Part shown: piece by piece, positions 1-64,000 of the stretch | Position numbering within the stretch: the first letter of the stretch is position 1 | How the letters are laid out: each line of letters begins with the position of its first letter | From: Candidatus Cloacimonadales bacterium | Lineage (GTDB): Bacteria; Cloacimonadota; Cloacimonadia; Cloacimonadales; JAFGVF01 | Direction: 5' to 3' | DNA: 64,000 nt | Assembly: GCA_963663475.2 (NCBI GenBank) | Contig: CAXXJV010000002.1 | Span: 256,001-320,000, forward strand | The notes under the pieces: model-generated | The model's database searches: none | What the model was told of the DNA's origin: nothing | The model's input: the letters and a program-made list of their open reading frames with translations, nothing else | Made by a program: the position numbers and the translations under genes

Positions 1-2258
1 ATCTCAAGTGAAAGTTCTTTATCTGAATCAAGTTTATGGTAAATCTCAGAGAGTTTATCAATAAATACTTGCATCGACCATCCATCAAATATCAGGTGAT
101 GAATATTTAAGAATAGAAGGAGATTATCCTTATATCTTACTAATTTTATTTGATATAGAGGGTATTGGTCAGCCCTTAATTGACTAGCTTGGAGGTCAGA
201 TATTATTTTATCTAAGTCTTCTTGGTTTTTGCTAGTCAGTATTTCATAATTCAAATCTCCCACAGGTTGAATGAACTGGAAAATTTTCTTGTTAACTTCT
301 TTGAAATATGAACGGAAAGATTCATAAGAATTAACTAATAATTGCAGACTATTTATGAGTTTCTTTTCCTTAATGTCTTCTTTGATTTCACATTTAACTA
401 AGATATTATAAATTCGCTTAGAGTCATCTAAATGACTTAAATACCAGAGGTCTTCTTGGTTCTTAGTTATGGAATAATATTCTTTATCTCTAGAAATGAA
501 TTTAATCTCAGCTGGCCTGTCTTCTGAGGAACTTACAATTGCTGCTAATTTTCTAATACTTGAATTAGTCATGAACTGCCCTAATTCGAGTTTTAATCCT
601 CTATTTTGTAATTCATTTACTATCTGAGCTGCTTTGAGAGAATGGCCTCCAATATAAAAAAAGTTATCATCAATAGAGATGTTTTGCAAATCTAAATAGT
701 CTTTCCAGACTTGAAGTATTTCAGCTTGGATTTCATTCTCTGGACCTATTATAGCCTTATCTTCTTTTGGTAATTCAAGACTTTCCAAGGCACGTCTATC
801 AACTTTCTTATTAGGAGTAAGAGGAAGCTGGTCTAAATGAAGATAAAACTGAGGTACCATATAATCAGGTAATTCTTGTTGACAATAGGAAACAATCTCA
901 CTTTGCTTAATTTTCTCTTTATTCTTACTTGTATAATAAGCAACTAGGAATTTCTCATTACCTTGTCCAACTGCAAGAACTGTGGCTTGATCAATATTTT
1001 CATGCTTATGTATTACTTTCTCAATTTCATCTAACTCAATTCTTAAACCTCTAATCTTCACTTGGAAATCAATTCTACCACGGAAATCAATTCTCCCATC
1101 AGCTAGTTGTCTAACCAGATCTCCACTTCTATAAATAACTTCTTCATTTAACCTGTCATTTACTTCCTTATTCCTGATAAATGCTTGGGCTGTTTGCTCA
1201 GGTAACTTCCAGTAACCATTACCAACACTTGCTCCCGCCAGACATAATTCACCCATTTGTCCTTTTGCTACTTCCTGTAAGTTTTCATCAAGGATATATG
1301 TTCTGGTATTGGTTATTGCTTTGCCAATTGTGATAGGTCCTTGATAAGCTTTAGGAAAGATATCTAAAACTGTAATACAAGCACATTCAGTAGGTCCATA
1401 AACATTAACAATTTGAGGTTTGAAATTAGCTGGTGGAAGTTTTTTAAGAGCATCACCACCTAAATAAAGATACTTGAAGGAGCAAGTTTCTGGAAAAGTT
1501 TCATCAAAAAGCATTTCCGCAATTGGAGTAATCAATAAAATATCTCTGATATCCTTTTCTATTATCCAATCACGTAACTTCTTGGGTTGAAGTAGAATAC
1601 TTTCAGGAGTAAAATATAAGGTAGAAGCAGAAAGCAGGTTATACCAGATTTCTAGAGTAGATGCATCAAAGCTAAGTCTAGCATTTTGACAGGAATTATA
1701 CTTACCAAAAGGTGGCTTAAAAGTCTGCTGGAAGTGTTTAACTAAGTTAATAACTCCTCTGTGATTAACCATTACCCCTTTAGGCTTACCTGTAGAACCT
1801 GAGGTGAAGAGGATATAGATATTGCTCAAGTCATCTATAGTTTCTAAATTTGGTTTTTCGAGAGATAAGTTACTGAGAGAAGGGCTATCAATAAATATTT
1901 TAATCTTATTATAATTGGGAAGAATAGCTTGTAATTTTTCTTGAGAACCAAGGATAAAGGATAGTTCAGAATTAGCAATTATAAAATCTAACCTATCGTC
2001 TGGATATTTAGGATCGAGAGGTACATAATAACAATTCACTTTTAGAATAGCTAAGATTGCTATTATATAATTGTTGTCTCTATAGGCAAGGACACCTATT
2101 GCTTGTTTTGATTTAATCCCTTTTTCTATTAGGTAATTAGCCAACTGATTGGCTTTATTGTTCAGCTCTCCATAGGTTAATGAACTAAATGAATCTACTA
2201 TTGCTGTCCTCTGTGAAAACTCCAAAACAATTTTTTCAAACTTATCTGTAATTAACAT
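1..2258 (-). CDS. Non-ribosomal peptide synthetase, 5' part (adenylation-thiolation-condensation); continues beyond the left edge
   Basis: Hand translation from ATG 2258 (GAGGGA upstream) is open to position 1. A-domain motifs LTYGELN, YVPLDP, FTSGSTGKPKG, FDAS, YGPTE, YRSGDL, QVKIRGLRIELDEIE, LPDYMVP, NKKVDR; carrier motif FFYIGGHSL; condensation motif HHLIFDGWS. Confidence 0.93.
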   Translation of the reverse strand, partial: MLITDKFEKIVLEFSQRTAIVDSFSSLTYGELNNKANQLANYLIEKGIKSKQAIGVLAYRDNNYIIAILAILKVNCYYVPLDPKYPDDRLDFIIANSELSFILGSQEKLQAILPNYNKIKIFIDSPSLSNLSLEKPNLETIDDLSNIYILFTSGSTGKPKGVMVNHRGVINLVKHFQQTFKPPFGKYNSCQNARLSFDASTLEIWYNLLSASTLYFTPESILLQPKKLRDWIIEKDIRDILLITPIAEMLFDETFPETCSFKYLYLGGDALKKLPPANFKPQIVNVYGPTECACITVLDIFPKAYQGPITIGKAITNTRTYILDENLQEVAKGQMGELCLAGASVGNGYWKLPEQTAQAFIRNKEVNDRLNEEVIYRSGDLVRQLADGRIDFRGRIDFQVKIRGLRIELDEIEKVIHKHENIDQATVLAVGQGNEKFLVAYYTSKNKEKIKQSEIVSYCQQELPDYMVPQFYLHLDQLPLTPNKKVDRRALESLELPKEDKAIIGPENEIQAEILQVWKDYLDLQNISIDDNFFYIGGHSLKAAQIVNELQNRGLKLELGQFMTNSSIRKLAAIVSSSEDRPAEIKFISRDKEYYSITKNQEDLWYLSHLDDSKRIYNILVKCEIKEDIKEKKLINSLQLLVNSYESFRSYFKEVNKKIFQFIQPVGDLNYEILTSKNQEDLDKIISDLQASQLRADQYPLYQIKLVRYKDNLLLFLNIHHLIFDGWSMQVFIDKLSEIYHKLDSDKELSLE

Positions 2259-2618
2259 GATCAATCCCTCTCTCTTAAGAATGATATTTAACAATTTATT
2301 AGGAGATGTTTTTATTAGTCAAGAATAAATATCAAAGTTGAAGATAAAAAATTTGTCGAGACTGTTCAACCATCAAGCCACCCTCTTCACTAAATCTCTA
2401 CTAGACTATCTGGGTTTAAACAGTCTCAGTTTGTCTAACTTGCTCGCAGCTATTGTTATTTTTCATAATTTACTAAAATCATGTTGAATAAAAGAGGATT
2501 ATAACCTGTCTAAGTTACTAACTAATAGGGGAATATAAAATTATTTCACTTTTTATTGACAGAATAGTGCCTTAAAATGTATTAGTTATTAAAAATAAAC
2601 TAAAATTAAGGAGTTAAT

Positions 2619-3959
2619 ATGCCTTACATTTCAACTACTGAGCAAGAACGCAAAGAGATGCTCCAAGAGATTGGTGTTTCCTCTTTCAAAGAGCTTATTA
2701 CCGCTATTCCTGAGAAATTTGTACTCAAGAAGGATTTAGATTTAGAACCTGCCTATTCAGAACAGCAGATTTCAAGAAAAGTTTTTCAACTAACTAATAC
2801 AAACAAATGTACTCAAGCTTCTGATTCATATCTAGGAGCAGGTGTTTATGATCATTTTATTCCAGCTGCAGTTGATACAATAGTGTCTCGTCCTGAATTT
2901 TATACAGCATATACTCCTTATCAAGCTGAAGTAAGCCAAGGAACTCTACAATTCATTTATGAATATCAAACTATGATTTGCGAGCTAACAGGTATGGAAA
3001 TAGCTAATGCTAGTATGTATGATGGTGCTTCTGCTATAGCCGAAGCAATCTTAATGGCAATTAGATCTACTAGAAAAAATAAAGCTCTTATTGCTGATAC
3101 AATAAATCCTAACTATAAGAATGTTATTGCACGTTATACAGAAGGTTTAGGTATTGAAATCGAATATGTTAAGTCGGTAAATGGTGTCTTAGATATCAAT
3201 GATTTACAAGCAAAAGCAAATGATGATTTAGCTTGTTTAGTTGTTCAAAGTCCTAACTTCTTTGGAAATATTGAAGATATGTTTGCTGCAGAGCAAGTAA
3301 TTCATCAAACTAAGAAGGGTATGTTTATTGCTTCAACCGATCCAATTGCTCTAGCAATTACTAATTCTCCAGCAGAATATAAGGCTGATGTTGTAGTTGG
3401 TGAAGGTCAAGCTCTGGGCAACAATATTAATTATGGTGGCCCACTTTTTGGTTTCTTTGCTACTCAACTATCAAGAGCAAGAATGATGCCTGGTAGAATA
3501 GTTGGTGAGACTCTTGATGAAGCTGGTAATAAGGCATATAGTTTAACCTTACAAGCCCGTGAACAGCATATTAGAAGAGTTAAAGCAACATCTAATATCT
3601 GCTCAAATCAATCTTTATGTACTTTAGCAGCAACTGTTTATATGGCATTAATGGGTAGGGAAGGACTTAAGGAAGTTGCTACTCAATCAATAACCAAAGC
3701 TCATTATTTAGCTCAAGAAATTTGTAAGATTGATGGCTTTGAGTTAGCTTATCCTCAGCAAACCTTCTTCAAAGAATTTGTTATCAAAACTCCTATGGCT
3801 GCTGAAAAAGTCATAGCTTATGCTTTAAATCATAATATCTATGCTGGTGTTGATATGAAAAGATTTGGTTATGATAACCAGCTGATGATAGCTGTTACAG
3901 AAAAGAAAACAAAAGCTGATATGGATAGATTTATCAGTGTTCTTAAGGGGGTAAAATAA
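2619..3959 (+). CDS. gcvPA: Glycine dehydrogenase (decarboxylating) subunit 1
   Basis: YTPYQAEVSQG, NASMYDGASA, LQAREQHIRR, ATSNICSNQ motifs. Confidence 0.96.
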   Translation: MPYISTTEQERKEMLQEIGVSSFKELITAIPEKFVLKKDLDLEPAYSEQQISRKVFQLTNTNKCTQASDSYLGAGVYDHFIPAAVDTIVSRPEFYTAYTPYQAEVSQGTLQFIYEYQTMICELTGMEIANASMYDGASAIAEAILMAIRSTRKNKALIADTINPNYKNVIARYTEGLGIEIEYVKSVNGVLDINDLQAKANDDLACLVVQSPNFFGNIEDMFAAEQVIHQTKKGMFIASTDPIALAITNSPAEYKADVVVGEGQALGNNINYGGPLFGFFATQLSRARMMPGRIVGETLDEAGNKAYSLTLQAREQHIRRVKATSNICSNQSLCTLAATVYMALMGREGLKEVATQSITKAHYLAQEICKIDGFELAYPQQTFFKEFVIKTPMAAEKVIAYALNHNIYAGVDMKRFGYDNQLMIAVTEKKTKADMDRFISVLKGVK

Positions 3960-5416
3960 TGTCTACTACAATTTTTGAAAAAAGCTCTCAAGGAAGAAAA
4001 GGCTTCAATATATCACAAAATGATGTTAATATTGAATTAAAAGACATTCTTCCTCAAAATCTTAGTCGTAAAGAAGATGCAAAACTTCCACAGTGTTCAG
4101 AATTAGATGTTTTAAGACATTATATAGAACTTAGTAGCAAGAACCATTTCATTGAAAAAGGTTTTTATCCATTAGGTTCTTGTACTATGAAATACAATCC
4201 CAAGATTAATGAAGCTGTTGCTCGCCAATCAGGTATTGCCAATTTACACCCAATGCAAGCTGAAGAAACTGTGCAAGGTGCTCTTCAGATTATGCATGAA
4301 CTCCAACATGATTTGGCTGAAATCTCTGGTATGGCTAACGTAACTCTACAACCTGTAGCTGGTGCTCAAGGTGAATTTGTTGGCTTAAAAATCATCTCAG
4401 CCTATCACCAAGCAAAAGGTAATAATCATAAAAATGTAATTATCATGCCTGATTCAGCTCATGGTACCAACCCAGCTTCTTGTTCATTAGCTGGCTTTGA
4501 AGTAAAAGAGTTAAAATCAAATTCACAAGGTAAGGTGGATGTTGAAGAATTACGTAAGATGGTAGATGAAAATACTGCAGGTTTCATGCTTACTAATCCA
4601 AATACTCTTGGTCTTTTCGAAAATAAAATAGAAGAAATTGCTGAGATTATTCACTCTGTTGATGGTTTAATGTACATGGATGGAGCTAACTTTAATGCTC
4701 TACTTGGTATTGTTCAACCTGGTAAAATTGGTTTCGACGTAATGCATTATAACCTCCATAAAACTTTCTCAACTCCTCACGGCGGTGGTGGACCTGGTTC
4801 TGGTGCTGTTGGTGTTGTTGAACATTTAGTTAAATTCTTACCAGTTCCTATGGTTTCTAAGAATGATGATGGTTACTTCTTAGACTATTCTCATGAAGCT
4901 ACTTCAATTGGCAAAGTTCATACCTACTATGGTAACTTTGGTATCAATGTCAGAGCTTATGTTTATATCAAAATGTTAGGTGCTAAAGGTATCAGAAGTG
5001 TGGGTGAGAATGCAGTGATTAATGCTAATTACTTACAAGCAAAGCTTAAGGATTATTATAATATTAGTCATGCTGACCAATATTGTATGCACGAATTTGT
5101 TGCAGACGGAACTATCCAAAAGAAAAAATACGGAGTTTCAACTCTAGATATCGCTAAACGCTTACTTGATAAAGGATTCCATGCGCCAACAATTTATTTC
5201 CCTCTTATTATCAGTGAAGCTATTATGATAGAACCAACTGAGACAGAATCCAAGCAATCGCTTGATAAATTCATCCATGCAATGATTGAAATTGCTCATG
5301 AAATTGAAAAAGATCCAGAATCTTTACACCATGCACCATTTAATACTCCTGTAAGAAGAGTAGATGATGTTAGAGCAGTCAAAGAACTAAATGTAAGATT
5401 TACTTTTGATAAATAA
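3959..5416 (+). CDS. gcvPB: Glycine dehydrogenase (decarboxylating) subunit 2
   Basis: PLGSCTMKYNPK, SAHGTNPAS, NLHKTFSTPHGGGGPG (PLP lysine); TAATG coupling to gcvPA. Confidence 0.96.
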   Translation: MSTTIFEKSSQGRKGFNISQNDVNIELKDILPQNLSRKEDAKLPQCSELDVLRHYIELSSKNHFIEKGFYPLGSCTMKYNPKINEAVARQSGIANLHPMQAEETVQGALQIMHELQHDLAEISGMANVTLQPVAGAQGEFVGLKIISAYHQAKGNNHKNVIIMPDSAHGTNPASCSLAGFEVKELKSNSQGKVDVEELRKMVDENTAGFMLTNPNTLGLFENKIEEIAEIIHSVDGLMYMDGANFNALLGIVQPGKIGFDVMHYNLHKTFSTPHGGGGPGSGAVGVVEHLVKFLPVPMVSKNDDGYFLDYSHEATSIGKVHTYYGNFGINVRAYVYIKMLGAKGIRSVGENAVINANYLQAKLKDYYNISHADQYCMHEFVADGTIQKKKYGVSTLDIAKRLLDKGFHAPTIYFPLIISEAIMIEPTETESKQSLDKFIHAMIEIAHEIEKDPESLHHAPFNTPVRRVDDVRAVKELNVRFTFDK

Positions 5417-5446
5417 TCTAATTATCTAAAGAATTAATAAATTAAT

Positions 5447-5481
5447 TTGGGCTAGACTTCAAAGTTTAGCCCAATTTTTTT
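5447..5481 (+). terminator. Intrinsic terminator after gcvPB
   Basis: TTGGGCTAGAC-loop-GTTTAGCCCAA followed by a T tract. Confidence 0.8.
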
Positions 5482-5561
5482 GGTATAGACCTAGATAAGG
5501 CAAATATATACTTGAGTATAATGAAAAAAAAATATTAATAAGATTCTTGAAGCTTGCTTAT

Positions 5562-5622
5562 TTCTTCCTTTACAGTCTTTCGATGAAAGTCCCACTTTCA
5601 TCGAAAGACTGTAAAGGAAGAA
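5562..5622. repeat. ~60-bp palindromic repeat, copy 1 of 3
   Basis: 29-bp perfect arms TTCTTCCTTTACAGTCTTTCGATGAAAGT with a CCC loop; other copies at 31603 and 43849. Confidence 0.9.
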
Positions 5623-5829
5623 TCAGGGATGAAAAGGGGGAGATTAGTGCCTATTCCCCTTTCGCTAAAAGTGAAAAATGAAAGAGCTTTTACTCAAAGA
5701 GAGAGACATTAATATCGGTGTTTTCAGTGTTTGCGGTGGCAATTTTCTTCCTTCTTCCTTCCCTTTTCTTAAAAACTCTGTGTTAAGGTTTTTAAGATAT
5801 TGATTATTAGTGTTAATTTGTGTTTATTA

Positions 5830-6176
5830 GGCTCAAGTTCAAGTCTGGTGTGGGAATAATATAGGAAAATGAGAAATATTTCATTAAAATATTGATTCAT
5901 CAAAAATCCCTGAAAGGGATAAAATAATTTAGCCCAGGGTAAGATGCTGAAAGTATCGCAAGCCTGGGTAATGATGGCTAGCCCAAAGATATTACCCTGT
6001 AAGGGTTTAATAAAATGATAAATAATGCATTGTTTGGGATTATAATAAGTCTATGGTATATATGATGTTATTTAACCCTTTCAGGGTTATGCTTTGTTTT
6101 TCATCACCAGTACCCAGGGTTGCATTCCCTTCAGGAATTTACCCTGGGCTAAACTATTTATCCCCTTTTGGGGATT
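5830..6176. repeat. REPIN-like nested inverted-repeat element (CCCTGAAAGGG / AGCCCAGGG type)
   Basis: 5904-5942 is an inverted repeat of 6139-6176, with inner CCCTGTAAGGG / CCCTTTCAGGG hairpins; 5830-5942 recurs at 43983-44092. Confidence 0.75.
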
Positions 6177-6406
6177 CAAGACTTAACCCTTCAGGATACA
6201 TAAAAAAGGTGTCCACTATATTGGTATTTGACAATTCGCATTCCCAGTTAATCCCGCATCCCAGTTAGAATCTTCTTATCAGTGACTTATTCATCTTTCT
6301 TAAAAACTCTGTGAAACTCCTCTTTACCTCTGAGAAACTCTGTGTTAAGGATCTTTTATTCTCTTTTTGGGCACTAGCAAAAGTAATTCGTGAAATTCGT
6401 CTTAAT

Positions 6407-6568
6407 CCCAAATAATGCAATAGTTCTTTGAGAATAGCACTATATTCTTTTGCAAAAGTAACTTCCATTATTTCTCCGAATATATAAAAAATATGCGTCA
6501 AAATTCTGTAAGCTATTTTGCTAAAAGAATCTAGCACTCTTCTCTAAAGCTCTATTGCACCATTTGGG
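6407..6568 (+). mobile_element. MITE copy A (~162 bp)
   Basis: Imperfect terminal inverted repeats CCCAAATAATGCA...TGCACCATTTGGG, flanked by TTAAT on both sides (6402-6406, 6569-6573); homologous to 31323-31492. Confidence 0.85.
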
Positions 6569-6641
6569 TTAATTAGTCTTAATTCGTGTAAAGAATCTTT
6601 TTTTAGTGGTGAAACTCTTATTTACTTTCACAGCAAAAAAG

Positions 6642-6670
6642 AAAAAGGCTGGTGGGAGACCAGCCTTTTT
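6642..6670. terminator. Bidirectional intrinsic terminator
   Basis: AAAAAGGCTGGT-GGGAG-ACCAGCCTTTTT just downstream of the 6690-8357 gene. Confidence 0.8.
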
Positions 6671-6689
6671 AGTGATGTGAAATACTTAA

Positions 6690-8357
6690 CTATTTAAGGA
6701 GTGTTACTTTTTTGACAAGATGACTACTACCTGTAACTAGTTTAGTTAAGTAGATTCCAGACGGAATCGGTTTATTATGAGTATTTGTACCATTCCAAAC
6801 GATATGAGTATCTTTTGAAGTAAGATTATTAAATTCTTTAACTAATTGTCCTTTAAGATTGAAAATCTTTAAAGAAGCTACTTCATTCTGAGGGATAGAG
6901 AATGAGATTCTTGTTTGAGGATTAAATGGGTTTGGATAATTAGAAAGTGATAGGTTTGTTAATTGAGCAATATCATTTTCATTAGCCACAGGATCTTCAA
7001 CAACCATAACATCATCAACTAATAGTACCATTTGAATAGCATCACTATAAGCGTGCCAGCCTAAGAATTTTAAACCAGATTCTTCAGGACTATATTCAAC
7101 AGATACTTGTTGGTATTCTGAATTTATAATATTATTATTATCCCATAGTTGAGTTGTCATTTCTGATGCAGCAGGAGAATCGCCGATGAAGAAGTTCATT
7201 TTTTCTACTGAATCTTCAAATGGAGAATTTTTGTACCAGAATGATATTGTATAAGTATTACCAGCTATCATATCCATACCAGGAGAATACATCCAATCAT
7301 CGTGAGCAGCTGAGAAAGAGAATCTCATATGAGCAGCTTTATCTCCTGTATGAGAATTTTCAGACCATTGGGTATTAGCAATAACTTCCCACCAGCTTGT
7401 ATCTCCATTTAAATTCTCAAATTCCCAACCTAATGGTAGTTCTCCAACTTCAGCTGATTCAAAACCTTCAGAATATTCATCAACTACATTGAAGTCAATA
7501 ACAATATTATCCATAGTGGTGAATCCCCAGATAGGGCAATCTTCAGCAGAACCAGCATCATTTGTTGGTACTACTTGCCAGAAGTACTGAGTTGAATAAT
7601 CTAACCCTTCAGAAATCATATATTCTGTTACATTCCCGATATCTACATTATTCATTAAGTTATTTGGTGGGTAATTACTACCAAAATTTAAGACATAAGA
7701 TGTTGGATTACCACCATTAGAAGACCATACTAGTGGGTATTGAAGTCCATGTGTATGATAGTTAATAACTACATTTTCAGCACCATTAAGAGGAGCTACA
7801 ACAGTAGCAGGATTAGGAACAGTGGCTGTTGATTCCCAAGAAATATCATCAATATATGCAGAATATCCTACACCACCTAAAGGCATATGTAAGAAGGCAA
7901 TATGACTATCAGTATTTTCAGCATCAAAACTAAAAGTAAATTGTTGATATTCAAAAGTTAATGGGAAGACAGCTAATTCAGTATAAGTAGTTATGTCAGA
8001 AGGATCTGTCATTGAACCAATTCTTAATGAATCAGTTTCTTGTCCCCAAGAACTCTTAGCCCAGAAAGAAAGGTCATTTGCTGAGAGTTGAGTTAACTCT
8101 GGAGTTACTAGCATAAGATAATCTTGTTCATCTTCAGTATCACCATACATTTTAACAAAATTTGTCCCAGAAAAAGCATCATAGTCTGATGTGTGTACCC
8201 AAACATTAGCAGCAGTATTCTGTGATTCAATAATAGTTGACCAGCCAGCAGGCATAGCTTCTTCAGCATCAAAGGATTCAAAGAGTGAGCTAACTGGTTG
8301 AGCAGTTAGAATAGCAAAAGCCATTACAGCAATAAGTAAAAGTATTACTTTTTTCAT
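6690..8357 (-). CDS. Secreted protein: two cleaved-adhesin/choice-of-anchor-J-like domains, FN3-like linker, C-terminal FlgD-Ig/T9SS-type tail
   Basis: Signal peptide; FESFD...PAGW and EGFE...PLGW...DDWMYSP repeats; YSTQYFWQVVP; C-terminal SNYPNPFNP...SGIYL. Confidence 0.75.
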   Translation of the reverse strand: MKKVILLLIAVMAFAILTAQPVSSLFESFDAEEAMPAGWSTIIESQNTAANVWVHTSDYDAFSGTNFVKMYGDTEDEQDYLMLVTPELTQLSANDLSFWAKSSWGQETDSLRIGSMTDPSDITTYTELAVFPLTFEYQQFTFSFDAENTDSHIAFLHMPLGGVGYSAYIDDISWESTATVPNPATVVAPLNGAENVVINYHTHGLQYPLVWSSNGGNPTSYVLNFGSNYPPNNLMNNVDIGNVTEYMISEGLDYSTQYFWQVVPTNDAGSAEDCPIWGFTTMDNIVIDFNVVDEYSEGFESAEVGELPLGWEFENLNGDTSWWEVIANTQWSENSHTGDKAAHMRFSFSAAHDDWMYSPGMDMIAGNTYTISFWYKNSPFEDSVEKMNFFIGDSPAASEMTTQLWDNNNIINSEYQQVSVEYSPEESGLKFLGWHAYSDAIQMVLLVDDVMVVEDPVANENDIAQLTNLSLSNYPNPFNPQTRISFSIPQNEVASLKIFNLKGQLVKEFNNLTSKDTHIVWNGTNTHNKPIPSGIYLTKLVTGSSHLVKKVTLLK

Positions 8358-8378
8358 TTTATCTCCTAAATAGTAAAA

Positions 8379-8391
8379 TTAACAGTGTTAA
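8379..8391. promoter_or_regulatory. Candidate TetR operator 1
   Basis: Perfect dyad TTAACA-G-TGTTAA upstream of the 8357 start; near-copy at 9012-9024. Confidence 0.55.
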
Positions 8392-8410
8392 CTAATAGGA
8401 TAAAAAAAAA

Positions 8411-8998
8411 CTATTTCAAGCCTTTAATAACAGTATTTATACTGCTATTGATTAATAGTTCAATTTCTCCCCAGTGAAAACTTGGTCGTTTAGTAAGTAA
8501 AGAACAGAGACCATGTGTATTGACCCAAAGAATTTGTGTGATTAAATCAATATTGCCTTCCGATAATTCTTTGTCTTGGATACATCTCAAAGTTAAAATC
8601 TTAAGTATCTCATATCCTCTACCAGCATTTGTAATCCCTAGATGGACATTATCTGTTTCTGCAAACAAGGTCGTCATTAATTTGTACATACCAGGATTAG
8701 CAAGAGCTCGATTGATATATAGCTTAATGAAAGCAATTAGGTTATCTAAACTTCTTGACTCTTCATTAGCTAAAATATCTTCATAGTCTTTTGAATAATT
8801 ACTAAAGTAATCTTGGGCTAGATGCTTAAGAATGTCTTGCTTATTGGAATAATAGATGTATAGAGTAGTAGGAGAATAACCAATTTTACTGGCTATTTTC
8901 CGCATAGATACACTATTGATTCCATGTTCAAGGAAGAGCTCTTTAGCAGCTTCAAGAATCATTTTTTTTATATTAGTTTTATCACTGTTATTATTCAT
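8411..8998 (-). CDS. TetR/AcrR family transcriptional regulator
   Basis: ILEAAKELFLEHGINSVSMRKIASKIGYSPTTLYIYY HTH; C-terminal LWVNTHGL (WHG-like). Confidence 0.92.
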   Translation of the reverse strand: MNNNSDKTNIKKMILEAAKELFLEHGINSVSMRKIASKIGYSPTTLYIYYSNKQDILKHLAQDYFSNYSKDYEDILANEESRSLDNLIAFIKLYINRALANPGMYKLMTTLFAETDNVHLGITNAGRGYEILKILTLRCIQDKELSEGNIDLITQILWVNTHGLCSLLTKRPSFHWGEIELLINSSINTVIKGLK

Positions 8999-9011
8999 GA
9001 GCTTAGCTTTA

Positions 9012-9032
9012 TTAACAGTGTAAATATGTCAA
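9012..9032 (-). promoter_or_regulatory. tetR promoter -35 with adjacent candidate operator 2
   Basis: TTGACA on minus strand (9032-9027), followed by TTAACAGTGTAAA (9012-9024). Confidence 0.5.
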
Positions 9033-9059
9033 GGAAAAGATTTAATTATCTTATTTTAT

Positions 9060-9150
9060 CCCATTAGTGCAGTAGGATTTAAGCTGAGAGTGCAGATTCT
9101 TCTAGCAAAATAAGTTACAGAATTTGAAAGCAGATGATATATATTTATAG
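9060..9150 (-). mobile_element. Truncated MITE copy B
   Basis: CCCATTAGTGCAGTAG...GATTCTTCTAGCAAAATAAGTTACAGAATTTGAA matches the reverse complement of the right half of 31323-31492. Confidence 0.7.
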
Positions 9151-9178
9151 TCATATTCATGATAATCTATTATTCTCA

Positions 9179-11281
9179 TTACTTCTGCAAAATAATTTTC
9201 TTAGAGTATCTTTTATCACTTGTTCTCATAACCACAATATAAGCACCAGAAGCAACTTTGATATTATTATTGTTGTCTCCTTGCCAGATAAGATCTAACT
9301 TTTCTTTACTTTTATCAACATAAGCATCTAAGAGGTTTTTAACTAACTGTCCTTTAGTGTTGTATATTGCTATGTTAACATTCTGAGGTCTCTCAATTGA
9401 AAAAGATATTCTTGTTTGAGGATTGAAGGGATTGGGATAACTAGGGAATAAGTTGTTTCCCCAAGCTATAGTAGGATGATTATCATTAGTGTTGCTTAGT
9501 TTAATCATAATAGGTCCATAAAGGCTAGAATCATTGTTGTGTTCAACACTTTGTAGCCAATAATAAAGATAATCTGTAAGAATATCGGTTTCATGTGTAA
9601 AGGTATACTGGTGAAGCTGACTACTGTTACTTGCATGAATGAGAGATGGGATTAAATTAGCACAAGCAAAATTATTAGTCTTTCCCCAAAATAAATAGTA
9701 GCCTAGTAGATTAGTTTCTGATTCAACTTCCCAAGTAATGTGAATTCCTGGGGCTGCCGTAATAGCTGAAAAGGATGAAATCTGGACTGGTAAACTACTT
9801 TCATCTAAGACAGGTATGAAGTCAGAAAAAGAGTACAGACCAGAAACAGTAACTATTTTATCGATACAGCTAATACTAGCTCCTAATTCAAGTACGTTTA
9901 CCCAAGCTTCTGAAGCATTGGCTCTCTTATATATCTTTAGACAATTATCATTAAAATAACTTTCTATATCTTGCAGGTTAAAAGTTAAATCGTAAGTTAA
10001 AGTATCTGTGTAGCTTGTGGATATTCTCCAGTATTTATCACCTAGAGCTTGATCTGAATCTGCAAGACCTGTTAAAACTGTACTATTAGTATCAAATTGA
10101 TTAATTAGTAAATTGTTACCTGGAGGAAGAGGATTACAGAATTGAATTTGAGTATTTAAGTTCAATGAAATAAAGGTATCCTGGGCTTCATTATCAACAG
10201 ACAAAAGATCAGAAAGTCTGTTGTTCTGCCAAAAAAGATAGGGGAGACCGTTGTTTATATTTTCGTCTTCCATAAACCAAATGGTCTCAAAGTGCCAACC
10301 ACAGTTTATAAAGGTTGAAGACTCTTGCATTTGAACTTGATTTATTGCTATAATGCTAGATTCTTGTAAGAAACTTTCGTCAATAGTTTCACCAAGGCTA
10401 GCTATTGTCTCATTCTCTTCATAAAAACAGGCTGAGATATCTAGGGAAATATCCTGTGGGCTTTCAGAATAGCCAATAATCATTCCTGCTGATGTTAATT
10501 CATTAGGACTTATACTAGCTCTTACATAAGAATCTCTCAGAGAAATATCATTCTCCGAGTACATAATGCCAATAAGTCCTCCAATTCCAATCTGATTTGC
10601 AATTCCAATCTGTCCTTCAAGGGATCCTGTGAAATAGCAATTAGCCAGTTCTAATGTACATGAGAATATGTTTGTAATTCCTCCAATCCCTTCATATCCT
10701 GATACATGTGCAGTAGAATATGAGTTCATCACCCTGCAGTTATTTGTACAAGCACCTATTATCCCAGCTGAGTAGCTGACATTCTGAGTATAAGCTGTAA
10801 TATTTCCTGAAGATGAGCAGTTACTAACACTTGAATTACTAGCATAAGCTACAATCCCTCCAGAGTAACGAAAACTGTAAAAATCAGCATTTACTACGTG
10901 AAGGTTACTAATGCTTGCATTTTGAATTTTTCCAAAAATACCTGCAAAAGATGTAGTTTTATGGATATATAGATTTGAAATACTATAGCCTTGTCCATCA
11001 TAAGTTCCATTAAAGGTATCATCAACTGATCCAATAGGAGAAAAGAAATTTTCATCACCTATGCCTTGATTATATGTCAGAAAAGCATCAATATCATTTG
11101 TTTGGATAAAATACTTACTCTTTGTCCAGAGATTAGTGGTATTTGAAAGAAATAATAAATCTTCATAAGAACCAATAATATAGGGATCTTCTTGCGTACC
11201 AGAACCGTTTAACTGACCAAAACAGGGAAGAGAAAAAGTAATAAATGCTACAACTATAACCATAATCCTAAACATAAACAT
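9179..11281 (-). CDS. Secreted GLUG-motif protein with C-terminal FlgD-Ig/T9SS-type tail
   Basis: GSGTQEDPYII, FSPIG...FNGTYDGQGYSISNL, GGIVA repeats, LPVQISSF, YPNPFNP tail. Confidence 0.75.
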   Translation of the reverse strand: MFMFRIMVIVVAFITFSLPCFGQLNGSGTQEDPYIIGSYEDLLFLSNTTNLWTKSKYFIQTNDIDAFLTYNQGIGDENFFSPIGSVDDTFNGTYDGQGYSISNLYIHKTTSFAGIFGKIQNASISNLHVVNADFYSFRYSGGIVAYASNSSVSNCSSSGNITAYTQNVSYSAGIIGACTNNCRVMNSYSTAHVSGYEGIGGITNIFSCTLELANCYFTGSLEGQIGIANQIGIGGLIGIMYSENDISLRDSYVRASISPNELTSAGMIIGYSESPQDISLDISACFYEENETIASLGETIDESFLQESSIIAINQVQMQESSTFINCGWHFETIWFMEDENINNGLPYLFWQNNRLSDLLSVDNEAQDTFISLNLNTQIQFCNPLPPGNNLLINQFDTNSTVLTGLADSDQALGDKYWRISTSYTDTLTYDLTFNLQDIESYFNDNCLKIYKRANASEAWVNVLELGASISCIDKIVTVSGLYSFSDFIPVLDESSLPVQISSFSAITAAPGIHITWEVESETNLLGYYLFWGKTNNFACANLIPSLIHASNSSQLHQYTFTHETDILTDYLYYWLQSVEHNNDSSLYGPIMIKLSNTNDNHPTIAWGNNLFPSYPNPFNPQTRISFSIERPQNVNIAIYNTKGQLVKNLLDAYVDKSKEKLDLIWQGDNNNNIKVASGAYIVVMRTSDKRYSKKIILQK

Positions 11282-11422
11282 CTCCTTAATGCATTAATAG
11301 TTTAAATTATAATTTACATTAAAAAGGAAAGGAATAAAGATTGTCAAATAAAAAATCTTAAAATATTTTTTTTTACTAGTGAGGATAGGATAATTACTTA
11401 TAAGTAAACAAGTTAAGCTTAT

Positions 11423-11452
11423 AAAAAAATCCTCTTCAAAAAGAAGAGGATT
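11423..11452 (-). terminator. Terminator after serS
   Basis: AATCCTCTTC-loop-GAAGAGGATT with a T tract on the minus strand. Confidence 0.7.
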
Positions 11453-11473
11453 ACATTTTAAATTATGAAAAGT

Positions 11474-12730
11474 CTATATTATAGGTAGGTAGGCTTTCAA
11501 AGCTTGGGGTATTTCAAAAGACCCATCTTCATTTTGATAGTTTTCTAAGATAGCTATTATAGTTCTAGGAGTCGCTAAGCCTGAACCATTTAATGTGTGA
11601 ACGAACTGAACTTTACCTTCAGCATCTCTATATCTAATAGAAGCACGTCTTGCTTGGAAATCAACAAAATTAGATACTGAAGATACTTCTAAATATTTAT
11701 TAGCACCAGGAGCCCAAACTTCTAAATCATAGGTCATGGCAGAAGCAAAAGAAGTATCCCCACTACATAATCTTAAAACACGATAGGGGAGTTCAAGTGC
11801 TTTTAAAATATCTTCTGCATCATTTACCATTTCTTCTAAAACTTTCCAAGAATCTTCTGCTTTCACAAATCTAACCATTTCAACCTTATTGAATTGATGT
11901 AACCTTTGAAGACCTCTAGTATCTTTCCCATAAGAGCCAGCTTCTCTTCTAAAACAATTAGAGAAACCAACAAATTTCTTAGGTAAATCTTCGTGTTTCA
12001 ATATCTCACTAGAATAGAAGTTAGTAATAGGAACTTCAGCTGTAGGTATAAGGTACATATCATCTTCAGCTAGATGGTACATATCATCTTTAAGTTTAGG
12101 TAGCTGTCCTGTACCTTTCATGGAAGTTGGGTTAACCATAGAAGGTACCATAATTTCTTGATAGCCATGATGAATTAAGTGATAATCAAGCATGAAGTTA
12201 ATTAAAGCTCTTTCTAATCTTGCACCCATGCCTGTATGAATAGGAAAACCTGATCCAGATATTTTAGCTCCACGTTCTAGGTCTAAAAGTCCATTTCTCT
12301 CTGCAATTTCAACATGATCAAGTGGTTTGAAAGTGAACTCTCTCTTCTTTCCCCATTCTCTAATTGTCTGATTATCATCTTCAGACTTTCCCAGAGGAAC
12401 ATCAGTATGAGGCATATTAGGTACCCAAAGAATAGCTTCATTAAGAGCATTTTCTGCATCAGTTAAAGAGTTTTTTAGGTCTTTTATTTCTTGAGCAACA
12501 GACCCCATCTGGGCAAGTAAGTCTGAAGCATCTTCTTTATTTTTCTTTCTTAAACCAATCTCTTTAGAAACTTTATTTTGCTCTGCTTTCTTTTGATCAA
12601 AATTAAATTGAGCTACTCTTTTTACTTCATCTAATTCTAAAATTTTATCAATATCAGCTTTTTCACTCTTATTTTTTACAGCTTCTTTAACAAGGTCAGC
12701 ATTTTCTCTTATAAATTTTAAATCTAACAT
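11474..12730 (-). CDS. serS: Serine--tRNA ligase
   Basis: MLDLKFIREN, LIPTAEVP, CFRREAGSYGKDTRGLQRLHQFNKVE, HTLNGSGLA. Confidence 0.98.
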   Translation of the reverse strand: MLDLKFIRENADLVKEAVKNKSEKADIDKILELDEVKRVAQFNFDQKKAEQNKVSKEIGLRKKNKEDASDLLAQMGSVAQEIKDLKNSLTDAENALNEAILWVPNMPHTDVPLGKSEDDNQTIREWGKKREFTFKPLDHVEIAERNGLLDLERGAKISGSGFPIHTGMGARLERALINFMLDYHLIHHGYQEIMVPSMVNPTSMKGTGQLPKLKDDMYHLAEDDMYLIPTAEVPITNFYSSEILKHEDLPKKFVGFSNCFRREAGSYGKDTRGLQRLHQFNKVEMVRFVKAEDSWKVLEEMVNDAEDILKALELPYRVLRLCSGDTSFASAMTYDLEVWAPGANKYLEVSSVSNFVDFQARRASIRYRDAEGKVQFVHTLNGSGLATPRTIIAILENYQNEDGSFEIPQALKAYLPII

Positions 12731-12746
12731 TATTTCCTCAATTTCT

Positions 12747-13514
12747 TTATATTTTGTGGGCTATCTTAATCATCTCTAAGTAAGAGTCAACTTTTAATGA
12801 AGCTCCACCAATCAAGCCACCATCAATATTTGGCTGACTTACCAGAGCTTCAATATTATTAGCTTTCATGCTACCACCATAAAGGATATGAATAGCTTCA
12901 GCAGTTTCAGAACCATATTCTGAAGTTAACCAACTTCTAATCATAGCATGAACTTCTTCAGCCATTTCAGGTGTAGCTGTTTTACCTGTTCCTATTGCCC
13001 AAACAGGTTCATAAGCTATTATAACATCTTGATGTCCGTTAAGGTCGATATTAGCAAAACAACCTGCAAGTTGCTTTAGTATGACTTGTTCAGTAATACC
13101 TGCTTCTCTTTCTTTATCTGTTTCACCGATACAAACAATAGGTCTAATCTTATGTTCAAAAAGTTTATTCAATTTTTCTTTTATAAGTTCATTTGATTCA
13201 TTATGATATTCTCTTCTTTCTGAATGGCCAATAATGGCAAAATCACAGTTAATAGAAGCTAACATTTGGGCTGAAACTTCACCAGTGAAAGCTCCTTGAA
13301 CTTGAGAACTTACATCTTGAGATCCAATCAATAAAGTTGAATCTTGAGCTAGTTTTTTCAATTGATCAATAAATAAGAAGCTCGGAGCAATCATAATTTC
13401 AATCTTAGTCTGATTTATACCTGTAAGTTGAGGTAATAATTCTTTAACAAAAGTAGTAGCTTCATTATAACAATGATTCATTTTCCAATTTCCAGCAACA
13501 ATTATCTTTCTCAT
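12747..13514 (-). CDS. tpiA: Triosephosphate isomerase
   Basis: AGNWKM, IGHSERR, AYEPVWAIGTG, GGLIGGASL. Confidence 0.98.
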   Translation of the reverse strand: MRKIIVAGNWKMNHCYNEATTFVKELLPQLTGINQTKIEIMIAPSFLFIDQLKKLAQDSTLLIGSQDVSSQVQGAFTGEVSAQMLASINCDFAIIGHSERREYHNESNELIKEKLNKLFEHKIRPIVCIGETDKEREAGITEQVILKQLAGCFANIDLNGHQDVIIAYEPVWAIGTGKTATPEMAEEVHAMIRSWLTSEYGSETAEAIHILYGGSMKANNIEALVSQPNIDGGLIGGASLKVDSYLEMIKIAHKI

Positions 13515-13625
13515 GATAACCTCATTTTAATATTTTTCTTCATTTAAAAAAGATGTCAATATCTTGACAAGTAAAATTTTGAAATTGATAGATTAGTGTG
13601 ACTGCTAGACTCTAAGATGAAGCTG

Positions 13626-13663
13626 AAAACACAAACATCTACGAAAAGCCGAAGAAGAAGATT
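13626..13663 (+). repeat. 38-bp direct repeat, copy 1 (copy 2 at 16763-16800)
   Basis: AAAACACAAACATCTACGAAAAGC(C/G)GAA(G/C)AAGAAGATT, 2 mismatches. Confidence 0.8.
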
Positions 13664-13740
13664 ATAACCAGCAAAAATACACAAAAAGAGGAGAACTTTA
13701 TACTTTTGTTGAACTGTTTAACTGATTATCTGATAATAAG

Positions 13741-13765
13741 AAAGAGCCCCGCTATAGCGAGGCTT
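13741..13765 (-). terminator. Terminator after the 13849-16659 gene
   Basis: AGCCCCGCTATAGCGAGGCT hairpin. Confidence 0.55.
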
Positions 13766-13848
13766 CATAGTATGTTGAAATATCATTGTCAAGTAAGATA
13801 ATAAAAATTAATTTTATCTTTTATTTCTTATTCTTTCTAAACAAGATA

Positions 13849-16659
13849 CTATTTTAATAAGATAATCTTCTTTGTATCAATTTTATTATTAGCCTTCATT
13901 CTGCTAAAATATACACCTGACGGTAACTTATTGCCATTGTCATCTTTAGCATTCCAAACAAGTTTATGAAAACCTGTAGTTTGCATTCCTAAGTCAAAAG
14001 TTTTAACTAGTTGCCCTCTGACATTGTAAATTTTGATTTCTGTAAGAGAATTACTATCTAAAGAATATCTAATAGAAGTTGTTGGATTAAATGGATTTGG
14101 GTAAATAGAAACTAGGCCAGTCGTAAGTGGGATATCAACTGAATTGTTAAAGTCGTCTTCAACTTCTATTATTGCAGGTCCGTAAAAACTACTTGAAGCA
14201 TCGTAATCAATCATTTTAATCCAGTAATAGTAGATACCATTAACTTCAATTGAATTGTCTATATAAGAATAAGTTTGTGTTTGACTGGTATTGGTTCCAG
14301 GAATGAAAACATCTAACATTTCAGCATTATTCAAGTTATTATCACAGTTGCGATAGATTCTATAACCATCTAAATCACTTTCAGATTGAGTAACCCATTT
14401 AACCATAACATTACTAGAATTAGTATTAAAAACATCAAAAGAGGATAATTGGACAGGAAGAGTTTGATCGTCATCTAGACCTATAGTTAAGTCTCCTTTT
14501 GAAGTTTTTGCAACTTGTGGGAATGTATAGGTAAATGTTGCAACTCTGATGTCGTCATTTAAAAGAATACTAAAATCTGTAGCTTGTCCAACTTTTACTC
14601 CACCATCAAAAAGAATTGGTGTCTTGCTTGGATTCAACCAATTATAATTATTATCATCTTCAGCATTCCAGTAGAAAGTTATTGTCTTTTGTCTATTAGC
14701 CTCATTATCATCATTGATATTTCCACTAATGTTCCAGGAACGTTTAATCTTGTTTGGATATAATGATGAAGATAGAGAAGTTGATGCACTGTAGTTAGCA
14801 ATATTAAAATCAGTTGTAGGCCAGGATAAGTGCTTAATGTTTGGGGAATTTAAACCATCTATAGCTACATTACTTGCCCCTGTATAAGTACCTGAAGATA
14901 CTGTTAATGTTCCTTCAATAGAAATATTATCAGGAAGTGTTACCCCATTAGTATTATCGATTATTATGTTGTAAACTGAACTTATTCCACTTGCTACTGA
15001 TTGAGCTGAGGAACCATTGAATCTTATGGTAGAGCCTGCTTGACCAATTAGACTTGCTGATTGTCCAATATTTATTGTGCCAGTTATTTCTAATTCTCCA
15101 CCATCAGCAATAATCAAATCATCACCTACCTTGTTTTCAACATTTAAGGTAGCTCCATCATTGATAATAAGTTTTCCTTCCACAGTAGTGCTACTAATAA
15201 ATGCATCATTGGGACTCTGTAAAGTTATAGTATCGTCAGAAAGAACTTTTATAGAATAAGAGTTGGTATAATCAGGTTTTAGCACTGATTCTTCATAGGT
15301 TCCTGACTCTGTTTCAGATTTATCCCAATTAGAAGCAGTCGAGAAGGAACCAGTAGCTTGAGATCGAAAATAGAAAATAGATGAAGGGGAGCTTTTTAAT
15401 GTTGGATAAACACTTTCTGCAAAAGTCCAGACATTTGTTGAATCCCAGTTTGGATAACTTGTAGCATCTTTTAATTCACTATCAGTTTGAGAAGTACCAT
15501 AAGTATTAGCACCGCTTGATGGATCCATAGTCGCCGAATCTAGATAATAAGAATCTTCTAAAGACCCAGTAGCATTAGTTCCACCTAAACCAGGGGGGAG
15601 ATTTCCTGATACTCTACCTGTAATTGGTCCAAATCCGCCTTCCCAAGTTCCTGAAATACGCTGAGTAACATTACCAGTAGTATAAGATCTAAATATCGCT
15701 CCACCGATAGTACAGCCGGCTAAACCACCAACTCTATCTCCTCCGCTGACATTGCCTAAAGCATAAGAGTCTTGAGTAATACCATTCTCGTTACATCCAA
15801 CTAAGCCACCATATTTGATGTTGTAGGGATTGCTATTATCCCCAGAATTTAAGGCTTGGTTAGTAGGATGGGTAGATGCAACTGTTACATCAGCATAGCA
15901 AAATCTAATGATAGGAACAACTTGCTTTCTTTGGCTGTTATTAGCGCCTACTAAACCACCTGTTGCACCAAATCCGGTTACAGACCCACCACTCACATAG
16001 CAATTTTCCGTAATCACTAATTTACCTCTGTTTCGATTGGGTAAGTCCACTTTACCTATTAATGCTCCTGTTCCTCTTTTTCCAGTGATATTTACATTAG
16101 TTAGTCCAACTTTTTCGATATATATGTCAGAAGTATTACTTGCGTTGTCATCAGTAGAACCATTAGTAACATAACCAAAGAGTCCAATAAAATTTTCACC
16201 ATCATTTGGTTCGTTATCATTATCCACAGGATCATCCACAGTGGCTCCTCTAGCAATATAGAGATTAGATATTATTTTACCACCGCCATCAAAATTACCA
16301 TGGAAAGGATAACCTCCATCACCTATTGGTTCCCAACCTTTGCTAGCTTCCCACATTTTGGTCCAGTTATCATCTGTATTTCCTGATGGTTCATTAGTAT
16401 TTGAAGCTATTTTTGAATAATAGGCATAACCATTATACTCCACAATATTCCCAAGTTCATATGAACCAGCTGAGTAAGTAGTAATTGATTCTGGGTTAGT
16501 TTCACTTAAATCGATGTCATTAGTTAGGGTATAATTCCCACCTAAATCATTTCTAACATTCCATAAATCTAAAATGTTGTTAACCTCTATAGCAAATAGT
16601 TTTTCCCCTGTTAAGAAGACAATAATTAGAATCAAAAAAGCCACTTTCAAATTTCTCAT
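13849..16659 (-). CDS. Secreted GLUG-repeat protein with CBM5/12-like insert and FlgD-Ig/T9SS-type tail
   Basis: Signal peptide; GWEPIG...FHGNFDGGG; GGLVG repeats; LPVQLSSF; YPNPFNP; paralog of 17908-20730. Confidence 0.75.
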   Translation of the reverse strand: MRNLKVAFLILIIVFLTGEKLFAIEVNNILDLWNVRNDLGGNYTLTNDIDLSETNPESITTYSAGSYELGNIVEYNGYAYYSKIASNTNEPSGNTDDNWTKMWEASKGWEPIGDGGYPFHGNFDGGGKIISNLYIARGATVDDPVDNDNEPNDGENFIGLFGYVTNGSTDDNASNTSDIYIEKVGLTNVNITGKRGTGALIGKVDLPNRNRGKLVITENCYVSGGSVTGFGATGGLVGANNSQRKQVVPIIRFCYADVTVASTHPTNQALNSGDNSNPYNIKYGGLVGCNENGITQDSYALGNVSGGDRVGGLAGCTIGGAIFRSYTTGNVTQRISGTWEGGFGPITGRVSGNLPPGLGGTNATGSLEDSYYLDSATMDPSSGANTYGTSQTDSELKDATSYPNWDSTNVWTFAESVYPTLKSSPSSIFYFRSQATGSFSTASNWDKSETESGTYEESVLKPDYTNSYSIKVLSDDTITLQSPNDAFISSTTVEGKLIINDGATLNVENKVGDDLIIADGGELEITGTINIGQSASLIGQAGSTIRFNGSSAQSVASGISSVYNIIIDNTNGVTLPDNISIEGTLTVSSGTYTGASNVAIDGLNSPNIKHLSWPTTDFNIANYSASTSLSSSLYPNKIKRSWNISGNINDDNEANRQKTITFYWNAEDDNNYNWLNPSKTPILFDGGVKVGQATDFSILLNDDIRVATFTYTFPQVAKTSKGDLTIGLDDDQTLPVQLSSFDVFNTNSSNVMVKWVTQSESDLDGYRIYRNCDNNLNNAEMLDVFIPGTNTSQTQTYSYIDNSIEVNGIYYYWIKMIDYDASSSFYGPAIIEVEDDFNNSVDIPLTTGLVSIYPNPFNPTTSIRYSLDSNSLTEIKIYNVRGQLVKTFDLGMQTTGFHKLVWNAKDDNGNKLPSGVYFSRMKANNKIDTKKIILLK

Positions 16660-16762
16660 AAAAACCTCGCTTAGTTAAAGTATTTAATTAAATTAAAATT
16701 AAACTTTGAAAACAATATGTCAAGAAAAAGTTTAATTATATTTGGATTAAGACTTAAAAGCA

Positions 16763-16800
16763 AAAACACAAACATCTACGAAAAGCGGAACAAGAAGATT
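16763..16800 (+). repeat. 38-bp direct repeat, copy 2
   Basis: Matches 13626-13663. Confidence 0.8.
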
Positions 16801-16925
16801 GAAATCCAAATAAACTCTCAAAATCAACATATAAGTGAAGGGTAAAGAAACTTGGCTTAGGAAATATCGATTGACAGAAAATTAATAAGAACAGAATGGC
16901 AATATAATTATGAAGTGGAGCAGTA

Positions 16926-17813
16926 ATGGGCTATTTATTAATTTTATTTACGATAATACTTTTTTCAACATTAGAAGTGACAGGAAAGCTTATAGGTGCT
17001 GATATATCACCATATGCAATTACGCTATACAGATTTCTTTTAGGTGGTTTAATAATGCTACCATTTGCTTTATTTAACTTGCAGAAAGAGAAAATAAAAC
17101 TAAGTAGGAAAGAAATATTTAAATTATCTGTTCCAGGTTTTATAAATGTATCTATTTCAATGTTATTTTTACAGTTAGCTATCTATTATGGTCAAGCAAA
17201 TATTTCAGCAATCCTGATAAGTTCCAACTCGGTCTTTGTGGCAATTTTTTCATATTTTATCTTGCGAGAAAGGCTATCACTATATAAAATTATTGGTTTA
17301 GTTATTGGCTTACTAGGGATAATTATTATAATAGCCAATCATCAAGTAGCTAGTAAAGAAGTAATAAACGGACCTTTAGGAATTATTTTTGCTTGTCTCT
17401 CATCTCTTTCTTTCGGCTTCTATACAGTAATTTCTAAGAAGTTTATCAAGGAATATGGTAATTTAGTAACTAATTCAATTTCTTTTTTGGCTGGTTCCTT
17501 ACTCTTAGCTCTTATATCTCTTATAGCTGGTTTTGATATTAGCATGAATATGACAGTAAAAAATATCAGTTTTATTGCTTATTTAGGAGTTTTTGTCTCT
17601 GGATTAGCTTATTTAAGCTACTTCGCTGGTTTAAAGAGGGTTTCTACAGTAGTTGGTTCTTCTTTTTTCTTCTTAAAACCTGCAATAGCATCAATTTTAG
17701 CATATTTTATATTTCGCGAGACTTTAACTATGTGGCAAATCCTTGGAATTATAATAGTAGTTATTGGAGTCAATATCGAGGTCATTCGCGATATGATAAA
17801 TAAGTCTAAATAA
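16926..17813 (+). CDS. DMT/EamA family transporter
   Basis: About 10 hydrophobic helices in two EamA-like halves (ILRERLS and IFRETLT). Confidence 0.88.
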   Translation: MGYLLILFTIILFSTLEVTGKLIGADISPYAITLYRFLLGGLIMLPFALFNLQKEKIKLSRKEIFKLSVPGFINVSISMLFLQLAIYYGQANISAILISSNSVFVAIFSYFILRERLSLYKIIGLVIGLLGIIIIIANHQVASKEVINGPLGIIFACLSSLSFGFYTVISKKFIKEYGNLVTNSISFLAGSLLLALISLIAGFDISMNMTVKNISFIAYLGVFVSGLAYLSYFAGLKRVSTVVGSSFFFLKPAIASILAYFIFRETLTMWQILGIIIVVIGVNIEVIRDMINKSK

Positions 17814-17848
17814 TGCCTTAGGTTTGTAAATTCTTGAGGGGATAAAAG

Positions 17849-17869
17849 AAAAGCCCAGCAAGCTGGGCT
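17849..17869 (-). terminator. Terminator between convergent genes
   Basis: AAAAGCCCAGC-AA-GCTGGGCT. Confidence 0.7.
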
Positions 17870-17907
17870 AAAGTTCTACTGATCCATTCTGTTAAATTTA
17901 AGAACTA

Positions 17908-20730
17908 CTATTTCATCAAAATCATTTTTTGGAAATAGCTATCTTTACCAATACTAACCTTAGTGAAGTATACTCCTGAAGATAAAGTTTGGTTTGATTT
18001 ATCACTAGCATTCCATACAAAAGAGTGCTTACCTTTTGCTTTTCGGCCAAGATTAACAGAATTAACTCTTTGCCCTTTGACATTATATATTTCAATAGCA
18101 ACATCATTATCTTGGGTTAGATAATATTCAATTTTGGTTGTTGGATTGAAAGGATTAGGATAGATTGAACTTATACCTTGAGTCAGAGGTATAACAAATG
18201 AATCATCAGTTTGGTTAAAGTTTACCTGAATTTGAATAGGTCCATATAAGTGACTTGTTCCGTCATATTCAGAAGTTTTTAACCAATAATAATAATTTCC
18301 GTTTTGTTGGATAGAATCATCAATGAAGATATAAGTATTAGTTTCTAGAGAGTTTTCTGATTCTAGGAATTCAATAGCTGCTGCCTCTTCTAGGTTTTCT
18401 TGGTTATTTCTCAAAACTGTATAACCAATAACATTAGATTCAGATTGGGTAGTCCAGGATATTTGAACCATCTCATCTTGCTGAATCTCTGCTGTGAATG
18501 CTGAAAGAGTCACAGGTAATGTTTCATTGTCTTCAAGTCCGATTTGATATGGAGCTTTGCTAGCTTTTGCACTTTGGTCAAATGTTAGGGTATAAGTAGC
18601 CTGGCGTGGGTCAGAGCTAACATCATAATTGTCTGGAGATATAGGATTTATACCAGCATAAAGGATAGGTTGATTACCTGAAGCAGTCCAATCATATTCT
18701 CCATCCTCACTAGCATTCCAATAGAAAGTTACCTGTCTTTGTCTATCGCTTTCAGTTGAAGAGTTTACTTGACCCTCTAGGTTCCAAGCTCTTTTAATAT
18801 AGGACGGATAAAAACCTGTAAGAGAAGTAGAGGCAGAAAAATTCAAGAGTGGTAAAGTATTATCAGAAATGTTTAAGTATCTTACTTGAGATGAAGATAA
18901 ACTCTTGATTGATGTTGATGCCGAATTAGATAAATAACCATTAGTTTCTGTAAGGCTACCATTAATGGTTAGAGCTTCTGAGAAGGAAACTCCATTAGGA
19001 TTATTAACTACTACATCATAGAGTGAAGAAACACCAGAAGTATAAGCTATGATATCATTTCCCAAGAAAGAAACTTGAGAACCTGTATCACCACGCATTG
19101 ATGCAGATTGCCCCAAAACTAAGTTGCCATTGATATCTAGATTACCTGCAATGATTAAATCATCTCCAGAAGAGTTTTCAATGAAGAGAGTGTCTGCACT
19201 ATTAATAACTAATTTGCCACCACTTTCTATAGTAGTACTAGAAATATACCAGTTTTCATAGATATTAACAGTATGATTATTTTGGATACTTATGCTAATA
19301 GCATTAGCTAAATCTGGGTAGGTTACAGCTGAAGTCCAACTAGATAAATCACTAGAATAAGACCAGATAGAGGCTGAACTATAATTGCCAGTTTCGCTAG
19401 TACGGAAGTGAAAATTAATAATAGGACTATTTTTTAAGGTTGGATAAGTACCTGCTATCTGCCAAATATTTGTAAAGTCCCAGTTGTTGAAATTACTCTG
19501 ATTAGAGAAATTACCAGTTGGCATACCTATTCCGCCAGCAGAAGTAGAAATGCCTGAAGTAGTAGTATCCCAATAAGCATCTTCTACAGAACCATAGGCA
19601 TTTGTTCCTCCTAAAGCAGGAGGTAAATAACCTGAAGAGACTCCTACTATTCCCCCCTTTCCGCCTAAGTAATTACCTGGTGTAATATTTCTGGTTACTG
19701 TGCCTGTAGCATAACTCCTGAAAATTGCACCACCAATAGAGCATCCAGCAAGACCACCAACTCTGTCTCCACCTGAGACATTTCCTAAGGCATAAGAGTC
19801 TTGAGTAGTTCCGTTTTCATTACAGCCAACTAATCCACCATACTTAATGTTATAAGGATTATAATATGCTTGTTCGATTACGTCTAAAGGATTTACTACA
19901 TTATTATTAGGATGGGTAGCTGAAACATCAACGTCAGCATAAGAAAACCTGATAACAGGAATCCTTAGTTTTCTATCGCTATTGTTGGCACCAACTAAGC
20001 CACCAGTAGAACCAAAACCACTTACTGTAGCAGACCCTGAAACTCCATCTGCTTTAGCATAACAGTTTTCAATATAGGCGATGTGGCTTCTTTCTGGGTT
20101 AGTATAAGGTAAGAATACTCTTCCAACTAAGGATCCAGTTGCTCTTCTTCCTGATACATTTGGATTTTCAATACCAAGATCTTTAATATAGACATCATAA
20201 TTTGTACCAGCTCCTTTTTCTGCTGATGGTCCATTACTCACTAGACCAAATAACCCTACAAAATCTTCACCATCCGTTGGATAGAGATTATTAGCCACTG
20301 GAGAAGCTTTTCTATTTATGAATAAATTTTTGATAACATGATTATTACCATTGAACTTTCCGTAAAAGGGACCAGATGAATTTCCAATTGGTTGCCAACC
20401 TTTATCTGCTTCCCACATTTGAACCCAGTTGTCAGAAATGAAAGCAGTTCCTGAATTGTGGTCATTAGTACAATAATGTGCATAATTATTATATCGTACT
20501 ATATTTCCAACGACATAGTCAGTATTGTTTTGATAAGAGGCAATTGTAGCTTGGTTTGTTGATTCTAATTCTAGATCACCTAAAAGATCATAGGTTCCAC
20601 CTAAATTATTTCTAACATTCCATAAATCTAAAACACTATTTATATCTATAGCATTAACCATAACAGAAAAAGACAATAACAATAGAGTTAAAATCAAAAT
20701 CTTTCCATTAAGCAGAATTTTCATTTTCAT
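17908..20730 (-). CDS. Secreted GLUG-repeat protein with CBM5/12-like insert and FlgD-Ig/T9SS-type tail (paralog of 13849-16659)
   Basis: Shared blocks LDLWNVRN and NPYNIKYGGLVGCNENG.TQDSYALGNVSGGDRVGGLAGC; LPVTLSAF; YPNPFNP. Confidence 0.75.
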   Translation of the reverse strand: MKMKILLNGKILILTLLLLSFSVMVNAIDINSVLDLWNVRNNLGGTYDLLGDLELESTNQATIASYQNNTDYVVGNIVRYNNYAHYCTNDHNSGTAFISDNWVQMWEADKGWQPIGNSSGPFYGKFNGNNHVIKNLFINRKASPVANNLYPTDGEDFVGLFGLVSNGPSAEKGAGTNYDVYIKDLGIENPNVSGRRATGSLVGRVFLPYTNPERSHIAYIENCYAKADGVSGSATVSGFGSTGGLVGANNSDRKLRIPVIRFSYADVDVSATHPNNNVVNPLDVIEQAYYNPYNIKYGGLVGCNENGTTQDSYALGNVSGGDRVGGLAGCSIGGAIFRSYATGTVTRNITPGNYLGGKGGIVGVSSGYLPPALGGTNAYGSVEDAYWDTTTSGISTSAGGIGMPTGNFSNQSNFNNWDFTNIWQIAGTYPTLKNSPIINFHFRTSETGNYSSASIWSYSSDLSSWTSAVTYPDLANAISISIQNNHTVNIYENWYISSTTIESGGKLVINSADTLFIENSSGDDLIIAGNLDINGNLVLGQSASMRGDTGSQVSFLGNDIIAYTSGVSSLYDVVVNNPNGVSFSEALTINGSLTETNGYLSNSASTSIKSLSSSQVRYLNISDNTLPLLNFSASTSLTGFYPSYIKRAWNLEGQVNSSTESDRQRQVTFYWNASEDGEYDWTASGNQPILYAGINPISPDNYDVSSDPRQATYTLTFDQSAKASKAPYQIGLEDNETLPVTLSAFTAEIQQDEMVQISWTTQSESNVIGYTVLRNNQENLEEAAAIEFLESENSLETNTYIFIDDSIQQNGNYYYWLKTSEYDGTSHLYGPIQIQVNFNQTDDSFVIPLTQGISSIYPNPFNPTTKIEYYLTQDNDVAIEIYNVKGQRVNSVNLGRKAKGKHSFVWNASDKSNQTLSSGVYFTKVSIGKDSYFQKMILMK

Positions 20731-20975
20731 AATTTTCTCCGTGCATAGTTTTAGTTATTATAATTTTTTTTTAGTTAAAAGCAAATGCTTAAAGTAATTA
20801 TTATAGGCATTATTAGAGAAATAAAATAGCTTTTGTTTAGTTTTGCTATTAATTATTATTAATGATGAGTTGCTTGTTATTGCACTAGAGTGAGTTACTC
20901 TTTATAGCTAATAAAATTATAAACTTCTTGACTTAAGACTAGTCTAGAAAAAATATTTTCAAAGGAGATAGAACA

Positions 20976-22346
20976 ATGCTAATATATGCAGTTACGAATG
21001 AAAATGATCTAAATAACATTCCCCAATGGGCCAAATGGATTGAGTTAAGAATAGACTTATGTTCTAGTTTGACCAATTATCTTGACCAGTTAAGAGGATA
21101 TAAGCTAATTATTACAGACAGGTCATATAAAGAGGGTGGGAAGAGTCAGAGGTCTTTGCAGGAAAAAGTGGAATATTACAAGCAGTTAAAGCTTGATTAT
21201 GAAATCTATTTTGATTTAGAAATTGAGCTCTTGAGGCAAAAACCAGATATTGATTTAAATTATGATTTCTATTTTCTTTCATTTCATTCTTTTGAAGCTT
21301 TGGACATTTCCAAGCTTGATAATCAAATAAGCTTTGCAAAAAAATATCAACCTTACATGATAAAGTTTGCTCAATATTGCTCTTCTTTCAAAGAGGTAAA
21401 TCAATTATATCAACTGGTTAAAGCTAGTAATATTAAACTACTGTGGTTAGTGATGGGTCCTTATGGATATCTACAAAGACTTCTTTATCCTTATCTTGAA
21501 TCTCAAGGATCTTATATTGCTAATTCAAGTCAAGAAACAGTTAAAGGTCAGCTCACTGTTGAAAGTGTGGAAAAATATCAACACTTTTTAAAATCAGACA
21601 TCTGTAAGTGGGGAGGGTTGATAGGAGGACAACAAGTTTATTCTTCCATAGGTTTGGACTTTTATAATAGCTATTTTAAACAGCATAATCTCAGTGCAAT
21701 TTATCTTCCAATCTATCTATCACAATCTGATATATCAGAATTTTTTGACTTACTAGAATCAAATAAAAAACTTAGAGATAAGTGTTATGGTTTTTCTCTA
21801 ACAATGCCTTTCAAGAAAGTAATTCCTCAGCTTTTCAACAAACAGAAAATTAGTAATTTATTAATCACTACTAATTCCTATAGCTTTTATAATACTGATT
21901 ATGATGCCTTATATAAAATGAAAAGAAAGTTGAAAGAGAAAGCTATAAGTAATGTCTTGATTTATGGAAGTGGTTCAATGGCTGAATTAGCTTTAGATAT
22001 TTTTTCTGATTATAAGATTTTCTTAACAGGTAGGAATAAAAAAAGGTTACAGGAACTAAAAAGATTAAATAATAATATAGAAATCATTGACCAAATTACC
22101 CCAGAATTATATTTTGATTTACTTATCAATACTTCACCGATTGGGATGAAGGGAGAAAGTTTCTCTCAGGAAACTGGGATTAGTAAATTCAAATATGTTA
22201 TTGATTTACCTTACTCTCCACTAGAGATACCTTTAGCAAAGCAAATTGCTAAGACTAAGTATTTTTCTGGTAGAGAGTTTTGGCAATATCAAAGTGAAAG
22301 GCAATTGCAATTATTTAAAGAAAGTATAGGAAATGACAAAGAATAA
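20976..22346 (+). CDS. aroDE: Type I 3-dehydroquinate dehydratase / shikimate dehydrogenase fusion (AroD-AroE)
   Basis: N-half IELRID, DRSYKEGG, LSFH, MIKF, MG...RL, GQL; C-half SLTMPFK, YNTD, GSGSMA, INTSPIGM; first gene of aro operon. Confidence 0.8.
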   Translation: MLIYAVTNENDLNNIPQWAKWIELRIDLCSSLTNYLDQLRGYKLIITDRSYKEGGKSQRSLQEKVEYYKQLKLDYEIYFDLEIELLRQKPDIDLNYDFYFLSFHSFEALDISKLDNQISFAKKYQPYMIKFAQYCSSFKEVNQLYQLVKASNIKLLWLVMGPYGYLQRLLYPYLESQGSYIANSSQETVKGQLTVESVEKYQHFLKSDICKWGGLIGGQQVYSSIGLDFYNSYFKQHNLSAIYLPIYLSQSDISEFFDLLESNKKLRDKCYGFSLTMPFKKVIPQLFNKQKISNLLITTNSYSFYNTDYDALYKMKRKLKEKAISNVLIYGSGSMAELALDIFSDYKIFLTGRNKKRLQELKRLNNNIEIIDQITPELYFDLLINTSPIGMKGESFSQETGISKFKYVIDLPYSPLEIPLAKQIAKTKYFSGREFWQYQSERQLQLFKESIGNDKE

Positions 22347-23127
22347 AATTTTACAAAATAGAGAAGAAACTTATAATATTGGGAATATTAAAGTAGGTTC
22401 AGATTTCTTAGTGATAGCTGGCCCTTGTAGCATTGAAGGCTATAAAATGGCAGCAGAGTCTGTTGAACATATCCTTAAAAATGGGGCTAACATCTTTAGA
22501 GGTGGTTCTTTTAAACCAAGAACTTCTCCCTATTCTTTTCAAGGACTTCAACAAGAAGCTTTGGAAATTCTTAAGACTATTAAACAGGAAACTAAAATAC
22601 CTATTGTTACAGAGATTCTTGACCCCAGGCAAATTGATAATAGACTTGATTTTATTGATATTATACAAATAGGGTCACGGTCTATGCATAACTTTCCCCT
22701 TCTCAAAGAAGTGGGTATGAGTAAAAAACCTGTTATTTTAAAACGTGGTTTTCAAGCTACTATTGAAGAGTGGGTACATAGTACTGAATATATTTTTAAA
22801 GAAGGAAATAGCAAGATTATTCTCTGTGAGAGAGGTATTAGAACCTTCGAAACATATACAAGGAATACTCTTGATTTAAGTGCTGTGCCTATTATGAAAC
22901 AATTAACAGATCTTCCTGTAATTGTTGATCCTACTCATGCTACAGGTAGAAGAAACTTAATTCCTGCAATGTGCAAGGCTGCTATCGCTGCAGGTGCTGA
23001 TGGTTTAATGGTTGAAGTTCACCCTAATCCAGAACAAGCTCTAAGTGATCCTGACCAGCAATTAAACTTTGCTGAATTTGCCTGTCTTATGAAAGAGCTA
23101 AAAGCAATTATTAACTTTTTCAAGTAG
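22333..23127 (+). CDS. aroF: DAHP synthase, class I-beta, without regulatory domain
   Basis: IAGPCSIE, FKPRTSPYSFQG, ILCERGIRTFE, DPTHATG. Confidence 0.93.
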   Translation: MTKNKILQNREETYNIGNIKVGSDFLVIAGPCSIEGYKMAAESVEHILKNGANIFRGGSFKPRTSPYSFQGLQQEALEILKTIKQETKIPIVTEILDPRQIDNRLDFIDIIQIGSRSMHNFPLLKEVGMSKKPVILKRGFQATIEEWVHSTEYIFKEGNSKIILCERGIRTFETYTRNTLDLSAVPIMKQLTDLPVIVDPTHATGRRNLIPAMCKAAIAAGADGLMVEVHPNPEQALSDPDQQLNFAEFACLMKELKAIINFFK

Positions 23128-23132
23128 GCTGT

Positions 23133-24158
23133 ATGACTTGGCTAGATGATTATCTAAGAAAAGTATCTTATCTCAAAAGCAATGTTTTTCTAAGTCCTTA
23201 TGAAAATCAAGAGATTTTTATTATTACAGATGACAATTTAGAATCTCTTTATCATGCTGAAATTGCTAACTTTGCATATTATAGTATTAAAGCGGGAGAA
23301 GAATCTAAATGCCTGCAAGAAGTAAATTTAATATTAGAAAGGCTTTTACAAGATAACTTTTCTAGAAATGTTTCCATAATAGCTTTTGGTGGAGGCATAG
23401 TCTGCGATATTGCTGGTTTTGTCTCAGCTATCTATAAGAGAGGTTGCAAGTTACTTCTTATGCCAACAAGTCTAATTGCTATGGTTGATGCTAGCATTGG
23501 TGGTAAAAATGGAGTTAACTCAAGAGATTATAAAAACCAATTTGGAACGGTAAAACAAGCTGATAGAATCAATATTGATATAGATTTGTTAAAGACTTTA
23601 CCTCTAGCTGAGCTTAAAAATGGAATGGCTGAAGTGATTAAGCATGGTTTATTAGCATCTCAATCATACTATGAAGAAGCTCTTAAATTTTTGGACAGTA
23701 TTAGAGTTGAGACTATAAGTAATGCTGGTCTTGATTCGCTTATTAGAGAATCTATAGCAATTAAACTAGCATTTGTTGCAGGTGACGAAAGTGATAAAGG
23801 ACAAAGAAGATTTTTAAATTTTGGCCACACTCTAGGGCATGCTATCGAGAAATTATATCATTTTCCCCATGGTCAGGCAGTTGTTTGGGGCATGTTACAA
23901 GCAGTAAAAATATCCTATCAAACTGGCTTAATGTCTAAATCTATTTATCAGCGAATCAAGTCTGATCTAGAAAGGATTAACACATTTGATGATAGTGTAA
24001 TTGACTGGGATAAGATTCAGGAAGCTCTGCTAAGTGATAAAAAAAGACAGGGTGTTGGACTTGTTTTTATTCTACTGGAAGATTTCGCTAAGCCTCTTGT
24101 AAGAGAAATTGATTTTTCAATAATTAAGCAAACCCTATTTGAAGAAAATGCAAAATAA
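23133..24158 (+). CDS. aroB: 3-dehydroquinate synthase
   Basis: GGGIVCDIAGF, PTSLIAMVDASIGGKNG, LNFGHTLGHAIE. Confidence 0.95.
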   Translation: MTWLDDYLRKVSYLKSNVFLSPYENQEIFIITDDNLESLYHAEIANFAYYSIKAGEESKCLQEVNLILERLLQDNFSRNVSIIAFGGGIVCDIAGFVSAIYKRGCKLLLMPTSLIAMVDASIGGKNGVNSRDYKNQFGTVKQADRINIDIDLLKTLPLAELKNGMAEVIKHGLLASQSYYEEALKFLDSIRVETISNAGLDSLIRESIAIKLAFVAGDESDKGQRRFLNFGHTLGHAIEKLYHFPHGQAVVWGMLQAVKISYQTGLMSKSIYQRIKSDLERINTFDDSVIDWDKIQEALLSDKKRQGVGLVFILLEDFAKPLVREIDFSIIKQTLFEENAK

Positions 24159-25386
24159 CCAAAAAAGTGTAGTAGCTCCTGCATCTAAAAGTTCTTCTTT
24201 GAGAGCACTAATCTGCTGTCTATTACACAAAGATCAAACTAGTCTTCAAATCAAGAATATTTCTTTATGCCAAGATGTTAAATCAGCTTTGCAAGTAATC
24301 AAGCAACTCAGAAGACAAGAGCAAACAATCACAGCTAGGGATTTAAAAATCGATTTTCTTAAGGGTATAAGTAATATTCAAAAACTTAAATTTAATGTAG
24401 GGGAATCTGGCTTTTTAGCTAGAAGTCTTGTAAGTATTGCTTGCTTGTTTTCCCAAGAATTTATAATAGAGGGATTAGCTAGTATTAATAGACGAAATTT
24501 AGGAATAAAACCTTTTGCCGATATCCTTGGTTTAGAAGCTCAATCATCTTACTTACCAGTTAAAATTAAAGGAATTATTGAAGGCAGAGATTATATTATC
24601 AATGAACACTCTTCTTCTCAATTTCTTTCAGGATTATTATTTACTTTACCCTTACTTGATAATGATTCAACTATTAAGATTGAACAAATGGTTAGCAGAC
24701 AGTATATCAATTTAACTCTTCATTATTTAACAAAGTGTAAAGTTAAGTATCTTGTGGAAGATAATAACTTGATTAAAATTCCTGGAAGGCAAGAGTATAA
24801 GTTCAATGAACTGACAGTAGAATCTGATTGGTCAAGTTTGCCTTATCTAATAGCTGTTGGCTTAATGCTAGGTGGACTTGTTATTGAGGATATAGTAGAT
24901 TCTCCTCACTCTCCTGATAGAGTTTTCTTAAATCTTCTTACTGAGATAGGTGGCAATTACACTTTTCAAGGAAATAATATTCTAAAAGTAGAGAAATCTC
25001 ATATTAAGGGATTCACTTTTGATTTAACCTCAAGTCCAGACTTAGCAGCAGTCCTAGTATCTCTTGCTTTAATAGCCACTAGTCCTTCTAAACTAACAAA
25101 CTGCTACAGATTAAGAAATAAGGAATCAGATAGATTAATAGCTTTGATGGATATGATAAGCTCGCTTGGGGCCCATTATATTTATGAAGATGATGCTTTA
25201 ACTATCTTTCCTCATGAACTCAAAGGAGGCCATATCAAAAGCTATGACGACCATAGAATAGCAATGTCAGCTCTAATCCTAAATGCCTTAGATTCTTGTA
25301 ATGTTACTGTTGATAATTATGATTGTATAGACAAGTCTTATCCAGATTTTATAACTGATATGAAGAAATTAGGAGTTAACCTATGA
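24139..25386 (+). CDS. aroA: EPSP synthase (divergent)
   Basis: ASKSSSLR, GESG, SSQFLSGLL, LRNKESDRL, DDHRIAM, KSYPDF. Confidence 0.9.
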   Translation: MKKMQNNQKSVVAPASKSSSLRALICCLLHKDQTSLQIKNISLCQDVKSALQVIKQLRRQEQTITARDLKIDFLKGISNIQKLKFNVGESGFLARSLVSIACLFSQEFIIEGLASINRRNLGIKPFADILGLEAQSSYLPVKIKGIIEGRDYIINEHSSSQFLSGLLFTLPLLDNDSTIKIEQMVSRQYINLTLHYLTKCKVKYLVEDNNLIKIPGRQEYKFNELTVESDWSSLPYLIAVGLMLGGLVIEDIVDSPHSPDRVFLNLLTEIGGNYTFQGNNILKVEKSHIKGFTFDLTSSPDLAAVLVSLALIATSPSKLTNCYRLRNKESDRLIALMDMISSLGAHYIYEDDALTIFPHELKGGHIKSYDDHRIAMSALILNALDSCNVTVDNYDCIDKSYPDFITDMKKLGVNL

Positions 25387-26393
25387 ATAGTTTCGGAAGA
25401 ATGTTAAGAATTCAAGTATTTGGTGAATCACATGGAAGTGAGCTGGGAGTAATCCTTGATGGAGTTCCACCAGGTATCAAAATAGATAAGCAAGAATTGC
25501 AGAACTTTTTACAGAGAAGAAGACCTAATAAGCAGGGTACCACACCTAGAAAAGAAGCAGATATTGCAGATTTTAAATCTGGAATCATAGATGATTTTAC
25601 TAGCGGAGCTCCAATCCTTATTACCTTCGCCAATGCTAATGTTAGATCTGCTAACTACCAACAAATGCATGATATACCCAGACCTAATCATACTGATTTA
25701 GTTGCTCGTCAAAAGTATTTTGGTTACAATGAAATACGCGGAGGTGGTCACTTCTCAGGTAGGTTAACTCTTGGACTAGTTGCAGCTGGATTTATAGCTA
25801 AACAGATAATTCCAGAAGTTGATATCAAGGCTGAAATCTATGAAGTTGGTGGACAGAAGAATTATGAAGAGATTCTTCTTAAAGCTATTTCAAACAAGGA
25901 TTCCTTAGGAGGTGAAATTCATTGTAGAGTGACTAAAGTTCCCCTAGGCTTAGGTGATCCTTTCTTCAACTCTTTTGAATCCCAATTAGCCCACGCAATC
26001 TTTAGTATTCCAGGTGTTAAAGGTCTAAGCTTCGGACTTGGTAAATCTCCTGCCAAATCATTTGGTAGCGACTATAATGATAGCATTATTAACAGCAGTG
26101 GTAAGACAAAATCAAACAATTCTGGTGGATTAGTAGGTGGACTTACCAACGGTAATGATATTGAATTTTCTGTGATTATCAAACCAACATCTAGTATTGG
26201 TAAACAGCAAGAAAGTTATAGTTTTTCTCAAGATAAACCTGTCAAATTCAATATCCCAGGAAGGCATGATGTTTGCTTTGCCTTAAGAGTTCCTGTAATT
26301 ATTGAAGCAGTTACAGCTCTTGTTATGGCAGATTTCTACCTACAAAGGTTAAGTGAGGTGGCTGAATATGAGTCTAGAAAAAATCAGAGATGA
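25383..26393 (+). CDS. aroC: Chorismate synthase
   Basis: FGESHG, PRPNHTD, RGGGHFSGRLT, GRHDVC. Confidence 0.95.
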   Translation: MNSFGRMLRIQVFGESHGSELGVILDGVPPGIKIDKQELQNFLQRRRPNKQGTTPRKEADIADFKSGIIDDFTSGAPILITFANANVRSANYQQMHDIPRPNHTDLVARQKYFGYNEIRGGGHFSGRLTLGLVAAGFIAKQIIPEVDIKAEIYEVGGQKNYEEILLKAISNKDSLGGEIHCRVTKVPLGLGDPFFNSFESQLAHAIFSIPGVKGLSFGLGKSPAKSFGSDYNDSIINSSGKTKSNNSGGLVGGLTNGNDIEFSVIIKPTSSIGKQQESYSFSQDKPVKFNIPGRHDVCFALRVPVIIEAVTALVMADFYLQRLSEVAEYESRKNQR

Positions 26394-26616
26394 TATCGAT
26401 AAACTAGATAGAAAGCTAGTTGAACTCTTACGAGCAAGAATGGATTTAGCGATAAAATCTAAAAAATATAAAAAAGAAATTGAAGATTTAGATAGAGAAA
26501 GGCAAGTCTTAAAAAACTTAAAATTATTAGCCCAGAAATATAATCTTGATAGTAATTACATAATGAGCATTTACCAGCTAATTTTTGAAGAAGGTAAAAA
26601 GCAACAAAAAGGATGA
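26368..26616 (+). CDS. Stand-alone chorismate mutase (AroQ / CM_2)
   Basis: LEKIRDDIDKLDRKLVELLRARM...DRERQVL; ATG 26368 preceded by GAGGTG. Confidence 0.85.
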   Translation: MSLEKIRDDIDKLDRKLVELLRARMDLAIKSKKYKKEIEDLDRERQVLKNLKLLAQKYNLDSNYIMSIYQLIFEEGKKQQKG

Positions 26617-26729
26617 TTCCATTCTTATCTTCATTTATTTGCTAGATTGCAAATAAAATTAAATTAAATATTGACAGTTATTGAACTTCTTTTAAAATTA
26701 ACAAATTGAATATTTCGAGAGGAGAACTA

Positions 26730-27035
26730 ATGCAAAATAAGAAGCAAATTAATTTAAAATTAGATGAAAAAGTAGGAGAGGGAGTCTATTCTAACCTCGT
26801 GGTTATCTCACACAACCAATCAGAATTTATAATTGACTTTGGTAGACTTCTACCAGGACTCCAAGATGCTAAGATACTCAGTAGAATTATTAAAACACCT
26901 CAACATGCAAAACAATTTCTAAACTCTCTACAGAAGAATATTGATAACTATGAAAAACAATATGGTGAGATTGTTGTAAAAGGTTTACCAGAAAATAACA
27001 AGTCTATTGGTTTTACTAATAAGAAAGAAGACTAA
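26730..27035 (+). CDS. DUF3467-like protein
   Basis: GVYSNLVVISHNQSEFIIDF...SRII.TPQHAK...YEKQYGEI; RBS GAGGAG before ATG 26730. Confidence 0.8.
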   Translation: MQNKKQINLKLDEKVGEGVYSNLVVISHNQSEFIIDFGRLLPGLQDAKILSRIIKTPQHAKQFLNSLQKNIDNYEKQYGEIVVKGLPENNKSIGFTNKKED

Positions 27036-27225
27036 TTCTATAAATATAAAAAGTTGCAGTATTTATTTGTCATTATAATCAAAGACTATTTTTCAAGATC
27101 AAGAAAAAAATATGGTCATTCAATTAAATACTTGACTTATTAAGATAAAAATAAGATATTGCACTGATTAAAATTAAAAATGAAAGTATATTATAAAAAT
27201 TTATTAATACATGAGGGAGTTATCG

Positions 27226-28788
27226 ATGAGAAATTCAACATTTAACAGAATCTTGATAGCAGTTTTCTTAATTGCTACTGCATATTTTGTATATGTGATG
27301 TTCGATAATGACTCACCGTTAAATTTTGCCGAAAAGAAGTTAAACTTAGGGCTTGATTTAGCTGGTGGCTCATACTTTGTTTTAGAAGTGGACACTTCTG
27401 AATTAGAAGGAACATCTGAGATTGAGAAAGCTTTAGATTCAAATATTGAAGTTATTCGAAACCGCGTGGATAAATTTGGACTTACCGAGCCAGTTATCCA
27501 AAAGAAAGGAACAAAACAGATTATTGTACAGCTTCCAGGAGTTAAAGATCCTGCTAGAGCAAAAAAACTATTAGGGCAAACAGCTCTTTTAGAATTCAAA
27601 ATTGTAGCTAATGACTTTAGAACTAGACGTGCTTTAGGCGAAATTGACAAATATTTTGCTAAAAATAGTATGAATCAAATTAAAGAAATTAGTAAAGAAG
27701 CTAATATTGCTGACCCAACAGAAGAACAAGCTAAAGAACCATTCTCAACTTATATCGTTTCTAATGGTTTTATCCGCAGTGAATTTGTTGATTTTATGAG
27801 ACCATTTACTGATTCACTCTTTGCCAAAAATAGAGTATTATCAGGTAATCATCAGTTAGCATTAATGAAATCTGATGAAGAAATGAGATTAACACGTGGA
27901 GTACCATTTGTAATTATTAATTCTAAACCTGAGTTAGATGGTTCTGTATTAAAACAAGCTTCTTGGAGATTTGCTGAATCTTCATCAACCCAATTGAGAT
28001 CTTCTTCATCTCCTGAAATCAACTTAGAATTTGATAGAGAAGGAGCAGATTTATTTGCAAAGGTTACTGGTGATAATGTTGGAAGACAATTAGCTATAGT
28101 TTTAGATAATATAGTTTATTCAGCTCCAAATATTTCAGGAAGAATTCCTGGTGGTAGAGCTGTGATTACTGGTTCTTTCTCAGTTACAGAAGCAGAAGAC
28201 CTTACTAATATTCTTAATAATGGTTCTTTAAAAGCTCCATTAAAGATAGCTCAAGAAAGTACAGTAGGTCCTTCATTGGGTAAAGATAGTATTGAAAAAG
28301 GTAAGATGGCAGGAATTATTGGTTTAGCAGTTATCTTCATATTTATGCTTGTATATTATAAAGTTGCAGGTATTTATGCTAATATTGCTTTAATCTTTAA
28401 TATTTTATTCATCTTAGGTATGCTTACCATGTTTGGTGCTGCCTTAACAATGCCTGGTATCGCTGGTATTATTCTTACAATTGGTATGGCAGTTGATGCA
28501 AACGTACTTATTTTTGAAAGAATTAAAGAAGAATTAAAGATTGGAAAATCAGTTAATTCAGCAATTGAAGCTGGCTTTAATAGAGCTGTTATTACAATTA
28601 CTGATGCAAATATCACAACCCTTATCGCTGCAGTAGTTCTTTATAGCTTTGGTAGTGGAGCTATTAGAGGTTTTGCAGTTACCTTAATGATTGGTATTAT
28701 TGGTTCAATGTTCTCTGCTATTGTTTTAGTAAGATCAATGTTCAATACATTCATTGTTGGTAAGAAAAAAGATAAGCTTAGTATCTAA
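27226..28788 (+). CDS. secD: Protein translocase subunit SecD
   Basis: LGLDLAGG, RVDKFGLTEP, VGPSLG, GMAVDANVLIFERIKEE. Confidence 0.96.
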   Translation: MRNSTFNRILIAVFLIATAYFVYVMFDNDSPLNFAEKKLNLGLDLAGGSYFVLEVDTSELEGTSEIEKALDSNIEVIRNRVDKFGLTEPVIQKKGTKQIIVQLPGVKDPARAKKLLGQTALLEFKIVANDFRTRRALGEIDKYFAKNSMNQIKEISKEANIADPTEEQAKEPFSTYIVSNGFIRSEFVDFMRPFTDSLFAKNRVLSGNHQLALMKSDEEMRLTRGVPFVIINSKPELDGSVLKQASWRFAESSSTQLRSSSSPEINLEFDREGADLFAKVTGDNVGRQLAIVLDNIVYSAPNISGRIPGGRAVITGSFSVTEAEDLTNILNNGSLKAPLKIAQESTVGPSLGKDSIEKGKMAGIIGLAVIFIFMLVYYKVAGIYANIALIFNILFILGMLTMFGAALTMPGIAGIILTIGMAVDANVLIFERIKEELKIGKSVNSAIEAGFNRAVITITDANITTLIAAVVLYSFGSGAIRGFAVTLMIGIIGSMFSAIVLVRSMFNTFIVGKKKDKLSI

Positions 28789-28799
28789 GGGAGAAATAA

Positions 28800-29807
28800 A
28801 TGGAAAAATTTAACTTTATACATAACCGTAAAATAACATATATTATTTCAACCATATTAGTTCTTGTAAGTATAGCTTCTTTAATTTTTATTGGTCCTAA
28901 TTGGTCAATTGACTTTACTGGTGGTCAGCAGATCATGGTAAAGATTGATCCTCTTAATCCAGATTTAGAGCAAATTAGTGTTGATGAAGTTAGAAGCGCT
29001 CTTGAAAAAGAGGGAATTGCAGATGCTGTAATTCAAAAACTCACTTACAAAATTGCTGATTCAGATAAAGAGATTAGTGATGGTGGAGAAAAAAGAAATG
29101 TAAAATCAGCTCTTTTCCTAATTAAAACTAGAGAAGCTGAAGAGATAGAAGGAAGTGATGAAGGATTAGGACAATCTGACATCCTTAGTGCTATTAGTAA
29201 AAACATCAAGGAATATAAAATTGATGACCAAGCTACTAATATTGAAATTGTGTCTGGATCAATTGGTAAAGAACTTAAGAGCAAGGCTTTTAACTCAGTT
29301 ATTATCGCTTTAGTTCTTATGGTTATATACATTGGTATTAGATTCCAGTTTAATTTTGGTATTGCAGCTATTATTGCTCTTTTCCATGATGTTATCATTG
29401 TGTTAGGCGTATTTAGCATCTTAGGTTTAGACCTTTCAGCTGCTATTATTGCTGCTATTCTTTCAATTGTGGGTTATTCTATTAATGATACTATTGTTGT
29501 ATTTGATAGAATTAGAGAAGACATGAGAAAGAGAAAGAGTGGTCAGGACTTAGACAATGTTTTCAATATTGCTATTAATAGAACAATCAGCAGAACTATT
29601 ATTACATCTGTAACTACATTAATTGCAGCTGTTTCTCTTTATGTTTTTGCTGGTATTGTTATCAGAGATTTTGCTTTTGCAATTATTATAGGTACTTTAA
29701 TTGGTACTTATTCATCAATCTTTGTTGCTAGTCCTATTGTGCTTGACTACTTCCATTCAAAACACAATGATTCTCACGTATTTAGTAGAATCTTAAAAAA
29801 GAATTAA
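28800..29807 (+). CDS. secF: Protein translocase subunit SecF
   Basis: IDFTGG, HDVII, GYSINDTIVVFDRIRE, GTYSSIFVA. Confidence 0.96.
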   Translation: MEKFNFIHNRKITYIISTILVLVSIASLIFIGPNWSIDFTGGQQIMVKIDPLNPDLEQISVDEVRSALEKEGIADAVIQKLTYKIADSDKEISDGGEKRNVKSALFLIKTREAEEIEGSDEGLGQSDILSAISKNIKEYKIDDQATNIEIVSGSIGKELKSKAFNSVIIALVLMVIYIGIRFQFNFGIAAIIALFHDVIIVLGVFSILGLDLSAAIIAAILSIVGYSINDTIVVFDRIREDMRKRKSGQDLDNVFNIAINRTISRTIITSVTTLIAAVSLYVFAGIVIRDFAFAIIIGTLIGTYSSIFVASPIVLDYFHSKHNDSHVFSRILKKN

Positions 29808-29839
29808 TTAGAAATTTAATTTTCTAAAAGATATTGTAT

Positions 29840-29873
29840 AAGAGCTAAGTTTATTTCTTAGCTCTTTTTTTTT
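29840..29873 (+). terminator. Terminator after secF
   Basis: AAGAGCTAAG-loop-CTTAGCTCTT followed by a long T tract. Confidence 0.8.
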
Positions 29874-29875
29874 AT

Positions 29876-30035
29876 CACAATAGTGTAGTAGAACTTTCGT
29901 GTAGAGTACAGATTATTCTAGCAAAATAGCTTATATAATTTTGACCTATATAATATATATATTCCTGAAAATTATGTAGCTTACTTTTGCAAAAGAAGAT
30001 AGTGCTATTCGCAAAGGTCTACTGCATTATTTGGA
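29876..30035 (-). mobile_element. MITE copy C (inverted relative to copy D)
   Basis: Reverse complement of 31323-31492 with long identical blocks; flanks TTTAT / CTTAT (degenerate target duplication). Confidence 0.8.
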
Positions 30036-30119
30036 CTTATAGAAAATATTCCTATCTTGAAGATTTTATTTGACCACAAACTCTAAGATAAAAGTATGAC
30101 CAAAAAAAGGGAAGGGAAA

Positions 30120-31331
30120 ATGGACTCATTAAAAAATTTGTATAAAATTGGCTTTGGACCCTCTAGTAGTCACACTATGGGACCAAGTAATGCTGCCTTA
30201 AGATTTAAAGAAGAGAATAATCAGGCTTATAAAATTGTTATTATCCTATATGGTTCTTTGGCAGCTACTGGCAAGGGCCACTTAACAGATAAAGCAATTA
30301 TGGAAATTATCAAGCCTATGGAATGTGAGATAATTTGGAAAGATAATGAATTTTTACCTCAACATCCTAATGGACTTAAGTTACAAGCTTATGATAAAGA
30401 AGATAAATTACTAAATGAAGAAACAGTTTATAGTATTGGCGGAGGGGCACTTCTCTATGAGGGACAAGTTGCCAAGTATGAATCATTCTATCCCTATCAA
30501 ACTATGGAAGAAATAATCACTTACTGCCAAAAAACAGGAAAATCCTTTTGGGAATATGTCTTTGAAAATGAAGATTACGATCTAAGTAACTATCTTACAG
30601 AAGTTTGGCATGTTATGAAAAAGGCAGTAGAAAGGGGACTCATAACTGAAGGTGTTTTACCAGGTGGACTTGGGGTTGCTAGAAAAGCTTATCAATACCA
30701 CAGGAAGGCACAGATAATGGGTAAACACTACAAACAATCTGGATATCTATATGCTTATGCTTTAGCTGTTGCTGAAGAAAATGCTTCGGCAAGTATGGTT
30801 GTGACTGCTCCAACCTGTGGTTCATCAGGTGTTTTACCTGGGATGCTCTATTTTTTACAAGAAGATATGCACCTAAGAGATGAAGAAATCATTAAAGCTC
30901 TTGCAACTGCTGGACTGGTAGGAAATTTAGTTAAACATAATGCCTCAATATCTGGGGCAGAAGTGGGTTGTCAAGGTGAGATAGGAACAGCCTGTTCAAT
31001 GGCTGCAGCAGCTGCCACACAATTAATGGGTGGGTCTATTCGCCAAATTGAATATGCAGCAGAAATAGGTCTGGAACATAATTTAGGATTGACCTGTGAT
31101 CCTATCTGTGGATTAGTGCAGATTCCTTGTATTGAAAGAAATGCTTTTGCTGTAAGATCAGCAATGTCTGCTTCAATCTATGCTCTATTTTCAGATGGAA
31201 CACATTTTGTAAAGTTTGATGAAGTGGTAAGAGTAATGAAACAGACTGGTCATGATATTCCATCTTTATATAAAGAGACTTCAGGTGGTGGTTTAGCTTT
31301 AGAATATAGTAAGCGAGATAAACCCAAATAA
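30120..31331 (+). CDS. sdaA: L-serine ammonia-lyase, Fe-S dependent, single chain
   Basis: GPSSSHTMGP, GSLAATGKGH, TAPTCG, GCQGEIG, GLTCDP, PCIERN. Confidence 0.95.
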   Translation: MDSLKNLYKIGFGPSSSHTMGPSNAALRFKEENNQAYKIVIILYGSLAATGKGHLTDKAIMEIIKPMECEIIWKDNEFLPQHPNGLKLQAYDKEDKLLNEETVYSIGGGALLYEGQVAKYESFYPYQTMEEIITYCQKTGKSFWEYVFENEDYDLSNYLTEVWHVMKKAVERGLITEGVLPGGLGVARKAYQYHRKAQIMGKHYKQSGYLYAYALAVAEENASASMVVTAPTCGSSGVLPGMLYFLQEDMHLRDEEIIKALATAGLVGNLVKHNASISGAEVGCQGEIGTACSMAAAAATQLMGGSIRQIEYAAEIGLEHNLGLTCDPICGLVQIPCIERNAFAVRSAMSASIYALFSDGTHFVKFDEVVRVMKQTGHDIPSLYKETSGGGLALEYSKRDKPK

Positions 31332-31492
31332 TGCAGTAGAATTTAAGGAAAAAGCGAATAGCACTATCTTCTTTTGCAAAAGTAAGCTACATAATTTTCA
31401 GGAATATATATATTATATGCCTTCAAATTCTGTAACTTATTTTGCTAAAAGAATCTAGCACTCTTCATCAAAGTTCTACTGCACCATTCGGG
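31323..31492 (+). mobile_element. MITE copy D (170 bp)
   Basis: Inverted ends CCCAAATAATGCAGTAGAATTT / AAAGTTCTACTGCACCATTCGGG; ATAAA duplicated at 31318-31322 and 31493-31497; overlaps the sdaA stop codon. Confidence 0.88.
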
Positions 31493-31602
31493 ATAAAAGG
31501 ATTTAGTTGTTTTTAGCTAAGGATATTTAAAGCTCTACTGAAAGCTTGGGATTAAACCTAAACTTTCCCAGAAAAATAAAAGATTCTCTTGTTTCATCAT
31601 TT

Positions 31603-31665
31603 ATCCTTCCTTTACGGTCTTTCGATGAAAGTCCGCTTTTCATCGAAAGACTGTAAAGGAAGGAT
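31603..31665. repeat. ~60-bp palindromic repeat, copy 2
   Basis: ATCCTTCCTTTACGGTCTTTCGATGAAA-GTCCGCT-TTTCATCGAAAGACTGTAAAGGAAGGAT. Confidence 0.9.
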
Positions 31666-31671
31666 TAGGGA

Positions 31672-32601
31672 TCATAAGGGGGTATTTGAAATTTTATTAG
31701 CTTTATTTTTACTCACTGCTTGAATTTCTTCCTGGATAGGATATGTGAGAAATTCAGAAACTGGAACAAGTTTGTAACCCATGAGAGAAGCTTGCTGGAT
31801 GAAGTAATTCAGTGATGTTTGCCTTTGTAAAGTACTTGCATGAGTAATTACCAAAATATCTTTACCTTCTTGAGAGTATTTAGATAATTTAGTTAAATAA
31901 TGTTCAACTGTTTCTATTGATGCATCTGGAACATCAAGGAAGATATTTCTTTTTGCACTTGGAATTCCAAGCTCAAGAGCTAAATCATAGGCTAGACTAT
32001 TGCCAATTGTAGCTGAATCTACAAAAAAAAGATTGTTTTCTTTACACCATTCAAGCACGGTTGTCATAACTTCTTTATCTGCAGTTGCTTTACTTCCCAT
32101 GTGATTATTGAGTCCTACTATTTTATCCAGTTGGCCATACATACTATTTAGTTTATTAATTATTGTTATTGCATCATCATCAGTTTGAATAACTTCTTGG
32201 CCAGCATTAATTTTTTCATTCAAAGGTTGCATTGGAGTATGTAAAAGTAGCTCTCTACCAGTATCTTGAAAAAACTCCATTACAAATTCAGAGTAAGGGA
32301 GATTAGGAAGTATAGCAAAAGCTACCTGGGGTGGTAACTGACCAAACTTAACTAACAAAGAATCTAACATAAAATTGTTATAATTACCAAAGTCATCAAT
32401 AATAATACTTAATTTTGGATAAACTTCTTCTTCTTCATTCTCAGTGGTAATTTCACTTTCTTTATCTAGCTCTTCCTGGTACAAAGTATCTGCAACTTCA
32501 TAAGCTGTCTCAACTTCTTTTACTTCTTTTTTCCCACAGGCTACTAGTACAAAAATAAATAGACAGCTTAGTAATATATTTAATTTTTTAATTTTTCCCA
32601 T
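31672..32601 (-). CDS. Divergent polysaccharide deacetylase family lipoprotein
   Basis: Lipobox LVAC; IIIDDFG, LLHTPMQP, GLNNHMGS, FFVDSAT, RNIFLD. Confidence 0.88.
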   Translation of the reverse strand: MGKIKKLNILLSCLFIFVLVACGKKEVKEVETAYEVADTLYQEELDKESEITTENEEEEVYPKLSIIIDDFGNYNNFMLDSLLVKFGQLPPQVAFAILPNLPYSEFVMEFFQDTGRELLLHTPMQPLNEKINAGQEVIQTDDDAITIINKLNSMYGQLDKIVGLNNHMGSKATADKEVMTTVLEWCKENNLFFVDSATIGNSLAYDLALELGIPSAKRNIFLDVPDASIETVEHYLTKLSKYSQEGKDILVITHASTLQRQTSLNYFIQQASLMGYKLVPVSEFLTYPIQEEIQAVSKNKANKISNTPL

Positions 32602-33071
32602 TTAACCTTATCTCCTATAATAATATAATTTTCCTGACAAAATCCAGCATTGACCTCTAAAACATATTTACTCAATAGGTCACTATGAATATTTTTTTCA
32701 GAAAAGGGTTTAGTATTTTCAGCTAAATCTACGATTACACCATCTTCATCTATAAAAATTAAATCCAAGGGTATGTGAGTATTCTTCATCCAGAAATTCA
32801 TTTCCTGTTGGTAGGGATAGATAAAGAGCATGCCCTGGTTATTTGCCATAGAATCTCGATACATCAAACCCTGCATCATTTCGCTGTCACTAATTGCAAA
32901 CTCAATTTCAATATGTAAAGAATCATGCATTTCTGAAGCTAGTATCCATAAATTACCCTCATGGTGAAAATCAATATTATGCTTAATATCCTGACAAGCC
33001 AGAAATGAAAGACTAACTAGGAATATGATAATAAATAATAAAGTCTTTTCTATTCGGAAATTATTTTGCAT
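32580..33071 (-). CDS. DUF192 family lipoprotein
   Basis: GLMYRDSM...GMLF...FWMKNTHIPLDLIF...YVLEVNAG; lipobox FLAC; ATG 33071 chosen over 33128. Confidence 0.85.
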   Translation of the reverse strand: MQNNFRIEKTLLFIIIFLVSLSFLACQDIKHNIDFHHEGNLWILASEMHDSLHIEIEFAISDSEMMQGLMYRDSMANNQGMLFIYPYQQEMNFWMKNTHIPLDLIFIDEDGVIVDLAENTKPFSEKNIHSDLLSKYVLEVNAGFCQENYIIIGDKVKWEKLKN

Positions 33072-33258
33072 TCTTGTTTTCAACTTGTTCAACTTTAATA
33101 GGATCTTGGCCTTTAGTGAGTTTATCACTCTCTTTACCCAAAATATGGATTACAGCTAATACAACTACAAGAAAAATTACTAGCATTATCATCTTGTTAC
33201 GATAATCTCTTTTAGCTCTTTTTTGAGCTTGTTCTCTTAGCTCATCTTGATAACTCAT
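33061..33258 (-). CDS. Small single-TM hypothetical protein
   Basis: 65 aa with one hydrophobic helix, AGGT RBS, first gene of the operon. Confidence 0.6.
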   Translation of the reverse strand: MSYQDELREQAQKRAKRDYRNKMIMLVIFLVVVLAVIHILGKESDKLTKGQDPIKVEQVENKNAK

Positions 33259-33503
33259 TTTATACCTCTAACTTTTTTTTATTATAAAAAAACAGACAAA
33301 AAAAGTTGTCAATAAAAGAATTTAAATTGCCTTTTTCTTACCTGGCTAAAAAGTATTAAAAAATACCTTAAAAAACTTACAAGAAATTTGAAAAAATACT
33401 AAAAAAAACAAGTAGATAAAATTAGGCTAAATGCTGATAAATAGTGGAATAAACACTAAGTAAAGTGTTAAGAAAAAAAAGAGTAAAAAAAGTGAAAAAT
33501 CTG

Positions 33504-33532
33504 TTGACAAAATAGATGATATTTGATAAATT
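33504..33532 (+). promoter_or_regulatory. Sigma70-type promoter for gyrBA
   Basis: TTGACA-17 nt-TAAATT. Confidence 0.6.
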
Positions 33533-33644
33533 GCCTATATGTAAATTACTGATGAATTTGTAACTTTTTTGAAGATATATTACAAATTTAACGACAGATT
33601 CTTATTAATGTAAGAAATCTGTTATAAATATTATAACTTATTAA

Positions 33645-35567
<1,923 letters not shown>

Positions 35568-35584
35568 ACTTAGGAGATTAATTA

Positions 35585-38071
35585 ATGGAAAAGACTAATG
35601 ATCCAAGAATAATAATTAGACAAATAGAAGATGAACTAAAAACATCATACTTAGACTATTCAATGAGTGTGATTGTTTCCCGTGCATTACCAGATGTAAG
35701 AGATGGCTTAAAACCTTCTCAAAGAAGAATCTTATTCGCTATGAATGAGTTAAATTTATCACCTGGTGGTCACTTTAGAAAATGTGCTAAAATCGCTGGT
35801 GATACATCAGGTAACTATCACCCTCATGGTGAACAGGTTGTCTATCCCACTCTTGTTAGATTAGCTCAAGACTGGAATCTTAGATATCCTCTAATCAACG
35901 GACAAGGTAACTTCGGTTCTATTGATGGTGACCCACCTGCTGCTATGCGTTATACAGAAGCTAGACTTCACAAGACTGCTGTTGATTTAATGGTCGATCT
36001 CGACAAAGATACTGTTGATTATAGATCTAACTATGATGAAACTAGAAAAGAACCTGAAGTTTTCCCTTCTAGATTACCAAACTTAATAGTCAATGGCTCC
36101 TCTGGTATTGCCGTAGGTATGGCTACTAATATGGCTCCTCACAATGTAGGTGAAGTATGTGATGCTATAATTGAAACTATTGATAATCCTGACATATCTG
36201 CAACTGATTTGATGCAAATTATTCCTGGTCCTGATTTCCCAACAGGCGGATATATTGTTGGAAGATCTGGTATTAAAGAATATTTTGAAACTGGCCGTGG
36301 TAAGCTAAAAGTTCGTGGTAAGGCAGATATTTTTACTGATAAGAAGAGTGGACAGGAATCTATTATTATTTCTGAAATCCCTTATATGTTAAATAAAACC
36401 TTGCTGATTGAAAAGATTGCTTCTTTAGTTAAAGATAAAAGAATCGAAGGTATTAGCGACATTAGAGACGAGTCTGGTAGAGATGGAATGAGACTGGTTA
36501 TTGTTGTTAAGAAAACTGCTGATGCTAATGTTGTTCTAAATAAACTTTATGCTTATTCTCAGTTGCAAAATACTTTCGGTGTGATTAACTTAGCCCTTGT
36601 TGAAGGTGTTCCTCAAGTTTTATCTATGAAAGAATTATTGGAAAATTTCATTTCCTTTAGACATGGTGTTATCATTCGTAGAACAAAGTATGAATTAGCC
36701 CAAACCGAAGCTAGATTACATATTCTTGAAGGTCTTAGAATTGCTCTTGATAATATTGATGCAATTATTAAAACTATCAGAGCTTCGGAAAGTACTCAAG
36801 ATGCTCGTGATAACCTTATGAGCGAATTCAGCTTAAGTGAAATTCAAGCTAAAGCAATTCTAGATATGAGACTTCAAAAGTTGACTGGTCTAGAAAGAGA
36901 TAAAATTGAAAATGAATATAAAGAATTATCTGCCCTAAGAGATAAACTCAATGAAATTCTTGCAAGTAGAGAATTGCAAATGAATATTATCAAAGAAGAA
37001 ACTCTGGAAATTAAAGAGAAATATGCAGATCCTCGTAGAACAAAAATTATTGAAGGTGAACTAACTCTTGATATGGAAGATCTAATTCCAGAAGAAGACG
37101 TTGTGGTTGTTATCAGTAATGAAGGTTACATTAAAAGAATGCCTGCTGATCTCTATAAGTCTCAAGGTCGTGGAGGAAGAGGATTATCAGGATCAAACCT
37201 CAAGGATACTGATTTTATTCAAAATATCTTCACTGCTTCAACCCATGATTATATTCTCTTCTTCACTGATTTTGGTAAATGTTACTGGCTAAAAGTTTAT
37301 CAGATACCATCAGTAGGAAGACAGGCAAGAGGTAAGGCGATAGTAAACCTAATTAATATCGCTAAAGAAGAAAATATTAAAGCAATTGTGGCAGTAAAAG
37401 AATTTGATGATTCTCATTATATTGTTATGGCTACCCGTAATGGTTTGTTAAAGAAAACTCTCCTAAGTGCTTACTCACGTCCTAGAACAAATGGAATCAT
37501 TGCAATAAAACTTGTTGATGGCGATGAACTCTTAGAAGCAAAACTAACTGATGGTACTAATGATATTATTTTAGCTACTCATAATGGCTATTGTAATAGA
37601 TTCTCTGAAGTTACAGCTAGACCTCTTGGTAGAAATTCTCAAGGTGTATGTGGTATAAAACTAAGAGAAGATGATTTTGTTGTTTCTATGATTGTGGTTG
37701 CTGAAAACTCAGAAGAAACTGTTCTTTCTATTAGTGAAAATGGTTATGGCAAGAGAACAAGCCTTACACAGTATAAAGTTACTAATAGGGGTACAAAAGG
37801 ATTCATTACTCTCAAGACTACTATGAGAAATGGTTACCTAGTTAAACTCTTAGATATTACTGATGATGATGATTTAATGATTACAACTCGTGGTGGTATG
37901 ATTATTAGACAATCAGGTGAATCTATCTCTTCAATTGGTAGAAATACTCAAGGTGTTAGACTTATCAATTTACTTAAGGATGATAAGGTCTTTGATGCTA
38001 CTAGGATTAGAAAAGAAGATGAAGATGATCAAGATGCAAATGTTGAAAATGAGTCTGAAGATAAAGAATAA
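35585..38071 (+). CDS. gyrA: DNA gyrase subunit A
   Basis: RALPDVRDGLKP, YHPHG, AAMRYTE, GyrA-box-like QGRGGRG. Confidence 0.98.
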   Translation: MEKTNDPRIIIRQIEDELKTSYLDYSMSVIVSRALPDVRDGLKPSQRRILFAMNELNLSPGGHFRKCAKIAGDTSGNYHPHGEQVVYPTLVRLAQDWNLRYPLINGQGNFGSIDGDPPAAMRYTEARLHKTAVDLMVDLDKDTVDYRSNYDETRKEPEVFPSRLPNLIVNGSSGIAVGMATNMAPHNVGEVCDAIIETIDNPDISATDLMQIIPGPDFPTGGYIVGRSGIKEYFETGRGKLKVRGKADIFTDKKSGQESIIISEIPYMLNKTLLIEKIASLVKDKRIEGISDIRDESGRDGMRLVIVVKKTADANVVLNKLYAYSQLQNTFGVINLALVEGVPQVLSMKELLENFISFRHGVIIRRTKYELAQTEARLHILEGLRIALDNIDAIIKTIRASESTQDARDNLMSEFSLSEIQAKAILDMRLQKLTGLERDKIENEYKELSALRDKLNEILASRELQMNIIKEETLEIKEKYADPRRTKIIEGELTLDMEDLIPEEDVVVVISNEGYIKRMPADLYKSQGRGGRGLSGSNLKDTDFIQNIFTASTHDYILFFTDFGKCYWLKVYQIPSVGRQARGKAIVNLINIAKEENIKAIVAVKEFDDSHYIVMATRNGLLKKTLLSAYSRPRTNGIIAIKLVDGDELLEAKLTDGTNDIILATHNGYCNRFSEVTARPLGRNSQGVCGIKLREDDFVVSMIVVAENSEETVLSISENGYGKRTSLTQYKVTNRGTKGFITLKTTMRNGYLVKLLDITDDDDLMITTRGGMIIRQSGESISSIGRNTQGVRLINLLKDDKVFDATRIRKEDEDDQDANVENESEDKE

Positions 38072-38136
38072 ATAAATATTACTTGACATTTAATCCTACA
38101 ATATCATGATAAGATATAAAAAACTGGAGGAATTTA

Positions 38137-39021
38137 GTGCTACTACAAAAATATTTTGTAACCAGACAGAAATTAGTGGATGAAGCTCTTGCAAAATACT
38201 TTGATGACAAAGATAAAAATAGAAAGTATTTAAATGGAGCTATTAGATATTCTCTTCTTCTTGAGGGGAAAAGACTACGTCCCATCCTATTATTTGCTGT
38301 TTATGAGATGCTCAAAGGAAGAAAATCTACCAAATCTCTGGAAAAAATCATGCCAGTTGCTCTTGCACTAGAAATGGTTCATACAGCTTCTTTAGTCCAT
38401 GATGACCTTCCAAGTCTAGACAATGCTTCTGTTAGAAGAGGACAAGCAAGTAATCATGTCAAGTATGATCCTGCAACTGCTATTCTTGTTGGAGATGCTC
38501 TCATTACCAAAGCATTTGAAGTTCTTACAGAATTAAAAGATAAGGAACAGGCAGTGCAATGTGTCAGAATTCTTGCTAAATCAGTGTCAACTTCAGGCAT
38601 TATTGGTGGCCAAACAGTAGATTTAGAATCTAGAACTAAAAGTGTTAAGATTAATGTCCTAAAGTATATACATTTGAAAAAGACAGGAGCTCTTCTACAA
38701 GCAGCTACTGATATGGCTTGTACTCTATGTCAAGCTGAAGAAAATGTAATGATAACTTTAGGAAATTATGCTCTAAATCTAGGTTTATCATATGAAATAA
38801 TTAATGATATTCTTGATGATATGGGAGCCTTAGATATTATTGATAAGGACAATACTTCAAGAGCTAGTAACAGGGCTAACTATGCCAGCCTCATTGGAGT
38901 TGAAACTGCTAAAAAGAATGCTGAGAAATTATTGTCAGATGCCTATAAAATGGTTAAAAACTTCGAAAATAACGATATCTTAATTGAACTAATCAACCTT
39001 GTAAAAGAGAGATTACCTTAG
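38137..39021 (+). CDS. ispA: Polyprenyl (farnesyl/geranylgeranyl) diphosphate synthase family
   Basis: GKRLRP, HDDLPSLD..RRG, GGQ.VD, KTGALL; second Asp motif is degenerate (NDILD). Confidence 0.8.
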   Translation: MLLQKYFVTRQKLVDEALAKYFDDKDKNRKYLNGAIRYSLLLEGKRLRPILLFAVYEMLKGRKSTKSLEKIMPVALALEMVHTASLVHDDLPSLDNASVRRGQASNHVKYDPATAILVGDALITKAFEVLTELKDKEQAVQCVRILAKSVSTSGIIGGQTVDLESRTKSVKINVLKYIHLKKTGALLQAATDMACTLCQAEENVMITLGNYALNLGLSYEIINDILDDMGALDIIDKDNTSRASNRANYASLIGVETAKKNAEKLLSDAYKMVKNFENNDILIELINLVKERLP

Positions 39022-39025
39022 ACCC

Positions 39026-39835
39026 ATGAAAATTATTGATTTGCATACACACATTTTACCAAATGTTGATGATGGCTCTGATTCATTAGAGAAAACCATT
39101 GAACATTTGCATACTATTTCAGAAGCTGGGGTTGAGAAGCTTTTTCTCACCCCCCATTATATGTTGGGAAAATTTGCTAATTCAAAAGCAAATGTTAAAA
39201 AAGAGTATGAGAAATTAAAGGATTCTGTTAAAGATTCTTTAATTAATACACAAGTACTTCTTGGGGCAGAAGTATATTGTGATGATACATTAATAAATCA
39301 AGTTATAGAGGAGAGATTGACTTTAGGTGATTCAAATTATGTGCTTTTTGAGACATCTTTGAATGACACTAGTGATAATTCTAAAAAGTTCATTTATGAA
39401 CTGCAAATGAATCGTTTTAGACCTATCTTAGCTCATCCAGAGCGCTATAGTTATGTTCAATCCCATCCTCATATTGTTAAAGAGTTTATGAATAGGGATG
39501 TCTTACTTCAAGTTAATGCTTCTAGTTTACTTGGTTATCATGGCAAAAAAGTTAAGTATATTGCTTGGAATTTAGTATATAAAGGCTATGCTCATTTTGT
39601 TGCATCTGATGATCATTGTAGACATTCAGATTATATTCTTAAGAAGGCCTATTATAAGGTGGCTGATAAGATTGATGAAAGAACAGCTGATTTGCTATTT
39701 TATACAAACCCCTTAAAAGTCTTTAATAATCAAGAAATTGATACTTTTTATGTAGAGGTTAGAGAAGAGAGTAATAATAAGCACCGGAGGCATAGGCCTT
39801 GGTGGAAGAAATTATTATCTTTTACAATAGGATAG
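39026..39835 (+). CDS. PHP-family tyrosine phosphatase (CpsB/CapC/YwqE-like)
   Basis: IDLHTHILPNVDDG, TPH, GAE, LAHPERY, ASDDH. Confidence 0.9.
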   Translation: MKIIDLHTHILPNVDDGSDSLEKTIEHLHTISEAGVEKLFLTPHYMLGKFANSKANVKKEYEKLKDSVKDSLINTQVLLGAEVYCDDTLINQVIEERLTLGDSNYVLFETSLNDTSDNSKKFIYELQMNRFRPILAHPERYSYVQSHPHIVKEFMNRDVLLQVNASSLLGYHGKKVKYIAWNLVYKGYAHFVASDDHCRHSDYILKKAYYKVADKIDERTADLLFYTNPLKVFNNQEIDTFYVEVREESNNKHRRHRPWWKKLLSFTIG

Positions 39836-40795
39836 ATGAGAAAGAAAGTTCTAATCACAAACTTACAGAGCTATATTGGCTCTAAATTTTGTAGTGGTAT
39901 TAGTAATAAGGGTTGCGATTATTACGCATTTTATCCTGAAGGCCAAGACCCTCAGAAATATGCGAGTATAAGCAAAAAAATCTTACTAATACCACTAAAT
40001 CTTGCCAACACACTCATTCTTAAAAAACACTTTCAAATGAATGATTATGATACAATTATTCATATTCCTGATTTTCATGCAAACTTAAAAAAAAGTAGAA
40101 ATCATTTACGAATAGCAAATGTTTTTTCTACTCAACAAATTATTGAATATTGTCTTAAGTCTGGAGCAAAATTAATATATTGTTCCTCCGTTGCTATTTA
40201 TGGGAACTCCCCCTTTGAATTGCCTAGTAATGACCTCTCTGAAAAAATCATCTTTGGACATCGTACAAAAATGATAGCAGAAATAGAGTCAAATATAGAG
40301 AGAAGTAGGCTAAAAGGTTTGCAGGCAATTATTTTGCGACCAGCTATTATCTATGGTCAAGGTTCTACTGGATTCTTTGCTACATTAATGAAATTAGTTA
40401 AATACAGGTTGTTACCCAAGGTAAATGAAAGAATTTACATTCACCTTTGCAACATAGAGCTGTTGAATACTATCATAGCTAAGGCCATTTTCAATGAAGA
40501 TGTTTATGGTAAAAACTACAATGTAGCAGATAAAGAACCTGTAATTTTAAAAGAGTTGCTTGATTTTATCAGTTATCAGTACAGGAAAAAAGATTATAAA
40601 ACAATTTTACAGTTGAATCTTTATATAGGTAGAAACATAGCAAATTTATTTTACAGACTAAACTGGTCTTTTGCAGGTAACTTTATGGAGCGGATTACTC
40701 ACAATTGGTTTTATGATATTGAGGACTTAGAAAAAGATTTTTCTTTTACGAAAACAGACACTTTTTCTTCAATAACTAATTTATTTGATAAGTAG
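39836..40795 (+). CDS. Extended-SDR epimerase/dehydratase-like protein (degenerate)
   Basis: SSVAIYG and LRPAIIYG present; GxxGxxG and YxxxK not conserved. Confidence 0.7.
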   Translation: MRKKVLITNLQSYIGSKFCSGISNKGCDYYAFYPEGQDPQKYASISKKILLIPLNLANTLILKKHFQMNDYDTIIHIPDFHANLKKSRNHLRIANVFSTQQIIEYCLKSGAKLIYCSSVAIYGNSPFELPSNDLSEKIIFGHRTKMIAEIESNIERSRLKGLQAIILRPAIIYGQGSTGFFATLMKLVKYRLLPKVNERIYIHLCNIELLNTIIAKAIFNEDVYGKNYNVADKEPVILKELLDFISYQYRKKDYKTILQLNLYIGRNIANLFYRLNWSFAGNFMERITHNWFYDIEDLEKDFSFTKTDTFSSITNLFDK

Positions 40796-40807
40796 GTTTT
40801 AATAAAG

Positions 40808-41806
40808 ATGCATAAATACCAAAAATCAATTATTATTGGCATTGTGATTGGTCTAGTTTTCTTTTCTATATGGGCTTATTTTTTTGATTTTTCTCAACTA
40901 ATCCATAATCTTAAGAATCTAAATTTAGCTTTTCTATTTATTAGTATTCTTACATATATTTCAGCCTATTTTGTAAGATCTGTCCGCTGGAATAGACTTT
41001 TAAAGCCAATAAAATCCTTTAAGATTAGGGATACATATCTTTGGGCTTTAAGTGGTAATTTTATTAATTACTTAATTCCTATTAGAGCTGGTGAGGCTGC
41101 TAGGGCGATTATCATAAAGAAAAGAGCAAATATGCCAATATCTTTAGTTTTACCTTCAATTTTTATTGATAAGTTTTTTGATACAGTAGGAATATTCATT
41201 ATATTGGCAATGATACCTTTTCTTGATATTGAAATGGTTCCCATCCTGCAATGGCTAGTTACCATCCTTTTGACAATTTTCACTATAGGAATTTTGATTT
41301 TAATTACTGCTATAGTAGCTGAAGAAAAATTAGTTAGGGTATTGAAAAGAGTATTTTTCTTTATACCTGATAAGTATCAAGACAAGGTATTTTCTATGAT
41401 TGAGCTGTTTGTAGAAGGGACTGCTCTTTTTAAAAATCATAACAAAACTTTTATAGAAGTAATAATTTTAACTATAGTAGGAATAATGCTTGACGGATTG
41501 TATTTCTATTTAATGTTTAAAGCATTCGGATTTGAAACTATGAATGTTGCTATGATATTCTTTGGTTATACCCTTCTAAATCTGGCTTATATCCTGCCTC
41601 AACCACCAGGTCAACTCGGTAGTAATGAACTGCTAATGAGCATAATATTTGTTAGTGGAATGGGAATGAATTATGCTGATGCTGGTTCTCTTATTGCTGT
41701 AGCCCATTTACTTACTGGAATCCTAGTAAGTTTACTAGGAATATTGTCACTAAGTGTTATTGGAATCCGAATTATAGATTTAATTGATAGGAGAAAAAAT
41801 GAGTAA
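40808..41806 (+). CDS. Lysylphosphatidylglycerol synthase TM-domain / flippase-like membrane protein
   Basis: RSVRW, NYLIPIRAGEAAR, PQPPGQLG; multi-pass membrane protein. Confidence 0.82.
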   Translation: MHKYQKSIIIGIVIGLVFFSIWAYFFDFSQLIHNLKNLNLAFLFISILTYISAYFVRSVRWNRLLKPIKSFKIRDTYLWALSGNFINYLIPIRAGEAARAIIIKKRANMPISLVLPSIFIDKFFDTVGIFIILAMIPFLDIEMVPILQWLVTILLTIFTIGILILITAIVAEEKLVRVLKRVFFFIPDKYQDKVFSMIELFVEGTALFKNHNKTFIEVIILTIVGIMLDGLYFYLMFKAFGFETMNVAMIFFGYTLLNLAYILPQPPGQLGSNELLMSIIFVSGMGMNYADAGSLIAVAHLLTGILVSLLGILSLSVIGIRIIDLIDRRKNE

Positions 41807-42773
41807 TTCTAATGTAGATTTAATAGAAAAATTAAGTAAGATAAAAGAAGATATAGTTCTTGAATTAAAGAAGGTTATTGTTGGACAAGATGATGTAGTT
41901 GAGAAGATTTTAATTGCTCTTTTTGCTAATGGACATATTCTTTTAGAAGGTGTACCAGGTTTAGCCAAAACTCTTTTAATATCTAGTCTGGCCAAAGTCT
42001 TGAACCTAGATTTTAGTAGAATTCAGTTTACTCCTGATTTGATGCCTTCAGATATCACTGGTACAGATATTTTATCTGAAAATAAAAGTGATGGCAAGAG
42101 ATATTTTGAATATATAAAAGGTCCTATCTTTGCTAACATAATTTTAGCTGATGAGATTAATAGAACTCCTCCTAAGACACAGGCAGCTTTATTGCAAGCC
42201 ATGCAGGAATATGAGATTACAAATGGTAATCAAACATATAAATTAGATAGACCATTTCTTGTCTTAGCTACTCAGAATCCTATTGAACAAGAAGGAACAT
42301 ATCCCTTACCAGAGGCCCAACTTGATAGGTTTATGTTCAATATTATCATTGATTACCCTTCTTATGAAGATGAGTTAGAGATTGTTAAAGTTACAACAAA
42401 TACCCAGAACAAGGTGATTAAACCAATAATTTCTGGCCAAGAAATATTAGCAATTCAAAGGGCAATATTAGATATACCTGTTAGTGAACATGTTTATGAA
42501 TATGCAGTAAAATTGGTGAGAAAAACAAGACCTAATTCAGAACTGGTCTCCAGTGAGATTGCTAAACTGATTAGTTGGGGAGCAGGACCAAGAGCTTCTC
42601 AATACTTAGTACTAGCTGCTAAAGCAAGAGCAGCATTACTTGGAAGACTTACCCCTTCTGAAGAAGATATTAAATTTGTGGCTCCATTAGTCTTAAGACA
42701 TAGAGTTCTACCTTCCTTTACTGCAGATGCTGAAGGTATTAAATCTATTGATATAATCAAGAAAATACTCTAA
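41799..42773 (+). CDS. moxR: MoxR family AAA+ ATPase
   Basis: LEGVPGLAKT, RIQFTPDLMPSD, LADEINR, ATQNPIEQEGTYPLPEAQLDRF. Confidence 0.95.
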   Translation: MSNSNVDLIEKLSKIKEDIVLELKKVIVGQDDVVEKILIALFANGHILLEGVPGLAKTLLISSLAKVLNLDFSRIQFTPDLMPSDITGTDILSENKSDGKRYFEYIKGPIFANIILADEINRTPPKTQAALLQAMQEYEITNGNQTYKLDRPFLVLATQNPIEQEGTYPLPEAQLDRFMFNIIIDYPSYEDELEIVKVTTNTQNKVIKPIISGQEILAIQRAILDIPVSEHVYEYAVKLVRKTRPNSELVSSEIAKLISWGAGPRASQYLVLAAKARAALLGRLTPSEEDIKFVAPLVLRHRVLPSFTADAEGIKSIDIIKKIL

Positions 42774-42777
42774 AATT

Positions 42778-43710
42778 ATGAAAAGAAATATCTTAATTTT
42801 ATTTATTCTGCTTCAGTTAGCTCTTTTACCAGCAGATTTTTATAAATATCTTTGGGATACTGGCAGAGAAATTGATGTTACAGGACAGATTATTGAGCAT
42901 GATGATAAAGTGCTAAGTGTGGGAAATGCCAATGAATTATATGTATACTCCATGTTTGATATTTATAATTTTAACCTGAATGGGGCATATAGACTGAATG
43001 GAGATATTCAAGATATTGAAATTCTTTCTTCTAAGAAAGTTGTAGTTACAACAAACTCAATTAGCAGCTCAATAAGAGATATAGATTCCCTCTTTACGGT
43101 GGGTAGAAAGATTGATGTTAGTGCCTACACTGGAAATGAAATTGTACAAGATGGTACTTTGCTTTATTTGGCGCATGGGGATAATGGCTTAACTGTCTTT
43201 GATATGGGGAATAACTTAGCAAATGAAATAGTAAGTAACTATCATAAAGATTGGGGACTAAATGCTTTAGCTGTCAAATGGCCCTTAGTATATGTTGGAA
43301 ATACTCATGGTGTGGCAAGTGTAAATTTGTCAAATATTAGACATCCAATGCCCTTTGGTCAAAATTATACTCTTTTCTCAGTTAGTGAAATCGAAATATA
43401 TGATGATGTGATGTTTGCTGTTTCTAATAGAAGCTTGAATATTCTCGACATATCAAATCCAGGAAAAATAGAAAATTTAGATGTCTTATATTTTCCTTAT
43501 TCTATAAAAAATATAAAAGTCCATGCTAATGAACTTTATGTGATTTTAGGCCAAGGGGGCTTAGAGATATATAAGATTAACTCTGACGGGTCACTTGACC
43601 ATGCAACTTCTTATAATGATGGTAATTATTTATATGACATTAGCTTTTATCAAGATTATATATTCATGTTAAGTCGTGATAAAAAGTTAAGGATTTTTCA
43701 ATACAGATAG
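42778..43710 (+). CDS. Secreted LVIVD-repeat-like beta-propeller protein
   Basis: Signal peptide; YLAHGDNGLTVFD, LNILDISNP, GGLEIYKI repeats. Confidence 0.6.
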   Translation: MKRNILILFILLQLALLPADFYKYLWDTGREIDVTGQIIEHDDKVLSVGNANELYVYSMFDIYNFNLNGAYRLNGDIQDIEILSSKKVVVTTNSISSSIRDIDSLFTVGRKIDVSAYTGNEIVQDGTLLYLAHGDNGLTVFDMGNNLANEIVSNYHKDWGLNALAVKWPLVYVGNTHGVASVNLSNIRHPMPFGQNYTLFSVSEIEIYDDVMFAVSNRSLNILDISNPGKIENLDVLYFPYSIKNIKVHANELYVILGQGGLEIYKINSDGSLDHATSYNDGNYLYDISFYQDYIFMLSRDKKLRIFQYR

Positions 43711-43848
43711 TATAAGCTTAGATTATGAGACTAACATAACCTAACAAGTTAAGGGTAATGGCTAGTAGTACAGAAATTAAGTAGTTTAAGTTGTTAGCAG
43801 AGAAAAATATCATCTCTTGCTAATTTTTCCCTATTCCTCTTATCCATC

Positions 43849-43919
43849 ATTAATCCTTCCTTTACAGTCTTTCGATGAAAGTCCCAGTTTCATCGAAAGA
43901 CTGTAAAGGAAGGATTAAT
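43849..43919. repeat. ~60-70-bp palindromic repeat, copy 3
   Basis: ATTAATCCTTCCTTTACAGTCTTTCGATGAAA-GTCCCAG-TTTCATCGAAAGACTGTAAAGGAAGGATTAAT. Confidence 0.9.
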
Positions 43920-43982
43920 CATGCTACAAGGATTTAGCAAGCAAAACCAACTCCTATCAGTAAAGTTATACTAGTAACATTC

Positions 43983-44092
43983 GGCTCAAGTTCAAGTCTG
44001 GTGGGAATAAAATAGGAAAATGAGAATATTTCATTACTATATTGATTCATCAAAAATCCCTGAAAGGGATAAAATAATTTAGCCCAGGGTAA
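43983..44092 (+). repeat. Second, truncated copy of the REPIN-like element
   Basis: Near-identical to 5830-5942. Confidence 0.85.
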
Positions 44093-44187
44093 ATTATTTA
44101 TCACATTTCCCACTCTCCTTTGGAGAGAGCCTAAAAAGATAGTTGTCTTAGAAGCTAGGAAATAGTCTTGTTTACTTATACCGAAAT

Positions 44188-44679
44188 TTACCTTAAAGCA
44201 TAGATTAAAGCGGTAGTAAGTTTGAGGATATCATTATCATTTTTCTCTAAGATTTGAGCTAGTTTTTGAGAAATTTCCCAGAGAATAACCATACCAATAT
44301 GGTGGTGGTCTTTGATAATCTTAACAAAATCATCGTGACTAATTGAAAAAAGCTTACAGTCGGTAGTAGCCCTTACCGTAGCTGTTCTTAGCTGTTTACC
44401 AAGCAAACCAACTTCTCCAAAAAACGGGTAATCTTTGGCATTCAAACTAATAAGTGTTTTGTTAATATCAATTTGCTGGTCTATGAAAGAAGTCTTTTTT
44501 GATATACAGACTTGTCCTTCGAACAAGAGGAACAGTTCATTACCTGAGCTATCTTCTTCAAAGATAATATCATTAGCTTTAAAATGCACAAGTTTAAGTG
44601 ACTTTGCAATAATGTCTAGTTCTTCTTGCGATAAGTCACTAAACAATTTAATATTTTTAAGGAAGCCTTTATTATTCAC
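44188..44679 (-). CDS. Stand-alone cyclic-nucleotide-binding domain protein
   Basis: LFSDLS, IFEEDSSGNELFLLFEGQV, FFGEVGLL...RTATVRA; no HTH. Confidence 0.88.
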   Translation of the reverse strand: MNNKGFLKNIKLFSDLSQEELDIIAKSLKLVHFKANDIIFEEDSSGNELFLLFEGQVCISKKTSFIDQQIDINKTLISLNAKDYPFFGEVGLLGKQLRTATVRATTDCKLFSISHDDFVKIIKDHHHIGMVILWEISQKLAQILEKNDNDILKLTTALIYALR

Positions 44680-44686
44680 GTTAACC

Positions 44687-45850
44687 TCACAGTACTATTG
44701 CAGTATCATTAGGATCAATAATATAGTCGTCAGCAGGTTTAATTTTAATATTATCATTTTGGTTCATGAAGTTTATCTTCTTATTAGACTGTTGAAATTG
44801 TTGTTTAATAAAGAGGTCAATACTAGATGAATTATCTGAGAGGATGTCATCAATAGAAAATTCAGGTTGAATAGTAACAATACCAATTAAGATAAGTTTC
44901 TTCTCAGCTTTTAAGTAATCGAAAAGCTCTTTAAAAGTCTTACCAATAAAGTCACTCGGGATTTTAAACTCTTTAAAACTTGAGTTTTCATCACCCCTAA
45001 TTAGAGCTTGTAGGAAGTTAGGTATTGTAGGGTGAAGGGTTGAATTTGCTAAAATATCTCCTCCGATATCTTCATAGATAACAACATTCTGAATTTTATC
45101 ACGTTGGATACTAGGCAGGTATTTCTCATGCCTAAGCTGTAGGTTTATCTGCCCCTTAACTTTTAGAAAACTAATATTATGGGCAGCTATAATAGTTCTT
45201 TCATCTGATGGTACACCTTCTGTACAGCTCTCATCAAAGAGAATGATTATTTGATCTGCATCTTTTATATTAGCCCTGTTTAAAATTTCTTGATTAGTAA
45301 AATCACCTCTAATGAATTTAATATCTATAAGCTCATAATGATTTCTTATTGTAGAAACACGACTTTCTTCTAACTCATTAATCAGAACCACTGTAAGAGA
45401 AGCCTGATCTTTATGGTCAACTAAAAACTTAAGAATTCTTTTTGCACTATTATTCCAGCCACAAATCACAATGTGATTTCTTAATTTAATTTTATTCAAA
45501 CCTTTCCTCTCTTTAATTTTCTGGTCAATAAAGTTACTAGCTATATAGGCTGTGAAAGTGGAAAAAATGATAAAGCCTGCTATAATTATAACAATACCCA
45601 GCAGTCTCCCCATAATCGTTACAGGGTAATAATCACCATATCCTACCGTAGTAATGGTTACAATAGTCCACCATACAGCATCAAAAAAAGATTTAATCTT
45701 AACTGTTGGATCACTGTCTTTACCTTCAATAAAGGTAATAATGAAAGCACTTATCAAAATTAAGATAATAATAAGTGAGAATATCTTTGCTAAATCTAAG
45801 AATTTTCTATTATTATTTAAGAATTTTAGCAGACTATTTTTGTGTTTCAT
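44687..45850 (-). CDS. 2-TM potassium channel with RCK domain (MthK-like)
   Basis: WWTIVTITTVGYGD selectivity filter; HIVICGW...FIRGD RCK domain. Confidence 0.92.
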   Translation of the reverse strand: MKHKNSLLKFLNNNRKFLDLAKIFSLIIILILISAFIITFIEGKDSDPTVKIKSFFDAVWWTIVTITTVGYGDYYPVTIMGRLLGIVIIIAGFIIFSTFTAYIASNFIDQKIKERKGLNKIKLRNHIVICGWNNSAKRILKFLVDHKDQASLTVVLINELEESRVSTIRNHYELIDIKFIRGDFTNQEILNRANIKDADQIIILFDESCTEGVPSDERTIIAAHNISFLKVKGQINLQLRHEKYLPSIQRDKIQNVVIYEDIGGDILANSTLHPTIPNFLQALIRGDENSSFKEFKIPSDFIGKTFKELFDYLKAEKKLILIGIVTIQPEFSIDDILSDNSSSIDLFIKQQFQQSNKKINFMNQNDNIKIKPADDYIIDPNDTAIVL

Positions 45851-45913
45851 TATACCTCTAAGTCATTATGTTATAGATAAATTACAATGTTTATTCAAAA
45901 AAGCAATAGAATT

Positions 45914-46273
45914 TTAAATCAAATAATTAATAACTTCTTTTAAATTGTCTCTATTATCTATTATTTTGTGTTTATTATGGATAGCACTATCTATAATTTT
46001 CTCCAAATCCTCTTCTGGACAAATCTCAAATAAGGAATGTTTAATTTCAAAACAAGAGTTAGAAATCACTATGATAATAGATCTGGGTAAGGCCAGTTTG
46101 GTTAAGACTAACTTAGTCTCAAGCTCTTTGTTGCTTAAAAGATGGTCAGGGAGGATTATAATTGAATCCTCTCTTAACCATTTTATAAGTTCTTGATAAG
46201 TCTGGAATTCTTTATGAAACCAGGGTAAGTTTTTAGGTCTATACTTATAGTCTAAAGTTAATATTGCTGGCAT
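45914..46273 (-). CDS. Hypothetical protein
   Basis: 119-aa ORF starting 4 nt after the 46278 stop, same strand. Confidence 0.55.
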   Translation of the reverse strand: MPAILTLDYKYRPKNLPWFHKEFQTYQELIKWLREDSIIILPDHLLSNKELETKLVLTKLALPRSIIIVISNSCFEIKHSLFEICPEEDLEKIIDSAIHNKHKIIDNRDNLKEVINYLI

Positions 46274-46277
46274 AAAT

Positions 46278-47939
46278 CTATCCTATAAAAACAGATCCCC
46301 CAATAAATTCTCTCAAAATTGAATTATTGGGAACTAATTTTTCTGGAATATCTTTAATAAAACTTAAGAGCACTAGCAGTCTTTGCGCCTCAGTATAATT
46401 TGGAGAAGACTCAGGTATCTTCTTAAGCTCCTTATAAGCATGACTTTTCAAACAACCTAGTTCATAAGTTAAACCACTATTGAAAATATAATCTGCATTC
46501 TCTTGATAAGGGAAGATATTTCTATTTTCTCCATCACGAACAGACTGCCATCTTGACAGAGTTTCGTTAGCACTGTAACCTCGATAATAATAATCACGGA
46601 CAGATCTTCTAAGCTTACGGCAGTCAGTTGTTGGGATTCTATTATGATTATCAATATTTAGCTGATTTAAAGCTGTGACATAGATCTTAACTTTCGTATC
46701 ATCTGGTATTTGGGCAGTTAATTCAGGATTTAAACCATGAATACCCTCCATAACGATAACATTTTCATCTGTTAATCGAACAAATTTACCACTCTTCTCA
46801 GAAAGTCCTCTACCAAAGTTATATTTGGGAAGTTCAACTACCTGACCAGCTAATAACTTTTTAAGGTGGTCATTTAACATATCAAGGTCGAGGGCATGAA
46901 TTGATTCAAAATCAAACTCACCATTAGGTAAAATAGGTGTTCTGTCCCTACTCATAAAGTAATCATCTAAACCAATTACAATAGGCTTAAGTCCTGAAAC
47001 TAAAAGTTGAACTGCTAATCTATGGGAAAAAGTTGTTTTACCAGAAGAAGAAGGACCAGCTATCAGGATAATCTTCTTATTTGTTTGGGCAATATTTTCT
47101 GCTATGTTAGCTATTTTCTTTTCGTGTAGGGCTTCTTCATGCAGAATAAAGTTTCCGATTTCATATTTATCTATTAATTTATTGATATCAATAATATTAT
47201 GAACTTTAAGGTTATTTAACCATTTATCATGTAATTGATGGGCAGCAAATACCTTTTCTGAGAAATGGATGTTCTCTCTCATGGTAAAAGTACCCCTCTG
47301 TGGGAATCTAAGTATTAGGCCAGGTGCTTGGTAATCAACTTTAAAAACAGGTACATTCTTGGTATTATCTGCTAAAGGTCTTGAATAAAAGTCATAGTAT
47401 TCACCACACTTGTATAAATAAACTTCTCTATCTGAGTAATAATCAAGATTTTTTATAAGATCTTTTCTTCCTTGCCTAGTAAGAATTTCTTTAGCTTCAT
47501 CCCAGGAGAATTTTAACTTATCAATCCAAAGTCCCTTTTTAACTATCTTTTCCATCTCATCTTGAATAAGATAAATATATCTCTCTGAATAATCTTCTAA
47601 GCCAAATAGCTCACAAAAAACACCATCATCTATTGAATGTTCAACAACTAATTGCACCTTGTCAGCAAAGAGATTATAAATAGCTTTGGTAAGAATAAAA
47701 ATAGCTGAATCTTGATAGATTCTTTTACCCTCTATATGATTGTAAGTAATACAGTTAATCTTGCAATCTTCACTTACAATAAAGTTGTCATTCTGGTATT
47801 TCTTACTGTTTATTTTGAATGAGAGTACCTCATCATAATTCTCAACAAAACCATTTACTATTTCTCTTATGGTGTTAGATGTTTCTATTTCTAATCTTTT
47901 AACTTCTATATCATCTTTATAAAGCTCTATATTAATCAT
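46278..47939 (-). CDS. Uridine/nucleoside kinase with N-terminal ThrRS-like domain
   Basis: IAGPSSSGKTTF, LDDYF, MEGIHGLN, RIPTTDCR.LRR, GENRNIFPYQENAD. Confidence 0.88.
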   Translation of the reverse strand: MINIELYKDDIEVKRLEIETSNTIREIVNGFVENYDEVLSFKINSKKYQNDNFIVSEDCKINCITYNHIEGKRIYQDSAIFILTKAIYNLFADKVQLVVEHSIDDGVFCELFGLEDYSERYIYLIQDEMEKIVKKGLWIDKLKFSWDEAKEILTRQGRKDLIKNLDYYSDREVYLYKCGEYYDFYSRPLADNTKNVPVFKVDYQAPGLILRFPQRGTFTMRENIHFSEKVFAAHQLHDKWLNNLKVHNIIDINKLIDKYEIGNFILHEEALHEKKIANIAENIAQTNKKIILIAGPSSSGKTTFSHRLAVQLLVSGLKPIVIGLDDYFMSRDRTPILPNGEFDFESIHALDLDMLNDHLKKLLAGQVVELPKYNFGRGLSEKSGKFVRLTDENVIVMEGIHGLNPELTAQIPDDTKVKIYVTALNQLNIDNHNRIPTTDCRKLRRSVRDYYYRGYSANETLSRWQSVRDGENRNIFPYQENADYIFNSGLTYELGCLKSHAYKELKKIPESSPNYTEAQRLLVLLSFIKDIPEKLVPNNSILREFIGGSVFIG

Positions 47940-48100
47940 TTAGTCCTCCATATAGTAAATTTTACATCATAATAATAAGCAAAATCAAGTTTCTAACATG
48001 ATTATTTTTATGGCAAGTATTATTTTTAGATATTTGCAATCAAAATACAGACATGTTTTTTTTAGTATTTGATTAATTTTCTTAGAAAAGTGAAAAACTA

Positions 48101-48222
48101 TGCACTTTGAAATTAAATTGCAGTGAATGAGAAATTATTTTGCAGTTTAGTCAAAAGTACACTGTTGAGAAATTAAATTGCAGTTTAGTTCTAGGATTTA
48201 GAAATTAAATTGCAGTTTAGTT
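48101..48222 (+). repeat. Four direct repeats GAAATTAAATTGCAGT(TTAGT): putative transposase-binding left end
   Basis: Cores at 48109, 48131 (2 mismatches), 48169 and 48201, between the last host gene and the repressor. Confidence 0.8.
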
Positions 48223-48225
48223 TAT

Positions 48226-48681
48226 TCAAAAGTTATTTTTTTGTAGTTTAATAATCAAATCTTTACACTCTAAAAGTTCTCTTAACCTGGTAAATAATTC
48301 TTGATTAAGTTCTTGATTTTTGTTTGAAAGGATAGAGCATTCTTTTTCAGACTCTTCAATGCTTTTTTTTAAGTCATTACAGACCTTTTCCAGCTGATCA
48401 TAACGTCTTCTTAAGTTAATTAACTCACTATTATCTATCCTCTTCTCCTGGGGCTCTTTATTATCCGATAAAAACATCTCTCCCTTACCTGTTAATAACC
48501 AATCCAAAGACACTTTAAAATGTTCGGATATAAGAATAGCCGCCTTTGTTGAAGGCATATTTTTATTATTTTCAATGTCAGAAAGGTTACCTGGGCTAAT
48601 GCCAATAGACTTAGCTAACTTAGTTAAAGATAAACTATTACGCCTCCTTAAATCTTTAATACGAGAACCTATATTTTCCAT
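48226..48681 (-). CDS. Prophage repressor (XRE HTH with coiled-coil C-terminus)
   Basis: IGSRIKDLRRRNSLSLTKLAKSIGISPGNLSDIENN...VSLDWLLTGKGEM; ATG 48681 with AAGGA RBS. Confidence 0.88.
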   Translation of the reverse strand: MENIGSRIKDLRRRNSLSLTKLAKSIGISPGNLSDIENNKNMPSTKAAILISEHFKVSLDWLLTGKGEMFLSDNKEPQEKRIDNSELINLRRRYDQLEKVCNDLKKSIEESEKECSILSNKNQELNQELFTRLRELLECKDLIIKLQKNNF

Positions 48682-48692
48682 TTTTGTTCCTT

Positions 48693-48771
48693 TTTCCGAA
48701 TATTTATCTTGACACATTCTTATTTCCGAATAATCTTGGTTTTAGAATAAAACAAAAAAGGAATCTGTCAA
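48693..48771. promoter_or_regulatory. Lysis/lysogeny switch: overlapping divergent promoters and operator repeats
   Basis: Rightward TTGACA(48709)-16-TAATCT; leftward TTGACA(48771)-16-TATTCT; TTTCCGAATA at 48693 and 48723, TTTAGAATA at 48741. Confidence 0.65.
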
Positions 48772-48965
48772 TGAAAAAAACAGAAAAGAGAAAAGTAGCA
48801 GAAGTGTTAAGAGCTTACAGAGCCATTAACAGGCTTTCCCAGGGAGAGTTTGGAAAACTATGTGACTTAACCCAGATGACAGTTTCTTTAATAGAGAATG
48901 AAAGATTCGAAAGGGTATCACTAGACACAATAAAGAAGGTAGAGGATTATGTGGCTCACCACTAA
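48771..48965 (+). CDS. Cro/Ner-like XRE HTH protein
   Basis: LRAYRAINRLSQGEFGKLCDLTQMTVSLIENE; divergent from the repressor. Confidence 0.85.
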   Translation: MKKTEKRKVAEVLRAYRAINRLSQGEFGKLCDLTQMTVSLIENERFERVSLDTIKKVEDYVAHH

Positions 48966-50994
48966 AGAAGCTGCTAAAAAATTAGGTATATCAACAAAAA
49001 CTATTAGAAGACGGATTTCTAATGGCGAATTGAAGACTAAATATGAAACAATCTATAAAAATGGAAGTGGAATAAAGACTCAATTTATATATGTCTTTTT
49101 TGATGAAAATAATCAGATGGACACTTCAAAAAAATCAGATGGACATCAGATGGACACTTCAAAAAAATCAGATGGACATCAGATGGACACTTCAAAAAAA
49201 TCAGATGGACATCAGATGGACACTTCAAAAAAATCAGATGGACATCAGATGGACACTTCTATCACCCCCCAAATCCAACCCTTAACCCTTCCTCCAATTT
49301 TATCAGATTATGGTCCTGATTTTTTCATTAAGCGGACATCTGGTTCCATGCGGGACAAGTTAATCGAGACATATTTAAATTTAAGTCGAGATGAGAAGAG
49401 TCAAGTTTTGGGATATGTCAGGCAGTTCATGAGTGAGCGAACCTGGTATAGTTGGGTAAGCCGATATAGGAATAGGGGTCATTTAAAGAGAAAGGTAAGA
49501 GCAGATAGGGGTAAAAGCCGTAAAGAGCTTCCTACTTTTATGCAGGAGTTATTGCAGGCAATTCTTATTTCTCATCCTCAATGGAATGTTCAGAAGGCTT
49601 ACGAGGATATGAAGCTATTGGCAGTCAATGGGGACTTAGTAGATTATTATACTGGTGAAGTATATGAAGATGTAAGTGAGTATTTGGTCCGTGAATGGAT
49701 AAAGACTTCGATCGTTCGTGATAGATGGTATTTCAGGTGGTATCCTAAGAGCAGGCGAAATCTTTATACCAGTATGAGTCATGCTCGAGGAATAAACCCA
49801 CCTAACACGGTATGGATGATAGATGATCATGACCAGGATGTATTAGTATGGAGTAAAGACAAGGATGGAAATGACAGGCAAATCAGGCCAAAGGTAATTC
49901 GTTCCTTGGATCCAGAGACTAATATGATAATGGGCTGGTGCATGACAGATGACACATATGGTTCTATTGAGATAAAGACAGCTATCATAGATGGAATAAT
50001 CAAGCATAGATGTATTCCTAAGCAGATATATTTAGAATGTGATAAAAGAATGCGGGAAAGCGGATTGATTGAAGGTTTAGAGAAGTTAGGAATAGAAGTA
50101 ATAGGAACTCCTTACAATCCGACAGCTAAGGTTAATGTAGAGCGAAGTTTTGGCAATGACAGGATGGAGCTTGATAGCAAGTATGATTCTTATATTAACC
50201 ACAACACAGTTGAGCGTCCAGATGATGCAGACAGAAGAGTTTTCACCAATTACGAGGAGTATTTCCAGGATTATGCAGATTATGTAGAGCATTGGAATAC
50301 CCAGCGACCAAGTATCTTCAGGGGCAAGATAAAAATGACTCCTGTAGATATGTGGAATGCCTGGATAAAGAGAGGTTGGAAACCTGAAATGTTACCAATG
50401 AATGTAATTGACCATATTCCTTACTGGTTTGGCAAGAAAGAAGTAAGGGTAGTTCAGGGTGGTAGAGTAAGATTTACTATAGATGGTGAGCAGTTCTACT
50501 ATTTAGGAGAGTGCTTAATGCAACTTCCTAATGGAACCCCTGTAGATATAAGAAGAAAGTTTAATGATCCTCGAGAGGGTTATGTATATATAGGTAATGA
50601 GAATTTAGGCAAGATATTCTTACAAGAGAAAGTAGGTTATGGATTCTTAGAGTTCTCACAACCGGAAGCTGTGAAAATGGTACAAGGATTTAATCTCATG
50701 AGAACCAAGTTATTGAAGGTTAATGATGAAGATTATCCATTTATCAAATCTTATCTTAATAGAATTGAGGAACTTAGCAAGTCACAAATCAAAGACGCAA
50801 CTATGTTAATCCCCAATAAGATCATTCGTTTCATCAACGAAAAGACAGGTTCAGCTTTAGAAGTATCTGAGAAGATGCGACAAGAAGAAGTATCAGTTCT
50901 TAAGGTTAAGAGTGGTTTAACTAGGAAGATGGATAGTAAGGTGAATGATTTGGATGATGAAATTAGTGCCTTATTGGGAGGAAGTGGAGAGTGA
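48949..50994 (+). CDS. Mu-type DDE transposase/integrase
   Basis: N-terminal HTH (WLTTKEAAKKLGIS), RADRGKSR, WMIDDHDQD, PKQIYLECD, YNPTAKVNVERSFG, WN...TP..MW, C-terminal beta-barrel. Confidence 0.88.
   Translation: MWLTTKEAAKKLGISTKTIRRRISNGELKTKYETIYKNGSGIKTQFIYVFFDENNQMDTSKKSDGHQMDTSKKSDGHQMDTSKKSDGHQMDTSKKSDGHQMDTSITPQIQPLTLPPILSDYGPDFFIKRTSGSMRDKLIETYLNLSRDEKSQVLGYVRQFMSERTWYSWVSRYRNRGHLKRKVRADRGKSRKELPTFMQELLQAILISHPQWNVQKAYEDMKLLAVNGDLVDYYTGEVYEDVSEYLVREWIKTSIVRDRWYFRWYPKSRRNLYTSMSHARGINPPNTVWMIDDHDQDVLVWSKDKDGNDRQIRPKVIRSLDPETNMIMGWCMTDDTYGSIEIKTAIIDGIIKHRCIPKQIYLECDKRMRESGLIEGLEKLGIEVIGTPYNPTAKVNVERSFGNDRMELDSKYDSYINHNTVERPDDADRRVFTNYEEYFQDYADYVEHWNTQRPSIFRGKIKMTPVDMWNAWIKRGWKPEMLPMNVIDHIPYWFGKKEVRVVQGGRVRFTIDGEQFYYLGECLMQLPNGTPVDIRRKFNDPREGYVYIGNENLGKIFLQEKVGYGFLEFSQPEAVKMVQGFNLMRTKLLKVNDEDYPFIKSYLNRIEELSKSQIKDATMLIPNKIIRFINEKTGSALEVSEKMRQEEVSVLKVKSGLTRKMDSKVNDLDDEISALLGGSGE
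49112..49259 (+). repeat. Perfect 33-bp tandem repeat x4.5 inside the transposase
   Basis: ATCAGATGGACACTTCAAAAAAATCAGATGGAC encodes QMDTSKKSDGH; contains 9 copies of ATCAGATGGAC. Confidence 0.97.
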
Positions 50995-51054
50995 TTTTGA
51001 ATTGAGAATAAAGGGATATTTGAACAGAGAATAGAGTGATTAAGAGTGAGAAAT

Positions 51055-51167
51055 GTAGGGGCGAAACATCTTTCGCCCAATTAAGAAACCACCCCGTCTT
51101 GGAAATACCAAGACACCCCTCCACAGAGGGGAATTAAGAATGCCGGCAAGATGCCAGCGTTCCCAGT
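51055..51167 (+). repeat. Cluster of three different REP-like hairpins
   Basis: GTAGGGGCGAAACATCTTTCGCCC; ACCACCCC...CACCCCTCCACAGAGGGGAATT (also 57654-57692); GAATGCCGGCAAGATGCCAGCGTTCCCAG (also 52721-52751). Confidence 0.75.
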
Positions 51168-51185
51168 AAAATAAGGAGTAAGAGA

Positions 51186-51458
51186 ATGGAATTAGAAGTA
51201 ATATTAAAAGAATGGGAAGATGAAGTAAGTGATTTATACAAGTTACTTCAGCAGGATGAGGAAGAGAAGAAGAAGATCAATCTCAAAATGAAAGAGAGTG
51301 AACTAGGTCAACAACGATTGGAGTTAACCAGGAGAATTAAAAAGATAAAAGGCTTAATTGAGCAAAGACGCTTTGAGATATCCGGGTTAAAGAAAGCTGA
51401 ACAAAGGCTTAAAGGCAAGGTAAAGGCAAAGAGGCGATTAACCATAGGAGAAAATTAA
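51186..51458 (+). CDS. Phage coiled-coil hypothetical protein
   Basis: AAGGAG RBS; charged helical 90 aa. Confidence 0.7.
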   Translation: MELEVILKEWEDEVSDLYKLLQQDEEEKKKINLKMKESELGQQRLELTRRIKKIKGLIEQRRFEISGLKKAEQRLKGKVKAKRRLTIGEN

Positions 51459-51462
51459 GGCA

Positions 51463-51648
51463 ATGCTATGCAGGTACTGTAATGGGAAGTTAAAGGTAAT
51501 TAAGACCGAGTGTAATGATAGTGGAGTAATGCGAATAAGACGCTGTAATGATTGCGGAATGGTAATCACTACCTTTGAGAAAAACAGTCAGGAGAAAAGA
51601 GCCAATGGAAAGAAAAGCAGCAATAAGGCTGATTTGGCACAAAAGTAA
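51463..51648 (+). CDS. Zinc-ribbon protein, Ogr/Delta- or NrdR-N-like
   Basis: CRYC-x21-CNDC followed by TTFE. Confidence 0.65.
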   Translation: MLCRYCNGKLKVIKTECNDSGVMRIRRCNDCGMVITTFEKNSQEKRANGKKSSNKADLAQK

Positions 51649-52006
51649 AGACATGGGATGGACACCTGAAGAGCTTCATCAGCAGATAGGTAGTCTAAAC
51701 ATGGTTCGATTTGATAGGATAAGCTGTTGTTCAGGACGGGAGTTATCTCTAATCCTGAACCAGCTTTTTCAGGTTCAAGCATTTGTGGCAGACAGTAAAT
51801 CGGTAAGATATTTGAAGTATCTGTGTAAAGATAATGATAATAAGGAGACCTTGAAAGGTATTCTTAAGCGTTGGAAAAAGCAAAGTGTATATCAAATGAA
51901 TAACAAGCAATTAGCGTTTGCTATATCGTTTTTAAAGGGAGATGAGACTGGAGTTAGGAGTGAGGAGTTGAAGAGGCTCACCACAGAGAACACAGAGAAG
52001 AATTGA
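51605..52006 (+). CDS. GemA/gp16-like (DUF1018-like) protein
   Basis: IRLIW...MGW...L...S......EL..IL..L pattern; AGGAG RBS; Mu-like early context. Confidence 0.5.
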   Translation: MERKAAIRLIWHKSKDMGWTPEELHQQIGSLNMVRFDRISCCSGRELSLILNQLFQVQAFVADSKSVRYLKYLCKDNDNKETLKGILKRWKKQSVYQMNNKQLAFAISFLKGDETGVRSEELKRLTTENTEKN

Positions 52007-52080
52007 GAATTGAGAGTTGAGAGTTGAGAATTTCCTCACACGAAGACACGAAGACACGAAGAAAAAAAAGGAGTAAAATT

Positions 52081-52305
52081 ATGACTATATTTTTATTATT
52101 CACCACGATGGTATTAGCAATAATGCTTACTTTATCATTTTTCGGTTCAACAGGCCGAATATCAGAATTAGAAGAGAAGAACTTTCTTTTAAAGAGTGAG
52201 AACTATCAATTAAAGCAGAAGTTTAACCAATCACAAGACAAGCTAAAGCTTATAAAAGTTCAAGCTAAGAAATTGAGAAATATTCAGAAGTATAGGGGGT
52301 GCTAA
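52081..52305 (+). CDS. Small membrane-anchored coiled-coil protein
   Basis: AAGGAG RBS, N-terminal hydrophobic helix, then heptads. Confidence 0.65.
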   Translation: MTIFLLFTTMVLAIMLTLSFFGSTGRISELEEKNFLLKSENYQLKQKFNQSQDKLKLIKVQAKKLRNIQKYRGC

Positions 52306-52536
52306 ATGGCTGCTTTGCATAAAGCCTTAGTACAGAATGACGGTATATACTGTAATGGCACCTGGTATTATCATAAGGATATCTTAGTGAAAATGGGCCA
52401 AGAGTGCCTGGTGGAGAAAACAGGATTAGGAGAAAGAGCTAATATTTATGATTTAGAAGGTGAGAGATGGGATGGCCAAGCCCAAGCCGTGGTAACGGTG
52501 AGTGTTAAGCCTTTGAAGAGAGGAGTTAGGAAATGA
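52306..52536 (+). CDS. Stand-alone Mu-transposase C-terminal-like domain
   Basis: VQNDGIYCNGTWYY...MGQECLV...IYDLEG matches the V..GI..G..Y...G..V...VYD..G pattern. Confidence 0.5.
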   Translation: MAALHKALVQNDGIYCNGTWYYHKDILVKMGQECLVEKTGLGERANIYDLEGERWDGQAQAVVTVSVKPLKRGVRK

Positions 52537-52769
52537 AGTGCTTCACACGAAGGCACGAAGGCACGAAGAAGAAAAACCCCTTAACACAGAGTTTCACAGA
52601 GGTTAAGAGGAGTTTCACAGAGGTTTGAGAGTGGAAAGGATATGAAAAGCGTACTGGAATACGCATTTATACAATTTTAGATATTAACAAATAAGTCAAG
52701 AAGAAATTAAGAATTAAAGAGAATGCGGGCAGGGATGCCCACGTTCCCAGTTAATTAAAGGAGAAAAAG

Positions 52770-53411
52770 ATGTTTAAGTTTTTAGAAGCACGAAAAGAGG
52801 GAAACAAGACTATCTTAAGCGTTCCCAGATGTTTATATGAAGATTTTAGAAATGAAATAATGTTATTAATACATGGTAGTTTACTTATCGTTAATGATCA
52901 TAAGGATTTCCAAAAACAGGTAGAAAAACTGGAAAGTTTTTTGAGTGGTTCGGATCTACATATTTCTCGAGATACTCTTTCGGTATATCTTGCTTACAGT
53001 AATTGTACGGAAATATATTTGACCACACACGGAGTAAAAAGGGGCTGTAAAATGAATGAAAAGGCCACAGCAGAAGCCATGAAAGATGTATTTCGTGCTT
53101 CTGATATTCTAGAAGTTCTTGAGCATTTTTCTGAAAGCTTTGATCAAAGTCTCTTACCCGGGTCAGAGGGTCAGAGAAAGTGTAATGAAAGCACCAGATT
53201 GTGTAAAGAACCAGCTGAGCAAAGCGAGAAGAGGAAGTCTTTGCTTGAATTTCTGCGACGTGATCTGGATGAAGCGATGAAAGCTTTAATACAAACCGGA
53301 CAGTATGCTTATATTTGGCAAGAGAATCTAATAGAGCTGTTTCGCCCGACACTAAACATAATTGATAAAGATGTTCCACCTGCTTCTCAGATAGAAGTGA
53401 AGATAGTTTAG
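52770..53411 (+). CDS. Hypothetical protein overlapped by an antisense ORF
   Basis: 213 aa, AAGGAG RBS. Confidence 0.5.
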   Translation: MFKFLEARKEGNKTILSVPRCLYEDFRNEIMLLIHGSLLIVNDHKDFQKQVEKLESFLSGSDLHISRDTLSVYLAYSNCTEIYLTTHGVKRGCKMNEKATAEAMKDVFRASDILEVLEHFSESFDQSLLPGSEGQRKCNESTRLCKEPAEQSEKRKSLLEFLRRDLDEAMKALIQTGQYAYIWQENLIELFRPTLNIIDKDVPPASQIEVKIV

Positions 53412-53457
53412 TAATAGCTTCAGCAACCCGCATTAGGTTGAGTTCATGTTGTTTCAT
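52891..53457 (-). CDS. Antisense hypothetical protein with its own promoter and RBS
   Basis: AGGAGG (53468-53463) 5 nt before ATG; TTGACT at 53513-53508; 188 codons open. Confidence 0.55.
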   Translation of the reverse strand: MKQHELNLMRVAEAITKLSSLLSEKQVEHLYQLCLVSGETALLDSLAKYKHTVRFVLKLSSLHPDHVAEIQAKTSSSRFAQLVLYTIWCFHYTFSDPLTRVRDFDQSFQKNAQELLEYQKHEIHLSWLLLWPFHSFYSPFLLRVWSNIFPYNYCKQDIPKEYLEKYVDPNHSKNFPVFLPVFGNPYDH

Positions 53458-53530
53458 GGGTTCCTCCTAAAGGTAAATTTACAAATAAATACAAGTATTA
53501 ACAAATAAGTCAAGGAAAAAGGAGAAAAAG

Positions 53531-53803
53531 ATGAAACCTAGAGTGATAATCCATTTAGAGTGTGATAGTGTATTAAGAGAACCTAAAGTAGTTAAAGCCT
53601 TGGAAGATTTAGGAATCGAAATAACAGGGACAGCTTATAATCCAACAAGTAAAGTTGATGTGACGATACAGAAAGAATTAACCCTTGAAATGGCTCACAA
53701 GAAGATTGAGAGCATGTTCGAGGGGCTCCCACCCTCTAAAGTAGCCAATATACTAAGTTATATTGCTGATGAGCTAAGAGCTGATACGAGGTTTAAACTA
53801 TGA
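53531..53803 (+). CDS. Small protein homologous to part of the transposase catalytic core
   Basis: IHLECDSVLRE...LEDLGIEITGTAYNPTSKVDV versus transposase IYLECDKRMRE...LEKLGIEVIGTPYNPTAKVNV. Confidence 0.75.
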   Translation: MKPRVIIHLECDSVLREPKVVKALEDLGIEITGTAYNPTSKVDVTIQKELTLEMAHKKIESMFEGLPPSKVANILSYIADELRADTRFKL

Positions 53804-54093
53804 AATACTATGAAATAATAGACCCTAAAGTAAAAGAAATGACTATACAAGGCATATTAGGGTCTTGTAACAAGTTAAATTTTACCGAAGAGATGCTTGA
53901 AATAGTCAAGAATATATCAGTCAGCCTGGTTCCAAAAGATAAAGGTACTTTATTAATTACAGCCTGCTTTCCTTCCAGACGGGTATTAGTAAAATCAGAT
54001 ACTCTACCAGTTAAAAATGCTGATGATCAAATTGAAATAAGCAAAGAAGAGTATGATGCTTTGGTGGAAGCAAATCATCTGGAGGAAGAGTGA
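53800..54093 (+). CDS. Phage hypothetical protein
   Basis: ATGA overlap with the upstream ORF; GAGG RBS. Confidence 0.6.
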   Translation: MKYYEIIDPKVKEMTIQGILGSCNKLNFTEEMLEIVKNISVSLVPKDKGTLLITACFPSRRVLVKSDTLPVKNADDQIEISKEEYDALVEANHLEEE

Positions 54094-54305
54094 AGGAACA
54101 AAGAAAATATGTATGGAAAATCAAGTATAAAAGCGGTAATGGAGACTATATAGAAGTAAGTGTTATTGCATCAGGTTTTGAAGCATTAGCAAAGTGGTTG
54201 TACCGGAGAATATGGGTAAACAATGTAATAACCATTTCCTTAGATAAAGAAATATTGGAGCTTGTTGATGAAGACTCTGATATACTACAATTAGATAACA
54301 ATTAA
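54090..54305 (+). CDS. Phage hypothetical protein
   Basis: GGAGG RBS and GTGA overlap. Confidence 0.6.
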   Translation: MKEQRKYVWKIKYKSGNGDYIEVSVIASGFEALAKWLYRRIWVNNVITISLDKEILELVDEDSDILQLDNN

Positions 54306-54331
54306 CCACCCCGCCTATACAGGCATCAAAG

Positions 54332-54370
54332 AGTTGTCGGAAGTCGCTACTTCGTAAGCAAGACCCGTCA
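54332..54370 (+). repeat. 39-bp repeat (second copy at 57424-57462)
   Basis: AGTTGTCGGAAGTCGCTACTTCGT(A/G)AGCAAGACC(C/T)GTCA, 2 mismatches, internal hairpin. Confidence 0.85.
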
Positions 54371-54382
54371 AAGGAGACAAGT

Positions 54383-55093
54383 ATGAATAACGAACAATTT
54401 ATGGAGTTAAGTCCTGAAGAAAGATTTGAAGCAATCAGGAAGCTCTTAGGAAAGATGGAACTTAGTATGGTAGAGACAGGTAATCTGCTCTCTGAGATTA
54501 AGAGAATGCGAACATACAAAATAAAGGGTTATAAGAGCTTTAGAGAGTTTACTGAAGCTGAGTATAACCTACCCGGTAGAGTGGCCAATTCTTTAACTAA
54601 GATGTATGACTTCTTTATTAGAGAGATGAACCTGGATGAAGATACTATCAATAAGGTTGGTTTTGATAAGTTGGAGTTAATCCACCCAATAGTAAAAGAT
54701 ACAAGTTATGAAGTTCAGGAGGAGTGGGTAAAAACAGCTGAAGACCTTACATATCCTGAGTTAAATGAGAAAGTAAAAGAGATAAAAGTAAAAGCCCGGG
54801 AAGAAGCAAAGACCTTAAAAGATGTCTTAGTAGAACAATACTTTGAGAACATGCTGGGATACTTCAACTGCTCAAAGAGAGAATTAAATTACAAGTTAGC
54901 TCTTTATTTCCAGGATATGGATTTGGAAGAAGTTAATGAAGTGATCAGGAAGCAACAAAGGAAGTTTGAGGAAGAAATAGAAGGGTCTCACACGAAGGTA
55001 CGAAGACACGAAGAAGATAAGGCCCTTAACACAGAGGATACTTTTCCTAAGGGGAGTTTCGTAGAGATTTTAAGAGAAAAGGATAAAAGATGA
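54383..55093 (+). CDS. DUF3102-like phage protein
   Basis: GNLLSEIK...Y...GYKSFREF.E.E......A..L pattern; AAGGAG RBS. Confidence 0.55.
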   Translation: MNNEQFMELSPEERFEAIRKLLGKMELSMVETGNLLSEIKRMRTYKIKGYKSFREFTEAEYNLPGRVANSLTKMYDFFIREMNLDEDTINKVGFDKLELIHPIVKDTSYEVQEEWVKTAEDLTYPELNEKVKEIKVKAREEAKTLKDVLVEQYFENMLGYFNCSKRELNYKLALYFQDMDLEEVNEVIRKQQRKFEEEIEGSHTKVRRHEEDKALNTEDTFPKGSFVEILREKDKR

Positions 55094-55149
55094 AAAAAGG
55101 AATCAAACACAGTGAAATTAGTGGATAGATTAAAAAAGGAGAAAGAATA

Positions 55150-55761
55150 ATGGCAAAAGAGATTAAAGAAGGAAAGAGTGTATATTGGGTCGATGGAGAA
55201 GGATATAAGGTTCCTGTAAAGTATATCAGTAAAGATGATCAGGCCCGTGATGAGTTAGTGTGTAAAGTTATAAGTGATGTTATTGCACTTCAGAAGCAGA
55301 TAGCAGAGTTTAGAGTAGATGTCTTCAGAGTAGTGGATAATCATTTAAACAAGGTTGCCCATCAACATGGTGAAGACTGGCGAGGCAATGCCTGGATTTA
55401 TGATTTTTCTAAGGAGAAAGCCATCGAGGTTAAGATCAATAAGAGATTAGCTTTTGATGAACGCCTCCAATTAGCCAAAACTAAGATAGATAACTATATC
55501 AAAGGACTTGTGAAACAATCAGGTAAAGAGATAGTTATGCTTATTAATAAGGCCTTTAATGTCGATAAAAGAGGCAATGTAGATGTTCAGCAGATTTTAG
55601 GATTGAGACAACTAAAAATCGAACATCCGGAATGGCAAGAAGCTATGGCCTTGATAGATGAAGCAACCCAGGTAGAATCTACCAAGAAATATCTTACCTT
55701 TAAGGTTAAGGATGATACTGGGGAATGGAATACTATCAGCTTGAACTTTTCAGCACTGTAA
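55150..55761 (+). CDS. DUF3164-like protein typical of Mu-like phages
   Basis: WVDGEGYKVP, FDERLQLAKTKID, AFNVDKRGNVD..ILGL, W.EAM, I.LNFSAL. Confidence 0.8.
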   Translation: MAKEIKEGKSVYWVDGEGYKVPVKYISKDDQARDELVCKVISDVIALQKQIAEFRVDVFRVVDNHLNKVAHQHGEDWRGNAWIYDFSKEKAIEVKINKRLAFDERLQLAKTKIDNYIKGLVKQSGKEIVMLINKAFNVDKRGNVDVQQILGLRQLKIEHPEWQEAMALIDEATQVESTKKYLTFKVKDDTGEWNTISLNFSAL

Positions 55762-55823
55762 GAGAAGACTTTTACACGAATTTAAACGAATTTAAACCAA
55801 TTAACACGAATTAGGAGAAGATA

Positions 55824-56138
55824 ATGAATGATAAAATAAAAACTATTGATGATGAAATAGATGAAATGATAGAAAATGCAAAAAGTGCAAGCCCGGTTAA
55901 TAAGGAGGACTTGCACTTGGTTTCTGATGAAGAGTTAAGTTCTCTTGAGATAAAGAACAGGAGAATCCGCAAAACTGTTGATGTAGCAACAGATAGAATT
56001 CTTAAAACCCTTCATGCTTTGTTAGATGATGGACGTCATCACGAGGCGTCCAAGCTCATCTTTCACATTGAAATACCTTGTGTTAAGCGAGGCGTTGGCA
56101 AGCCTGTGCTTAGCTATAAGGTAGAGAGAAACTGCTAA
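55824..56138 (+). CDS. Phage hypothetical protein
   Basis: AGGAG RBS; 3' 117 nt overlapped by the antisense ORF. Confidence 0.55.
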   Translation: MNDKIKTIDDEIDEMIENAKSASPVNKEDLHLVSDEELSSLEIKNRRIRKTVDVATDRILKTLHALLDDGRHHEASKLIFHIEIPCVKRGVGKPVLSYKVERNC

Positions 56139-56393
56139 ATCAATATCCTGAGAGGCAATTCGGTTAATCTTATTTGAACATTGTTCTGGGAGACACTCCT
56201 GGAAAATACGAGAGAGAACTTTGGTTCTTTCTATGAGCACTGTCTGTTCAATAGATTCATACTTTTTGCCTCTCGCTTTTTTTATGACTTCTTCAGGAAA
56301 GACATATTTCAAAAAATCTTTGGCGAGTTTTTTCTGATTAGTTTCGTAGTAATAGAAGTCAAAGTTACCTTTATAATGAAAGGTTTCGTGCAT
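56022..56393 (-). CDS. Antisense (moron-like) hypothetical protein with its own promoter and RBS
   Basis: AAAGGAGG before ATG 56393; TTGACA at 56451-56446. Confidence 0.65.
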   Translation of the reverse strand: MHETFHYKGNFDFYYYETNQKKLAKDFLKYVFPEEVIKKARGKKYESIEQTVLIERTKVLSRIFQECLPEQCSNKINRIASQDIDLAVSLYLIAKHRLANASLNTRYFNVKDELGRLVMTSII

Positions 56394-56469
56394 AATATCC
56401 TCCTTTGGAATTAATTATTTCAATAATCGAAGGATAAACTAAAAATGTCAAGTTTTTAAAGGAGAGAAG

Positions 56470-56682
56470 ATGTCTATAATGCTTTGGAAATATTATCTAC
56501 TGGGCTTATTTATTGTTTTAGGATATGGAAGATTATCAAAAAGTGTAATATGTTATCATTTTTTAATAATGCTTATGTTTCCTATATTAGTGGTAATCCA
56601 CTGCCTGAAGATAATAATTCTCTATATAAAAGCATATTGTCCAAAATATGAAATAAGATTTATCCCGGAGAAAAGAAAATGA
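56470..56682 (+). CDS. Small hydrophobic membrane protein
   Basis: AAGGAG RBS; two hydrophobic stretches. Confidence 0.55.
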   Translation: MSIMLWKYYLLGLFIVLGYGRLSKSVICYHFLIMLMFPILVVIHCLKIIILYIKAYCPKYEIRFIPEKRK

Positions 56683-57353
56683 CCAACAGAGAGTTATATA
56701 TCAAAGCTGTAGAGTTAGTAGGTAAGGAAGTAATGGAAGTCAAGCAGAGGCAGTTCTTACAGAGGATAATTAAGAAGAACCAAGCCCCTAAATCCCCTAA
56801 AGGGGACTTTGATAAGATGGGAATGAAGAATGAGATATACCAGGAAATAATCACTTATTTAAATAACCTGTCAGGTAAACAATTTCGTTGGAATACTCCA
56901 GAGACTAAAGCTTTAATCAGAGCCAGATTAAACGAAGGTTTTACAGTAAAAGAATTTAAACAGGTTATAGATATTAAGTGTAAGCAATGGCTGACAAATG
57001 AGTATTTTAAATTCTTAAGGCCGAAGACTCTTTTTGGTACTAAATTTGAGGGTTATCTGCAAGAATGGATAGTCTTTAAGAAGAAAGAAGAATATCAAAG
57101 GAAAGAGCTCGAGAAAGCTAGGAGGATTGAGAGAGGACTTCCTGATGAAACTATTACTCCGGAAGAGTTGAAAAAACAAGAAGAGTGGAGAAAGCAAAGT
57201 AAAGAGCTCTTAGCTAAAGCTAGTGAAGAGGATTATAAGACCTTTTATAAGCAATTAAAGCCACCTTTTAAAGACATGGCCTATAAAAGGGGATTGAAGG
57301 ATAATCTTGTGAAGTTGTATTATATTCAGTGGTTAAAAATGAATAAAGACTGA
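56679..57353 (+). CDS. Conserved phage C-terminal domain (Phg_2220_C-like) protein
   Basis: EIITYLN...G..F.....LIRARLNEGFT...FKQVID.K...W.....LRPKTLFG.KFEGYL. Confidence 0.8.
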   Translation: MTNRELYIKAVELVGKEVMEVKQRQFLQRIIKKNQAPKSPKGDFDKMGMKNEIYQEIITYLNNLSGKQFRWNTPETKALIRARLNEGFTVKEFKQVIDIKCKQWLTNEYFKFLRPKTLFGTKFEGYLQEWIVFKKKEEYQRKELEKARRIERGLPDETITPEELKKQEEWRKQSKELLAKASEEDYKTFYKQLKPPFKDMAYKRGLKDNLVKLYYIQWLKMNKD

Positions 57354-57539
57354 AGAGTTAGGAGTTAGGAGTTAGGAGTTTAAGAGGCTCACACGAAGGC
57401 ACGAAGACACGAAGAAGAAGACCAGTTGTCGGAAGTCGCTACTTCGTGAGCAAGACCTGTCATTAGAGTAATTAGTGTAATTAGCCTGGGTTGGCATAGC
57501 TTTAGCGACGCCACCTGGATAGATTAAAAGGAGTTGAAG

Positions 57540-59018
57540 ATGAGTAGGTTCGCCAAGATATTAGCAATTAGTAGAATAGCTAAAAAAACAGGTAATAATG
57601 GCCTTTCCAAAAAAGACCAGGAGAAGTTGTTTAATGCCCTGGTAAAAGATATTACCACCCCGCCCAGGGGCACCCCTCCACAGAGGGGAATTAAAAAGAG
57701 CAATCTTTCTAATTTTACCAAAGTGGCAGAAGAGATAATGGGAGATAATCCCCAAGTAACAAAGTCTTATACAAAATTAGTAGAGAAATGGATAGAGCCT
57801 TATTCAGCAGGGCAAAAGCAGCTAATATTCAGTCAATACCAATCCTTTAGTCAAACAGCTTGGTTTCGTTCTTTAACTAATGACTATGTGTCTAATCTGC
57901 AAGGAAGAGGAGTTACTAAGGTTCAAATCTTGGCTTATATGGATGACAGAACAACCGAGATATGCCAGGCCATGCACGGAAGAGTCTTTGATATATCTTC
58001 TTATAGCATTGACCCTGATTTTGTTACTTATGAGAAGATTGAGTCTATGGGTTATGGAAGTATGCCAACTAAAGATATGAAGGTAATGCTACCTCCTTAT
58101 CATTTTAATTGCAGGACTACTTTTGTTACTTATGAAGAGGCGACTAATGATTTCGATAAAATCAAACAGAAAATATATGATGTAGAAAGTTTAACAAGCA
58201 AAGATGTTAAAACGATTATGGAGCCTCTCAAGGGGGCTGAATGGCTTAATAAATCAAAAGAGAGCCAGCACTATCAGAAGCATGGGATTGACCAAGGCTT
58301 AAGCAGAGAGAAATACAAGCAACAAATTATTGACAGTTTACAAGACAATGATAATATGTACTTGGCAGTTAATAAAGGTAACAAAAACCTTACTTTAACA
58401 ACGGTTAAATATCATCATCTAAGTGATAAAGGTGTTAAAAAATACCTATTTACTATCTTCCTGGTTAAAGAAGGCAAGGTTGTTACCAGTCATCTTAAGC
58501 CAGAGAATGAAGTTTTGCCAAAGGTTAAAGATAAGGCAATAAAAGTTGTTAGTATTAATAATGGTAAGCAAAGAATAATAAAGGAAGCTATCATGAAAAA
58601 AGAAGATTATTGGAACAGGCATAACTCTTATGACAGCATTATAGCAGAGGTTGAGGATAACAAGAAGTGGGGTAATTATCCTCTCAACTGCCTTGTTACC
58701 TGGTACCAATATGTACCCAGTGAGTTAGAAGATGATGAAGACTGGCATTGGGAATTAGATAGATCTATTCCTGCCCGTTATGATATTCATATCCTGCTGA
58801 TGAATGACTATAACTTCACCCAGGAAGAAAGAAACTTAATAGAGAGAACTGATAAAAAACTCTTAGATAACATTGATTATTACTTTAAGAAGATTAAAGT
58901 TATAAGCCCAGATGAACTGGCAGAGTTTTTGATTTGGTTGCAGGAAGCGAGAGAAGCAGAGAAGAAAGAAGAGTCTCACACGAAGACACTAAGCCACGAA
59001 GAAAACACAAAAAAATAA
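57540..59018 (+). CDS. MuF/SPP1 gp7-like head morphogenesis protein with long C-terminal extension (putative toxin plus immunity-like segment)
   Basis: DDRTTEICQAMHG and PPYHFNCR; then HYQKHG...GKVVTSH; then an acidic ~140-aa segment starting at in-frame ATG 58593. Confidence 0.75.
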   Translation: MSRFAKILAISRIAKKTGNNGLSKKDQEKLFNALVKDITTPPRGTPPQRGIKKSNLSNFTKVAEEIMGDNPQVTKSYTKLVEKWIEPYSAGQKQLIFSQYQSFSQTAWFRSLTNDYVSNLQGRGVTKVQILAYMDDRTTEICQAMHGRVFDISSYSIDPDFVTYEKIESMGYGSMPTKDMKVMLPPYHFNCRTTFVTYEEATNDFDKIKQKIYDVESLTSKDVKTIMEPLKGAEWLNKSKESQHYQKHGIDQGLSREKYKQQIIDSLQDNDNMYLAVNKGNKNLTLTTVKYHHLSDKGVKKYLFTIFLVKEGKVVTSHLKPENEVLPKVKDKAIKVVSINNGKQRIIKEAIMKKEDYWNRHNSYDSIIAEVEDNKKWGNYPLNCLVTWYQYVPSELEDDEDWHWELDRSIPARYDIHILLMNDYNFTQEERNLIERTDKKLLDNIDYYFKKIKVISPDELAEFLIWLQEAREAEKKEESHTKTLSHEENTKK

Positions 59019-59028
59019 AGGAGTTATT

Positions 59029-59574
59029 ATGAGAAAGTTAGTATTTATAGTGTGTTTGGTATTGTCGTTAATCCAATTAAATGCCAAAAATGATGTTATA
59101 AGTCATACTGAGTTTGGCTGTACCTTGGGGCATTCAATAAACCAAAGAGGCTATACTGCTTCAGCATATCTGTTTAGCCGAAGTAAGTACAGTTCTAAAT
59201 TTTCTCCATTTATAAAAGTTCTAATCGACTACAAAGGCGAACCTAAAGGTGTACTTATAGAAGATGAACCTTTTAGTTGGTGGGTTGATACAGGTAGAGA
59301 ACTATATGAAAAACATATTATTTCTATTGGGAATGTTTATACTATAGACAGAAAATGCAGATATAAATTTGTTCCTTACTTAGGTTTTGGCTTTAAAGAA
59401 AATTTTATTCAGTGGGATTCATCCATTGGAGAGGTATTTTATTCTTCAAAATCTATTAATACTCTTGGTGAAGCTGGAGTAGATTTTCTGTTTGTGTATA
59501 AGCAATTACTTATTTCATTAGGTATTTCTGCTCAGGCAGGAGCTAATCTGGGGGTTGGATTTAGGTACTATTAA
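59029..59574 (+). CDS. Outer-membrane beta-barrel-like moron protein
   Basis: Signal peptide; alternating beta pattern (PYLGFGF, EAGVDF); C-terminal LGVGFRYY. Confidence 0.65.
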   Translation: MRKLVFIVCLVLSLIQLNAKNDVISHTEFGCTLGHSINQRGYTASAYLFSRSKYSSKFSPFIKVLIDYKGEPKGVLIEDEPFSWWVDTGRELYEKHIISIGNVYTIDRKCRYKFVPYLGFGFKENFIQWDSSIGEVFYSSKSINTLGEAGVDFLFVYKQLLISLGISAQAGANLGVGFRYY

Positions 59575-59709
59575 AAAATATCTTGACAGCGTGTAAAACA
59601 CTGCACCCCTCATGGCAGTGAAGATGATATTAACGCAGGAATGATAGCTATAGTTCTTCGTGAACTATCTGATGAGGTAACTAAAGATTTGTTTCAATCC
59701 TAAATAATC

Positions 59710-59742
59710 AAAGAGCAGGCATCAAAACCTGCTCTTTTTTTT
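59710..59742 (+). terminator. Terminator ending the rightward phage operon
   Basis: AAAGAGCAGG-loop-CCTGCTCTTT followed by a T tract. Confidence 0.85.
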
Positions 59743-59754
59743 GCTTAAAATTAT

Positions 59755-59790
59755 CTAAACTGCAATTTAATTTCTCAATCTTAGAACTAA
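59755..59790 (-). repeat. Inverted copy of the left-end repeat
   Basis: 34/36 identical to the reverse complement of 48185-48220. Confidence 0.9.
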
Positions 59791-59791
59791 A

Positions 59792-59813
59792 GGCGTATTC
59801 AATACGCCCCTAC
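59792..59813 (-). repeat. GTAG-type REP-like hairpin
   Basis: Minus strand reads GTAGGGGCGTATTGAATACGCC. Confidence 0.7.
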
Positions 59814-59830
59814 ATTCTCAATTCTCAATT

Positions 59831-60325
59831 CTAAATTCTCAATTCCTGAAGTGTCATTTTCACTGCCAATTCTAAGAAAGGGCTAGGTTTTCTTCCGTGT
59901 TTTTTCATATTGATAGCAATAGCCCAAGCAGTTTGGGTTATTTTTTTATCTATCAAGTCTTGTTTCTTGGGTCTTTTACTTCTTTTCATGCTTTGAGCTT
60001 TAGACCAGGCACTTTTTATCTCATTTTTTACTATTCCCTTCTTGCGAACCCATTCTTTAATCTTATCAACTGGGGGCATATGGGGCTTGATTCCTTCATG
60101 TAGGTACTTAGGATATTTGGTAGAACCTGAGAGTTTCCCACCTTCAGCAACATATACCAGAATATAGGTTTCAGTATCAGACACCACAGTTTTAGTCTGG
60201 ATAGAGTTCTTTAAATGCCCTGTAACGACCATTTTCTCACTTTCTACGATGTTTATTGCCCTTGCCCTTATCTTGTCAGCAATTAAACCTAATTCTTCTT
60301 TTAAATGCCTTTTTACGCTTTCCAT
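59831..60325 (-). CDS. HK97 gp10-like neck/tail-completion protein
   Basis: TGHLKNSI, YPKYLHEG..PHMPP, G.KPSPFL. Confidence 0.7.
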   Translation of the reverse strand: MESVKRHLKEELGLIADKIRARAINIVESEKMVVTGHLKNSIQTKTVVSDTETYILVYVAEGGKLSGSTKYPKYLHEGIKPHMPPVDKIKEWVRKKGIVKNEIKSAWSKAQSMKRSKRPKKQDLIDKKITQTAWAIAINMKKHGRKPSPFLELAVKMTLQELRI

Positions 60326-60510
60326 CAATTCTCCTTATTAATCTATCCACTAATTTCACTAATTACACTAATTAAGAAATACCCTTAACACAGAGTTTCA
60401 CAGAGGTTAAGAGGAGTTTCACAGAGTTTTTAAACTCTCAATTCTCAACTCTCAATTCTTCTCTGTGTTCTCTGTGTTCTCTGTGGTGAGTCTCTTCAAC
60501 TTCTCACTCA

Positions 60511-60873
60511 CTATATATCAATAAAAGGCAAAAATCCTTCTCGTTCATTTATGATGTCATAGATAATCAGATTAGCTTCTTTGAGATAAAAGTCTTGTCT
60601 TCTCATCACATCAGCATCAGAAATTAAATGTTGAGCAGATTCACCTGTCCCCACTTGTTTAAAGACTCCTTTATTGCCTGCTATATAAGATATACGAGGT
60701 ATCAGGTAATATGCAGTTAAATACTTAAGAGCCTTGGTTATAGCATTATCTCCTGTATCTTCTACACCCTTGCGGCCGATGTATTCATAAGCATCATTTA
60801 TAGCATTCTCAATCACATCGTTATTTACATCTGTAATGTTCATAAATGTTTTAATCTGGTCTGCAGTAATCAT
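60511..60873 (-). CDS. Putative head-tail adaptor protein
   Basis: ITADQIK.F...I..AI.DA...I...ALKYLTAYY helical pattern; context. Confidence 0.5.
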   Translation of the reverse strand: MITADQIKTFMNITDVNNDVIENAINDAYEYIGRKGVEDTGDNAITKALKYLTAYYLIPRISYIAGNKGVFKQVGTGESAQHLISDADVMRRQDFYLKEANLIIYDIINEREGFLPFIDI

Positions 60874-61250
60874 AAAAGCTCCTCAAAGTGTAAGGTTTCT
60901 GTAGTTAAATTAAAGAGGGTGGCCTTGTACTCACTTCCGTTTATAACAAGGGGTGGTGATGTTTCAAGAGAGACAAATAAGTCAGCATCAAACTGCTCAA
61001 TTTTACTGAGCAATTCTAAGACAATTTGAGTATGATTTACACTAGTTTCATCTGTTTTAGTTACTATGGTAAGACTTACGTCCACCTGGTATCGGTTGAG
61101 GTTTAGAGATTCATTTTTCTTTTTAAAGACCTTTTCCAAGGAATACAGAGCCTTTCTATGGTAAGAGGCAATATCAGTATTAATATCTACTAAAGAAAGG
61201 CCTGTGCCTGCAATTAGCTCTTCTATCACATTCCATAAGGGGTAAATCAT
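60870..61250 (-). CDS. Phage structural hypothetical protein (possible tail terminator)
   Basis: Translationally coupled to the portal and to the next gene. Confidence 0.45.
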   Translation of the reverse strand: MIYPLWNVIEELIAGTGLSLVDINTDIASYHRKALYSLEKVFKKKNESLNLNRYQVDVSLTIVTKTDETSVNHTQIVLELLSKIEQFDADLFVSLETSPPLVINGSEYKATLFNLTTETLHFEELL

Positions 61251-62305
61251 TAAGACCTCCTAAGCAAGCTGTCCACACTTGTATTTTCTTTGATATTATA
61301 GACTAGAGGGTTAATAGTGAAGTCTGGATTATTTCCAAAAATACCAGGATATTTCTTTGCCAGTCCTCCGAATTGCCCAGATAAGACTAATTGTTTTGGA
61401 TGGATGGTAGTCTGGAAGAAGATCTCCATTTGCCCTTCAGTTTCTCCTGAACCTCCCATAGCAGTAGTATTAACCATAGAGAGTAAGCGGGGTGGTACTG
61501 CATGACAAGCAATGATGTTAGTAATACATTGTTGCTCCAACTGTAAGAAAGAAGCATCTTCTCTTTGCTGTAAAGCAGTCCATTTTCCTGACATTCCTTC
61601 TTTGTAAGGTATAACTAAAAGTTTATGAGCTCTTTCTTCTCCCTGGAACTTTTGTCTGAAGAAAGATTGAACATTATATTGAGCATTGGGTGAAATAGCT
61701 CCTCCCATTATCTCATAAACATAGTCTGGGATAGCGTTATTATCAAAAAATCTCTCATTATAAGTCTTAATCCTTTTAATAATCCTAATATCAGGGAGTA
61801 TAGGAAGATAAGAAGGTGCACCATAAATTGTAGATAAAGGTGTAGCTTGTTTAAAATGAAATACTTCATCTTCTTTAAAATCAACACTTTCTCCGTTAAC
61901 TGTTTGCCTGTAACCTGTTTTAATTTTTCTCATAGTTTGAGCAGGCAAGTGAAAGATTTGTCTTTTGCTTCCTACTTTAGGTAACTCCCAGTAAGCATTT
62001 CCATACATTTCATAATCCTTAATTGTTTTTAATAATAAAGTAATTGCTGAATCTGTTGGCGTTACTTCTTCCAGGATGTCCATAATTCTCTTATCAAAGC
62101 CCTTGCCCAGGATATTGATTGCTTTCTTTTCAATACACTCAGCATGATAAGGATTGATTGTATAAGCATCAGTGAGTTCATCCATTTCAAAAGGATAGTT
62201 GAACTCGTCGTCTTTTAAATCTAAAGCCTTACTTTTAGATGCTTGAGTATCATCAGATTTACTGATAATTACAAATGGTTCGTAGTTTAATTCATTACTA
62301 TTCAT
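61250..62305 (-). CDS. Phage portal protein, PBSX/P2 gpQ-like
   Basis: YGNAYWE, EVFHFK...IYGAPSY, FFDNNAIP, IIACHAVPPRLL; about 350 aa. Confidence 0.88.
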   Translation of the reverse strand: MNSNELNYEPFVIISKSDDTQASKSKALDLKDDEFNYPFEMDELTDAYTINPYHAECIEKKAINILGKGFDKRIMDILEEVTPTDSAITLLLKTIKDYEMYGNAYWELPKVGSKRQIFHLPAQTMRKIKTGYRQTVNGESVDFKEDEVFHFKQATPLSTIYGAPSYLPILPDIRIIKRIKTYNERFFDNNAIPDYVYEIMGGAISPNAQYNVQSFFRQKFQGEERAHKLLVIPYKEGMSGKWTALQQREDASFLQLEQQCITNIIACHAVPPRLLSMVNTTAMGGSGETEGQMEIFFQTTIHPKQLVLSGQFGGLAKKYPGIFGNNPDFTINPLVYNIKENTSVDSLLRRS

Positions 62306-62337
62306 ATATTTCTCCTTTTATTCCCCTACATTCCTCA

Positions 62338-63606
62338 CTAAACAACCATCACTCCATCAATCACTCTTTCAGAATGTCTTAAATCATAAAGCATAGCTAA
62401 AGACCAAAATTTATCTCCATGATGTTCAGTGCTTTCTGCATTATAGGAGAAGATGTTAGTACGGTTAGCAGATCTCTTTATTGATAAAATATGATTAAGC
62501 AGTGAAGGATCATTTGGTATTAATAGTTTCTTGTCTTCGAAGCCTCTTTTTAATCTTTTGGCAAGCCTTTCTTTAACAGCAGGAGCAAAGCTATATCCCT
62601 CAATTACATTAGGATAAAGGTAAGATAAATCTTCCCAGAGATTATAACCTATACCACCTCTATCTATAGCAAATCCATCTGCATCAGATTGTCTTATCAA
62701 GTTTATAAAAAACTCTTTCTGATAGGCAAAAGTCTCTCTCTTTAAGTCCTTTATATAATTAACAACCATTAACTTATCATCATTAATAAAGGCTCCTGTG
62801 ATAGCAGTTTCATCTTTCTTTCTTCCAATATCAGCAGCATAAAACATTTTAGTGTCTTCAGGGGTTGGATGTTCGTTAACATAAAGACAGGGTTCTATCA
62901 GGTTGTAAGGAATATAAGAGTCTGTAGTATCTAATGGCAGGCATTCATAAGCTTGAGCAAATTCTTCAGGTGTAAAAAGACTTCTTAATTCATCAACATT
63001 AATATCAAGTCCTTCTTCTTTGGCTGTATGAATAGTGATTAAATGCTTAGAAAAAGCATCATTCTTATCCCATATTTCCCAAAACTTATCTATCCTACTC
63101 TTAGGAGTCGAGATTACTGTTACTCTTCCTTGAGCTGCTGTAATAGCAGGAATAATAGCTTTCCATACTTCCCTGTCCTGGATAATAAAAGCAAACTCAT
63201 CTAAATATACATCACCTGCAAAACCTCTAGCAGTCATCCAATTAGTCGCCAAAGCTTTAATACTTTTACCATTGGGCATTAAGATTTCATGTTCAGTATC
63301 ATTAAAAGCTTCTATTCCCATTGCTTTAAGATGACTTCTTACATGGTTCATCACAATAACAGCATTATCTTTAGAAGCTGAAACTATTAACTGGTCCTTG
63401 TTATTAATTAATGAACCAATAATCATCTCTAGGCCTGATAGAAAAGAAAATCCTATTTGTCTCGATTTATTAGCAATCCTATACCTGGATTTATCAGCTA
63501 AGAACTTCTTTTGATATATTCTTAAGTTCTTGATACAGTATTGCTGTATAGCAGTCCTGACAAAAGCAGGTACCTTATCTGTTGACCATATTTGCCCTTT
63601 TTTCAT
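62338..63606 (-). CDS. terL: Terminase large subunit (Mu gp28 / P2 gpP-like)
   Basis: NKSRQIGFS, ARGFAGDVYLDEFAF, ISTP, DIGRKKDET, IDRGGIG, HGDKFWSLA. Confidence 0.92.
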   Translation of the reverse strand: MKKGQIWSTDKVPAFVRTAIQQYCIKNLRIYQKKFLADKSRYRIANKSRQIGFSFLSGLEMIIGSLINNKDQLIVSASKDNAVIVMNHVRSHLKAMGIEAFNDTEHEILMPNGKSIKALATNWMTARGFAGDVYLDEFAFIIQDREVWKAIIPAITAAQGRVTVISTPKSRIDKFWEIWDKNDAFSKHLITIHTAKEEGLDINVDELRSLFTPEEFAQAYECLPLDTTDSYIPYNLIEPCLYVNEHPTPEDTKMFYAADIGRKKDETAITGAFINDDKLMVVNYIKDLKRETFAYQKEFFINLIRQSDADGFAIDRGGIGYNLWEDLSYLYPNVIEGYSFAPAVKERLAKRLKRGFEDKKLLIPNDPSLLNHILSIKRSANRTNIFSYNAESTEHHGDKFWSLAMLYDLRHSERVIDGVMVV

Positions 63607-63813
63607 TTTTCTCCTTTAATCTATCCACGAATTACACTAATTACACTAAGAAATAGCCACCGAAAACACTGAAAACACCGAATATCTTAAATTCGTAAAT
63701 TATTAAATTCTTAAATCTTCTCTGTGTTCTCTGTGTCTCTGTGGTAAAATCTTCTTTCTTCAATTCCTCACTCCTAATTCCTAACTCTTAGCTTGGTCCT
63801 GTCTACAACTTTC

Positions 63814-63837
63814 GGTATAGATGTATATATCTATACC
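63814..63837. promoter_or_regulatory. 24-bp dyad upstream of the rightward late promoter
   Basis: GGTATAGATG-TATA-TATCTATACC, 8 nt before TTGACA at 63846. Confidence 0.45.
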
Positions 63838-63907
63838 AAAACATATTGACACCCTTTAAAAAAAGAGCAATTTTATCCATGTAATTAATTTTATTAAGGA
63901 GGCTTGA

Positions 63908-64000
63908 ATGCCAAAATTAAAAGAGTTAGATGTCTCTTTTGTGTCATTGGTTAAGAACCCTGCCAATAAAAAGGATATCGTATTTAAAGCAGCTGATAAA
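63908..64000 (+). CDS. 5' end of putative prohead protease/scaffold protein; truncated by the window
   Basis: AAGGAGG RBS; MPKLKELDVSFVSLVKNPANKK resembles the VSLV..PAN motif of phage head proteases. Confidence 0.6.
   Translation, partial: MPKLKELDVSFVSLVKNPANKKDIVFKAADK

Follow-up and report, generated by a model that had tools for sequence, protein, structure and literature searches.

Near the end of the window (the whole stretch of 64,000 nucleotides that was analysed) lies a complete prophage of 26,881 bp, extending from position 48099 to 10,979 bases beyond the window end, which encodes a transposase of predicted MuA/TnsB fold and no MuB-type ATPase. Our best reading is a rare, undescribed lineage of B-less transposable siphophage-like phages. 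We give a probability of roughly 0.6 to the view that the 26.9-kb element is a temperate tailed phage which has a Bacteroidota-type host, integrates by DDE transposition as Mu does and presumably replicates by transposition as well.

To our knowledge all studied transposases of the MuA/TnsB/IstA class operate with an AAA+ ATPase. This partner serves in target choice, stimulation of strand transfer and target immunity. As current surveys take the A-B gene pair as the definition of a 'Mu-like' phage, they cannot see a B-less lineage. With a natural, intact and multi-copy lineage of this kind one can ask directly whether a transposable phage can complete its life cycle without the ATPase, and seek what replaces it. 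Since the enzyme is a compact single protein and the 53-bp ends are well defined, the system should lend itself to studying transposition in vitro in a Bacteroidota-type background.

Anatomy of the prophage and its three copies

Analysis of the sequence continuing past the window end (L002, whose coordinates count from there) defines both boundaries. The first-pass annotation had placed the start at 48101 and the duplicated flank at 48096-48100 (AACTA); both are corrected here, the duplication being AAAAC. The end-type repeats that it described are confirmed. The 16-mer GAAATTAWWTTGCAGT occurs four times on the + strand at the left end (starts 48109, 48131, 48169 and 48201) and five times on the - strand at the right end (L002 10835-10969; 0.02 expected from shuffles). 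The window total is six (0.10 expected): four at the left end, one internal and one with a single mismatch at 33057. The right end carries inverted sites and the duplicated flank, but the termini are not of the TG...CA type: the ends read TATGCA...TGCATA in all three copies of the element, with the target duplication directly outside TA. Terminal inverted repeats (TIRs) with several putative transposase sites, together with a 5-bp duplication at varied sites, are a hallmark of Mu-like phages.

The features of the element are as follows.

48094..48098: left target-site duplication AAAAC, 5 bp (right copy at L002 10980-10984, outside the window)
48099..48151 (+): left TIR, 53 bp (53 consecutive matches to the right end; terminus 5'-TATGCAC)
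48109..48216 (+): left-end array, four 16-mers that are putative binding sites of the transposase
48226..48717 (-): CI-type repressor, 163 aa, HTH_19/HTH_3 (HTH_19 1.2e-14)
48684..48965 (+): Cro/Ner-type HTH protein, divergent from the repressor
48949..50994 (+): transposase, 681 aa (phrog_310 3.6e-37; predicted MuA/TnsB fold)
49112..49259 (+): perfect in-frame tandem repeat, 33 bp x 4.5, within the transposase gene (disordered linker, residues 53-113)
51045..51190 (+): run of four GC-rich hairpins in the gap that follows the transposase gene (-48.4 kcal/mol, z -5.0, 0/200 shuffles equally stable)
51186..51458 (+): charged coiled-coil protein, 90 aa (found after the transposase in the relative contigs L012, L013, L014 and L015)
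51463..51648 (+): lineage-conserved CxxC...CxxC zinc-ribbon protein, 61 aa (Zn_ribbon_NrdR 1e-4)
51605..52006 (+): lineage-conserved protein, 133 aa, weakly GemA-like
52770..53411 (+): 213-aa ORF, no family match, not found in L012-L015
53531..53803 (+): 90-aa ORF holding a 38-47-residue copy of a transposase core segment (residues ~359-398)
54383..55093 (+): 236-aa protein (phrog_17202; 55-59% identical to counterparts in the A+B prophages D and E)
55150..55761 (+): DUF3164 protein, a Mu-like early-region hallmark (7.5e-49)
56679..57353 (+): Phg_2220_C-domain protein, 224 aa (1.2e-26), accessory, outside the lineage core
57534..59018 (+): MuF-type minor head protein, 494 aa, in the rightward operon (MuF 2.6e-7)
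59029..59574 (+): 181-aa ORF, last of the rightward block, no family assigned
59710..59737: hairpin resembling a bidirectional terminator, where the convergent blocks meet
59759..59774 (-): internal exact end 16-mer in right-end orientation, its flanks resembling inner right-end units
59831..61250 (-): three head-tail connector genes, 165, 120 and 126 aa (165-aa protein: phrog_5, neck/tail completion)
61250..62305 (-): portal protein (Pfam Phage_portal PF04860)
62338..63606 (-): large terminase TerL (Terminase_6N/6C)
63607..63907: control region from which TerL and the protease operon diverge (palindrome GGTATAGAT-N6-ATCTATACC at 63815-63838)
63908..64000 (+): XkdF-type head protease, 211 aa, running beyond the window
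L002 546-1379: capsid-like gene downstream of the protease
L002 2008-2457: lysozyme
L002, listed between lysozyme and tape measure: fibre-like genes
L002 6891-9770: tape measure
L002 9767-10834: 355-aa gene, followed by the right-end sites

The host genome contains three co-linear copies (A, B and C), each with its own 5-bp duplication (AAAAC in the window copy, ATTAA in copy B, TAATG in copy C) and each at an intergenic site, demonstrating three independent insertions. One TIR pair and one duplication bound each copy, which rules against the concern that the two halves are separate elements or a misassembly. The repressor is present as three alleles (63-70% identical), while the copies are otherwise 98-100% identical along most of their length; the different immunity alleles fit repeated infection rather than replicative spread in situ. 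Transposase genes are intact and 53-bp TIRs perfect in copies A and C, and a 1,453-bp IS within the transposase gene of one copy renders that copy dead.

Public metagenome runs were examined as assembled contigs. In two of them 8-kb contigs follow the host flank exactly to 48098 and continue into ~4 kb dissimilar to the prophage. Contig depth in run X1, which does not equal copy number, is 78.9 for the host flank and 224-322 for phage contigs. The joints in runs X5 and X6 coincide with repeated hairpin elements, and their short sides show 85% likeness.

The gene content largely agrees with what had been read from the letters, namely a repressor/Cro pair, a DDE transposase followed directly by hairpins, and DUF3164, Phg_2220_C and MuF genes. 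Two assignments stood in part. The GemA-like protein is a weak case, as Pfam GemA is matched by 1/4 orthologues (E 0.0027) and the Atlas lead is below threshold; the supposed Ogr-like protein is indeed a zinc ribbon but has no Pfam match to the Ogr/Delta family, and is a candidate late-gene activator. The true start of the Cro/Ner-type gene probably lies later than 48684, since its orthologues have 64 aa. Part of the hairpin region is 80% similar to intergenic DNA of prophage D. Atlas structure look-alikes of the 90-aa coiled-coil protein are generic long-helix matches only, and in L015 one 107-aa ORF separates its gene from the transposase. About half of the early ORFs match no family. PADLOC matched 0/16 accessory ORFs, and tRNA and Rfam scans of 48000-64000 gave no hits. 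A dispersed 70-85-nt repeat was considered as a tRNA and rejected, having no tRNA match and folding no better than shuffles.

Head, connector, tail and lysis genes form a full set. As first described, TerL and portal point leftward and the protease rightward, so that the window copy has the portal-TerL operon divergent from the protease/capsid operon that is typical of P2-like heads. The P2 analogy does not extend to the lineage. In a 21.9-kb relative the protease-capsid-tail block runs in the same direction as TerL-portal, and the divergent layout is specific to the sub-lineage of the present element; wherever that region is seen in a relative, TerL and portal face against the early operon. 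TerL is ~30% identical to TerLs of Mu-like phages and 24% to the P2-type gpP of phage F108, and the capsid does not match the P2 capsid family in Pfam. Among the Mu-type head genes (DUF935 portal, MuF, gp36/DUF1320) MuF is present, and sequence profiles for DUF935 and DUF1320 match none of the 25 + 22 ORFs. No sheath gene was found beside the tape measure. The leftward block was also considered as an invertible segment and rejected, since it shows no convincing flanking inverted repeats and no invertase.

A MuA/TnsB-type transposase without an adjoining ATPase gene

The transposase lies beside the repressor/Ner pair at the left end, the Mu-like position for a MuA-class DDE enzyme. Pfam Mu-transpos_C is not matched, and the closest matches in isolated phages are 23-24% identical over less than half of the length. 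Because phmmer against PDB sequences gave no match at E 1, we turned to a fold search. A model of moderate quality (pLDDT 67.8, alignment of 11 sequences) points to the MuA/TnsB fold, with Foldseek matches to ShCAST TnsB (1.1e-16) and the Mu transpososome (1.2e-14). This is further supported by VIA-align, in which the MuA core (259-560) aligns with model residues 282-559, giving Z 16.0 over 248 residues, and TnsB scores Z 18.4. The predicted domain order comprises an N-terminal HTH, a disordered linker of 11-aa repeats, two DNA-binding domains, an RNase-H DDE core, a beta-barrel and a helical tail. The acidic core residues are four invariant Asp at 292-297 (one presumed catalytic), D365 and E398. 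The spacing from the second Asp to Glu is ~56 residues in MuA, whereas the ~33 residues found here resemble TnsB and integrases.

The first-pass annotation had seen no ORF with a Walker A/B pair at 51.0-59.6 kb and had proposed extending the search to the rest of the prophage. Both steps lead to the same result. A six-frame scan of the whole 26.9-kb element for Walker A ([AG]x4GK[ST]) gives one match, in a 30-codon frame, and AAA-type Pfam families match 0/25 window ORFs and 0/15 element ORFs past the window (22 L002 ORFs scanned). The large terminase is the only AAA+/Walker-A-type gene in the element. Genome-wide, none of 41 AAA_22 matches falls within copies A, B or C. As a positive control, the co-resident prophages D, E and F each have an AAA_22 gene right after a Mu-transpos_C transposase. 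Thus the element lacks both the MuB-type ATPase gene adjoining the transposase that marks Mu-like phages and any cognate AAA+ partner encoded with the transposase, as is the rule for TnsB/MuA/IstA-type systems.

The same holds for relatives. AAA families are found in 0/39 of their ORFs and in 0/9 ORFs of L032, the 21.9-kb and 9.9-kb viral records yield no AAA_22 candidates, and in four distinct relatives with 42-88% transposase identity no AAA+ gene follows the transposase. This speaks against the element being a decayed copy of phages with B after A. As B is absent from the element and from four relatives, B-lessness is a trait of the lineage and not the outcome of decay. Since every solved relative of the transposase class has an AAA+ partner, a strongly diverged or non-P-loop helper may yet be present among the unannotated small ORFs.

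The lineage is rare (2/203 genomes of the order), G003 (97% complete) being the only other species representative with the transposase; at 50% identity, its relatives form no more than about eight clusters in a set of 1.84 billion representatives. Relatives occur on viral-metagenome contigs, one of them adjoining plasmid genes. The proposal of an undescribed lineage with a DDE enzyme and no B helper is supported. In the literature surveyed no account of transposable phages lacking B as a lineage was found, though the supplementary tables of PMC7761591 and bioRxiv 10.64898/2026.05.11.724261 might list such genomes; nothing on B-less phages appeared in the Leptospira and Porphyromonas transposable-phage papers. 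The 2026 preprint (bioRxiv 10.64898/2026.05.11.724261) mentions an uncharacterised 'Only Tnp' class.

Integration and replication

In the reading we prefer, the transposase would act on the multi-site TIRs and insert the genome into near-random intergenic targets with a 5-bp duplication. An early rightward operon (Ner, transposase, 90-aa coiled-coil protein, zinc ribbon, GemA-like protein, DUF3164, MuF) converges on the leftward TerL-portal-connector operon, and in this reading the central divergent region drives the latter as well as the protease-capsid-lysis-tail operon. No integrase, excisionase, polymerase, helicase or primase family was found among the element ORFs; as no other replication gene is carried, replication would also proceed by transposition via the host replisome, as in Mu. 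Mu itself can transpose in vivo without MuB, with ~100-fold lower efficiency (PMC7350765). Target capture could be intrinsic to the transposase or aided by small lineage-specific proteins, and packaging may be headful from integrated copies. A bolder version, which we put forward tentatively and consider doubtful, has a MuA/TnsB-class transposase carrying out full replicative transposition with no AAA+ partner. Target capture and self-avoidance would then come from the trio of 90-aa, zinc-ribbon and GemA-like proteins at the usual place of B, or from the helical C-terminal tail of the transposase. If true, this would be a new, ATP-independent target selection in the class and the smallest known genome type of a transposable tailed phage (~23-27 kb).

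The first-pass annotation suggested a DDE enzyme possibly used only for integration, alongside a separate replication route. The transposase would insert the infecting genome as in the non-replicative infection pathway of Mu, and lytic replication would depend, for instance, on a host-driven origin, with the Phg_2220_C protein or one of the many unannotated early proteins as its organiser. The absence of B fits this scheme, since Mu requires MuB for efficient replicative transposition (PMC7350765), and so does the match of the Phg_2220_C protein to part of a replication-initiator PHROG profile. This match, however, covers just the C-terminal part of the profile. Moreover, the protein is absent from the distant relatives L014, L015 and L032, yet is present with 61-62% identity in prophages D and E, which have both A and B, and the element has neither an excisionase/resolvase that could release a prophage with transposon ends as its borders nor a helicase, primase or polymerase. 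We therefore consider an integration-only role unlikely.

That the elements are defective or domesticated, i.e. decaying prophages or a phage-derived particle system, might be suspected from the IS in one transposase gene, a genome small for a tailed transposable phage and the rarity of the lineage; the intact transposases and perfect TIRs of copies A and C, the full complement of genes for head, connector, tail and lysis, the diversified immunity alleles and the viral-metagenome and plasmid-adjoining relatives make this very improbable. Least probable in our view is the supply of B in trans, with a target-capture protein borrowed from the three A+B Mu-like prophages of the same genome or from a host AAA+ protein. 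Prophages D and E do share the 236-aa protein, DUF3164, the Phg_2220_C protein and lysozyme with the element (55-64% identity). Contacts between MuA and MuB are specific, whereas the transposases of the element and of the A+B prophages are sequence-unrelated save for the N-terminal HTH (BLASTP E 0.04 and 9e-4). At E 1e-5 a single query with the D-type B protein gave no match in G003, which has the transposase, and matches in 4/4 other genus members searched.

Comparison with known systems

The element shares with Mu and Mu-like phages (saltoviruses) the left-end repressor and Ner, the predicted MuA-fold transposase, multi-site TIRs, a 5-bp target duplication, DUF3164, MuF, a weakly GemA-like protein and the lack of an integrase, and its TerL is nearest theirs. 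It differs from Mu in having no MuB, TA...TA rather than TG...CA termini, a PF04860 rather than a DUF935 portal, no Pfam Mu-transpos_C match, packaging genes opposed to the early operon and a genome of 26.9 kb compared with ~37 kb. The best structural matches, covering DNA-binding domains, DDE core and beta-barrel with a similar DD(~33)E spacing, are Tn7/CAST TnsB, Tn552 and IS21 IstA; unlike these, which use an AAA+ regulator (TnsC, IstB), the element has none and is a phage, not a transposon. With P2-like phages it has in common the divergence of TerL and PF04860 portal from the scaffold/protease-capsid operon (window copy) and a small zinc ribbon; in contrast to them it shows no Pfam match to P2 capsid or Ogr/Delta, carries a transposase in place of an integrase, and does not keep this layout across the lineage. 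The fF4-like transposable prophages of Bacteroidetes (PMC7761591) and prophages D, E and F come from the host phylum of the element and share DUF3164 with it, and Hankyphage/Candidatus Mubacviridae (PMC12135933; bioRxiv 10.64898/2026.05.11.724261) are also transposable phages of Bacteroidota; the distinguishing features described for either group are absent from this lineage. Burkholderia phage KS10 (PMC2628397) is transposable and has integrated ends without TG...CA, as here, but unlike the element carries a transposition (B) protein beside its transposase.

Ends, flanks and gene content of the element

The left junction of the element lies between ...GAAAAGTGAAAAAC and TATGCACTTTGAAATTAAATTGCAGT... 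and the right junction between ...ACTGCAATTTAATTTCAAAGTGCATA and AAAACCAATG..., the two ends carry terminal inverted repeats of 53 bp that match perfectly, and the same five bases, AAAAC, adjoin the element on both sides. Based on this shared flank and the inverted ends the element comprises C2:304099-330979 (26,881 bp), i.e. 48099 to 74979 in window terms. It thus extends past the end of the window (C2:256001-320000), and the finding reported here covers its left 60%. Most of what the first-pass annotation observed is upheld, but it placed the left terminus at 48101 (a TG) and suggested AACTA as duplicated flank; the actual first bases are TA and the actual target duplication is AAAAC. The end-type repeats are real: four copies of the 16-mer GAAATTAWWTTGCAGT stand at the left end and five, in inverted orientation, at the right end (shuffle expectation 0.10 and 0.02). 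One exact internal copy is found at 59759-59774 (-), between the convergent blocks and 11.7 kb inward of the left end, and its flanking bases resemble the inner right-end units. This copy, not found in the available part of the relative contig L013, could be an old right-end relic or an internal transposase-binding site.

The element is richer in G+C (0.35-0.39) than the flank (0.27-0.30), and the GC skew changes sign at 59.5 kb, being positive from 48.5 kb up to this point and negative from there to 64 kb, in agreement with the strand switch. To the right of the element follow OmpH, LpxD, an LpxC-FabZ fusion, LpxA and a protease bearing a sorting domain for type IX secretion, indicating a host of Bacteroidota type. 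In two wastewater metagenome runs, 8.0-kb contigs span the host flank from 46000 exactly to 48098 and continue for a further ~4 kb with sequence foreign to the prophage, as would be expected of an unoccupied site. In two isolate-type runs the flank contigs end at 48128, within the repeated end.

Features of the element, in window coordinates where given
left end, (-): CI-type repressor (family/profile scans)
left end, divergent from the repressor: Cro/Ner-type HTH gene
left end, after Cro/Ner: transposase, 681 aa
rightward operon: 90-aa coiled-coil protein
rightward operon: 61-aa CxxC...CxxC zinc ribbon
rightward operon: 133-aa protein, weakly GemA-like
rightward operon: several small ORFs without assignment, then a 213-aa ORF without assignment
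rightward operon: 236-aa protein (phrog_17202)
rightward operon: DUF3164
rightward operon: Phg_2220_C protein
rightward operon: MuF, 494 aa
rightward operon, last gene: 181-aa ORF without assignment
59710-59737, end of rightward operon: bidirectional terminator-like hairpin
leftward block converging on the hairpin: large terminase TerL (Terminase_6N/6C), PF04860 portal, three connector genes
63607-63907: divergent region of 300 bp between TerL and the rightward late operon
late rightward operon: XkdF-type protease
late rightward operon: capsid-like protein (phrog_1623)
late rightward operon: lysozyme
late rightward operon: fibre-like proteins
late rightward operon: 959-aa tape measure, then a 355-aa last gene

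Within the divergent late control region, immediately 5' of the protease operon, the palindrome GGTATAGAT-N6-ATCTATACC (63815-63838) is a candidate operator for a late activator. The 90-aa ORF at 53531-53803 (+) contains a copy of 38-47 residues of the transposase catalytic-core segment around D365-E398 (47-55% identity); it is present in all element copies and has a 90-aa representative, P0079, in a public library. A dispersed repeat of 70-85 nt (85-98% identity) occurs twice inside the prophage, at 52562-52648 and 60348-60455, and at more than 25 further, sometimes clustered, sites on C1 and C2. It matches no tRNA or Rfam family and folds no better than shuffled sequences.

Absence of a MuB-type ATPase

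The proposal of a Mu-type lineage without B, the MuB-type AAA+ ATPase helper, survived all tests run and is borne out by Walker A, Pfam and genome AAA_22 searches together with the relatives. A six-frame search of the whole element for the Walker A pattern yields a sole match, in a 30-codon frame, and no element ORF matches an AAA-type Pfam family, even with E up to 5 allowed for 11 unannotated early ORFs. Searching the genome for AAA_22 in six frames returns 41 matches, all of them outside the element (copy A) and its two co-linear copies B and C. The same search recovers AAA_22 genes directly 3' of the Mu-transpos_C transposases in the co-resident Mu-like prophages D, E and F and hence works in this organism. 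No AAA family is matched by any of 39 ORFs in the relative contigs L012-L015 or of nine in L032, and two viral records of 21.9 and 9.9 kb, searched over their whole length, contain no AAA_22 candidate at E <= 1. The 3.3-Mb genome harbours six transposable prophages, three without B and three canonical ones, at C1 ~143000-171000 (-), ~1906000-1931000 (-) and ~2680000-2710000 (+), in which the AAA_22 ATPase directly follows the Mu-transpos_C transposase and precedes DUF3164.

That the element is a decayed copy is ruled out by the three co-linear copies in the genome and the B-less relatives. Copy B occupies C1:1362917-1391188. Copy C is divided between the contigs, the left end being on C2 and the right end on C1; both contigs start inside it and overlap there by 10,658 nt with no mismatch and one gap. 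The remaining contig ends also overlap, as reverse complements, and the assembly probably represents a single circular chromosome interrupted at repeats. All three copies lie at intergenic sites and have identical termini with separate 5-bp duplications (AAAAC, ATTAA and TAATG). Their repressors are only 63-70% identical compared to 98-100% over most of the element, indicating three immunity types, which from these sequences points to repeated lysogenisation. The transposase gene of copy B is interrupted by a 1,453-bp IS (C1:1364721-1366173) present in eight near-identical copies in the genome. Alternatively, B could be borrowed from a resident A+B prophage. A search of genome G003 (97% complete), the sole other species representative with this transposase, found no counterpart of the D-type B protein at E 1e-5, while all four other genus members searched did match; as one query in one genome, this speaks weakly against dependence on a resident B.

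Transposase fold and mode of replication

A Pfam scan of the transposase detects HTH domains only, NCBIfam gives a weak IS481 core match (residues 375-455), and phmmer finds no match among PDB sequences. We therefore compared an AlphaFold model (11-sequence alignment, mean pLDDT 67.8) with known structures. Foldseek matches ShCAST TnsB (E 1.1e-16), the Mu transpososome (E 1.2e-14), Tn7 TnsB, IstA (~1e-8) and retroviral integrases (~1e-5). In VIA-align, model residues 282-559 superpose on the MuA core (259-560), comprising the catalytic domain and beta-barrel (Z 16.0, rmsd 5.0, 248 residues aligned), and residues 128-559 on TnsB 38-475 (Z 18.4). Invariant acidic residues are Asp 292, 293, 295 and 297, one of which would be the catalytic residue, D365 and E398, with a second Asp-to-Glu spacing of ~33 residues. 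By its predicted fold the transposase belongs to a class whose solved members all pair with an AAA+ partner.

The family is tiny: among 1.84 billion 50%-identity representatives, a profile search recovers eight proteins with E <= 1e-30 and 16 with E <= 1e-10. Transposase length varies among relatives (664-703 aa in the close ones); a perfect tandem repeat of 33 bp x 4.5 (49112-49259) encodes an 11-residue repeat in the disordered linker. Sister-species proteins of ~790-830 aa (G004:C1:2799963, G004:C1:413273, G005:C1:1453346) resemble the transposase only over its first 97-104 residues (46-54% identity), and judging by this pattern the N-terminal end-binding HTH module seems to be swapped between otherwise different transposases.

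The suggestion that the DDE enzyme serves only integration, next to a separate replication route, is not supported. The Phg_2220_C protein aligns with a replication-initiator PHROG of 455 positions over positions 228-372 only. It is missing from L014, L015 and L032 and shares 61-62% identity with proteins of D and E, prophages that carry A as well as B. Its gene is accessory, common to the Mu-like phages of this host, and does not mark a different mode of replication. Among the 25 + 15 element ORFs scanned, none matches an integrase, excisionase, recombinase, polymerase, helicase or primase family. As the element has no other replication gene, transposition is the most parsimonious explanation of how it replicates, and we infer this mode here. 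Mu lacking MuB still transposes in vivo, ~two orders of magnitude less efficiently (PMC7350765); thus B is not required by the chemistry.

Relatives and comparison with described phages

Distant relatives were drawn from genome, viral and metagenome collections. Transposase identities are 88% and 79% for L012/L013 (near-identical to each other downstream of this gene), 46% for L014, 48-52% for L015 and 42% for L032. In all five contigs the transposase is followed by a few small ORFs (three in L032) and then DUF3164. L012/L013, L014 and L015 share an early core of transposase, 90-aa protein, zinc ribbon, GemA-like protein, DUF3164 and MuF, where L012 stops before MuF and L032 is outside the comparison; the 90-aa protein, zinc ribbon and GemA-like protein have no homologue in D, E and F. 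In L012 (944-2602) the left end adjoins genes for plasmid RepB (Rep_OBD) and Mob_Pre, suggesting that the element there inserted into a small mobilisable plasmid. Full-length transposase matches occur in two of 12 host-family and two of 203 order genomes (both including the present one). Among 50,697 isolated-phage records there is no close transposase, the best reaching 23-24% identity over under half the length.

The P2-like head layout proposed earlier stands for the window element, where it is divergent, but is not lineage-wide. In L014 and L015, all the relatives showing this region, the connector-portal(-TerL) block runs against the early operon and meets it at MuF. The 21.9-kb relative differs from the window element: one leftward operon there carries protease, capsid, lysozyme, tape measure and a 469-aa gene upstream of TerL and co-oriented with it, indicating that the divergent layout in the window arose when the protease-to-tape-measure block was inverted within the lineage. 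A switching segment was rejected, as neither inverted repeats nor an invertase support an inversion switch. The best TerL matches among isolated phages (28-32% identity) include Pasteurella AFS-2018a and Thiobacimonas vB_ThpS-P1, by annotation a canonical co-oriented Mu-like phage; P2-type gpP of phage F108 is 24% identical. The TerL matches Rhodovulum vB_RhkS_P1 and Pelagibaca vB_PeaS-P1 we take to be Mu-like, partly from PMC5488378.

We found no description of a B-less transposable phage lineage in the literature searched, though supplementary tables might list such genomes. In a 2026 preprint, Mu-like phages are defined by the adjacency of A and B, and an 'Only Tnp' class is merely counted (10.64898/2026.05.11.724261). 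Hankyphages encode both MuA and MuB (PMC12135933). KS10 lacks TG...CA ends, as does the element, but in contrast to it has a B gene (PMC2628397). The phages described in the literature found all carry B.

Follow-up and report, generated by a model that had tools for sequence, protein, structure and literature searches.

This locus raises the question of how a short gene whose N-terminal half is a recognisable piece of a transposase came to be present in a transposable prophage, and whether it is kept there as a protein that acts on transposition. The mini-gene, which begins with an ATG codon and codes for 90 aa, occupies positions 53531..53803 on the + strand of the window, i.e. the stretch of 64,000 nucleotides from a Candidatus Cloacimonadales bacterium that was analysed. 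In the initial annotation it was suggested to be under selection as a protein, for example as a dominant-negative regulator of transposition or as a decoy. On balance we lean towards a different explanation, namely that the mini-gene arose as a mosaic joint within the hypervariable cassettes of a Mu-like prophage and is translated.

The prophage that hosts the mini-gene measures about 27 kb, and the genome contains at least three copies of it. In the window it is present from position 48099 on, corresponding to C2:304099-331003 in the genome. Its left end carries an array of four 16-nt sites (48109..48216, + strand), and five inverted counterparts of these are located at the other end, approximately 11 kb past the end of the window (window-equivalent positions 74835-74969; C2:330835-330969). 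Two collinear copies are found at C1:1362917-1391213 and C2:14149-1, where homology likewise ends at the position equivalent to 48099, and a partial copy is present at the start of C1 (C1:1-23265). Both inverted end-site arrays and copies with different flanks are thus present, as is characteristic of Mu-like transposable phages. The genes are arranged in the order HTH repressor, small HTH protein, DDE transposase, small early genes, DUF3164, a Phg_2220_C protein and a Mu-F-like protein, after which the terminase and portal are encoded on the minus strand, followed on the plus strand by a protease, a capsid-like protein, an endolysin and the tape measure. The resident transposase (48949..50994, + strand; 681 aa) matches the phrog_310 transposase family with an E-value of 3.6e-37 and the TnsB profile with one of 5.5e-5. 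A MuB-like AAA+ target-capture ATPase beside it was sought by Pfam and PHROGs scans among 25 ORFs and none was found; the same gap is seen in the prophage of G003 (a genome of the same genus) and in the IMG/VR relative L019, as judged by ORF order alone.

An AAGGAG ribosome-binding site (53519..53524, + strand) is located 6 nt 5' of the ATG of the mini-gene, whose TGA overlaps the ATG of the next gene (53800..54093, + strand; 97 aa) as ATGA. Codon usage, scored by frame after training on 362 long ORFs of this genome, gives a posterior of 1.0 for the mini-gene in its frame, and values of 0.995 and 0.987 for its two halves. The start context, GGAGAAAAAGATG, is also found 5' of ORF 52770, the upstream cassette gene (52770..53411, + strand; 213 aa), for which the + frame has a codon-usage posterior of 1.0. 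A minus-strand ORF of 188 aa at 52891..53457 was considered as a gene and rejected, as it is a shadow of ORF 52770 and scores as the reverse of a coding frame; for this reason we also rejected the idea that the mini-gene heads an operon read from a divergent promoter opposite this ORF. The shadow ORF has a strong GGAGG site. Contigs of run X18, whose nature as RNA is a guess, cover 53174-53377 and a few short pieces, none of them in the mini-gene, and they are uninformative on its expression. A scan of 48000-60500 against Rfam revealed no RNA family.

The likeness of the front part to the resident transposase is limited in extent and well defined. In a BLASTP comparison, residues 7-44 of the mini-protein (53549-53662, + strand) align without gaps to transposase residues 360-397 (50026-50139, + strand), with 22 of 38 residues identical and 30 of 38 positive (E 1e-13), which reproduces an earlier count made by hand. 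Scaled to an all-against-all comparison of the window, this E-value becomes, by our arithmetic, roughly 1e-8. In a self-BLASTP of the 259 stop-to-stop frames of at least 35 aa in the phage, this was the sole likeness between two real genes, and the other 9 rows were nucleotide repeats read in non-coding frames. The alignment opens at a conserved LECD motif and closes at V44/V397, so that Thr45 of the mini-protein faces transposase residue E398, a position conserved without exception in the family (10 of 10 members) and aligned to the Glu of the TnsB motif VERPF. The segment had previously been described as starting with the second acidic motif and stopping just short of the catalytic Glu, and these limits are borne out. 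In the profile alignment the Asp of the TnsB motif TDGG stands opposite E363 and not D365, so that either of these may be the catalytic residue; the mini-protein keeps the equivalents of both.

In an AF2 model of the transposase (mean pLDDT 69.6), the matching segment comprises E359-361, H366-369, H373-379, E383-385 and the start of H391-400, and in terms of the RNase H-like core the fragment corresponds to its strands 4 and 5 with a helix between them and not to a DNA-binding part. The model of the mini-protein, built from an alignment of 5 rows, has a mean pLDDT of 60.8. Its fragment part is predicted as E5-8, H18-26 and E29-32 with pLDDT of only 43-62, whereas the remainder is predicted with pLDDT of 71-83 to form two helices, H52-62 and H68-89. 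The helical character that had been ascribed to this tail is therefore consistent with the prediction. Searches with the low-confidence model of the mini-protein against the PDB by Foldseek retrieved nothing at E<=0.001.

The few protein relatives that were detected indicate that the two halves have different histories. Only four other proteins match the mini-protein among 5.8 billion protein clusters. A HMMER search of 1.84 billion representatives gave 3 matches at E<=0.001 and added nothing real; one of these, P0008 (488 aa, E 3e-4), was considered as a transposase and rejected as a spurious match, since it is a repeat protein with GIEITG units. P0002 (90 aa, 87% identical) represents the same gene, and all 12 of its differences fall within residues 52-88, so that 0 of 48 residues differ in the front versus 12 of 42 in the tail (Fisher p 4e-5). 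In P0003 (94 aa) the front is identical to that of the mini-protein at 41 of 44 positions and the tail is at best approximately 27% alike. Conversely, P0004 and P0005 (112 aa) have in common with the mini-protein only its residues 49-90 (93% identity; residues 71-112 in P0004), which in them follow an unrelated front of 70 residues; P0003 and P0004 could not be aligned with each other. The front is thus common to P0002, P0003 and the transposases, and the tail (53675..53803, + strand) to P0004 and P0005, each segment having its own nearest relatives. P0005 is encoded on the same NCBI contig (17,332 nt) as the transposase P0011, whose core is 88% identical, and this suggests that a close phage relative carries the 112-aa form. 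Scans of the mini-protein and of P0002-P0005 against Pfam and PHROGs yielded nothing credible and no transposase family, and in the ESM Atlas no usable match was found for the mini-protein and only unnamed clusters, all below 0.9, for P0004.

The borders of the fragment could be placed to the nucleotide by means of metagenome contigs that were aligned on 52300-55100 with a likeness limit of 80%. Apart from 36 differences, a contig of 3184 nt from run X7 agrees with the window over 52757-53535; 53536-53674 is then replaced by 705 other letters, and the contig rejoins the window at 53675-54093 with 32 differences. The transposase-like piece, i.e. codons 2-48 (53536..53674, + strand; 139 nt), is exactly what is replaced, the breakpoints being 53535/53536 and 53674/53675. 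Since this contig has the start region, the tail and, behind the tail, the next gene, but not the fragment, the ribosome-binding site with its ATGAA and the ATGA coupling predate the fragment. The mini-gene had earlier been credited with a ribosome-binding site of its own and with translational coupling to its neighbour; both are present, although they are inherited from the neighbouring sequence. Among the 40 variant rows listed (of 171), none falls inside the mini-gene.

The same contigs, together with the relatives, indicate that the entire neighbourhood is variable. A direct repeat of 19 nt (53496..53514, + strand) has its second copy at 52682-52700, two exact copies in the window as against 0.13 expected by chance, and a contig of run X5 joins 52681 to 53496 and so is without the 814 nt between these repeats, including the ORF 52770 cassette. 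The mini-gene is preserved in this contig, which differs from the window at 5 positions over 53496-53885. At other repeats, further X5 and X7 contigs pass directly from 52573 to 54332 and so skip 1758 nt. In G003 there is a single gene of 106 aa between the homologs of ORF 52024 and DUF3164, where the window has about six, and in L019 nothing is found at the site of the mini-gene. As side observations in this zone, an element of 37 nt made of CACGAAG-type heptads occurs in five copies at the 3' ends of early genes (52027-52063, 52534-52570, 54979-55015, 57380-57416 and 58967-59003). Contig joints coincide with these heptad repeats, which have no Rfam family, and the word depth of run X7 is 590 at 52582-52675, adjoining one of the copies, versus approximately 16 elsewhere. 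It is possible that they are cassette-boundary or regulatory repeats.

The mini-gene is accessory and rare. Of 232 genomes of the class, 2 gave a match, including that of the window itself, and the other, G003, has only a transposase. Three more distant phage relatives are without the mini-gene, and tblastn of the mini-protein on L017, L019 and L020 produced matches only inside their transposase genes. The phage family itself is rare, with 9 transposase relatives among 191 candidates. A search for orthologs, which had been suggested as a check, accordingly returns a divided answer: a few exist (P0002, P0003 and the X5 form), but not in the more distant relatives. Within its own genome, the mini-protein is encoded with 100% identity at 4 places, with no nucleotide difference among the four copies, which indicates that it is carried without harm and is uninformative on function. 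Further searches, for a donor transposase or for more orthologs, gave no true relative. Longer proteins provided 215 candidates, none at E<=0.01; stretches from genome contigs (594 in a first scan), from viral contigs (374 and 125) and from metagenome contigs (596) included none that was related, and phage records gave none, either by tblastn or by blastn of 8 kb. In a second scan of genome contigs, 1 of 160 stretches passed. This match, L018:6001-6042, is identical at 13 of 14 positions over mini-protein residues 18-31, and we judged it to be a chance helix-strand motif and rejected it as a relative. It forms the C-terminus of a 274-aa protein from a Muribaculaceae MAG, which from its translation reads as a DeoR-type regulator. 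As no closer donor transposase was present in any collection searched, a recent capture is not demonstrated.

The explanation that we favour, that of a translated mosaic joint, would account for these observations as follows. From a transposase gene that is a diverged relative of the resident one, a piece of 139 nt would have landed in frame between two pre-existing parts. The left part would be the start region of one early gene (ribosome-binding site plus ATGAA), and the right part the final 42 codons of a second early gene, one whose translation was coupled to that of the gene after it; about 705 nt take the place of the piece in a relative. The data directly establish that the mini-gene is chimeric and accessory, where its breakpoints lie and that its signals are inherited; the direction of the event is our inference. 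The resulting ORF is probably translated into a protein of about 10 kDa, in which a poorly ordered strand-helix-strand front, torn from the RNase H-like core, would precede a helical-hairpin tail, and any activity would most likely reside in the tail. The frame would stay open mainly because the fusion does no harm and because translation of the next gene requires ribosomes to arrive at the ATGA overlap, and the persistence of the gene would not depend upon the fragment acting on the transposase.

Published work describes phage mosaicism arising through illegitimate or homeologous recombination (PMC2327257, PMC3945230) and, for Pseudomonas Mu-like phages, short variable ORFs limited to specific accessory regions (PMC4378225). 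The mini-gene resembles the joints of mosaic phages in several respects: its segments have different nearest relatives and meet at sharp breakpoints, alternative sequence or none is present at the same site in relatives (X7, X5, G003, L019), and short repeats flank the cassettes of a variable block that lies between conserved early genes. It differs from the usual joints in that the insert is not a foreign accessory gene but an internal slice, in its native frame, of the phage's own key enzyme family, and in that this slice recurs with two different tails. The latter is also an argument against the mosaic joint, for three protein variants, with tails of two very different kinds, all keep the fragment open from an identical start, which exceeds what a one-off scar requires. 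Additionally, the front is far better kept than the tail, and this uneven conservation could reflect constraint on the front instead of recombination; we read it as mosaicism because recombination is directly shown at the border between the fragment and the P0004-type tail. The lack of a closer donor transposase in the collections searched also counts against this explanation, as does the identity at third codon positions, which is only 20 of 38, such that an old capture would require selection on the mini-protein. Lastly, the 705 letters in X7 could hold a version of the fragment that lies below the 80% likeness limit. If our preferred explanation is right, the locus provides a clean and well-delimited case of phage cassette shuffling creating a new small ORF, with both breakpoints mapped, both expression signals inherited, and a filler that comes from the phage's own enzyme family.

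A rather unlikely alternative, though the strongest of those considered, is that the function lies in the tail. According to this proposal the helical hairpin is a portable module that can follow various fronts, the transposase piece being just one of these and acting as a spacer or stabiliser unconnected with transposition. The occurrence of this tail at 93% identity behind the unrelated 70-residue front of P0004, P0005 and their cluster mates is in accordance with this proposal, as are its standing as the confidently predicted part of the model and the fact that in the X7 contig it travels together with the coupled next gene. Against it, the tail is far more variable than the front in P0002 and all but replaced in P0003, and no family, fold or Atlas match assigns a function to it.

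It is less probable still, and in our estimation quite unlikely, that the fragment is itself selected as a protein, either as a dominant-negative mimic of the transposase core that poisons transpososome assembly or as a decoy for a host or rival-phage factor. In the latter form it would soak up a factor that recognises the surface of the transposase, e.g. in competition among the related prophages of this genome. Among the observations in favour of selection is the pattern of divergence. The fragment and the resident gene are identical at 75 of 114 nucleotides (66%), and by codon position 1, 2 and 3 the identity is 24, 31 and 20 of 38. When 39 random changes were made in 114 nt, at least 22 of 38 residues were kept in only 2 of 10,000 trials, and 10% were free of stops. 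Residue conservation is thus far above that of random decay, and the divergence between the fragment and the resident gene arose under constraint at the protein level. The initial annotation was in this respect correct that the fragment is not random debris of the resident gene, but likeness to a transposase does not show selection on the mini-protein, as it may have been a donor transposase that was under this constraint, at a time before the piece was captured. The same applies to the dN/dS comparison with the transposase, which had been proposed as a check: by the NG86 method dN is 0.31 and dS 1.7, indicative of protein-level constraint, but a piece captured recently from a transposase that had diverged and still worked has an identical signature. 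This case serves as a warning that dN/dS against a paralog cannot prove selection on a captured fragment.

Further observations in favour of a mimic or decoy are that the front is identical in P0002 and nearly so (41 of 44) in P0003 despite their different tails, and that the gene is unchanged at all four places while the transposases of the phage copies differ by approximately 10%. Other properties of the fragment are less easily accommodated. The piece that is recognisable, which covers strands 4 to 5 of the core, has no more than about 38 residues and is predicted to be disordered alone; the core as a whole (strands 1-5, helices 1 and 4) is not present. The sole significant alignment is that with residues 360-397, and the HTH parts of the transposase (HTH_17, residues 2-31; HTH_32, 165-217) are unlike anything in the mini-protein. 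The acidic triad (Asp, Asp/Glu, Glu) is incomplete, the region of the first Asp (about 292-297, with an invariant DDHDQD) being missing and E398 replaced by Thr45. An alignment of the 10-member transposase family has 17 invariant positions within residues 360-398, of which the mini-protein keeps 11 and loses 6 (Y361H, K366S, R367V, M368L, G372K and E398T), three of the lost residues adjoining the acidic motif. P0003 retains the Tyr and a near-invariant Asn, both of which are altered in the window form, and some of the changes hence postdate the capture. The invariant residues lost and those that P0003 still keeps together point to a relaxation of transposase constraint after capture. Both expression signals are inherited, and the gene is missing from three more distant phage relatives and is rare in all databases searched. 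A prediction of the complex between the mini-protein and transposase residues 250-600, made without controls, had a score of 0.01 and provides no evidence either way. Nothing that was found links the mini-gene to the control of transposition, and the role as regulator or decoy that had been proposed for it is not supported here, although it keeps a low probability.

A precedent that speaks for a mimic is that inhibitory truncated transposases are known elsewhere, viz. Tn5 Inh, the KP/66-kDa repressor of the P element, and IS1 InsA and the OrfA proteins of the IS3 family, and these are made from the transposase gene itself and retain a DNA-binding or multimerisation domain. The mini-protein is similar to them in being shorter than the transposase, in having sequence in common with it and in being encoded by the same element. 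In contrast to them, it keeps only the equivalents of residues 360-397 of the catalytic core and has no DNA-binding or multimerisation part, and it is encoded at a separate locus, as an ORF 2.5 kb downstream of the transposase gene, with only 66% DNA identity and a fusion to an unrelated tail. The repressor c of phage Mu and the N-terminal domain of MuA share a DNA-binding domain that is complete and folded and acts on the same operator/enhancer. Mu repressor c provides a precedent among transposable phages for a regulator with a transposase domain; the mini-protein, unlike it, has a slice of the catalytic fold that is smaller than a domain and is not predicted to fold independently. The source family of the fragment is that of the DDE transposases of the MuA/TnsB type, with TnsB as the nearest solved relative (8rdu, 7svw, 8aa5). 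In common with these enzymes, the fragment has an LECD acidic motif and a YNPT-K loop; missing from it are the region of the first Asp, strands 1-3, helix 1, the catalytic Glu and every other domain. Should the mimic or decoy nonetheless prove to be real, a slice of a catalytic core acting in this manner would represent a new form of control in transposable phages.

A related proposal, which we hold to be marginally less probable again, is that a slice of the core of 45 residues is a selected and portable N-terminal module. It would recombine among related phages onto different helical tails, and would, as a micro-protein, either disturb the transposase of relatives that are co-resident or superinfect, or hide the transposase from a sensor of the host. 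If it were true, a new means of controlling transposition or immunity would have arisen from a fragment of a catalytic core and not from a DNA-binding domain. The weakest proposal, that the fragment is neutral debris from a decaying duplicate of the resident transposase gene, is very improbable: although its best matches are indeed in the resident transposase family, a decayed copy is rejected because random change so rarely keeps 22 of 38 residues, and the excess of identity at second over third codon positions, the in-frame codon usage and an alignment free of gaps and stops are all contrary to it.

A number of minor observations pertain to the prophage as a whole. Both assembly contigs begin inside a prophage copy. 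The transposase genes of two prophage copies are only about 90% identical, and in one copy the transposase region is 90% identical and the remainder 97-100%, which suggests the presence of several related phages as lysogens, or else a recent transposition together with recombination. At C1:1364720-1366173, in a prophage copy outside the window, the transposase gene is split after residue ~318 by an insert of approximately 1.45 kb that codes for ORFs of 140 aa and 261 aa, of the IS3 OrfA/OrfB kind by reading of the sequence. The N-terminal linker of the transposase (49079-49276) contains four to five tandem repeats of 33 nt, equivalent to repeated units of 11 residues, with AF2 pLDDT of 22-37, and a C1 copy has a different repeat unit there. 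A lone inverted 16-nt site of the end type is located inside the phage (59749-59791; site at 59759), where the direction of the genes flips, and the terminase, portal and neck genes lie on the minus strand (59831-63606) between plus-strand blocks; the inner site and the flip may be what a transposition or inversion within the element left behind. Lastly, a MuB-like ATPase was not detected beside the transposase in the window (51186-52536) or in L017 and L019, and the conserved early genes there code instead for a coiled-coil protein of 90 aa, a zinc-ribbon protein of 61 aa and a protein of ~140 aa without a family.
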